Assembly (NCBI GenBank): GCA_008632985.1
Contig: QPGO01000121.1
Span: forward strand, 248,001 to 268,569
Length of the DNA stretch: 20,569 nt
Source of the DNA: Psammoneis japonica
Taxonomy: Eukaryota
Direction: 5' to 3'
Part shown: piece by piece, positions 1 to 20,569 of the stretch
Numbering within the stretch: the first letter of the stretch is position 1
Layout: the number at the start of each line of letters is the position of its first letter
Notes under the pieces: generated by a model
Databases searched by the model: none
The model's input: the letters and a program-made list of their open reading frames with translations, nothing else
Told to the model about the DNA's origin: nothing
Made by a program: the position numbers and the translations under genes

Positions 1-825
1 CGTTTGTTCCACGACGTTTGCTGCGACGTCTGCGCGTTTCGCAGACACTTCTTTAATCTTGAACCACCCGGTTGCTGGGTCAATCATTGTGACTGCCCAC
101 AATTGCAAGGTGTCCTTTCCGCGTCTTTGAATTTTACATGGCCCTGTCACATCTGTGCATGGAGTCTCCCATGGAATTATCTCTGCGACCTTTTCTGGCA
201 ACTTCCCATGATGCTGCGTTCGGCGTTTTGTCTTCTGGCATCGATCGCACTTGGCGCACGTAGAATGCACCGTAGACCTCACACTGGGCCAACAGAAGTG
301 CTGGGCAATGGATGTTTCCGCACGTGTCTCACCTGGATGACACAGTGTCTCGTGGCACCATTCAGTCAGCGGAACCTGTGGTGCTGCGATTTTGTCCTTG
401 TGACAGATTAACTGTCGTGATGACCCTCCCCCATGATGCGCACGAATGGAGCAGTCAGACGAGTCCTTGGCTCTTGAGAGCAGGCGCTTGTCCTTTTGTT
501 GTGCTTTTTGAATGCGCTTGAAGGTGCTGAATGAGCCTGCCACCGCGGTCCAGTTTGTCTCAGCCGTTGAATGGCTTCGCAGACGTTTGCAGCATCGACT
601 GTCAAGCAGAGCACTGCTGGCGCCACCATCTGGCAGTGCCTCAATGGTTTGAGTCTTGCCCTTGCCATGTTTGGCATTCACAGCTGCAAACAAGATTGGA
701 GTGAGATGAGTCTTTTTAACTCGTTTGCGGGATTGGCCTGCAACACGTGTACGATGGTAATCCAGTTGTTCATTTGTACATTCATCTGATGTGCCAAAAC
801 TGCCTGTGTCGTGTCGGCCCCCTTC
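1..825 (-). pseudogene. pol: Gypsy pol remnant: N-half of aspartic protease fused in frame to integrase (HHCC zinc finger and start of core)
   Basis: Manual translation of minus 825->1 has no stop: IEALPDGGASSALL (cf. ALLDSGAS), WTAVAGSFST|FKRIQKAQQKD, then WCHETLCHPGETR...QHFCW...CAKCDRCQKTK...HGKLPEKVAEIIPWETPCTDVTGPC...TMIDPATGWFKI. Not in the ORF track. Confidence 0.88.
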
Positions 826-1902
826 TCAGGCGTCCGAATCTTCGGAATCACTTGAGTTGAGGTCGCGGAAGTGATTGAGCTCCTCCTCGCGGGCCTTGCG
901 CTTTTTCTGAGCGTTGGCAAAGAACTCCTTGACCTTCGATCCGACAAGAGCATCAATGTCTTCCTCATTCCGAGGTTTTGCATCAGGCTTGCCGCCTCTG
1001 TCATTGGAATGTCCAGTCTTGACACGTTTCACGTGGTGCTTGAGCTGACGGCAATCCTCCGTATGATGTCCACAGTTGATCCTGCGCAGCATGCACGACT
1101 TCTGGGTGTTCCGTTGGGTCGTGATCAACGACTCAGGATTGTCCGTTCTACGTCCCCGCTTACATGGAACCTTGGCATGTTGGTCCTGGTTGCCTTCGGC
1201 AAGCTCGACCTGCTCGATGCGCTCGCAGAACTGCACAAATTCGGCGACAGTGTGCGCCAACGGGTCAAAATTCTGTAGCGTCATGAACTTCTGCCATGCG
1301 TTCGGCACACCGCACTCGAACATGTCGCACAGTTCGTCATTGGGCAATGGTGCCGGTGTTTCTCCATCCTCCGTCACGGGTGGAAACTGAGAGATGTGGC
1401 CGTTAATTTCAACAGCCCTCGCGACGTAGTCACGAGCAGAAACCTCTGCGGGCTTGCGCATGAAGCGCCGCAGATGACGCTTCTGCAACAGTGCCGCCCT
1501 GTGTGGGAAGATACTTTCCTTTAGCTTCGCGATGCATGCTGCGCACGTGGCGTTGGTTTGGCATGCCTGCTTGTCAGCGGCATTGTCAAATGACGTCAGA
1601 GCATCGCCCTGTGGCAGGTCATGCACAAGGGCAAATTTTGCTGGCCCGGTCGTGATGTTTTGTCCTTCATGCGCGCGATCCACGTTGTGCAGAAAGATTG
1701 GGAGTGTCTCGCATGTAGCCGCAGAAAGGTGCGGGATGCCCATCTCGTGCGTTGGACTGTCCGGATCAGCGGGGTTGTCACGCAGCTTGAACGTCTGGCA
1801 CTCGCCCTGCTGCAGCTCTTTCTTCTCTGGCCGTGCGAACGGAATCGGCGGCTCAACCCGCTTCTTCATGGTCATTTTAAGACTGTTCGGTCCTGCCAAC
1901 AT
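826..1902 (-). CDS. gag: Gypsy Gag (hypermutated; 1 Tyr in 358 aa)
   Basis: Motifs PPIPF.RPE, FKLR..P, GQN.T.GP, GDAL..F, FP.RA..QKR..RR..RKP, VP..WQ, FCER.E, as I recall them from diatom gypsy Gag; degenerate Cys/His knuckle (CMLRRINCGHHTEDC); lies directly upstream of and in frame with the protease. Confidence 0.8.
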   Translation of the reverse strand: MLAGPNSLKMTMKKRVEPPIPFARPEKKELQQGECQTFKLRDNPADPDSPTHEMGIPHLSAATCETLPIFLHNVDRAHEGQNITTGPAKFALVHDLPQGDALTSFDNAADKQACQTNATCAACIAKLKESIFPHRAALLQKRHLRRFMRKPAEVSARDYVARAVEINGHISQFPPVTEDGETPAPLPNDELCDMFECGVPNAWQKFMTLQNFDPLAHTVAEFVQFCERIEQVELAEGNQDQHAKVPCKRGRRTDNPESLITTQRNTQKSCMLRRINCGHHTEDCRQLKHHVKRVKTGHSNDRGGKPDAKPRNEEDIDALVGSKVKEFFANAQKKRKAREEELNHFRDLNSSDSEDSDA

Positions 1903-2000
1903 TTCGTAGTTTCGTTTCTGTAGATTTCGTCACCTCGCACAACATGCGGGAGCAATGTCACTGTGCCCTGCGCATGCACCAGGCGCTGAAAAAGAAGATG

Positions 2001-2237
2001 TGTTACGACTTTGTCGTTGTGAAAATTGTGAGCTAGTTTAGAGCAGAGAAAATGGGATCGTGCGAATGGGGAATCTTGCCAAATCCCTGTTCGTTCGCAT
2101 TTGGATCGCATCAAATCGATCGTGCGTTCGCATCATGGATCGTGCGAATCAAGCCATCACGCGCCATGCACGAGTGATGTCATCGTGTGGAATCACGCCA
2201 CCATCGTGGGCCAGACGACGGGCTAGTGTGCTTCACA
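2001..2237 (-). repeat. Putative 5' LTR of the gypsy element (~237 bp)
   Basis: Bounded by TGT (2001) and ACA (2237); CpG-rich with internal repeats GGATCGTGCGAAT (2055, 2137) and CGTTCGCAT (2092, 2125); ~100 bp upstream of gag. The partner LTR is outside the window, so the ends are unconfirmed. Confidence 0.55.
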
Positions 2238-4423
2238 CGGATGCTCTCTTGGCATCCTTCTGGAATTGCCCAAGACCCAGAGCCATGCCCTCCTGTGGTC
2301 GTGCTTCCCAGGCACGTGTTAACAACACCACGTTGCCACGTACAAGAGGCTTGTGCATGGTCTTGCCATGTTGTCCAGCAGCGAGGCATGCTGCACTGAG
2401 GCAGAGAGAGGTGCATGCCTGCACACTGTCCTGAAGAGATTGCATTGTCAGCATCTCTGTGGCATGACCTGTGGACAAAAGGTGCCACTTGATGTGACCA
2501 CAGATGTGGGCCACAGATGAGGATGTTGAACCATGGAGCAAAGAAGTCCTTGAATGTGTGTCCACCACCATGCTGATGTTTTCCACACACAATGATCTGA
2601 ACCCACTGTCATCTGAAATTGAACAGTGCAGTTGGAGGGCACACATGACCAAAGAATGTTGGCAAATTGTTGGGAGCTAAGCCGCAAGTTGAGGCAAGAA
2701 AGAATGTTGTCATTTTGTCAGAGAATGCAACTGTGCCAATGAGCACACAAACAATGAATGAATTGCTGGATCAAGGGGCAATGAATTGCAGTTGGATCCA
2801 GACAGAAACAGAAATGACACCGAGTTGCACAGACTGCCGGTTGTCCCTTGTCCCACCTGTGGTGTGGACAAATTTGGGGTTTGTGGTCCCCTTGTGCAAC
2901 TCAACACCAGTCACTGTCCTGAAGTTAAATTGAGAGATGCAGATGGCATTGTTCACAATGCCACAAAGCTGGCATTGTTCTTCCACCATGTTGCGCCAAC
3001 CACAGGAGCCCTGTGCACAGGTGGTTCTGCCACAGAGTGGAGCTCTTTGATGTGACTCCCAAGACAGTCAACGGCTAGATTGTGGACCTGATTGATGGCC
3101 CACACTCTTGAATTGTAAAAGAGAGAGGATTTGTTGCACTCATGTGAAGTGTTTTGTGGAGTGTGTGCAAGGCACATCACACTTGTTTGATGACATGGTC
3201 AACTTGCTCTGATGATGGACAGCACACCAACTTGTGCAGTTCTAAGTTGAAAGACATCAGCTGCAAAGCAACAGGTGTGCCTTGCAATGACATGGTTGCT
3301 GTGCCAAAGGGATCAGTTTTCCCTCAATGCCAGCCAGCCCCAACTGGCTGGTGGTGGAAGTGGCAGGAGTGGCAGGAGTGCATTGGAGTGTCTGGATTGT
3401 TTGGTGACTCTTTATGAGCAAGAGGCTTCACCATTTTCAATCTCTCACCTTTCAGTTTCATCTTGCTCTTTGGAGTGAATTGTTGTTTGGTTTGCATGAT
3501 TTGTCATTCCACATCAATGGGCAGCTGTTGTCCTGCAAGTTTACAGCTTGTTGCATTGACACCTTCAGCAACCCACAACCATCACAGTTTGCCAAGGCAG
3601 GTGCACCAAGCAGTGCACAAGAAGCCTGATGGAATTCTCTTTTGGTTGCATTGACTTGCCAGCTCAGTGAGCATGTTCCAGCTTGGTTTTGGAAAGTTGC
3701 TCCACACAGCAAAGCATGCTTCATGTGTGCAAAACAATTTTGCTCCATGACAGTTCCCTCTCCACATCATCAAACAGTTTGCCAAAGAGACTCACCTTAA
3801 AAAGCTTTGTCCACTCCAGGTGCATTTCCAGTCCTCCTCACCCATCATGTCAACACAATCCTCCAGCAGCAGCCCATTGATGCCCCCTGCACACCTTTGT
3901 TCATGCAGGATTCTGCCAATGAGAAGAAGAGAATGAAATGTTTCTGCCACAGTGTGTGCCATGCAAGGAGAGTGGCAATCATCCCCAGTGGTGCACGGGC
4001 AGTGGAGCAGGTTTGCAACCTGCCTTGCACATCATTTCATGGAGATTTGCATGAAAGTCTTCACCCCACCACTGAATGTTGGCAAAGTTGCTGTTGCAGA
4101 GTTGCACCACATGTGCCTCTCTGTTGATGCAGTGGAAGGAGGCTGTGCACCCAGAGCTGACCCAGAGCTGAGTGTTTGTGTTTGTGCAGTTGATGGTCAG
4201 GGCTTCTTTGACTTGTGTCTGAGCTGGCTGTGCAAGCAGAGCATCTTGAAGGCACCATGGTGGAGATTCCGGCATGCATCACCAGATGTGCCCAAGGACT
4301 TGCCGTGTCTGTGTGTTGGGGAGACAATCCAATCTGTGGGGCTCAACATGCTTTTGTGCAATGAGTGCACCCACAGACCTTGCAACTGCAGGGCACCAAC
4401 TCTCAGAGGCATCATTTTGGTTG

Positions 4424-4660
4424 GTGTTCAAGAAGAGACTGTTGCAGGGTGTGTGTGGGGCTGCTGGCAAAACAAAGTCTGTCCATCAGTGTGCTTGCCA
4501 GGGTGAAAAATTCTGTGACCTGGACCCATCACATGCCATGGTCAGTGTTCAAGAGAAATGGTTGTGGGGTGCATTGGTGGGGAGCACAGCTGGCCAAACA
4601 AAATCTGTCTGTCAGTGCACTTGCTGGGGTGAAAAACTCTGTGACCTGGACCCACCATCA
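4424..4660. repeat. Diverged tandem duplication, ~121-126 bp unit, 2 copies
   Basis: GTGTTCAAGA at 4424 and 4545; GGGTGAAAAA.TCTGTGACCTGGACCCA at 4501 and 4627. Confidence 0.85.
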
Positions 4661-4916
4661 CGCATTGGCAAAATGTGATGCTGATGCCAATGGCAGTGAA
4701 CGGTTCTTGTGTGCTTCCGTTTTGTGAACTGCAATGTGTCCAAGGACACCTTGTGTCAACAATGCCAGCCATGTCTGCTGTGCAGGCAATGATTGAAGAA
4801 GCTCTTTCCACCAGCAAGGGCAGCAAAGCATCGCACACTTTGAGTGTGATGTGGCTGCTGGCCGGGCTGGGCTGCATGTGTGTGTGACCTGTTTGTTTTT
4901 GTGTGCACTCAGAGCA

Positions 4917-4998
4917 GGAGAAAATGTTGCATGGCAGCGTTGAAGGAACAAGAAGGGGAGAAAATGTTCTTGCATGGCTGCATTGAAGGAACAAGGAG
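4917..4998. repeat. Tandem duplication, ~40 bp unit, 2 copies
   Basis: GGAGAAAATGTT...GCATGGC.GC.TTGAAGGAACAAG at 4917 and 4957. Confidence 0.85.
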
Positions 4999-5849
4999 TG
5001 TTGGTGTGTGCTTCTCAATGTTGCACAATGTGGTGGCTGTGAGAACCCCAAACATGTTTGGGGAAGAACAGGCAGGGTGAAAATGGCCATGCCAGCCTGG
5101 TGTGATGGCACTGCCTTTTCCACCACAAGTGGTCTCATTTCCTGAGTCCATCATGCCTCTGCAAGCTGATCCCTTGTTGGAGCCATCCTTTGTTGCTCAG
5201 CTTGCCAACAACCGGAGGCCTCTGGCAATGAAGCAAGTTTGAAGCTCCTCCCCAGTCAGCACAAGTTGGCAAGTGCTTTCTGCCTCCCAAGGGCACAGCT
5301 GTCCTCACAGAACAACAAGTGGTGTGAGAACATGCCACAATGAATGGAGAGTTGGTCACAAAGCTGCAGGCTTTTTACCCTCTTGCTGTGGAGCAGAGGT
5401 GAGCTGGGTGACTCCTCTGAGAAGTGAGCATGCTTTGTGGCTCACTCTGACATGCAACACCATCACACAACTTGGGGTCTAAGACAGGTTGAGTGAGTTT
5501 GTCCAGAGCAAGGAGAAAGCAACTTTGAGGTTGGACAAGACAGCACTGGGCTTGGGCTGTCATCAGAGTGCCAATGCCTCTTGAAAGAACACTGCAAAGT
5601 GGCCTGCAAAGATCTGCCAGCTTTTGTGAAGCATTGCATGTGAGATGACAGAGATGCAGACAACTGCTCATCACTTTTTTGAGTGGATGAGATTGGGTGA
5701 CTTAGAAGTGTGAGAGGGAGTGGCTGTGTTGTGAGTGCCTGACTGCTGAGGCCCAACCTGATTTGCACCACAGCAGGGCCACCAAGCCTCATCCATGCGT
5801 GGGTTCACAGTGGTGCTGCTCTGTGTTTTGGCACTTTGCTCAGACTTCA

Positions 5850-6330
5850 TTCTCCCACACTTTCTCGCCAGAAAACTCAGCTCCCATGCCACTCTGGCTG
5901 TCATGAACACTGCCTGCTGATTGAACATCCAACAATCATTCTTGTGTTGGGGTGTGTGATCTGCAATTGCTTGCACATTTGTTGAATGCAGTCCCCTCTG
6001 ATTGACAAGTGGTGTGTTGGGGTTCTTGTGCTCACAGGAAGTTGCCCTGGAGCATGAGTTCACATGGCACAGCCATCTGCAGCTGCCACACAACCCAGGT
6101 GCATCTCAGGAAAATTGTTTTTGTTTTTCAAAAATTGATTTGCCAGAGATTGCAGCCCCACCTTGGTTGTTGTTGGAAAGTGTGCAGTGCTGACATCAAC
6201 TTCAGTGATGGCTTTGAAACAAGCAAGTGAAGTTCCTTCTAACATGCACAAGTCAAGGATGGATCTCCATGCTGTGGTCTGATGAAAGTGGCTTGCATTT
6301 CCCACACTTCACCATGTTGTTTGACCTGCC
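5850..6330 (-). pseudogene. PIF/Harbinger (DDE_Tnp_4-like) transposase relic, frameshifted
   Basis: Correctly ordered motifs across frames: GCVAAADG (6095-6072; cf. GCVGAIDG), NP...NQRGLHSTNVQAIAD (6003-5959; cf. NRKGxYSxNVQAxCD), GSVHDS (5914-5897). Boundaries approximate. Confidence 0.65.
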
Positions 6331-7369
6331 TTGGAGGAGCACCCCCTGGCACACTTGTGTGTTCATCAAGCCCTTCTCAGGGCTGTTGTGCCAACACAAG
6401 AGGCTGCACATTTGAAGCTTCAAATGCCACCAGTTGGCCTGTGCCCTGTTGCCAGGTTGAAAAAACTGCCAATTTTTCACTGGGGCCAGGCTTCTCATGG
6501 GGAGACAAGCCACAACTTTCTGACAAGTGGCACATTTGACTGGCTGCAAACATGTCTGCAGTCAACAAGGTAAAAGTTGTGCATGGCCACAACCATTGTC
6601 CATGTGCTTTGTCATGTCTTTGGAGCAGACAAAGTTCAACCTGTCACCAAAATTTCATTTTTGGTGAACACACCCACCCAGTGCAATGAATCCAAATCCA
6701 GGTCATTTTTGGAAGCACACAGATCCATCTTTAAAGCATGACCAAGCCCAAGAGCAAAAATGAGTCCATGCAAAGGACAGCCTCCAGCCCCCTTGCAGCC
6801 AAGTTTGACCTTTTCATTGACTGCCAGCAGCTTGTGGTTGCTTTCTTGCTGCTGTCAACCTTCTTCCACTGGTTGTGTCAAGCAGGTCACAAAGAATGCA
6901 TCTTGCATGATGCCACTCACAGGAGGAGCACACAGCCAGCTGCTCACATCACTTCTTCTTTGGTCTCACTGCCACCAAGGTGTCAAGAGCAAAAGACACT
7001 CTGTTGTGGATGCCATTGCAACAAATGCAAAACAGTTGCCACTTTTGCATTGACAAGTGGCAAGCATTTGTTGCAGCACATGCACACAATCATCACTTTG
7101 TGGAGATTGGGTGCCCACCTTGTGACATTTGACAATGCAAAATGACCCTCACTGACCATTGGGTCACTCTTCTCTTCAGCCATTGAAAAATTTGAATGCG
7201 CTCATGCAAGATTGGCGCAATGGTCATTTGCTCTTCACCTCATGCTCTTTCTCATTCTTCCAAAGAGCAACCAAGAGCAACAGCCACAAGCAGACAGATT
7301 TTAATGCTGTCATTTTGGTGCAGAATGCCATCTGCCATTCTTGTTTGTTCACAGGAGGAGCCATGCCAC

Positions 7370-9505
7370 ATGAATGCTGCACAACATGGAGCCACCCCAG
7401 TGGCACAAGGGGGTCAGAATGCCCCAAACACAAATGCAGTGGCACCACAGCCACAGGCGTCAGTGCAGCAACCAGCTGCAGCTGTGGGGAATGCACTGCC
7501 ACCACTGCAAGTCCCTGTGCCTCCCCACAGCCCAGGGACACAATTTGCAGGACCAGGCCAACCACTGCCACCACTGCCAGGAGGCATCCCAGTGGTGCTT
7601 CTAGCACTGCCAGTGCTGTGGAACCCTCAGAACCATTTTTTGTCAGATGCCAAAGACCCACACCATGGTGACTGCACCAAAGCCATCCTGGATTTTGCCA
7701 TGCCCATGCAAGGAGCATCACGGCACAACCCAGGTGCGCTGCATGACAGGGTTGCATTGGCCTCAAGTCATGACCTCCCAATGACAATCACACTTCATTG
7801 TCATGCCAATGGCACCACCAACAAGGGGCAAATGCAGGCATTGCATCAAGTCTCAACTGGCCCCACTGCTGTGGTGGGACAAGCTTAACCATGGGACAAT
7901 GGCACATGTGCTGTCATGGGCGATCTGACATGCAGCCAATTCACACTCATGGAGTTTGGGGAAGATTTGTGTGCTCCAACCAATCAAGGGACTTGGGTTC
8001 TGACACACAACATGCTCCAAGCAGACATTGCAGCCACACAGAACAGCCTCCATGCATCTGCATGTGCAAGCTGATGCACAGGACTCTGAAGAGGTTCAGA
8101 CATGCAATGTGATGTTCGCGCCTTTCGAGTTTGTCTGCCTGTTCCTGCCTGCACCCCTTGGTCCAAAGGACATGCATGCAAGGGTCCATGGAGCAGCCAC
8201 AGCTGCCAACAAGCTTGCTGCACTGACGCCGCTTCTAGACTGCCTGCGGGTTGAGTGTTGCACCATGCAGAATGCACAGCTCCAGTTGGCAGCAGCACAG
8301 CCTTGGCCAACCATGACGCACCCTCCTGATGATGCACTGATCCATTTCTTTGATTGCAAGGTGGAACGAAACACCTGCCAGGCTGCAGGGGGGGATGCAG
8401 ATCCAACCACAGCAGTTCCAGCCCACAATTGTTGCCATCAAGGGACTCACAATGGAGCAGTGACAGCAGCAGTTGGATGAGGAAGCAAGGTGCATGGCCA
8501 CCCCATGAAGCAAGAGGCCAGCAGAGTTCTGGAGAGTCTTTTGGGTTGCAAAGATCCTGCGTTGGTGCCAGATGCACAACAAGGCTGCACCACCTTCACT
8601 GTGGTCCAGAATGCCATCAATGAGCAGCATCAAGCCCTTCAGGTGCATTTTGACCTGCCAGCAATGGCGAGTCTCGTCACCAAGTTGGCGCAACTTGATT
8701 TTGCAGGGTGCAACCAGGAGGAGCCCACCCAAGGCATCAACCCTTTCTTGTTCAGACTCACTGCCCCACACACAGCTGAGCAAATTGCCTGCCACAACTC
8801 AATGCATGTGCAGTTCCATGGAGAAGCAGGAGGAGTGCCACAGCCACAAGATGTGCAGGCACTCAAGGCACCAGACAAGGCACTGGTGGCAACAACTGTG
8901 CAGGCAGCTGTGCAATCACATGATGGATGCCACCTCATCTGCTCCACCACTCTGGGTGAAAACCACCCTGTTGTGCAATGGCTCACTCTGCAGCATGCAA
9001 ACATGGACAGGCATGCCAACAAGCTGGTGCACTGGCAAACACTTCATCCGACCCCACCTGTTGACTTCCAGCAACATGCACAGGTCAAGCTGCATCATTG
9101 GTTCCTGTCACAAGCAACAGTGCACCAGGAGATCCCATTCATGGGGCACAACATCATTCACAAGGCAGCTGAGGGGGCAATGTTTTGGCACCTCAGCTTG
9201 CTGCCTGCCATGCTTCCCACCAGTGCAGTCGGTGTGACTTCACCAGAAGCTGCCAAGTTGGACATGGCGGGCACCACAGTGTCATTTGGAGCCCGTCTTG
9301 TGACCCGCACTTTGCAACACCATGCAATTGTGCCAACAGGCGCTCACATGAGGTAAAATTGCATTGCACCCAGGACAAGATCGAGCTGCCCAAAGACAAC
9401 CAAGGATGCATCCACTGCAACCCTTGCCACATCAAAGGGCAGTGCAACTCCAACTGCAGCTCCAGCTGTGATCACCACAATGACCTCACCAATGAAGAGC
9501 AGTGA
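7370..9505 (+). pseudogene. Probable DIRS/Ngaro-type (tyrosine-recombinase retrotransposon) ORF1/Gag-like relic with stops and frameshifts
   Basis: Consecutive plus-strand ORF pieces (7196-7888, 8028-8480, 8490-9356, 9185-9505) read as one protein: P/A/Q-rich N-terminus, DPHHGDC, PWD..GD, NVMFAPFEFVCL, LLDCLRV, GINPF, and a C-terminal Cys/His finger CNPCHIKGQCNSNC...DH. Family call is from recollection of diatom elements; no RT or YR domain is visible. Confidence 0.45.
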
Positions 9506-9992
9506 CAATTCCTTGCACAGGGCAAGAAACGCTGGAAGACTGAATGGGTCTTTTGGCAATGGCATGAGTTCGGGGGCCAGTTGCCAAGAGCCATCGTGTG
9601 TGTCGGCGGCACACTCACAACACCAAGAAATTGTGGAGAGTTTCAAAAGGCAGCACAACCACCACACTGCACATGGACAGGATGTTGCTGTTGCAATTTA
9701 CAATGACAAATTAGACAAGCACATTAAAGCCAACACAGCATCATTGCGTCATAAAGGACTCAGCCACTGAGGAGATTGGAGACCACCGAATCACATCTGG
9801 GGTGACGGAAGTGTGTGGTTGGGAGTGACAGGTGGCAGGAAAGTGGCGTGCAGTGTGCTGGGCAGTGAAGAGAAAAGGATTGGCCGATGGTGCAGACAGA
9901 TGGATTTGTGGAAGATGCACTGGTGATGGTCAGGTGTTGGGGCATGTCAGAAAATGAAGATGACTGGGTGGAAGAAAACAATGACTCCTCAC

Positions 9993-10189
9993 TGCTGTCT
10001 AAATGGCAGATGAGTCTCCATGCAGAGACCGTTGCAGGAGCCGAAAGACTGGTGTCGTGATGTCGGCACTGCTGTTGTCATTCTTGTGAGCTCTGTGGCT
10101 CGAAAGCAAACTGCATCGCGTGACGTGCACGGAACTGAGAGCACACATGATTGTGTGCGATGAACCAAAATCTTGTTCAAATCCTGTCA
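9993..10189 (-). repeat. Putative 3' LTR of the copia element (~197 bp)
   Basis: On the minus strand it begins TGACAGG immediately after the purine run GGGGAG and ends ...AGACAGCA at ~9993 (9996 is an alternative end). Confidence 0.6.
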
Positions 10190-12144
10190 CTCCCCAGTTT
10201 GCTTGAGGGGTCAACAGCAATGGATTCGAAGTCAGATTGGTTGAAAGCCTCGGGGTCGAAGTTCCAAAACATTAAAGGATAAAGGAGGTTCCAGACTTGG
10301 GAGCAACCCCAATGCTTGCTGAGGATGTCAGCCGGGTTGCGGGAACCTTCGACAAAGTGAAACTCGAGGAATCCGGAGGCAATCGCCTCACGCACACGAT
10401 GGAACGAGAGGGCAGTGTGTTGCTTGTGTAACTTGGAGTGCGGGATGATGGCACTGTCCACAACCGACTTGTTGTCCCCAAACATGTGACATGTTTCACG
10501 AATGGGAACGCCAAGGCAATGTAAAGTGATGCGCAGATCAATGATCTGATCGACACATGTCCTTGCGGCAACAAACTTGGATCCATGCATGGCAGTCTCG
10601 ACTGTTGCTTGTTTCTTAGAGAACCAATCAGCCGGAAACTTGTTGAGGAAATGGAGGATGCCAGTGACAGAGCGTCCAGTGAGCATGCAATGGAACAAGC
10701 TCGCATCGACACAGTGCGTGGTGGTGACGAACTTGCCATGTGGCTCGGGTGCATCTTGCGGGAGCAGCTCTTCTACCTCCCCATGTGCAGATTGAGCCCA
10801 ATCGCACACGGGCTTGGGAAGGTCCGAACAGTCGGGCTCCTCGGTGTGCACTCGAAGGGCGCCATGACGCATCTTGGAGAGGAATCCGCAGATGCGTTTG
10901 GCACGGTCCAGGTGGCCTTGATGGGGCGCTGCATGGAAGCTGGACAGGGACATGACAGCTGCAGCAATGTCAATGCGGCCCAGAGACACGGCCCATTGCA
11001 GGGATCCAATCAAGGACTGGAGCTGGTGGATGCCATCCGGTTTGAGCAATTCTGAGGTGTCGAGTTCAGGGTGGTCACCCTTGTCAAGGGGTGAAAGCAC
11101 ATCAGTGCAGGGCTTCTCCCCAAAGAGGCATGTGCAGTTGTCAACCATGCGCTCAATGTGCTTGCGGGGAGCAAGGCACAGGGTGCCGTCTGGGTCACGG
11201 GTGAAGTCGCAGCCAAGATGGAACTCCAATGGTCCAGTGCCCTTGAGCTTGAACTTGCACTTCTCCATGAGGGTGTCTGCAAAAACCTGGGGGTCCTTCA
11301 TGGCGAAGGCCAGGTCATCCACATGCACTGCCACGCATTCGCAGAGGTCACCATTCCTGCGCAGCCAGATGTCAGGTTCGGCCTTGCATGGGAAGAAGCC
11401 TTCGGCACGCAAGCAATTGGCAAAGCATTCATGCCATCTGAGACCGGAGCTGCGGAGTCTGTACAAGGCCTTGTGGATGACGAGGATGTGTCCTTCCAGG
11501 TCGCCAAACTCGGGGCCTGCTGCGATGCACAGTTTCTCCTTGGTCGCAGCTTCAAGGCAGGCATTCCCAATGTCAGTGGCCCAGGTCTCTAGTTCATTGA
11601 GTTTGGCCAGGAAGATCATCATTCGCAGGCCACGGAGGGACACCACTCCGGAATGGACACTGTCGACGGGCACGTCTGTGAGGTGTCCATCGGCGACAAG
11701 CCTTGCTTTGTGCCGTCCGTCATGTTTGATGTCGCAGACGAGATGTGCCCGGATCTTCTTGTGTCCTGATGGAGCACTGGAGTCCTTGTGGTGTCCGCAG
11801 TCGTGAAAGACCTCGCACTCATCAAGTTGGGTCATCTCGAGGTCCGTTGCGTCTCCCCACTTGCGGTTGCCATTGCACTCATCAAGGGCCATGGCATGCT
11901 TGTAGTCCCGTGGTGCTTCATGCCCGCACTTGTGTCGTGGCGCAGCATGAAAGGAGCGTAACTTGGCTTGGTTGGCCATGCGGAACAGCTTCTTCTGACG
12001 AAGTGCCATCTTGCAAAAACATCTCCATCCTTCGGTTTCTAGAAGGCCGTGCTCACGCGCGTAGATGGCACAGGTGATGGGGTCATCCTTGGCAATGATG
12101 GCAAGGGGTTCGGACGTGATCTCCCCACTCTCCCATTCAAGCAT
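10177..12144 (-). pseudogene. pol: Copia reverse transcriptase + RNase H (open frame, RT motif altered to HVDD)
   Basis: 655 aa: KARLVADG, TDIGNACLEA, KALYRLRSSG, VHVDDL, LEFHLG, SLIGSLQW...R.DI, CVDAS...RSVTG, W.SKKQ.TVETA.HGS.FVA, GDNKSV, H.VRE, NPADILSK. Only 4 Tyr. Confidence 0.93.
10190..10195 (-). other. Polypurine tract core (GGGGAG) of the copia element
   Basis: Minus strand AAACTGGGGAG|TGACA at the end of pol, the usual copia PPT/LTR junction. Confidence 0.6.
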
Positions 12145-13150
12145 GACGTTGTAGCTTGAGCCTTTCCAAGAGGGATCATGGGGTCACAATGGTCCTTCGT
12201 GAGATGCGATGTGTCGGAACTTCCAGAGAGTTGAGTCCTCGTCTTCTTGCTCAATGTGGTGCATGATGTCATTGCAGGCCAGGACTTCCTTGCATTCATC
12301 ATTGTTGATGGAGCAAATGAACTTGACCAGTTCAGGATTGCCTCTGATTTTCCAGTCGTGGTCCTCAACGGCTTTGACGATGCGGGCTCTGTGGCGTTGT
12401 CCATCCTCTTGTGGCTTCATGAGGAAGGTGCGTCCCACGACATCCTCGGGGTCAAAGACTGGCATTTTGGGCATCCTGATCGCCTCCCCATCTGGTGAAT
12501 CTGGCAAATTCTCGGAGTCGTGACGGGATTTAATGACAGGGTCAGCAGATTCCTTGTCAGGAGGATCAAGACGCAGGTTTGGAGCAGACGGATCACGGGC
12601 GGAGCGCACGTTGGAACAGCAGAGAATCTTCTGAGTGTCGTCAGAAAGAATCTCAAACGTCATTTGGTGACCAACATGTTTGGCGATGCCAATGAAGCGA
12701 CCACACAATTCACGGGATTCGGGCAGCCAGTCGGAATCATCCAGGTGGCAGAGCACACAGGTTCCCACCATTGAAAGCGGAGGAGCGGGCTGATGTCGGG
12801 AGCAGAGCCGGACAGCACCTCGGTGGGGGCATGCCAGTGGAGCTTGGCGGACGCCGTGTGGTTGAGCACAAAACACACGCACATCAGGGTGAGCAGCCAG
12901 GTGTGAGCCGGGGACCCAAAGCGATCCATGATGGTGTTGGCCATGGTCTTCACAGTTTTGTGGCGGTGTTCAGCAAAATTCTGATGCTGGTGATGGGGCT
13001 CGCTTTGCCAACCAGAGATGAAGAGGGCACGAAGGATGCCAAGAACCTTGTTGCTGATCTCAACCTGAGCACGGTCGCTGATGAGCTTGGACGGGGCACC
13101 GCGATTGCAAATGTTGTCTTTGAGGGTGTTGACAAATTCTTTGTCAGTTT
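12145..13150 (-). pseudogene. pol: Copia integrase core and IN-RT linker, with one frameshift (~12752) and one in-frame TGA (12186-12184)
   Basis: KTDKEFVNTLKDNICNRGAPSKLISDRAQVEISNKV...WQSEPHHQHQNFAEHRHKTVK...PDISPLLRFQWWEPV / HLDD...GRFIGIAKHVGH.MTF...HEGPL*PHDPSWKGSSYNV, continuing in frame into the 655 aa ORF. Confidence 0.9.
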
Positions 13151-13229
13151 TTTTAATTCTGCGATTGCTTGTGCTGAATGTGCCTGCATGTTTTTAGTGC
13201 CACGCTCTCCGCAGAACTGCCGACACACC

Positions 13230-15083
13230 ATGGCGTCTCGTTCCGTCGCTGATGGTGGCCATGCCCCCAACGACAACAATGACATCAACATGGCGGACGA
13301 CATCACTGTTGATCACGCATCCAACAAACCTTCTTCTAAACCGAAAGAGCCTCCCCATGTGGAGATCACCCCACGCTTTGACATTCGTGGCCCGGAGGCG
13401 ACGTGCAAGCCGATGACCCTCACCACCGCTCATCTTCAAGTTTTGCAACAAATCCCATTCACGTGTCACAACGATGTTCAGATCCTGGACAACCACAACA
13501 ACCAGATCACCAATGTCAACATTGCAGAATGGATTGCAACCCTTCAGCACGAACGTCACTTCACGATTTCTGCGACTCGCAGTGGAGAAAAACGCCCTGT
13601 CGTCCACCGCCTGTGCCACCGCATTTTAACCGAAGTCCCCCTTCGAGAGATCCGTTCTCATCCTCATGTTCAGAGCATTTTAGACTCAAACAACATGGGT
13701 TTGAAGCGCCACTGCTGGAATGAGTCAGTGATCGACACGGCGACTCCGGCATGTTACGTCGCTGCCCCATCCAAGCACACTCCAATCGACGAAGCCACCA
13801 AGTTGTTTGCAAAAGATCCAGGCGAATTCAAGTCCAAGATGCCGAAATTTCGTCTCGCACCTACCTCCATTCGTGCCGATAACGATCAATTGGCTCCTCC
13901 CCTTCGCACCGTCACTTGTGCCATCGAAGTGCAACAAGACGATTGCCGCACTGCAGGAAAAACCTTGCTGTGCGCCTCCAACAAGCTGCCGACACACATT
14001 GTCACGGCGAAGACACGGTGCATGTCGCCACTCGCCTTCTATAACACCGTCAAACTCCAAGCTCGTCGCAATCATGATGCTTGCGTGGTTCTGCTGTTGT
14101 GCACCTCCCCGGATGTGATGTTTTATTTGGAAAACCACATCAGGGCCATCTCCGGAGTGAAAGAGATCTGCAAGTCTAGCACCACCCCTGGTCGGTGCAA
14201 TGTGTTGGTCAAACGTACGGATTTCAAAGCTTCCCGTGCTGGTGTCTCTACATGCATCATGGATCAAATTCCAAATGTCCCCAAAGAATCTTGGCCGTCT
14301 CCTCCATTTCCCGATCAACCTCACGTGTCTGGTGTGCTTGACGAGCAGTCCGACACCAGCAAATCCATGGTGTCTGCGAGCATCTGCAGTTTGGAGTCCC
14401 CAACCTTCTCAGATGCATCTCCATTGACGGACACCCAGGCCTCGAGGTCAAACCGTCCTCCTCCTCCGGCACAGTTCACGGGCAGAGGCCATGGTCGTGG
14501 CAGCACCCCTGGTCGAGGCCACTCTCCAAGCCCGTCAGTCCCTCCGCAAATCTTCGCCCCCAGGCCCTCCTTCCAGGCAACTCCTTGCGGACATTCTGGA
14601 CACCCAGGAATCTTGTCCCCTCCGCATTCGTACGCTCAAGCGACTCAGTCGTCTACAAGTTCTTCCCTTGCGTCAGCACAGATGGCGGAAGTACAACAGA
14701 CCCCACCACAAATGCAACAGAAGAACGATGCGGCTCTAGCAGATCTCCGCCGACAGCATTCTCAGGACATGGAAGCTTTGCACAACACCTTTGCCAAACA
14801 ACACTCCCAGGACATGGCCACCATGCAATTTCAGCATTCCCAACAGTTGGCTGCAGTGCAGGAACAAATGAACCAAATTGTTCAACCACTTCAAGCAAAC
14901 CAACCCATTCAGAGTTCAGCCAGAAAACGCCCCAACAACATGGAAACTCCTGAATGCCCTGGCGACCACAAAGAACGGGAGACGGATTTTTGGGCAGGGG
15001 TTGGACTTCGCTGCCTCCACCCCCTCAAGAAATTGGGCGACCTCCTGACATTGTTTCCTCGCCCCACTCACCACTTGCGCTAA
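13230..15083 (+). CDS. LINE ORF1 protein (~617 aa from ATG 13230)
   Basis: 3' part of track ORF 12771-15083; globular N-half, P/S-rich region with GRG repeats, Q-rich coiled coil with three QHSQ repeats (~14750-14850); sits upstream of ORF2. The ancestral stop may have been earlier (e.g. TGG at 14991 from TAG; inference). Confidence 0.7.
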   Translation: MASRSVADGGHAPNDNNDINMADDITVDHASNKPSSKPKEPPHVEITPRFDIRGPEATCKPMTLTTAHLQVLQQIPFTCHNDVQILDNHNNQITNVNIAEWIATLQHERHFTISATRSGEKRPVVHRLCHRILTEVPLREIRSHPHVQSILDSNNMGLKRHCWNESVIDTATPACYVAAPSKHTPIDEATKLFAKDPGEFKSKMPKFRLAPTSIRADNDQLAPPLRTVTCAIEVQQDDCRTAGKTLLCASNKLPTHIVTAKTRCMSPLAFYNTVKLQARRNHDACVVLLLCTSPDVMFYLENHIRAISGVKEICKSSTTPGRCNVLVKRTDFKASRAGVSTCIMDQIPNVPKESWPSPPFPDQPHVSGVLDEQSDTSKSMVSASICSLESPTFSDASPLTDTQASRSNRPPPPAQFTGRGHGRGSTPGRGHSPSPSVPPQIFAPRPSFQATPCGHSGHPGILSPPHSYAQATQSSTSSSLASAQMAEVQQTPPQMQQKNDAALADLRRQHSQDMEALHNTFAKQHSQDMATMQFQHSQQLAAVQEQMNQIVQPLQANQPIQSSARKRPNNMETPECPGDHKERETDFWAGVGLRCLHPLKKLGDLLTLFPRPTHHLR

Positions 15084-15195
15084 CATCAATTTTCCGTCGG
15101 ACTTCACGACACCGGAGTTTTTCCTTCCAAACCAACACCAAGTTGATGCAGTGCTCTAAGCCTCAGTCTTCTCTTCGGAGGAGCATGGCCCAACA

Positions 15196-18100
15196 ATGAG
15201 TCGTTCGCCTTCCACTGAAGATCCAGCTCTTGCTTGGCAGAACATCCTAGATGGACGCAGTTGCCACCCTCCCACAGATCGTCGGATAGATTTTTCTCGA
15301 CTAAAGACCAACGCACCTGTGGGCGACGAACTCCGGCCCAAGCTTTCTCACCACACGCACCTTTATGCCTTCAATGCCAACAGTTGTAAATTCGACAAGC
15401 GTGGCGGTGACATGAACGAGTGCTGTCAACTCGCCTCCGAAATTCAAGCCGATGTCATTGGCATCTCGGAGGTGTGCCTCGACACCACCCAATTTGACAT
15501 TTTATCCATGTGTAGATCTGCCATTTCCAAGTCTTTACATCATGGGCGGTCCACCTTTTCAAGCAGTTCCACCACCTTTGCAACGCAATGCAAACCGGGT
15601 GGAACGGCCTTGTTGTCATGTGGCTCGATTTCTGCTCGCTTCCGGACTCAAGAATCCGACCCGCTCGGCAGGTGGTCAATTCAAGTCTTCGATGGCAGGA
15701 ATGGACGCCAAGTTATGTTTGTCTCTTGCTGTCGAGTTTGCGCTAAGAACCAACAACACCCAGGGAAGACAACGGCGTGCGCTCAACAATTGGCCCTCCT
15801 CCGGCAATTGGGGCGCCGGTCACTCGATCCCAGGAAGGCGTTTTGTGCAGACTTGTCCCGAGTCTTGCAGGATTTTCTGGTGGATTCCAATCGAGAAGTC
15901 ATTGTTTTTGGGGACTTTAACACTGATTTCACCTGTGACACTGACTCTTTGGCTGCCGTTGCCCAGCGCTTCAATTTGTCTGACGTCCTGTTTAACATCA
16001 TGGGCGACACTGAGTTCTCCACATGTGCCAGAGGTTCCCGGCGTCTTGACTACGTGCTGGCCTCTCCTGGCGCTCTTGCTGCAGCTCGCTTCGGTGGACA
16101 TGAAGCCTTTGGATGTCGAGTCACTTCTGATCATCGTGCTTGCTTCGTGGACTTTGACACTGCAGCTCTTTTCGGCAACCCGACTGTCAATTTACCCAAG
16201 GCATCCTTCAGGGACATTCAGGCTACGTCTGAACCACAGCTCACCTCTTGTCTACAGGCAGTCGGCCCAATGATTCAGAGTCGTTCGGCATTGCAACACT
16301 CTTTCCAGCTGCTGGAACTTGACGCTCCAGATCATGCTCTGGCTGAACGGTTGGACCGTGATCTCCTACAGTTCTCTCTTTCCGCTGCCAAGAAATGCCG
16401 AATTCATCGCGAACCCGACTGGTCGGTTGAACTTTCAGACCTGAGGTGCCGGGTGCACATCTTTTCCCGCCTCGCATCCATGATGAGGACAAAATTGGAC
16501 TGCGCATCACAGATTCGAGCAATGCGAGACAAACTGAGTGGATCCTTCACCATCCCCGACACTTTGCAAGGTTGTCAAGAGGCGCTGCGCGCTGCTCAAG
16601 ACGATTGCAAGCAACCAGCGGCTGACAGTGTCGTGCGCTGCGAAAGGGAAGTTTCCGAGAGGACAGCCGCACTCGATCTGGAAGGCACTGAGGAGTCACG
16701 TAAACAGGCAACTGTCTTGTGCAACATCCGCAAGGCAGAAGAGATGAAAAAGCTGTTCAGGAAGATTGACTCATGCCACACTCAGAGGGACACAGGCATT
16801 CAGAGCGTCCAAGTTCCCAGCAATCCTTCCATTCCTCCCAAAGAATGTCAAGATTGGATCGCTGTTGATGCTCCGGAAGAGGCAGCCACTGCTCTCCGTC
16901 AACGCAGTCAAAAACACTTCGGTCAGGCACAAGGCACCCCTCCAACGGCACCTCCGTTGTCCATGGACCTGGGCCATGAAGGTGACACTGTCATGGTGGA
17001 TCTTGTTCTTGATGGTGAGCATGACACGTCGGCTTTGAACAAAGCAACTGCCCTTTTCATCAACCACTTGCGTCGCCATTCCCCAGTCTCTGCACCGAAT
17101 CTTCCATCTGCATCAGATCTCGAAGGAAAAATAAAACGTTGGAAAGAATCCACCTCCACGTCCATTTGCTCCGGCCTCCACCCAGGTCATTGGAAAGCAA
17201 TGTATGCTCCTCATCGGTTCTCAGATGCAACTGATTCCGAAGGCAATCCCACCCCTGAACGTGAGGCCCTCGATGAAGTTCAACAATCCCTCACTCAAAT
17301 CAGGTTGAATCTGCTTAACTGTGCCCTTCGTTGGGGATGCTCCTTTCACCGCTGGCAAGACACTGTCAACGTGATGATCTTTAAAGAGCCAGGCAACAAC
17401 AAGATGCATCGTCTCCGTGTCATCCATGTCTGCGAAGCTGACTTTCAATTAATCTTGAGCATCAAGTGGCGCGCTCTGGCCCAAAACATGGAACACCGCC
17501 GATTGTGCAACTCGGGGATCTGCGGCACTCGCGCCTTCTTAAATGCCAACACTCCTGTGTGCCTTGAAGAACTCATGCTCGAGATTGGCCGTGCCTCCCG
17601 AAAATCCGCCATTCACAGCGATGATGATTGCACATCGTGTTGCGATCGGAATGTTCCCGCTCTGGTTGCAGTTGAGAGCCACAGCAATGGCGTGCCCAAA
17701 GAAGTCACTCAAGTCGCTGACGCTGCCATTCACAAGGCTCGCTGCTGGTTGCGAACGGTGCTGGGCCTGTCACTAACTTCTTGTTCTCACTCTGATGACT
17801 TCCCCATTTGTGGAACAGGACAGGGCAGCGGAAACTCTCCGTTTTGCTGGAACCAAATTTGCAACAGTCTGTTCCAGATCTTCAATCAACGGGCACATGG
17901 TGCATTTTTCGAGTCCCCAGATCACTCCCTCTCGCTGCAGATGTTCAATGGAGGATGTGTCGACGACACGTCCAAGCAGGTGAACGATTTTTGTTCGAGT
18001 CCTCAACCTTGTGTCCTCGATTTGGCTTTCAAGATGCAGGAAGATAATCAACTGTGGTGCGACCTTTTGAACGCGGCTGGCCACGAGTTAGAATTACCCA

Positions 18101-20569
18101 AATGCTCCTTCCACGCTGTCGAATGGATGTTTGCAGAGGACGGCGAACCTTACCTTTGACCCTGCAACGAGGACATTGACATTGAAATCTCTTCTGCAGA
18201 CCGCACCACGACTGGGTCAAGCAAACAATTGTCCGCATGCTCTTCTCACAAGACACTTGGACACTGCAAAGCTCCAGCGGGGACTCAAAAGACCCAGCAC
18301 TCGGCTCTGAAACAAAAGAGTGACGGCATTGCCCTGTTCCTTCGGTCTTGTCCTTTAGATCGACACGAGTCATGGACTCACCATTTTGCTTGTCATCTGT
18401 CTGCAACCACGTGTGTTCTCCCGAACACTCACTTCAAGGAGAAAGAGTTGCTCGAAGTACAGAGGAAGGCCATGCATGCCATTTTTGCCAAATGCGGACA
18501 CAATCGGAACTCGAAACGTGACGTCCTCTTCGGACCTCATTCCCTGGGAGGCGGAGGTTTCAGGTCTTTAGACGTGGAACAGGGTGCAGCGCAGGTTCTG
18601 CAGTTTCTCATCCACTGGCGGGGCTTTGGGCAACCTCAGGTGTTGTCGCGAATCGCTGTGTCGTGGATTCAGTTGCAGCTTGGCACAGGTGTGAGTTTTC
18701 TTCAGGACGTCCATGCCAAGCTCCCTCGTTCCGAATCGAAATGGTTCATGTCCTTGCGTTCATTCTTGGCCCGGATCGATGCCACCATCGATTGTGATCA
18801 CACTGGAGTGCTTCCACTCCAGCGAGACAACGACCAATGCATCATGGACGTTGTGCTTCAATCCCAGGCGTTCAGTGATCGTGAGATGCGGTGGGTCAAC
18901 TGCTGTCGTCTTCATCCAAATGTTTTGACTCTGTCGGATGTTGCCTCTCCGGATGGTTTTTCGCTCGATCCCTTTAAAGTGAACGGCCGATCGTTCCTTC
19001 TCAGCAGTCGCAGCACTCTGAATCCTGTCGAACAACAACGTCCATCCGCTTGGGCATGGAAACAGTGGCGTCGAGCCTGTTCCTTGTTTTGCAAACCAGA
19101 CTCGCTCGATCTACGACACCCTTCAGGTCAACGGGTTGTGCCAGCTACGGAAATGCGCATGACACATGTCGCATGTTACGAATCCTCCGAGGATTGCTTG
19201 TGCATTCGTGGAGATTCGGGTTTCGAGATTTTCCCAGTGCACCAAGGTTGTGCGGAGACTCTCACCGCTCTGGAAAACGTTCCAGATCTTTCCCCAGCCG
19301 CTTCCCCTGTGCCAGCAGATGCGACTACAACCGGTTTGTGGCGGATCAAGTCACTCGGTTCTCCAGCATCCTTGCCAACAGTCCCTCCCGTCCCGAATGA
19401 TTTCTTGGCCATGCTGCGGTCTCTTCCTCGGTGGGAATCTGCTCTGTTCGAAAAATTGCATTTACATTGGTCCACATTTGAAATCGCTGAGCTCCTCGTC
19501 ACCCACAAGGTTTCAGCAGCTAGCGACGGTTCGGTCCTCCATTTCAAAGGTGCATTCGGGTGGACGATTGCGATCGACGGGGTTCCTCTTGTGGATTGTG
19601 CCGGTCCAGTTTTCGGTTTTCGCCCATCGTCTTGTCATGCGGAGGCACACGGTCCACTGTCTTTTCTCCGTTTTCTGATCCGATTGTCAGACTGTTGTTC
19701 TACACAGGTCAGCGGCGCCGATTTGCATTGCGACAATTCCGCTCTCATTCGCACCATCTCGAATTTCCAGGTGATTCCTCATCCTGCCGACGAGGAGGAG
19801 ATCCAAGGAGACTTCCACTGGCGTTTTCACATTGCTGGCACTCTCTCTCCGGATTGGGACATTGTCAATGAGGTCTTCCATTCCCCAAGACAGCTGTCAG
19901 AAGCACGCACTGATGAACTGTCGTGTCCTGCAGTCGAGATTCACTGGGTGAAGGGACACCAAGACGACATTCTTCCCATTGACTCTCTCTCTCAAGCGGC
20001 AAAGTTGAACACACGTGCCGACAGACTCGCTGGACAATTCCAAGGTCGATTTACGGGCGATGCTCTTGCTGCTCCCCGCATGCCTCATTGCCGAGCAAAC
20101 CTGCTTCTTCAAGGAGCCACTGTTTCTTCCAAATGCAAGCCGGTCATCAGATGTCAGGCATCGAGTCCCGCACTGGTTCAGTGCATGAAAGAGAAACACA
20201 GTTGGTCCGACGAAGTGTGTGCATCGATTGATTGGGACGTTCATTCGAAATTGATGTCACAAAACATTCGTCGAAAAGTCAGTGCCGTCAAGCTGGTTCA
20301 AGATCTTCTGCCCACCAACAAGATTGTACACAGATGCAATCCGACACATCCGGACTGTTGCACTCACTGTCAGGACCCCATGGAAGACAGAGATCACATT
20401 CTCCGTTGCCCTCATGATGAAGCCTGGCGCAGAAAATTTTTACAAGGATTGCGCAAGAAGTGCGATGATGTTCACACGTCTCCTTCCTTACGAGACTTGA
20501 CAATTTCGGCTGTTGAAGCATGGTTTCGAGGCGAGCTTTTGCACTCGGAACAATTTCATCACAGCGTCG
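15196..20569 (+). pseudogene. LINE ORF2: AP endonuclease, reverse transcriptase, RNase H, CCHC knuckle; one in-frame TGA at 18157-18159
   Basis: APE: FNAN, DVIGISE, PGGT, DPLGRWS, GDFN, RLDYVL, SDHR. RT: KEPG...LRVIH..EAD, DCTSCCDR, GTGQGSGNSP, GCVDDT, LELPKC. The same frame continues after the TGA with no stop to the window end (manual translation): KTLG, FGP.SLGG, ASDGSV, GAFGW, AEAHG, CDNSAL, DWD, HWVKGHQD, LNTRAD, C.HC....EDRDHILRC. Confidence 0.92.

Follow-up and report, generated by a model that had tools for sequence, protein, structure and literature searches.

A near-complete TpA-to-TpG/CpA footprint on retrotransposon remnants of Psammoneis japonica

How can more than 20 kb of DNA lose almost all of its TpA steps? 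The mutagenic genome defences known so far, such as RIP and APOBEC, to our knowledge deaminate cytosine and push DNA towards A+T. The question is raised by a stretch of 20,569 nucleotides from Psammoneis japonica (contig QPGO01000121.1, positions 248,001 to 268,569), hereafter the window, meaning the whole of the DNA analysed. Throughout its length (1..20569), TpA is uniformly lost and CpA and TpG are in surplus (observed/expected, o/e, about 1.6). Indeed, the base composition predicts 1171 TpA steps and 130 are seen (o/e 0.11), with o/e values of 1.66 for CA, 1.59 for TG, 0.56 for CG and 1.07 for TC; 200 mononucleotide shuffles gave a mean of 1170 TA (sd 25.5, minimum 1087), which places the window 41 sd lower. 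TpA o/e does not exceed 0.25 in any of the 20 1-kb subwindows and peaks at 0.46 among 200-bp subwindows, while TG and CA are in balance within each segment. An earlier sequence-only reading had counted about 24 TA in 2400-10000 and none in approximately 3800-5374, and the recount gives exactly 24 in the former and none between 3799 and 5375. Moreover, Tyr is almost absent from every transposon reading frame: for the 5 in about 1790, 4 in 655 and 1 in 358 codons reported by that reading, we obtained 5/1802 in LINE ORF2, 5/668 in the copia RT-RH frame and 2/367 in ORF 826-1929, to which an integrase piece adds 1/275.

Fragments of dead retrotransposons make up the window: an LTR element whose integrase finger is of gypsy type, a Ty1/copia element, a LINE and an older low-copy remnant. 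The first segment (1..2668, minus strand) was delineated by Pfam, contig depth and composition as a fragment of a high-copy LTR retrotransposon; its frame 1929->1 encodes an Integrase_H2C2 zinc finger at about 366-220, its TpA o/e is 0.22 for a CpG o/e of 0.95, and its summed contig depth in the public run reaches 16,000-39,000 versus about 58 for a single copy. The high-copy Ty1/copia fragment (9339..13340, minus strand), supported by RVT_2, homologues and contig depth, contains the RT-RH frame (RVT_2, 10177-12183, minus strand) and, upstream of it, a further reading frame (12184-12969, minus strand), the best public protein in the copia search being at most 67% identical. Here the catalytic YVDD reads HVDD at 11325-11314 (minus strand), accompanied by GNACL (11568-11554) and CECVAVH (11343-11323). 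Regarding the LINE, ORF2 (15160..20568, plus strand) was recognized by Pfam and homologues and encodes an endonuclease of the apurinic type (about 15370-16134); CVDD lies at 17956-17967 (plus strand), SCCDR at 17635-17649 and a single in-frame stop at 18157-18159. Its reverse transcriptase is not recognized by Pfam and just three homologues of 549-1749 aa were found, no public protein exceeding 34% identity. Upstream of ORF2, an open frame of medium copy number (13341..15083, plus strand) may be the LINE ORF1; searches with ORF 12696-15080 returned no Pfam family above chance, and none of 7247 candidates of 437-1392 aa qualified as a homologue at E<=1e-3. All five of these motifs lie where the sequence-only reading had placed them, and a sixth, 'GPC', is absent from the LINE frame searched. 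That reading had also described the signature as common to gypsy, copia, LINE and Harbinger elements, which holds for the LTR, copia and LINE sequences. No DDE_Tnp_4-type or other Harbinger Pfam family was found for the fourth, either in the six frames of 2001-10200 and 12901-15203 or in the long frames of 1-1929, 10177-12969 and 15160-20568 and in 70 frames of at least 70 aa, the scan of 1-2000, 10200-12900 and 15200-20569 being confined to such frames; the inclusion of a DNA transposon among the sharers of the signature is thus unsupported here. By summed depth in the public run, the families stand at hundreds to thousands of copy-equivalents. Pfam scans of the frames revealed no host gene in the window, the Rfam search gave 0 matches, and neither tandem repeats nor any inverted repeat or LTR pair of at least 40 nt was found within it, a two-copy repeat of 69 nt being the sole repeat.

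Between these elements lies a low-copy stretch (2669..9338, defined by contig depth, Pfam and composition) without Pfam domain in six frames, which is the most TpA-poor part of the window and is near single copy in the one public run containing it. Its TpA o/e is 0.04 and its CpG o/e 0.09, with TG at 1.94 (797 counted) and CA at 1.98 (837 counted). Alignment to homologues identified at 7568..9562 (plus strand) the frameshifted remnant of a protein of about 700 aa from an uncharacterized family, in which the Tyr positions of the homologues read His or Cys (67 His and 30 Cys over the pooled positions) and their Arg positions His, Gln or Cys (52 of 511 kept, 109 His, 73 Gln and 37 Cys). The family is an orphan one: no Pfam family was detected in nine homologues, the best match of a PDB profile search had only E = 0.23, an AlphaFold model (pLDDT 72.9, pTM 0.42) gave no Foldseek match at E<=1e-3 in PDB or BFVD, and no member was found in IMG/VR. 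The low-copy stretch is not demonstrable host DNA but a gene from a rare orphan family, decayed and frameshifted.

The TpA loss is a real, TpA-specific change of A:T to G:C on both DNA strands. When conserved dinucleotide sites of the copia reverse transcriptase were defined as those identical in at least 60% of 42 intact relatives, only 4 of 27 TA sites were kept, the 23 changed ones reading TG (12), CA (7), TT (3) or CT (1), as opposed to 512 of 607 sites kept for the other dinucleotides (65-100% by dinucleotide; Fisher p = 2e-14). This bears out the TpA context that the sequence-only reading had proposed for the A:T to G:C change. The protein alignment tells the same story, since the 25 columns conserved as Tyr in relatives now hold 4 Tyr, 10 Cys, 7 His, 2 Phe, 1 Trp and 1 Leu; 17 of the 21 lost Tyr thus became Cys or His, and other conserved columns changed in 54 cases of 417. 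In the comparison of the LINE with P0121, one of 27 Tyr positions is kept, ten read Cys and two His. As Tyr to Cys reflects A->G and Tyr to His T->C on the sense strand, the presence of both means that both strands were hit.

Is the depletion a trait inherited by these families? It is not, as 78 related copia loci have a median TpA o/e of 0.71 and none lies below 0.49; likewise, Tyr accounts for a median of 4.3% of residues in 120 homologous proteins versus 0.7% here. Other copies present in the public run were compared over the best-supported 40 of 2201 variant places. Among these 40 differences, 13 oppose TG or CA in the window to TA in other copies: at seven such sites in the LTR fragment, TA-bearing contigs make up 16-90% of contig depth, and at the remaining six TA is found in every contig placed there. 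Three more oppose CA in the window to TG, and another 13 oppose TG or CA to CG. Other copies of the same families having kept TA, the change arose after insertion, copy by copy.

CpG decay by 5-methylcytosine deamination is a second, separate process, also at work on the oldest part of the window. It feeds the same TpG/CpA sink and is clearly present, but it is unable to remove TpA and lags far behind in young elements, where CpG o/e remains at 0.66-0.95 against 0.09 in 2669-9338. In high-copy elements, TpA is lost several times faster than CpG decays (TpA versus CpG o/e of 0.10 versus 0.66 in copia and of 0.14 versus 0.84 in the LINE). The dinucleotide balance is almost closed by the two processes, deficits of 1041 TA and 612 CG (1653 in sum) standing against a TG plus CA surplus of 1595; of the roughly 1650 lost dinucleotides behind this surplus, about 612, or about a third, thus go back to CpG decay. 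Of note, the near-absence of CpG in 2669-9338 had escaped the sequence-only reading.

Although that reading knew of no described system of this kind, it has been overtaken by a 2026 preprint on a marine alga, in which viral DNA integrated in the genome of Bigelowiella natans is reported to undergo TpA->TpG/CpA hypermutation de novo (Mettrop et al., bioRxiv 10.64898/2026.01.13.699255). In our literature search this was the one paper found on such hypermutation, the other matches dealing with RIP, ADAR, APOBEC or 5-hydroxymethyluracil (5hmU), and the window is probably a further case of the process. According to the preprint, of 231 mutations that mutation-accumulation lines gained within two integrated viral regions, 230 were A->G or T->C, all stated to be on TpA; in some lines, the rate of such de novo changes was about 1e-7 to 1e-6 per site and generation; a TpA-depleted coding set was enriched for RT, EN-RT and DDE domains; and mainly NCLDV and virophage insertions were hit, with mild depletion (NCLDV Rho 0.45). 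Both cases share an identical dinucleotide rule (TpA becomes TpG on one strand and CpA on its complement), change A:T to G:C only, concern foreign or selfish DNA and leave TpA loss with CpA+TpG gain as long-term footprint. All 20 1-kb subwindows pass the TpA threshold of the preprint; 10 consecutive ones (2001-12000) also pass that for CpA+TpG, which the other 10 miss (1-2000 and 12001-20000). Mean TpA frequency is 0.0018 in the low-TpA set of B. natans versus 0.0063 in the window and 0.0027 in 2669-9338. The two cases differ in that the algal process was seen de novo in mutation-accumulation lines and on viral insertions, whereas the window is known from its end state, close to saturation, and its targets are LTR and LINE retrotransposons of hundreds to thousands of copy-equivalents.

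We favor, with a probability of roughly 60%, a DNA-level host process like the TpA hypermutation of B. natans as the origin of this near-complete footprint. The window shows that a mutation process acting on DNA has changed the A:T pairs of TpA steps to G:C, leaving TpG on one strand and CpA on its complement. This conversion is almost complete, and it took place in copies that were already divergent from their families. By analogy with the locally targeted hypermutation of the B. natans lines, the same kind of process may be involved, as a host activity aimed at silenced foreign or repeated DNA and presumably targeted to transposons. The likeliest chemistry would be that an enzyme deaminates the adenine lying 3' of T, and that the resulting hypoxanthine is copied as G. 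The sequence-only reading had likewise proposed a host process turning the adenine of TpA into guanine in repeats; the TpA-specific change at the DNA level and on both strands has stood up, the process itself being visible here as a footprint only. The trigger is not necessarily repetition itself, the most depleted part being near single copy, and the process has not obviously stopped families that still number hundreds to thousands of copy-equivalents. More tentatively, and with somewhat less than even confidence, the window may reveal, in an organism other than B. natans, a TpA-directed A:T to G:C hypermutation acting as a genome-scale, RIP-like transposon defence that saturates on high-copy LTR and LINE families.

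Could a genome-wide bias from TpA to TpG/CpA, without any targeting, have produced the same picture, such changes being the dominant spontaneous mutation everywhere, with neutral DNA drifting until it is free of TpA and selection alone keeping TA in genes and young transposon copies? Depletion is strongest in the low-copy 2669-9338 (o/e 0.04), unrelated sequences are uniformly depleted and the loss looks age-like, the part without CpG being also the poorest in TpA; this low-copy stretch is, however, the decayed rare orphan gene described above and not demonstrable host DNA, and the preprint on B. natans (10.64898/2026.01.13.699255) describes a process limited to particular regions, the rest of the genome following an ordinary AT-biased spectrum, which by analogy would make an untargeted bias unlikely. 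A different target, the thymine of TpA, is envisaged if 5hmU or a base derived from it, produced in silenced chromatin by a dioxygenase of TET/JBP type, caused T->C changes through mispairing or faulty repair. As TpA is its own complement, the sequence alone cannot separate this route from adenine deamination. Work on dinoflagellates indicates that 5hmU is enriched on transposons and helps to silence them (PMC11572971) and that early work on Crypthecodinium placed it preferentially in TA and TC contexts (cited in PMC11071213), while base-resolution mapping in Breviolum gave no sequence preference (PMC11071213). In the window, the base 5' of T at surviving TA steps is non-random (T 104, G 70, C 69, A 17), which implies a wider recognition context and is in favor of such a modification, but TpC is not lost (TC o/e 1.07), and 5hmU would have to be assumed to be mutagenic in vivo at such a rate. 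We hence regard a thymine-directed route as decidedly improbable.

ADAR/ADAT-type A-to-I editing of transposon transcripts, fixed in DNA by reverse transcription, would suit the three retroelements of the window, and the 5'-U preference of ADAR, as noted in the preprint (10.64898/2026.01.13.699255), fits the TpA context. The LINE Tyr positions, at 10 Cys versus 2 His, also lean to sense-strand change. Yet Tyr to His is found in 7 of 25 copia columns and predominates in the orphan gene (67 His versus 30 Cys), and editing of sense RNA cannot make such common sense-strand T->C changes. Moreover, the balance of TG and CA holds for each segment, the differences from other copies fall on individual TA sites and do not form lineage-wide blocks, and the B. 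natans footprint, according to the preprint (10.64898/2026.01.13.699255), arises in single-copy, transcriptionally silent integrated DNA. RNA editing is accordingly very unlikely. Selection against TA, through nuclease or insertion-site avoidance, was ruled out by the destroyed catalytic Tyr, the stops and the frameshifts of the elements. Finally, some long-read chemistries are known to miscall modified bases systematically, and miscalled bases at TpA or over-polishing could in principle mimic the loss. An independent contig of 3416 bases covers 2905-6320 with 14 differences, none of the 10 listed restoring TA, in a run that may come from the assembly's own sample. In addition, the same run contains copies that differ from one another at a given site, reading TA, TG or CA, and the changes accompany frameshifts and CpG decay, as in real old pseudogenes. 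The TpA loss is thus probably not an assembly error, and a sequencing or assembly artefact is scarcely credible.

The preferred reading, a host process acting on DNA, can be situated among known systems. Like RIP in Neurospora and other fungi, it would riddle each resident copy with missense changes through transitions that are specific to a dinucleotide and affect both strands. It is nevertheless its mirror image: RIP turns CpA into TpA, raising TpA and lowering CpA and TpG, whereas these stand here at 0.11, 1.66 and 1.59, so that the fungal signature of TpA excess and CpA/TpG deficit is absent from the window; and RIP depends on duplication, whereas the most affected stretch is near single copy. 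With ADAR hyperediting of repeat dsRNA and RNA viruses it shares A read as G and a U/T favored before the edited base. ADAR, in contrast, acts on RNA in strand-specific clusters, and instead of the sense-strand-only change expected of such hyperediting, DNA is changed equally on both strands, including in a low-copy stretch without retroelement domain. APOBEC3 also leaves a context-specific footprint on retroelements and provides an example of a host deaminase as mutagenic defence, but its target is cytosine in the minus-strand cDNA, so that G->A changes are strand-biased and A+T content rises, where the window shows strand-symmetric A:T to G:C changes.

A defence editing A:T to G:C at TpA would use the opposite chemistry to RIP and APOBEC and, in its single report known to us, leaves only a mild long-term footprint (10.64898/2026.01.13.699255). 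The window displays the end state, with retrotransposons having lost about 85-95% of their TpA, any Tyr codon at risk and catalytic YVDD motifs destroyed. Were this a second lineage, it would pose a comparative problem, namely which deaminase or dioxygenase is common to both, and would offer a genome for tracing the enzyme responsible by comparison; editing of DNA adenine, or of the thymine of TpA, would then be a recurrent eukaryotic defence and not the curiosity of one alga. For annotation, TpA-free 'ORFs' should not be taken for genes, and Tyr-poor, Cys/His-rich 'proteins' of databases may be hypermutated pseudogenes. Indeed, the erasure of TAA and TAG stops leaves dead elements with deceptively long open frames.

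The window carries 130 TpA steps in its 20,569 bases (52% G+C), against 1171 predicted from base composition, an observed/expected ratio (o/e) of 0.11, while 200 shuffles of it gave a mean of 1170 (sd 25.5) and a minimum of 1087. CpA and TpG stand at o/e 1.66 and 1.59 and CpG at 0.56. Since all 20 of the 1-kb windows have a TpA o/e of 0.25 or less and no 200-bp window exceeds 0.46, the depletion extends over the DNA without a gap. It is thus confirmed that TpA is depleted as noted by the sequence-only reading, whose hand count (24 TpA in 2400-10000), TpA-free stretch (none between 3799 and 5375) and motif positions (HVDD at 11325-11314, CVDD at 17956-17967, with GNACL, CECVAVH and SCCDR also present) were all recovered. 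Tyrosine is correspondingly rare, with 5 residues in the 1802 codons of the LINE frame, 5 in 668 of the copia RT-RH, 2 in 367 of the ORF at 826-1929 and 1 in 275 of the integrase piece. Regarding stop codons, TAA and TAG are erased from all frames of the window (1-20569) and TGA is the sole one remaining, and dead elements therefore display long open frames on both strands. Of the stop-to-stop frames, 27 reach at least 150 aa, antisense frames that overlap being numerous among them, and gene callers would over-predict in this DNA.

The loss is specific to TpA, hits both strands and reflects real mutation. The copia frame was aligned codon by codon to 42 intact relatives from metagenome contigs and, at dinucleotides common to at least 60% of these relatives, only 4 of 27 TA sites are kept (TG 12, CA 7, TT 3, CT 1), whereas the other fifteen dinucleotides are 65-100% kept (512 of 607 overall; Fisher p = 2e-14). 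Likewise, the 25 copia columns where tyrosine is conserved in 60 homologues read in the window as 4 Tyr, 10 Cys, 7 His, 2 Phe, 1 Trp and 1 Leu, and conserved non-tyrosine columns are changed at 54 of 417. In the LINE, 27 tyrosine positions of the best homologue have become 10 Cys and 2 His, with 1 kept. A change from Tyr to Cys corresponds to A to G on the sense strand, and one from Tyr to His to T to C. As both replacements are common and TG and CA counts are balanced in each window segment, editing of the sense transcript is excluded as the main source. These protein and dinucleotide comparisons point to a process acting on duplex DNA.

Nor is the depletion inherent to the transposon families. 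Among 78 related copia loci, the median TpA o/e is 0.71 and the minimum 0.49, versus 0.10 for the window copia. Moreover, 120 homologous proteins have median Tyr, Cys and His contents of 4.3%, 1.1% and 3.7%, compared to 0.7%, 4.5% and 6.3% in the window. TpA was lost copy by copy. Where the window differs from other copies in run X1, the one public sequencing run with contigs matching the window, transitions dominate (C>T 491, G>A 428, A>G 377, T>C 380, each transversion 45-90). Dinucleotide context was classified for the best-supported 40 of 2201 variant places: the window has TG or CA where other copies have TA at 13 and CG at another 13, CA opposite TG at 6 (three adjacent pairs) and CG opposite TG or CA at 3, with 5 other differences and no case of a window TA altered elsewhere. 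At seven TA-retaining sites of an LTR fragment, among these same best-supported 40 of 2201 places, TA copies make up 16-90% of the depth, which shows that resident copies are polymorphic at ancestral TA sites.

This polymorphism also bears on whether sequencing or assembly errors could have created the pattern, which is unlikely: at single sites, run X1 contains variants with TA, TG or CA. In addition, a separately built 3416-base contig of this run, which may come from the window's own sample and whose library type is unrecorded, spans 2905-6320 with 14 differences, none of the 10 listed restoring TA. Two established processes were also considered and rejected. RIP produces the mirror image of the window pattern and failed its defining test, and ADAR-type editing failed the strand test. 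As for the base attacked, adenine deamination has a counterpart on the thymine side, since 5-hydroxymethyluracil (5hmU), if generated by a TET/JBP enzyme in transposons under silencing, would leave an identical footprint, indistinguishable by sequence; this modification occurs on silenced transposons in dinoflagellates (PMC11572971, PMC11071213).

Ordinary CpG decay accompanies the loss of TpA. The deficits of TpA (1041) and CpG (612) sum to 1653, matching the TpG+CpA excess of 1595, and the two processes feed one sink. The argument of the sequence-only reading from the ~475 TpA expected at uniform composition holds, but some of the richness in TG and CA stems from this ordinary decay. CpG decay is near complete in 2669-9338 (o/e 0.09), and weak in young elements (0.66-0.95), where TpA is already down to 0.10-0.22; per site, TpA must therefore be lost several-fold faster than CpG there. 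The 130 surviving TpA steps (strands pooled) have T 104, G 70, C 69 and A 17 as the base 5' of the T, in contrast to a nearly even distribution before TG (1158, 1049, 966, 987). ATA/TAT is nearly extinct among survivors and TTA/TAA persists best, which suggests that the recognition context exceeds two bases and comprises at least three.

A full-text literature search returned one description of the TpA to TpG/CpA rule, in Bigelowiella natans (bioRxiv 10.64898/2026.01.13.699255); this preprint offers no extended motif for comparison. In mutation-accumulation lines of this alga, 231 of 302 nuclear single-nucleotide mutations are reported within an integrated NCLDV region and a virophage region, 230 of the 231 being A to G or T to C and all placed on TpA by the authors, at a rate of ~6e-7 per site per generation and in only some lines. 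The same preprint reports 324 TpA-depleted coding sequences (mean TpA frequency 0.0018) enriched in RT, EN-RT and DDE domains, as well as 124 genomic clusters in which TpA is low and CpA+TpG is high, and proposes an ADAT2 homologue as candidate adenine deaminase. Under the B. natans cluster definition, ten consecutive 1-kb windows of our DNA qualify, and 20 of 20 pass the TpA threshold. The interpretation of the sequence-only reading is partly supported: the rule, direction and DNA level it proposed are upheld, while a targeting of repeats and a dedicated enzyme would be putative; its view that no such system had been described is outdated, essentially the same mechanism being already proposed in this preprint. 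The window is best filed as an unusually saturated further case of a process described once, in 2026.

Three domains were detected by a Pfam scan of the window frames: an Integrase_H2C2 finger within 1-1929 (-), RVT_2 of copia at 10177-12183 (-) and an endonuclease of apurinic type with which the ~1.8-thousand-codon LINE frame (15160-20568, +) begins. The Harbinger element also claimed was not found, every frame scanned being devoid of a DDE/Harbinger domain. The window contains no host gene. The 'gypsy' label of the element at 1-1929 comes from the H2C2 finger alone, and neither an RT nor an RNase H domain is recognisable in the ~520 residues preceding this finger; a gag-like region followed by integrase may depart from the usual gypsy order. 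When contigs of run X1 were placed on the window at 80% likeness, summed depths reached 16,000-39,000 over 1-2668, mostly 55-200 (one bin 565) over 2669-9338, 11,000-87,000 over 9339-13340 and 300-680 over 13341-20000. Two fragments of high-copy LTR elements, a LINE of medium copy number and ~6.7 kb of near-single-copy DNA therefore make up the window. Besides a 69-nt direct repeat in two copies (4463-4531 and 4589-4657, 86% identity, 126 nt apart), no repeat of at least 40 nt was found in the window; an LTR pair is absent, so all elements are truncated. The best public protein identity is at most 67% for copia and 34% for the LINE, although the run contains hundreds to thousands of copy-equivalents, and because of these low values the source proteome is probably absent from the public protein collection, a weak argument against an annotated genome such as that of B. 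natans.

Finally, the low-copy stretch harbors at 7568-9562 (+) the frameshifted remnant of a ~700-aa protein, whose family has 24 representatives at E<=1e-3 among 1.84 billion proteins, with an N-terminus rich in proline and, at the C-terminal end, a conserved cluster of Cys/His. This family has no Pfam domain, no fold match in PDB or BFVD and no member in IMG/VR. None of 194 homologue tyrosine positions is kept, 67 reading His and 30 Cys (pooled over related homologues, hence not independent counts), and homologue arginines read His, Gln or Cys, the pattern predicted by CpG decay. The closest homologue, P0124 (aligned to 8061-9544), contains 0.4% Tyr versus 2.0-2.3% for P0125, P0126 and P0128, relatives of full length, and of the 7 family columns where Tyr prevails among relatives, 4 are occupied by Cys or His in P0124. 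This protein may represent a further copy, TpA-hypermutated yet annotated as a gene, in which case at least one other public sequence would share the TpA footprint.

What the first reader, a model, noticed from the sequence alone, without database searches (positions are those of the whole stretch)
2400..10003. Surviving TpA sites reveal the mutator's specificity: YTAR and TTTA/TAAA are spared, implying a TAY target
Of ~24 surviving TAs in the most decayed zone, 16 are YTAR (CTAA, TTAA, CTAG, TTAG; about a quarter expected). The other 8 all lie in TTTA or TAAA (e.g. TGTAAA ~3115, TTTACC ~5375, GGTAAA ~6571 and ~9354). None is RTAY. YTAR is the only class lacking a 5'-TAY-3' on either strand, so the preferred target appears to be TAY, disfavoured after a T-run. 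Established: bacterial TadA deaminates the A in a UAC anticodon-loop context, and TadA-derived base editors prefer TA. Involvement of a related deaminase is inference only.
Basis: partly seen in the sequence, partly recalled or inferred. Interest (0 to 1): 0.78.

Follow-up and report, generated by a model that had tools for sequence, protein, structure and literature searches.

The report
Flanking code of diatom TpA hypermutation
In this diatom, transposon DNA has had most TA steps rewritten to TG or CA after insertion, and the few TAs left follow a six-base neighbour rule that fingerprints a still unknown DNA-editing process, so far reported, without this rule, in one unrelated alga.

Summary
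Counts confirmed: 24 TAs in 2400-10003; 16 YTAR, 8 in TTTA/TAAA, 0 RTAY. The window lies in a diatom genome whose repeats have lost TpA by TA>TG or TA>CA. From 20 repeat copies (772 ancestral TA sites) I measured the rule. Read as A>G: +1 pyrimidine about 3x faster, -1 A about 2x, -2 purine and +2 non-A 2-3x; hexamer rates span about 50-fold (AATATT fastest, TTTAAA slowest). Fitted on other DNA, it puts 23 of the 24 survivors in the slowest quarter. So TAY is the preferred target, but YTAR is slowed, not spared (about half lost), and the 'T-run' effect is mostly a -2 effect. Changes are almost pure transitions, hit both strands, show no strand-coordinated tracts, and the +/-2 rule is nearly palindromic. 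This suggests single events on duplex chromosomal DNA, not TadA-like bursts on single strands. TpA is palindromic, so A>G in TAY equals T>C in RTA; no enzyme is identified. TpA hypermutation is described in Bigelowiella natans (2026 preprint) without any flanking analysis. This scan noted the TAY/YTAR pattern many times before on other DNA of this genome.

The parts
2400..10003 (.). Old, nearly saturated hypermutated block: 24 TA left (o/e 0.05), CG o/e 0.11; mostly single-copy depth in an independent run
2678..10001 (.). The 24 surviving TpA steps (T at 2678, 2926, 3076, 3116, 3243, 3413, 3542, 3798, 5376, 5480, 5703, 6240, 6571, 6732, 7302, 7602, 7886, 8236, 9354, 9699, 9712, 9725, 9752, 10000); 23 lie in the slowest quarter of 256 hexamers
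6253..6676 (+). Fragment of a dispersed repeat with dozens of 73-81% relatives in the genome; also found at the end of family-F locus L122
7113..9768 (+). Decayed copy of an unclassified multi-copy element, 65-75% alike to families E, F, G (one family-G ORF has only a weak RVT_1 match, E 0.019); holds a Tyr-free 291-aa frame at 8481-9356
1..1929 (-). Younger LTR-retrotransposon-like coding block (integrase zinc-binding domain), TA o/e 0.22, CG o/e 0.95
10180..12183 (-). Copia-type reverse transcriptase frame; at 25 columns where at least 70% of 120 homologs have Tyr, this copy has Cys 10, His 8, Tyr 4, other 3
13154..20569 (+). Young LINE (endonuclease + RT), one of 7 copies 94-96% alike that differ almost only by transitions; TA o/e 0.15, CG o/e 0.83; one source of the rate model

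Best explanation
The survivors are the slowest-mutating ancestral TpA steps left by a host process that converts T:A to C:G at TpA in repeat DNA after insertion. SHOWN: it acts on each copy independently and on both strands, gives TG or CA and practically never a transversion, is about 16x faster per site than CpG decay, spares host genes, and follows a hexamer rule. On the strand read as A>G: -2 A>G>C>T (3.2:2.6:1.8:1), -1 A>C=G>T (2.1:1.4:1.4:1), TA, +1 C=T>G>A (3.3:3.0:1.3:1), +2 C=T>G>A (2.4:2.4:1.7:1). The +/-2 terms are close to palindromic; the +/-1 terms are directional. INFERRED: single, independent hits on duplex (or briefly opened) chromosomal DNA in silenced chromatin, the outer positions setting access to the TpA step and the inner ones which strand is hit. 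MOST LIKELY CHEMISTRY (inferred): a host adenine deaminase turns the A of TpA into hypoxanthine, which pairs with C and is fixed as G at replication. The enzyme is not identified, and its rule matches neither native TadA nor ADAR.
For: LINE family A pairs differ by transitions almost only, e.g. 335 vs 3 transversions in 7412 bases. At TA-type sites: 2523 transition outcomes vs 7 other states, 0 of these in the two LINE families. Mean per-strand rate TA 0.73 vs CG 0.045. Genes TA o/e about 0.45-0.7, repeats 0-0.2. The rule reproduces between LINE and F/G families (Spearman 0.94 over 256 hexamers), predicts 23 of 24 window survivors (control 23%) and genome-sample survivors 221/48/34/8 by rate quartile against a flat control. 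No same-strand clustering in 9 distance bins (z -1.6 to 1.3); sense/antisense term 1.01. Symmetry of +/-2 p 0.02-0.06 vs +/-1 p 1e-26 or less. The same 3'-Y rule appears at about 1% strength on non-TpA adenines: 62 of 11632 vs 12 of 15939, p 2.5e-13. De novo TpA>TpG/CpA was seen in B. natans lines, with A-deamination proposed (10.64898/2026.01.13.699255). No MPG/AAG glycosylase match in G000 while 4 of 14 controls rang, which would help hypoxanthine persist.
Against: TpA is palindromic, so nothing here tells an A lesion from a T lesion. No unusual deaminase turned up: PF00383/PF14437 give dCMP-deaminase-, TadA-, ADAT2-, RibD-like and two other small deaminases; the second ADAR-fold gene is widespread in diatoms. 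Endonuclease V is present. Strict +/-2 symmetry is weakly rejected in the LINEs (p 0.016). Independent hits could also come from brief single-strand exposure over many generations. The model predicts 11-13 YTAR, 1.4-1.9 RTAY and about 4 TTTA/TAAA among the 24, so the window is cleaner than the model. Chromatin state and methylation were not measured; nearness to CpG has little effect (0.87x within 10 bases).
Confidence: 0.52

Rival explanations
1. Thymine route: the T of TpA (preferred 5'-RTA) carries a modification such as 5-hydroxymethyl- or 5-formyluracil, an epigenetic mark of repeats that mispairs with G and leaks T>C mutations, as 5mC leaks C>T.
For: Formally identical signature. Slow, site-independent, pure-transition behaviour parallels CpG decay in the same copies. 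5hmU is enriched over repeats in a dinoflagellate, and older work reported a TA/TC preference (PMC11071213, passages).
Against: No Tet_JBP match in G000, but no control rang, so this is weak. The same paper found no sequence motif for 5hmU in B. minutum. Here T>C at TC is the rarest secondary context (GAY 11 of 4231 vs AAY 32 of 3655).
Confidence: 0.25
2. One reading: a TadA/ADAT2-type deaminase edits single-stranded DNA in an anticodon-loop-like TAC context.
For: TA >> other NA and +1 C fit the UACG / TA preference of TadA and derived editors (10.1101/2025.07.11.664364, passages). TadA-like and ADAT2-like genes are present. The B. natans preprint proposes ADAT2.
Against: TACG is 0.45x the multiplicative expectation and TAT is as fast as TAC. 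No strand-coordinated tracts. Only weak stem effects (1.1-1.3x). Near-palindromic +/-2 rule. TadA/ADAT2 are universal housekeeping enzymes, while relatives of these elements elsewhere are not depleted.
Confidence: 0.15
3. Error-prone polymerase (Pol eta-like WA>WG) filling repair patches started at methyl-CpG mismatches.
For: Secondary order TA >> AA > CA > GA resembles the WA motif (motif recalled; counts). CpG decay co-occurs in the same elements.
Against: 0 transversions among 1724 TA outcomes in LINEs, whereas Pol eta also makes A>T and A>C (recalled); no same-strand tracts and no TA-CG coupling at short range; TA/AA ratio near 100-fold; CpG density has no effect. AA vs CA is not significant (p 0.067).
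Confidence: 0.06
4. Survivors are new TAs made from CA/TG by C>T, so their context reflects creation, not escape.
For: New TAs do occur: 2 in-frame TAA in 9685 LINE family A codons read, one from a CAA column; fitted rate 0.0015.
Against: Equilibrium predicts about 2.5 of the 24. Context-dependent loss is seen directly in copy alignments.
Confidence: 0.03
5. Assembly or base-calling artefact at modified bases.
For: Would also give site-independent, two-way, transition-only differences.
Against: A separately assembled contig of run X1 matches 2905-6320 with 14 differences in 3416 bases, and five further contigs match most of 6447-9857. X1 may be the source sample and its library type is not on record. 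Depth of loss differs between elements of one window. De novo events exist in B. natans.
Confidence: 0.01

Closest known systems
TpA hypermutation of integrated NCLDV/virophage DNA in Bigelowiella natans (Mettrop et al., bioRxiv 10.64898/2026.01.13.699255)
   Same: A>G/T>C only at TpA giving TpG or CpA; confined to foreign or silent DNA; TpA-depleted sequences enriched for RT and DDE domains; enzyme unknown.
   Different: Here a diatom (stramenopile) and far more extensive: 176 of 400 sampled 500-base windows have TA o/e under 0.15, whereas the preprint reports 124 clusters and o/e 0.45 in its main region. Here dispersed retroelements are hit and CpG decay goes with it. The main text has no flanking analysis (0 hits for trinucleotide, flanking, context, diatom, thymine). 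They saw de novo events; I infer from copies.
Fungal repeat-induced point mutation (RIP) (recalled)
   Same: Repeat-confined, post-insertion, transition-only, dinucleotide-specific mutation that destroys coding capacity.
   Different: Opposite polarity: RIP makes TpA from CpA, this erases TpA; the target is a T:A pair; no link to a sexual stage or to pairing was tested.
TadA / ADAT2-3 and TadA-derived adenine base editors
   Same: A>G with strong 5' T preference; +1 C favoured.
   Different: Native substrate is a UACG tRNA loop and editors prefer single strands; here TACG is relatively slow, TAT equals TAC, +/-2 is near-palindromic and hits are not strand-clustered.
ADAR-fold adenosine deaminases
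   Same: Act on duplexes; 5' order U/A > C > G (PMC11120146) resembles T >> A > C > G here; two ADAR-fold genes exist in G000.
   Different: ADAR's hot spot is UAG (PMC10661471), while TAG is slow here (1.3 vs 3.3 for TAC); known substrates are RNA or RNA/DNA hybrids.
5mC deamination at CpG (established knowledge)
   Same: Palindromic dinucleotide decaying to TG or CA site by site in repeats; seen in the same copies.
   Different: TpA loss is about 16x faster and has a much stronger flanking rule.

Membership tests
B. natans-type TpA hypermutation | Changes at A:T pairs are A>G/T>C transitions at TpA | tested here: met
   2523 TG/CA outcomes vs 7 others at TA-type sites; non-TpA A>G about 1% of the TA rate
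B. natans-type TpA hypermutation | Confined to foreign/repeat DNA, host genes spared | tested here: met
   bimodal TA o/e; host-like ORFs 0.43-0.73 with normal Tyr, Tyr-poor ORFs 0-0.26
B. natans-type TpA hypermutation | Ongoing de novo activity, variable among lines | not testable with these tools
   needs mutation-accumulation lines; copy doses vary 0.9-2.9x
B. natans-type TpA hypermutation | Same flanking rule / same enzyme | not testable with these tools
Fungal RIP | C>T at CpA, creating TpA | tested here: not met
   TpA is destroyed; new TA rate 0.0015 per copy-site
Fungal RIP | Repeat-confined transitions after insertion | tested here: met
   near-equal pairwise distances among LINE copies, both directions in every copy
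Fungal RIP | Homology pairing, premeiotic timing, RID/DIM-2 dependence | not testable with these tools
   27 C5-methylase matches exist but say nothing on this
TadA/ADAT2-type DNA editing | 5' T preference | tested here: met
TadA/ADAT2-type DNA editing | UACG/TACG optimum in a hairpin loop | tested here: not met
   TACG term 0.45x (methylation of that C may confound); stem terms 1.1-1.3x
TadA/ADAT2-type DNA editing | Single-strand substrate giving same-strand clusters | tested here: inconclusive
   no clusters, but rare single hits over many generations would also leave none
TadA/ADAT2-type DNA editing | Lesion is on adenine | not testable with these tools
   TpA is palindromic
RNA/cDNA editing during retrotransposition (ADAR/APOBEC-like) | One direction relative to the element's sense strand | tested here: not met
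   strand term 1.01; TG and CA in all 20 copies
Pol eta WA mutagenesis | Transversions at A:T and same-strand patches (recalled) | tested here: not met
TET/JBP thymine oxidation (5hmU) | TET/JBP gene in the genome | tested here: inconclusive
   no PF12851 match, control silent

The most novel reading that the evidence does not exclude
Diatoms of this lineage have a natural, chromatin-guided editor of double-stranded DNA (an adenine deaminase, or a thymine-marking enzyme whose mark is mutagenic) that reads an RNTAYN-like duplex hexamer and erases TpA from transposons genome-wide: an A:T-directed counterpart of RIP, perhaps shared with Rhizaria as an old SAR genome defence.
Probability: 0.35. 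Interest if true: 0.9.

Novelty: new variant of a known kind. Interest (0 to 1): 0.62.

Why it matters
A second, unrelated lineage with TpA-specific hypermutation, here covering a large share of the genome, makes this look like a general eukaryotic defence rather than an oddity. The hexamer rate table turns the open question, which enzyme, into a direct test: any candidate must reproduce a 50-fold order from AATATT to TTTAAA, and the published B. natans mutations can be scored against it at once. A natural adenine editor of duplex DNA would be valuable for base editing, where present adenine editors derive from engineered RNA enzymes (established knowledge). In practice it also warns that transposon ages, Tyr/Cys/His content and domain annotation in such genomes are distorted.

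Tried and rejected
Enzyme hunt in G000: Tet_JBP, DddA-like and MT-A70 gave no match but their controls were silent, so no conclusion; an MT-A70 blank in a eukaryote suggests limited sensitivity. The second ADAR-fold gene (C79) is found across centric and pennate diatoms, so it is not diagnostic. The deaminase-2OG-dioxygenase fusion gave only weak Atlas look-alikes (0.78) to metabolic dioxygenases. A T-run-specific term, hairpin stems, local GC and CpG density add little. Positions -3/+3 have small effects (0.7-1.2x). No RNA holder was listed for the LINE. Run X2 held next to nothing of the window. Rows dropped: LINE family C (transversion-rich, not star-like), families D and E (3 copies each, used only), the pair L055/L058 and unclustered loci such as L037/L038; only 772 of 5939 TA/TG/CA/CG column pairs entered the context fit. 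Loss of mismatch repair in heterochromatin (recalled to favour A>G at NAC in bacteria) was considered and set aside: it does not explain a 100-fold 5' T requirement, and family A copies show 0-4 gaps per 6 kb. The search for Pol eta papers was not completed, so that comparison rests on recall. Literature searches finding no diatom TpA report; the library lacks most subscription papers.
Full report
Observation. The zone 2400-10003 holds exactly 24 TA steps: 16 YTAR, 4 RTAR, 4 YTAY, no RTAY; the 8 non-YTAR all lie in TTTA or TAAA. TA o/e is 0.052 and CG o/e 0.107. Using the flanks of the 1857 TG/CA steps in the zone as control, 16 of 24 YTAR has p=7e-7 and absence of RTAY p=9e-4.

Setting. The window is G000:C121:248001-268569 of a 91-Mb eukaryotic assembly. 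A host gene from another contig has its named relatives in diatoms (Cylindrotheca, Fistulifera, Seminavis, Nitzschia). The window is a nest of mobile elements: an integrase-bearing block at 1-1929, the old zone, a copia RT frame at 10180-12183 and a LINE from 13154. Twenty arbitrarily chosen 10-kb stretches are bimodal: host genes have TA o/e about 0.45-0.7, other DNA 0-0.2; 176 of 400 500-base windows are under 0.15. The loss is real change: where at least 70% of 120 homologs have Tyr (25 columns), the window's copia has Cys 10, His 8, Tyr 4, other 3; the homologs have 2.5-6.0% Tyr against 0.7% here. Three related LINEs from metagenomes have TA o/e 0.57-0.77. These outside sets lean towards intact elements, so they do not show that other diatoms lack the process. 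A contig of run X1 matches 2905-6320 with 14 differences in 3416 bases, which argues against a base-calling artefact, though X1 may be the source sample.

The mutation itself. Seven LINE copies 94-96% alike differ almost only by transitions, for example 335 vs 3 transversions. At TA-type columns in four families there are 2523 TG or CA outcomes and 7 other states, none of the 7 in the LINEs. A mixture model over 5939 column pairs in 20 copies gives a mean per-strand rate of 0.73 for TA against 0.045 for CG, and 0.0015 per copy-site for new TA from TG/CA. All 20 copies carry both TG and CA outcomes and the sense/antisense term is 1.01, so this happens in chromosomal DNA after insertion, not on RNA or cDNA.

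The rule. On 772 ascertained TA sites, with the likelihood corrected for unseen sites, the strand read as A>G gives: -2 A 3.2, G 2.6, C 1.8, T 1; -1 A 2.1, C 1.4, G 1.4, T 1; +1 C 3.3, T 3.0, G 1.3, A 1; +2 C 2.4, T 2.4, G 1.7, A 1 (30 bootstraps put the +1 C term at 2.8-3.9). Summed over both strands, hexamers span 0.11 (TTTAAA) to 5.2 (AATATT). Direction follows as predicted: YTAY copy-sites 642 TG vs 370 CA, RTAR 111 vs 186, RTAY 448 vs 433, YTAR 176 vs 187. LINE and F/G fits agree (Spearman 0.94). The fit uses no DNA from the zone, yet 23 of its 24 survivors fall in the slowest quarter of hexamers (control 23%), and survivors in the genome sample fall 221/48/34/8 by quarter against flat controls.

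YTAR is slowed, not spared: 381 of 744 copy-sites kept, RTAY 85 of 966. The T-run effect is visible (107 of 213 kept vs 110 of 579) but the TT term drops to 1.1-1.2 once position -2 is fitted; a TAAA term (0.43) remains. 'All other survivors in TTTA/TAAA' is a small-sample extreme: 44 of 142 in the genome sample, and the model expects about 4 of 11-13 in the zone, with 11-13 YTAR and 1.4-1.9 RTAY.

Clues to mechanism. The +/-2 terms are close to palindromic (p 0.02 for all sites, 0.06 for invariant flanks; 0.016 in LINEs, 0.56 in F/G), while +/-1 symmetry is rejected at p 1e-26 or less in the pooled data. Neighbouring TA sites in one copy do not share direction in any of 9 distance bins from 2 to 3200 bases (z -1.6 to 1.3). 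Kept/mutated status is mildly clustered (z up to 6.3, 1-2 percentage points), partly through copy dose. Non-TpA adenines show the same 3'-Y rule at about 1% strength: AAY 32 of 3655, CAY 19 of 3746, GAY 11 of 4231, against 12 of 15939 before a purine (AAY vs CAY p 0.067). I infer single independent hits on duplex DNA in silenced repeats, behaving like a fast second CpG decay. Because TpA is palindromic, A>G in TAY and T>C in RTA are the same record. I rank adenine deamination first (about 0.5), thymine modification second (0.25) and Pol eta low, because transversions and tracts are missing (Pol eta properties recalled). The narrow TadA-on-single-strand version (0.15) overlaps the first.

Enzymes. 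G000 holds dCMP-deaminase-like (two near-identical loci), TadA-like, ADAT2-like (my label, by motif), RibD-like and two further small deaminases, one fused to a 2OG-Fe(II) dioxygenase. It also holds two ADAR-fold genes, one widespread in diatoms, 27 C5-methylase matches and EndoV, but no MPG match (4 of 14 controls rang). Tet_JBP, DddA-like and MT-A70 blanks are uninformative. No candidate stands out. Native TadA edits UACG (10.1101/2025.07.11.664364, passages); here TACG is 0.45x the expectation. ADAR has a similar 5' order (PMC11120146, passages) but prefers UAG (PMC10661471, passages), which is slow here.

What is known. Earlier notes of this scan report the same TAY/YTAR pattern on other DNA of this genome and pointed me to Mettrop et al. 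(10.64898/2026.01.13.699255). I read its abstract, Results and Discussion: de novo A>G/T>C only at TpA in two integrated viral regions of Bigelowiella natans, with ADAT2 proposed. Its main text has no flanking analysis and does not mention diatoms; its supplements were closed and may bear on the flanking rule. PMC11071213 (passages) reports 5hmU over dinoflagellate repeats with no motif. PMC11224995 (one table row) added little. Searches found no diatom report.

Verdict. Real and more than chance. It works like an inverse RIP and meets the testable features of B. natans-type TpA hypermutation; it is not RIP, and membership in TadA-type editing is not shown. New here are the lineage, the extent and the hexamer code. 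New variant of a known kind; interest 0.62.

Noticed in passing
L135:313-1785 (-), G000:C79 near 88.5 kb: 491-aa frame fusing a zinc deaminase (HAE...PCVMC) to a DIOX_N/2OG-Fe(II) dioxygenase. Probably nucleobase salvage, but it joins the two chemistries in question.
   Followed up: partly
L141/L142, G000:C79:344558-345390: Second ADAR-fold (A_deamin) gene beside the ADAT1-like one; the listed relatives show only the A_deamin domain and are conserved across diatoms.
   Followed up: partly
L154, L155, L156, L160, L163 (G000 C301, C297, C28): Several C5 DNA-methylase copies lie in TpA-erased DNA and have lost their Tyr codons, so duplicated or element-borne methylase genes are themselves targets.
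   Followed up: no
window 3626-9608 vs run X1: Of 27 listed differences, 14 toggle a CpG and 2 give a TA in X1, both in slow contexts: CpG decay is still segregating where TpA is nearly exhausted.
   Followed up: partly
copy alignments, TACG sites: TACG mutates at 0.45x the multiplicative expectation; a methylated C at +1 might hinder the mutator.
   Followed up: no
flanks of LINE copies L111-L117: Most 600-base flanks of the young LINE copies have lower TA o/e (0-0.18; one 0.40) than the LINE itself: these LINEs landed in already erased DNA.
   Followed up: no
window 4418-4657: Two adjacent 120-base direct repeats, 77.5% alike.
   Followed up: no
window 1975-2396: Two pieces match DNA 2-3 kb upstream of the window (L169, 90-95%), likely the end of the neighbouring element.
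   Followed up: no
L125:411-2915 (-): Flanking ORF with a weak Crinkler N-terminal domain match, just under the cut-off.
   Followed up: no

Follow-up and report, generated by a model that had tools for sequence, protein, structure and literature searches.

TpA removal probably precedes CpG decay in a nest of dead mobile elements of Psammoneis japonica

In the dead mobile elements of a 20,569-nt stretch of Psammoneis japonica DNA (contig QPGO01000121.1, positions 248,001 to 268,569; the whole stretch is hereafter called the window), TpA removal probably preceded CpG decay, and the two losses probably reflect two distinct transition processes, each directed at a dinucleotide. The window consists of a nest of such elements and of an old zone, and no host gene was detected in it. 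The following features were delineated:

1..2400, minus strand: integrase-bearing mobile element, the least converted of the window (Pfam Integrase_H2C2 in 1-825, minus strand)
2401..9990, no strand: old zone, a doubly erased block defined by its composition, in which no coding relic could be recognised
4463..4657, plus strand: two 69-nt repeat units in the old zone, 86% identical
9991..10266, minus strand: 3' non-coding end of the copia, probably an LTR (CpG density rises from 10030 and polyprotein homology stops at 10267; the boundary with the old zone at 9991 is approximate)
10267..13151, minus strand: pol fragment of the copia (RVT_2), whose homology covers residues 661-1640 of the polyprotein (1648 aa) of the related element L001
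13152..20569, plus strand: LINE that interrupts the copia and runs off the window (Exo_endo_phos domain; 5' end approximate)
18157..18159, plus strand: sole in-frame stop (TGA) of the LINE ORF2, of which 1803 codons lie inside the window

Over the whole window, including 1-2400, 130 TpA are observed for 1170 expected, and CA and TG display observed/expected ratios (O/E) of 1.66 and 1.59. Calculated per block, the TpA O/E is 0.226 in 1-2400 (CpG 0.94), 0.145 in the LINE block 12696-20569 (64 TpA for 440 expected; CpG 444 for 541.9, O/E 0.82), 0.107 in the copia block 9991-12695 (15 for 140.8; CpG 133 for 198.1, O/E 0.67) and 0.05 in the old zone (23 for 462.5). In the old zone, CpG is also scarce (52 for 485.9, O/E 0.107, ranging from 0.035 to 0.18 within the zone), and the O/E of CA and TG reach 1.96 and 1.95. 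The composition thus agrees directly with the initial annotation, which had described this zone as poor in both dinucleotides, the LINE as rich in CpG with TpA nearly gone, and a stretch at about 5870-7198 as free of CpG: none is counted in 5867-7198, where about 80 were estimated from base composition. The same annotation had let the TpA depletion begin at 2400, a limit that has to be abandoned given the ratio of 0.226 in 1-2400. Within the window CpG is near-absent only in 2401-9990, with sharp borders: dense CpG stops at 2382, the following CpG is at 2683 and density is regained from 10030. Added together, the O/E of the four pyrimidine-purine steps give 3.7-4.1 in each of the four blocks, as predicted for transitions within those steps. 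The GC content of the blocks is 51-54%, versus 44-46% in related copia elements. In all seven ORFs of transposable elements Tyr represents 0-0.7% of the residues, whereas His represents 3.5-7.3% and Cys 2.8-4.7%; the ORF 829-1929 contains 0.54% Tyr, whereas 10 homologues have a median of 2.18%, and the median is 3.14% across 45 LINE homologues.

The copia element carries a TGA at 12184-12186 and at least one frameshift, located between 12720 and 12756. The related copia elements come from other metagenomes and have a TpA O/E of 0.41-0.62; one of them possesses an intact ORF of 1648 aa, and no relative was found in scans of genome contigs and viral contigs. In this comparison and in that of the LINE, ancestral codons were deduced at positions conserved among relatives of 26-60% identity. 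The 27 conserved Tyr of the copia have become Cys in 11 cases and His in eight, and three remain Tyr, so that 19 of the 22 outcomes in these three classes (19/27 overall) are converted to TGY or CAY. Among 22 Arg conserved in relatives, 12 are retained (10 as CGN) and the others include four His, two Cys and one Gln, which confirms the R to H/C changes proposed earlier; ten of 17 CGN Arg codons are kept and seven lost. First-position G>A changes are preceded by C in 9/9 cases. The E to K changes that had been proposed in the motifs GSKFVA and TLKDN are also confirmed: Glu is present in both relatives aligned at the first, where the preceding base is C, and L001 reads TLEDN at the second. A TGA had further been proposed at a probable Arg codon; the stop exists at 12184-12186, but its origin from Arg is weakly founded, as Arg is found in one of three relatives and Asp in the other two.

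The LINE ORF2 is homologous to LINE proteins of 1.9-2.1 kaa across 15292-20556. It aligns with one of them (P0004) in a single HSP and therefore contains no frameshift, and its one stop is the TGA 18157-18159, in a column where the homologues have no conserved residue; the earlier description of an ORF2 with one stop and an unbroken frame was accurate. The 16 Tyr codons conserved in the family now encode one Tyr, ten Cys, four His and one Trp (15/16 lost, of which 14 to TGY or CAY). Of 26 conserved Arg columns, by comparison, 20 still read Arg (15 as CGN), three His and one Cys, and 15 of the 19 inferred CGN codons are kept. The ancestral TA and CG are thus directly readable at the conserved codons of both elements, and both losses feed TG and CA, through Tyr to Cys/His and Arg to His/Cys/Gln, as had been suggested. 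Only the 5' LINE/copia junction lies in the window, near 13151. Summed contig depth, which is not a copy number and serves as a rough rank, is highest in the bin 9908-10574, falls from 13362 to 337 across approximately 13243 and is lowest in the old zone (59-485).

The order of the two losses can be observed directly within each element. In the LINE, 15/16 conserved Tyr codons are lost versus 4/19 CGN Arg codons, and in the copia 19/22 versus 7/17; expressed as log-survival within the same element, CpG loss is about 4-12 times slower than TpA loss. Since both processes had equal time inside a single element, the order TpA before CpG holds, and the claim of a faster and earlier TpA conversion is upheld. 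All differing conserved positions were then classified, with priority given to the TpA and CpG classes, a bias bounded by the control at about 2-3% each. The copia (n = 100) displays 24 TpA-type changes, 17 CpG-type changes, 7 other transitions, 25 transversions and 27 multi-step changes; the LINE (n = 84) displays 22, 5, 9, 19 and 29, respectively, and the control (L001 against its relatives L002/3, n = 280) only 7, 6, 38, 111 and 118. The TpA-type counts of the two elements are thus similar (24 versus 22) whereas the CpG-type counts differ (17 versus 5), a trend (Fisher p 0.065) opposite to what would be seen if TpA loss followed divergence in the manner of CpG loss. The initial annotation spoke of a saturation of TpA loss. 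The rapid early loss is found; true saturation is not, as the TpA O/E continues to fall from block to block (0.23, 0.145, 0.107 and 0.05), with a tail of slow contexts.

The dependence of TpA conversion on flanking bases is also directly visible. With the related copia elements as baseline, no surviving TpA out of 130 lies in ATAT, for 10% expected; ATAC and ATAG are each represented at 0.12 times the baseline, TTAA at 3.6 times and CTAG at 5.1 times (chi-square p 4e-28). The contexts TAA, TTA and CTAG contain 23/23 of the survivors of the old zone versus 69/107 of those of the younger elements (p 2e-4). The order of flanks, ATA/TAT far ahead of TAC, then TAG and TAA, constitutes a fingerprint that any candidate enzyme has to match, adenine deaminase and thymine modifier alike. 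On the sense strand the TpA products are TG in 28 cases and CA in 18 (p 0.18). At Tyr codons preceded by A, four CA and three TG are found, versus eight CA and 20 TG after the other bases, a difference in the predicted direction (p 0.20). For CpG, a sense-strand bias (CA 18, TG 4, p 0.004) was considered and rejected, given that C and G sites straddling a codon boundary reveal G>A alone; inside CGN codons, CA occurs in eight cases and TG in three.

Other copies of the LINE directly display private changes posterior to insertion. The comparison of copies with the window listed 40 of 2202 variant places; the 18 listed positions at which every other LINE contig differs from the window are all accounted for by seven TA-type changes, five CG-type changes and three CA/TG doubles. 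The seven TA-type positions are single sites where other copies have TA and the window copy reads CA or TG, and at three listed places one LINE copy has CA and another TG. The presence of TA in other copies implies that the family consensus is not TpA-free, an explanation that the initial annotation had itself named as fatal to its proposal. Part of the TpA conversions of the LINE could nevertheless be inherited from a source copy that was already mutated. Editing of the RNA or cDNA before integration, in the style of ADAR or APOBEC, was rejected on the basis of the two products on the sense strand and of the private differences between copies; it is also opposed by the fact that the most converted block is the old zone, which contains no recognisable retroelement.

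The old zone was searched for traces of its origin. None of its 64 ORFs of at least 70 aa passed the Pfam cut-off, tblastn queries comprising the L001 ORFs and 60 LINE-type proteins matched nothing below position 10000, and its longest ORFs were equalled or beaten in 116, 251 and 28 of 300 dinucleotide shuffles. The many stops and frameshifts that the initial annotation ascribed to this zone thus have no recognised reading frame in which to be counted. In a purine/pyrimidine alphabet, its best match to the rest of the window scores 34-35, inside the range of shuffles (28-48), while the two repeat units at 4463..4657 score 67 over 70 columns. Read from their sequences, these units differ almost entirely by transitions, with one transversion and three CA-versus-TG doubles. 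The TA-free state of the zone recurs in the contigs of run X1, where 25 differences are counted over 6229 bases. Among the listed differences, 7 of 24 CpG sites vary versus 11 sites in about 5000 other bases, which makes the CpG sites about 50-fold more variable between the window and these contigs. The slower clock is hence fast in its own right, and the CpG process is slow in relative terms only. The old zone is presumably of greater age, and not simply targeted in another way. If it were at mutational equilibrium, its residual frequencies would imply similar rates for TpA and CpG, and such a case would fit a mutator that quits old diverged DNA and not a steady clock.

These observations are consistent with a mechanism in two parts. 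A first process would convert TpA to TpG or CpA (A:T to G:C) after insertion and on both strands, with ATA/TAT as the fastest and TTAA and CTAG as the slowest contexts, and would take approximately 85-95% of the TpA before the reading frames break. Such a change is impossible for cytosine deamination or fungal RIP, and the agent is presumably an enzyme that either deaminates adenine or modifies thymine. A second process would convert CpG to TpG or CpA, most likely because 5-methylcytosine is deaminated where transposon DNA is methylated, and would be nearly complete only in 2401-9990, a block of low copy number.

The first process may be the same kind of targeted hypermutation as in Bigelowiella natans, where Mettrop et al. 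(bioRxiv 10.64898/2026.01.13.699255) counted 231 de novo mutations in two viral inserts, 230 of them A>G or T>C, all at TpA. The two systems share A:T>G:C changes at TpA on both strands and a TpA depletion accompanied by CpA and TpG enrichment; in B. natans, the TpA-depleted CDS show an enrichment of Pfam families of transposable elements, reverse-transcriptase and endonuclease-RT domains included (same preprint). In the window, TpA-type changes number 24 (copia) and 22 (LINE) versus 7/280 in the control, and a post-insertion origin on both strands is indicated by the seven listed sites with TA in other copies and by the products TG 28 and CA 18. The systems differ in that B. natans concerns mainly integrated NCLDV and virophage DNA, with a rate measured directly in mutation-accumulation lines and a rho of 0.45 in viral inserts, where many TpA are left, whereas the elements described here are a LINE, a copia and an integrase element, known from their fossil footprint and far closer to completion (rho 0.05-0.23). 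A de novo rate orders of magnitude above the genomic background would have an indirect estimate here in the log-survival ratios and the CpG polymorphism. The preprint mentions neither CpG nor "context", and its Results contain no kinetic ordering of two processes.

The second process resembles the decay of 5mC of vertebrate type by the CpG deficit, the excess of TpG and CpA, the replacement of Arg CGN codons by His, Cys or Gln (7/22 conserved Arg in the copia and 4/26 in the LINE) and G>A found only after C; in the old zone, the CpG O/E of 0.107 goes with CA and TG at 1.95. The CpG O/E of mammals is roughly 0.2. The values of the old zone (0.035-0.18) are lower, and its CpG sites are about 50-fold more variable than the others. 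Diatom transposons are CG-methylated through DNMT5a, a methylation known from P. tricornutum (Hoguin et al. 2023, PMC9998398). Concerning adenine methylation, eukaryotic 6mA is reported to mark active genes, at ApT, without any enrichment on transposons, and seems weakly mutagenic, and P. tricornutum is reported to have 5mC only (bioRxiv 10.1101/2024.10.28.620566); these published data argue against a 6mA-linked loss of adenine. The RIP of Neurospora and other ascomycetes resembles the present case, being transition-only, directed at a dinucleotide and inactivating mobile DNA after insertion. RIP, however, turns CpA into TpA and raises the TpA and AT content, whereas TpA is removed here and GC increased. 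RIP, which Mettrop et al. (bioRxiv 10.64898/2026.01.13.699255) present as C>T changes in repeats, was rejected on this opposite direction (TpA O/E 0.05-0.23; GC 51-54% versus 44-46% in related copia elements).

A single deaminase-type mutator acting on silent DNA, whose substrates would be the A of TpA and, at lower efficiency, the C or 5mC of CpG, would explain why the two losses share the same domains and are both transitions at pyrimidine-purine steps. The CpG variability of the old zone (7/24 sites versus 11 listed in about 5000 other bases) also exceeds that of ordinary CpG decay, and Mettrop et al. (bioRxiv 10.64898/2026.01.13.699255) cite ADAT2-type enzymes for which deamination of A as well as of C in DNA has been reported. 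This explanation is unlikely: the two extents are uncoupled in the LINE (15/16 Tyr versus 4/19 CGN Arg lost), the relatives L002 and L003 have a CpG O/E of 0.23-0.25 with a mild TpA deficit (0.41), which indicates that CpG decay happens without TpA erasure, and CpG is nowhere mentioned in the B. natans preprint. The CpG contrast could also reflect targeting, by heavy methylation of the old zone or a CpG-directed burst, and not age. The abrupt changes of CpG density at element borders (2382, 2683 and 10030) and the lack of any datable feature of the zone in the ORF, homology and repeat checks speak for it, but successive insertions into older DNA also give sharp borders. Moreover, the CpG-type loss is graded with nesting (LINE 5, interrupted copia 17) at equal TpA-type counts, the old zone is the lowest in summed contig depth and its one internal repeat differs mostly by transitions, so that we consider targeting quite improbable.

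Two further explanations were considered. Modified DNA motifs cause systematic long-read errors, and modified TpA in silent chromatin might have been miscalled as TG or CA during sequencing or assembly. Such an artefact is very hard to reconcile with the run X1 contigs, which repeat the TA-free old zone (25 differences in 6229 bases), with the occurrence of TA, CA or TG at the same sites in different copies, or with the de novo TpA mutations seen with Illumina in B. natans (bioRxiv 10.64898/2026.01.13.699255). Lastly, the families could be natively poor in TpA, through a TpA-free consensus or compositional selection, given that a mild TpA deficit is usual in coding DNA and reaches 0.41-0.62 in the related copia elements. 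Conserved Tyr, however, has become Cys or His, the only residues one TA>TG or TA>CA change away from TAY (14/16 in the LINE, 19/27 in the copia), other LINE copies keep TA at seven listed sites, and the most depleted block is the non-coding old zone; native poverty is already contradicted by the Tyr outcomes and the other LINE copies, and its probability is close to nil.

With two separate processes as the preferred reading, a broader proposal can be made tentatively, at low confidence: silent DNA of this lineage could be patrolled by an active editing defence, in which a TpA editor (fastest at ATAT, slowest at TTAA and CTAG, acting hundreds-fold above background and requiring that its target stay recognisable) would be coupled to a CpG eraser about 50-fold above other sites. 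A literature search on diatom transposable elements and TpA returned no title on the topic. If the order of rates holds genome-wide, residual TpA (fast and context-graded) and residual CpG (slower) would provide two independent readings of insertion age. Should the defence reading be true, they would form a two-handed clock dating every insertion, and would point to a conserved eukaryotic DNA-editing immunity common to distant algae. With the present elements, a process described in a single 2026 preprint on a chlorarachniophyte would be extended to the retroelements of a second, distant lineage.

The entire window is mobile-element DNA, and no host gene was found within it. The following features were detected, L001 being a related copia element from another metagenome with an intact polyprotein:

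1-825, minus strand: integrase zinc-binding domain (Pfam)
10177-12183, minus strand: copia-type reverse transcriptase, RVT_2 (Pfam)
10267-12720 and 12756-13151, minus strand: copia homology (tblastn with the 1648-aa L001 polyprotein)
15160-18159, plus strand: endonuclease/exonuclease/phosphatase domain (Pfam)
15292-20556, plus strand: LINE homology in one piece (alignment of homologues of 1.9-2.1 kaa)

Since the two copia segments are in different frames, the copia carries one frameshift; it also lacks residues 1-660 of the polyprotein (tblastn with L001). The LINE ORF2 had been described as free of frameshifts with one stop; this is borne out by the single-piece alignment (15292-20556) and by a single stop among its 1803 codons in the window, the TGA at 18157-18159. 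The summed depth of the aligned contigs of sequencing run X1 falls from 13362 to 337 at ~13243, which agrees with the LINE 5' end cutting the copia near 13151, the only LINE/copia junction inside the window. With a threshold of E 0.01, Pfam gives no match for the C-terminal 803 aa of ORF2 (18160-20568, plus strand); this part nevertheless aligns over its full length to LINE proteins of ~1900-2100 aa. Upstream of the integrase domain, a 367-aa ORF (829-1929, minus strand) has no Pfam match; its 17 homologues (26-43% identity) are likewise without Pfam domains. The end of this block (2042-2400) contains short sub-repeats of a ATCGTGCGAAT-like word.

Dinucleotide content by block (observed/expected counts, O/E in brackets; CA and TG as O/E)
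Whole window: TpA 130/~1170 (0.11); CA 1.66; TG 1.59
1-2400, integrase element: TpA 28/124.0 (0.226); CpG 164/173.9 (0.94); CA 1.54; TG 1.43
2401-9990, old zone: TpA 23/462.5 (0.05); CpG 52/485.9 (0.107); CA 1.96; TG 1.95
9991-12695, copia: TpA 15/140.8 (0.107); CpG 133/198.1 (0.67); CA 1.62; TG 1.43
12696-20569, LINE: TpA 64/440 (0.145); CpG 444/541.9 (0.82); CA 1.43; TG 1.34

The initial annotation placed TpA depletion over 2400-20569; it is present there but is not limited to it, the block 1-2400 being also depleted (0.226). Its other compositional claims hold: the old zone is poor in both TpA and CpG (0.05 and 0.107), with zero CpG between 5867 and 7198, and the LINE is rich in CpG while its TpA is nearly gone (0.82 versus 0.145). 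Summed from the block values, the four pyrimidine-purine steps total 3.7-4.1 O/E units in every block, and this constancy indicates that both losses are transitions staying within that class. In the related copia elements L001-L003, from other metagenome records, TpA O/E is 0.41-0.62 and GC 44-46%. L002 (1-2503) and L003 (1-1935) display strong CpG loss (O/E 0.23-0.25) with TpA only mildly short (0.41), the reverse of the order of loss in the window.

TA is obligatory in Tyr codons. All seven element ORFs of the window contain 0-0.7% Tyr, 3.5-7.3% His and 2.8-4.7% Cys, the medians for 45 LINE homologues being 3.14% Tyr and 1.75% Cys. At the 16 LINE columns where at least 60% of these homologues have Tyr, the window residue is Tyr once, Cys 10 times, His four times and Trp once. 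For the copia, a position was considered conserved when all aligned relatives (at least two) share the same residue; the 27 such Tyr positions are represented in the window by 3 Tyr, 11 Cys, 8 His and 5 other residues; for conserved G, P, A, H, W, F, S and C, by comparison, retention is 95-100%. Every one of the four Tyr codons still present in the LINE and the copia is TAC, with C or G as the preceding base. Among 40 listed places of 2202, which are not a random sample, 18 LINE positions were found where all aligned run X1 contigs disagree with the window: seven are TA in the other copies and CA or TG in the window, five are CG in the other copies and TG or CA in the window, six form three CA-versus-TG doubles, and none is of any other type. 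The family consensus is thus not itself TpA-free, since other copies hold TA at seven of these sites, and part of the LINE conversion is private to the window copy.

As both processes have acted for an equal time within one element, their rates can be compared without cross-element dating. The LINE has lost 15/16 conserved Tyr codons and 4/19 conserved Arg (15 now CGN, 4 His or Cys); in the copia, conversion has reached 7/17 Arg and, if only Y, C and H outcomes are counted, 19/22 Tyr. The log-survival ratio of TpA versus CpG is ~12 in the LINE and ~4 in the copia, and TpA conversion is therefore faster and earlier than CpG decay, as had been proposed.

Single-step changes at conserved positions (differing: copia 100/423, LINE 84/365, control L001 versus L002/L003 280)
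TpA-type: copia 24, LINE 22, control 7
CpG-type: copia 17, LINE 5, control 6
Other transitions: copia 7, LINE 9, control 38
Transversions: copia 25, LINE 19, control 111
Multi-step: copia 27, LINE 29, control 118

TpA-type change is equally advanced in both elements (24 versus 22), and CpG-type change tends to be higher in the interrupted element, the copia (Fisher p 0.065, a trend only). All nine first-position G>A changes in the copia are preceded by C (four E>K, two D>N, two V>I and one G>R). Both E->K changes reported earlier are confirmed: the residue of GSKFVA is E in both relatives aligned there, and the L001 counterpart of TLKDN is TLEDN. The copia TGA at 12184-12186 is present, but its assignment to an ancestral Arg is weak, R being found in only one of three relatives. 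Along the LINE ORF2 (15589-20184), TG is the product at every one of the nine converted Tyr positions from residue 144 to residue 875; of the six that come after (1075-1675), four have CA. This run, noticed post hoc on few sites, may reflect strand-coordinated tracts.

The surviving TpAs are unevenly distributed among contexts (chi-square p 4e-28).

TpA contexts, strand-merged (survivors in the window; baseline share in L001-L003)
ATAT: 0/130; 10.1%
ATAC: 3/130; 18.8%
ATAG: 2/130; 13.2%
TTAA: 23/130; 5.0%
CTAG: 11/130; 1.7%

A proxy denominator within the window leaves this ranking unchanged. Per strand, conversion is much faster at TAT than at TAC, and slowest at TAG and TAA. TpA loss had been said to saturate; it is near-complete, but there is no true saturation, since residual TpA still falls (0.226, 0.145, 0.107, 0.05), in parallel with CpG, and the kinetics are context-dependent. 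All 23 old-zone survivors are in TAA/TTA or CTAG, against 69/107 in the three younger elements (Fisher p 2e-4). A process still at work, on sites that convert quickly or slowly, fits these data better than a single burst, although the old-zone survivors may also be newly arisen TpAs.

The old zone is plausibly old. None of its 64 ORFs of at least 70 aa reaches the Pfam cut-off, the LINE and copia proteins have no tblastn match in it, and matching in a purine/pyrimidine alphabet, blind to both processes, gave nothing above shuffles. As hardly any TAA or TAG can occur, its longest ORFs are of a length usual for such dinucleotide content. The sole internal repeat (4463-4531 and 4589-4657, 86% identical) differs by one transversion, the rest being transitions, and includes three CA-versus-TG doubles, which would arise where an original TA or CG changed separately in the two copies. 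Summed contig depth, which is not equal to copy number, is 59-485 in the old zone, 330-725 in the LINE and 13000-97000 in the copia and integrase elements. CA accounts for 0.38-0.46 of CA+TG across 3901-6400; across 6901-9400 its share is 0.52-0.63, the 7901 bin being the only one under 0.59. Both base skews also shift in 7401-9400 (C>G and A>T). Either a regional strand bias in product choice or two source sequences would account for this.

Run X1 contigs near-identical to the old zone display 25 differences in 6229 bases (records 1-5). Records 1-3 contain 23 in 5056 bases; among the 18 listed, seven create or destroy CpG and just one involves TpA. Over these records, 7 of 24 CpG sites differ (20 in the window and 4 only in the contigs), against 11 listed differences, at most 16, at ~5000 non-CpG bases. 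The resulting CpG excess per base is ~50-fold, a rough figure since it covers 18 of the 23 differences, regardless of their direction, and the contigs are possibly from another haplotype or strain. It agrees with the depth of depletion (O/E 0.035 in 5001-7400), and the CpG clock is not slow in absolute terms. The few remaining old-zone CpGs are grouped in short patches (8117-8126, 8227-8247, 8668-8689 and 9595-9607). Multiplying ~50-fold by 4-12-fold would give the fast TpA contexts a rate several hundred times that of background; in Bigelowiella natans (B. natans), the measured TpA rate exceeds background by about three orders of magnitude (Mettrop et al., bioRxiv 10.64898/2026.01.13.699255).

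Because deamination of cytosine cannot yield A:T>G:C change at TpA, the two processes must be chemically distinct. Editing of one RNA or cDNA strand before integration is argued against by the presence of both sense-strand products (TG 28, CA 18) and by the differences among integrated copies. Instead of adenine deamination, thymine could be modified to 5-hydroxymethyl- or 5-formyl-uracil, which would then mispair with G; the two routes are inseparable from sequence because TpA is self-complementary. For integrated giant-virus and virophage DNA of B. natans, where 230/231 mutations are TpA-only, Mettrop et al. suggest that an ADAT2-like enzyme deaminates adenine; the accessible text of that preprint reports no flank preference, with 0 occurrences of "context". 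6mA is an unlikely cause of TpA loss: according to the accessible text of bioRxiv 10.1101/2024.10.28.620566, eukaryotic 6mA is at ApT on active genes, transposons are not enriched, and P. tricornutum has 5mC only. CpG loss would most simply be read as 5mC deamination; diatom transposon methylation is DNMT5a-dependent (Hoguin et al. 2023, PMC9998398).

Overall, the observation is real and its two-process interpretation is supported. The TpA process of the window would be the second known case of a type so far described a single time, in 2026, from B. natans, an alga of an unrelated lineage. The ordering of the two clocks, based on two datable elements in one window, is a useful extension. The present analysis adds a codon-anchored rate comparison within elements, a flank preference with a slow tail and an estimate from CpG polymorphism.

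Follow-up and report, generated by a model that had tools for sequence, protein, structure and literature searches.

The window, meaning the whole analysed stretch of 20,569 bases (20.5 kb), is a transposon graveyard that holds a gypsy-like fragment, a single-copy relic, a copia element and a LINE (Table 1). No host gene was found within the 20.5 kb, and a scan for tandem repeats returned nothing beyond short arrays of about two copies each.

Table 1. Features of the window, with positions counted from its first base
Feature	Position	Strand	Basis
High-copy gypsy-like fragment	1-2668	-	Pfam Integrase_H2C2, E 1.8e-9; depth 16,000-39,000
Integrase zinc-binding domain of the gypsy-like fragment	about 220-366	-	Integrase_H2C2
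Single-copy relic	2669-9338	.	depth about 58; TA and CG nearly absent
Only internal duplication, 70-base units	4463-4532 and 4589-4658	+	self-comparison
copia 3' non-coding end, probable single LTR	9339-10176	-	contig depth
Ty1/copia RT-RNase H frame, dead, 668 codons	10177-12183	-	Pfam RVT_2, E 3.9e-22
copia pol before the RT	12184-13181	-	homologue tblastn reaches 13181; ORF list
LINE-type retroelement, runs off the window	13341-20569	+	Exo_endo_phos; homologue tblastn
Apurinic-type endonuclease domain of the LINE	about 15370-16134	+	Pfam Exo_endo_phos, E 6.6e-13

Four dead elements

The copia ORF is a dead, 5'-truncated copy of a Ty1/copia pol. It contains an RVT_2-type RT with a copia-type pol upstream, has 1528 homologues at E≤0.001 and is colinear with them in tblastn up to 13181. 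The nearest labelled copia clusters, with two labelled members, are those of diatoms. The upstream pol is interrupted by an in-frame TGA (12184-12186) and by a frame break near 12720-12756, and the catalytic YVDD of the RT now reads HVDD. At the 3' non-coding end the summed contig depth rises to 18,000-87,000, whereas the single-copy DNA on its left has about 58; the left limit (9339) is approximate, as it was taken from a 667-base depth bin. Judged by depth, this copia family numbers hundreds of copies. On the other side the depth drops at about 13340. Neither exact-seed repeats nor a self-comparison in a purine/pyrimidine alphabet revealed a second copia LTR in the window. The LINE has 153 homologues, whose tblastn matches cover 15193-20559, and a depth of 300-680.

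The single-copy relic contains no Pfam family at E≤0.01 and no recognisable retroelement gene. The preliminary description of this DNA had read a DNA transposon relic from the peptide LHSTNVQ in the ORF at 5671-6105 (minus strand). This assignment found no support: the ORF has no Pfam hit at E≤1, no atlas hit and, among longer proteins, no homologue at E≤0.1. The relic also holds the internal duplicate, the units of which are 84 % identical in bases and 99 % identical in purine/pyrimidine letters. Three of their differences are CA in one unit and TG in the other; these swaps may derive from CpG instead of TpA, and adjacency alone gives a P of about 0.1.

Loss of TpA and fate of the tyrosine codons

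Across the whole window the dinucleotide TA occurs at an observed/expected ratio (o/e) of 0.11, while TG and CA reach 1.59 and 1.66. TC is not depleted (1.07), and the G+C content is 0.51-0.55. The TA o/e amounts to 0.20 in the gypsy-like fragment, 0.04 in the single-copy relic, 0.11 in copia and 0.15 in the LINE. Depletion of TA and of CG ranks these features identically, from the gypsy-like fragment, where the CG o/e is still 0.87, to the relic, where only 18 TA and 40 CG (o/e 0.09) are left and TG and CA stand at 1.94 and 1.98. The ratio of TA to TG plus CA in the relic (18:1634) implies that, per base, the loss of TpA exceeds its re-creation at least about 45-fold. Among the surviving TA a context trend is visible, with TAT the rarest and TAA the commonest.

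In the RT region of the copia ORF (10177-12183) the TA o/e is 0.13 and the CG o/e 0.64. In 80 environmental relatives the median TA o/e of this region is 0.745 (range 0.55-1.11; none of the 80 falls below 0.55), and the median CG o/e is 0.85. About 85 % of the expected TpA has been lost from copia, against roughly 25 % of the CpG. One public protein, P0064, carries the signature in part. The amino acid composition is shifted as well: the copia ORF contains 0.7 % Tyr, 4.5 % Cys and 6.3 % His, compared to means of 4.4, 1.2 and 3.7 % among 120 listed of the 1528 homologues.

The fate of single codons was followed in an alignment of 60 homologues to the copia ORF, which yielded 442 conserved columns (25 Tyr and 417 other). 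Four of the 25 Tyr are kept, and the remainder have become Cys (10), His (7), Phe (2), Trp (1) or Leu (1). With 21 of 25 Tyr lost and only 54 of the 417 other residues (363 kept), the loss is specific to Tyr (Fisher p 3.6e-14). The tally for the whole of copia was made by tblastn of 119 homologues, with P0064 left out. It comprises 29 conserved Tyr codons, two of them Tyr-to-Cys codons in the upstream pol (12184-13181), at 12881 and 12276. Cys is now found at 13 (11 TGC, 2 TGT), His at eight (4 CAC, 4 CAT), Tyr at four (all TAC), Phe at two, and Trp and Leu at one each; none has become Arg. Their order along the element is CCHCCHHCCCHCHCCHCHCHC. Cys and His form 15 runs, compared to 10.9 in shuffled orders (P for that few or fewer 0.99), so that the two outcomes are interleaved and not clustered. 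In the LINE, which is read from the opposite strand, 16 conserved Tyr codons gave ten Cys, four His and one Trp, with one kept; here the loss of 15 of 16 compares with 51 of 332 other conserved residues (Fisher p 4.9e-11).

The replacement of Tyr by Cys and His and the loss of TpA, as first described, are confirmed as real and far beyond chance. The interleaving of Cys and His had been claimed from a few motifs, of which HKCGHEAP, CECVAVHVDD (consensus YEYVAVYVDD) and HCVDA were all recovered when the copia translation was compared with the consensus. A further motif, LHCLG, stands in part: its Cys derives from Tyr, but its His derives from Arg (consensus LRYLG) by a CpG transition (CGT to CAT). 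It had also been proposed that one base of each TA changes, the first hit destroying the target. This agrees with the absence of CGY from the 29 copia and the 16 LINE codons; the outcomes TG, CA and CG at conserved Tyr codons number 13, 8 and 0 in copia and 10, 4 and 0 in the LINE.

The single-base replacements inferred at all conserved codons show how narrow the target is. At TpA, copia has 18 A>G and 10 T>C, and the LINE has 15 A>G and 7 T>C. CpG contributes 15 G>A and 4 C>T in copia and 4 G>A in the LINE. The remainder are other transitions (5 in copia, 7 in the LINE) and transversions (24 and 17). A>G and T>C together are therefore found 28 (copia) and 22 (LINE) times at TpA, versus 5 and 4 times elsewhere. 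The CpG transitions form an added class, separate from the changes at TpA.

Only Tyr codons were used to measure strand bias. The total of replacement changes at TpA (33 A>G, 17 T>C) was rejected for this purpose because third-position changes are silent and skew the count. At Tyr codons, sense-strand TA>TG and TA>CA occur 13 and 8 times in copia (against 1:1, p 0.38) and 10 and 4 times in the LINE (p 0.18). The pooled 23:12 leans toward sense-strand A>G (p 0.09), and this mild 2:1 excess leaves room for a minor transcript-level or transcription-coupled share. Over the whole window TG and CA are balanced (2037:2123). A runs test on their order gave z values of -0.4 to +2.0, as for random interleaving, while the remaining complementary dinucleotide pairs are all clumped (z down to -8.9). 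Strand-coordinated runs, a test suggested at the outset, were thus absent both from the copia Tyr codons and from the window-wide order. Overall, almost every TpA of the window underwent one A:T-to-G:C transition to TpG or CpA; the product was picked site by site regardless of strand and was never hit again.

Other copies in a public sequencing run

The window was also compared with the public sequencing run X1, based on 40 listed of 2201 variant places, none of the 40 lying within 9339-13340. At 16 or more places, 16 of them among the 40 listed, other copies carry TA while the window does not; of these 16 it has CA at 11 and TG at 5. The reverse, TA in the window and TG or CA in other copies, was not seen among the 40. 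At place 854, for example, TA makes up 10,374 of the 11,544 of depth from other copies. CA in the window stands against TG in other copies at three positions (945/946, 18799/18800 and 19473/19474). Between the single-copy contigs of X1 and the TA-free relic there are 0-14 differences per 576-3416 bases. The TpA depletion is therefore no assembly quirk, as far as X1, possibly the window's own sample and hence not a fully independent check, can tell. A single sample, dated 2019, contains this stretch; its listed runs, X1 and two more, are DNA or taken to be DNA, and no RNA run is among them.

Origin of the pattern

The pattern was very probably made by a TpA-specific process that acts at the DNA level and on both strands. 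TpA is its own reverse complement, and a single activity on the A of either strand would therefore yield exactly TpG and CpA. Both products are found in two retroelements with opposite sense strands, and the strongest depletion (0.04) lies in a single-copy stretch without a retroelement gene. This speaks for a mutation of duplex DNA in the chromosome, not for editing of RNA or cDNA, and it bears out the DNA-level reading of the preliminary description. The substrate would be the duplex DNA of copies already inserted, instead of the RNA or first-strand cDNA of the retrotransposition cycle. TpA hypermutation appears to run much faster than ordinary decay. A second, slower process, the change of CpG to TpG or CpA that marks cytosine methylation, would act alongside. 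Through the loss of TpA and the decay of CpG, old DNA then keeps TG and CA as nearly its sole pyrimidine-purine steps.

The pattern is matched best by a TpA hypermutation in Bigelowiella natans, which was seen to arise in integrated NCLDV and virophage DNA of mutation-accumulation lines (Mettrop et al., bioRxiv 10.64898/2026.01.13.699255). According to this preprint, two integrated viral regions gained 231 new mutations, of which 230 were A>G or T>C, every such transition fell on TpA and gave TpG or CpA, and the hypermutation was regional, about 1000-fold above the remaining genome. Reverse-transcriptase, endonuclease-RT and DDE domains are reported as enriched in the TpA-depleted CDS. The same features recur here, namely A>G and T>C confined to TpA, both products, and TpA depletion with a gain of CpA and TpG; the B. 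natans process is likewise described as acting on DNA already in the chromosome and leaving a long-term, TpA-poor footprint in clusters. The targets differ, however: viral inserts there, retrotransposons and a single-copy relic here. Depletion here also approaches saturation, with a TA o/e of 0.04-0.20 across more than 20 kb, compared to a Rho of 0.45 in the B. natans NCLDV region, and it is accompanied by CpG decay, whereas CpG is absent from the main text of the preprint. Random strand choice per site and the context trend of the surviving TA are reported for the present window. By analogy, we regard the window as the final state that a B. natans-like process reaches on retrotransposons in the long term.

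Other known systems match less well. Fungal RIP shares with this pattern the DNA-level, dinucleotide-specific transitions in repeats, on both strands, that kill transposon genes. Its chemistry is opposite, since C>T changes turn CpA into TpA and leave AT-rich, TpA-enriched relics, whereas here TpA is destroyed and G+C rises. The deamination of methylated CpG is similar in that its target, CG, is also a palindromic YR step, from which TG or CA results depending on the strand hit. The window shows this decay as well (Arg to His or Cys changes, CG o/e down to 0.09), but it is separate, slower here and unable to remove TpA.

The likeliest chemistry would be the conversion of A to inosine, read as G, by an ADAT2/TadA-type adenine deaminase acting on DNA, which we put forward tentatively and with the enzyme as a mere candidate. 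The natural tRNA target of ADAT2/ADAT3 and TadA, A34, always follows U33 and thus stands in a U-A context, and TadA variants deaminate A in DNA. Both ADAT2/ADAT3 and TadA deaminases were proposed as candidates for B. natans, and amphioxus ADAT2 is cited there as deaminating A in DNA (10.64898/2026.01.13.699255). It is rather probable that the process is targeted to repeats, in which case silenced or methylated chromatin of the repeats would probably recruit it. A point against repeat targeting is that the strongest depletion lies in a stretch that is now single-copy.

Several other explanations have to be weighed. Editing before integration, by an ADAR on retrotransposon RNA (UA to UI) or by a deaminase such as APOBEC on cDNA, would explain deaminase-type transitions concentrated in retroelements, the 5' U that ADARs favour (10.64898/2026.01.13.699255) and the lean of the pooled Tyr outcomes. 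Such editing leaves a one-strand signature per copy, however, and reaches no element that lacks an RNA or cDNA stage. In the window, sense T>C makes up 8 of the 21 Tyr hits in copia and 4 of the 14 in the LINE, interleaved with A>G; TG and CA are balanced, and DNA without a retroelement gene is depleted most; this explanation is largely refuted and very improbable. Hardly credible at all is an artefact, in which miscalls at modified bases or errors of assembly or polishing would create false TG and CA. Base modifications can produce context-specific miscalls in some long-read chemistries, yet the X1 contigs reproduce the relic (with the reservation on the sample made above), the same run still reads TA in other repeat copies, and the changes follow codons, from Tyr to Cys or His, in two unrelated elements. 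Biased gene conversion was rejected since A>G and T>C are rare outside TpA, and selection against TA since the changes ruin catalytic residues of a dead gene.

More weight belongs to a genome-wide bias, under which any neutral TpA decays fast to TpG or CpA without recognition of repeats or foreign DNA. It would account for the depletion of all four features, the single-copy one included, and for their common ranking by TA and CG, as expected from simple age; the window offers no host gene for comparison. It is nonetheless unlikely. In the gypsy-like fragment about three quarters of the TpA to be expected are gone with CpG untouched (0.87 against 0.85 in the copia relatives), other copies mostly still have TA at some sites such as place 854, such a rate would place a heavy load on host Tyr codons and TAA/TAG stops, and the B. 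natans process is reported to be regional. A lesion on the T side, within the same both-strand process, is improbable too. In this case a modified thymine at TpA would mispair with G and give T>C; candidates are 5-hydroxymethyluracil (5hmU), 5-formyluracil and a base-J-type derivative, for which a TET/JBP enzyme would be responsible. Because TpA is palindromic, a T>C change is at the same time an A>G change of the opposite strand, and this lesion leaves the same sequence as A deamination. A precedent is the transposon-silencing thymine hydroxylation reported for dinoflagellates (PMC11572971). Against a T-side lesion, no feature of the window points to modified thymine, and the depth and contig total suggest a genome of about 100 Mb, unlike those of dinoflagellates. 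In addition, dinoflagellate 5hmU is reported at both TpA and TpC, but TC is undepleted here.

To return to the DNA-level hypermutation of TpA, a full-text search of one literature collection for TpA-specific chromosomal hypermutation found only the B. natans preprint, on one alga and its viral inserts. What the window adds is a saturated end state on retrotransposons, a strand choice that is random per site and a TpA process that outpaces CpG decay. If the source belongs to a different lineage, the process would be widespread enough to count as a general genome defence of eukaryotes, and it would be worth finding its enzyme, a natural duplex-DNA adenine editor. It is conceivable, albeit doubtful, that a RIP-like defence with opposite chemistry exists outside chlorarachniophytes, with A-to-G changes at TpA in all transposon classes in addition to CpG methylation. 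Silenced DNA would then end up free of TA and CG, and would lose Tyr codons, TAA/TAG stops and TATA-like signals. There is also a practical consequence for gene calling. TGA makes up 860 of the 1033 stop triplets on both strands of the window, and since it is the only stop that is common in such TpA-poor DNA, long false ORFs arise in all frames; the 20.5 kb contain 118 ORFs of at least 80 codons.

Composition of the window

The window is eukaryotic transposon debris of 20,569 bases, in which Pfam finds three transposon domains. The contigs of X1, a public sequencing run that covers the window and may be its own sample, form four depth zones along it. The window therefore falls into four pieces. 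The gypsy-like piece and the copia are high-copy, the relic between these two is single-copy and the LINE is low-copy.

Pieces and domains of the window, with summed depth of X1 contigs and observed/expected (o/e) dinucleotide ratios
Feature	Coordinates	Strand	Pfam	Depth	TA o/e	CG o/e
Gypsy-like piece	1-2668			16,000-39,000	0.20	0.87
Gypsy-type integrase zinc-binding domain	1-825	minus	E 1.8e-9			
Single-copy relic	2669-9338			mostly ~55-200 per bin, one bin 565; individual single-copy contigs 46-65	0.04	0.09
Copia	9339-13340	minus		11,000-87,000	0.11	0.63
Ty1/copia reverse transcriptase	ORF 10177-12183	minus	RVT_2, E 3.9e-22			
LINE	13341-20000	plus		300-680	0.15	0.83
Apurinic-type endonuclease, part of LINE	ORF 15160-18159	plus	Exo_endo_phos, E 6.6e-13			
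70-base duplicate	4463-4532, 4589-4658					

The copia pol is colinear with its homologues over 10183-13181 (tblastn); it contains an in-frame TGA (12184-12186), and its reading frame is broken around 12720-12756. Its best protein matches, among the matches listed, are only 53-67% identical, and of the copia clusters that bear a label the closest are diatom, as judged by two labelled members. The high-copy copia stops and the low-copy LINE starts near 13340, inside one depth bin; this junction would reflect either insertion of the LINE into the copia or truncation of the latter. TA and CG are slightly better kept in the LINE than in the copia, as expected of a younger insert. The single-copy relic is without a recognisable protein family, and X1 contigs of 576-3416 bases differ from it at 0-14 positions. 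A DNA transposon relic, as named in the preliminary description, found no support. No LTR pair was detected in the window by exact-seed repeats or by self-comparison in a purine/pyrimidine alphabet; the sole internal repeat from both self-comparisons is the 70-base duplicate.

Loss of tyrosine codons in two retroelements

The copia ORF is poor in Tyr (0.7%) and rich in Cys (4.5%) and His (6.3%), compared to means of 4.4%, 1.2% and 3.7% in the 120 homologues listed. Alignment to 60 of these yields 442 conserved columns. Just 4 of the 25 Tyr columns are kept, the others having become Cys (10), His (7), Phe (2), Trp (1) and Leu (1), while 363 of the 417 non-Tyr columns are kept (Fisher p 3.6e-14). 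The catalytic YVDD has been substituted by HVDD. Over the entire copia, tblastn of 119 homologues defines 29 conserved Tyr codons, which now read Cys in 13 cases (TGC 11, TGT 2), His in 8 (CAC 4, CAT 4), Tyr in 4 (all TAC), Phe in 2 and Trp and Leu in 1 each. A partial version of the same signature is seen in P0064 (ena, contig of 10,361 bases), a public copia homologue outside that set, with 12 Tyr, 7 Cys and 5 His at 26 conserved Tyr columns.

The outcomes along the copia are ordered as CCHCCHHCCCHCHCCHCHCHC. They form 15 runs compared to 10.9 in shuffles, thus giving no sign of stretches hit on a single strand. The interleaving of Tyr-to-Cys and Tyr-to-His changes claimed in the preliminary description is thereby borne out, as are its quoted motifs (e.g. 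CECVAVHVDD for the consensus YEYVAVYVDD). Its example LHCLG is present, but the His does not derive from Tyr, since the consensus is LRYLG and CAT arose from Arg CGT by a CpG transition. The idea that the first hit destroys the target is consistent with the counts: Arg (CGY), the double-hit product, occurs at none of the 29 copia Tyr codons.

The same loss is observed in the LINE, whose sense strand is opposite to that of the copia. With HMMER, 5029 relatives were found in a full search (E<=0.001); the 150 listed and 3 further LINE homologues were aligned to the window (153 in total, 348 conserved columns). The 16 Tyr columns became 10 Cys, 4 His and 1 Trp, with 1 kept, compared to 281 of 332 other columns kept (Fisher p 4.9e-11). 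On the sense strand, TA>TG and TA>CA stand at 13:8 in the copia (p 0.38), 10:4 in the LINE (p 0.18) and 23:12 when pooled (p 0.09), which is a mild lean at most and no one-strand signature.

Mutation spectrum, dinucleotides and sister copies

Single-base replacement changes were classified at conserved codons. In the copia, TpA steps account for 18 A>G and 10 T>C changes and CpG steps for 15 G>A and 4 C>T, beside 5 other transitions and 24 transversions. In the LINE, the counts at TpA are 15 for A>G and 7 for T>C, CpG has 4 changes, and there are 7 other transitions and 17 transversions. These spectra point to two context-bound transition processes, the TpA one being the stronger.

TA occurs 130 times in the 20,569 bases (o/e 0.11) and is depleted in every part, with window o/e values of 1.59 for TG, 1.66 for CA and 0.57 for CG. 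In the copia reverse transcriptase region TA o/e is 0.13, compared to a median of 0.745 (0.55-1.11) in the DNA of 80 environmental relatives. Measured against the medians of these relatives, the copia would roughly retain ~15% of its TpA and ~74% of its CpG. The single-copy relic has 18 TA and 40 CG left (TG o/e 1.94, CA o/e 1.98). Assuming equilibrium, its TA:(TG+CA) ratio of 18:1634 suggests that, per base, the rate of TpA loss exceeds that of TpA re-creation at least ~45-fold. The order of TG and CA is random in four features (runs-test z +2.0, -0.4, +1.3 and +1.5), while AG/CT, GA/TC, AC/GT, AA/TT and GG/CC are all clumped (z down to -8.9).

On a scale of 500 bases, local imbalances between TG and CA appear in 11001-13000 and 18501-20500 (chi2/df 2-3.5). 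The plus strand over the copia, for example, has CA at 1.8 and TG at 1.3. The copia excess lies on the sense strand, with TG at 1.65 and CA at 1.42 (relatives' baseline 1.22 and 1.14). The local excess in the LINE is not on the sense strand.

Surviving TpA is rarest in TAT/ATA (n=17, TA/(TA+TG) 0.017) and commonest in TAA/TTA (n=104, ratio 0.108), and ATAT is absent from the window. This unevenness, together with TAC in 4 of 4 surviving copia Tyr codons, hints that the mutator may have a wider sequence preference.

X1 contigs differ from the window at 2201 places, and context classes were taken from the best-supported 40, none of them inside the copia ORF. The window has CA (11) or TG (5) where other copies have TA at 16 of the 40, and CA or TG where others have CG at another 16; the rest are 3 window CG and 5 other changes. 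The reverse, TA in the window and TG or CA in other copies, was found at none of the 40. Three steps (945/946, 18799/18800 and 19473/19474) are CA in the window and TG in other copies, meaning that the outcome at one and the same step was opposite from copy to copy. TA is present in 10,374 of 11,544 depth units at place 854 and in only 808 of 4,705 at place 802; therefore, part of the TA losses is private to the window copy and part is widely shared. The ten differences of the single-copy relic among these 40 include five of CpG type and zero of TpA type. Between the two members of its 70-base duplicate there are 11 differences in 70 positions; 10 are transitions, 6 of which make up three CA/TG swaps. 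These swaps are a small supporting point, as adjacency alone has P ~0.1 and the ancestor could be CG.

Probable action on duplex DNA and its precedent

TpA is its own reverse complement: an A>G event yields TpG if it strikes the strand being read and shows up as CpA if it strikes the opposite one. Four lines of evidence are compatible with an activity on duplex DNA of the chromosome. In two oppositely oriented retroelements the products are interleaved and roughly balanced, they recur in single-copy DNA lacking retroelement genes, double hits are absent, and sister copies have retained TA. Editing of sense RNA or first-strand cDNA does not match these results. The both-strand reading on DNA in the preliminary description is thus supported. 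At the level of sequence, A deamination and T-side modification would leave the same trace. Targeting to repeats rather than a genome-wide bias is indirectly suggested by the gypsy-like piece, where most TpA is lost and CpG is intact, and by the burden that so high a rate would place on a whole genome.

The phenomenon is real and striking, and a direct precedent for it was described very recently. In the literature searched such a process is described once, in a Bigelowiella natans preprint (10.64898/2026.01.13.699255). There, 15 mutation-accumulation lines yielded 302 new point mutations in nuclear DNA. Two integrated viral regions held 231 of them, and 230 of these 231 were A>G or T>C. The viral-region transitions were all on TpA, giving TpG or CpA, at a rate ~1000-fold above the remaining genome and in some lines only. 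TpA-poor CDS were enriched in reverse-transcriptase, endonuclease-RT and DDE domains, and an ADAT2-type adenine deaminase was proposed (10.64898/2026.01.13.699255). The targets in the window are retrotransposons and a single-copy relic, whereas those reported there are integrated viral regions. The window also shows CpG decay; the term CpG is absent from the main text of the preprint (10.64898/2026.01.13.699255). The window resembles what a B. natans-type process would leave on retrotransposons in the long term, at saturation and with CpG decay on top.

Both strands together hold 104 TAA, 69 TAG and 860 TGA triplets. Owing to the near absence of TAA and TAG, the window is open in many frames. 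There are 118 stop-to-stop ORFs of >=80 codons, certain ones overlapping across strands, and a 795-codon ORF (12696-15083, plus strand) runs partly antisense to the copia. On such DNA, gene finders are expected to over-call genes.
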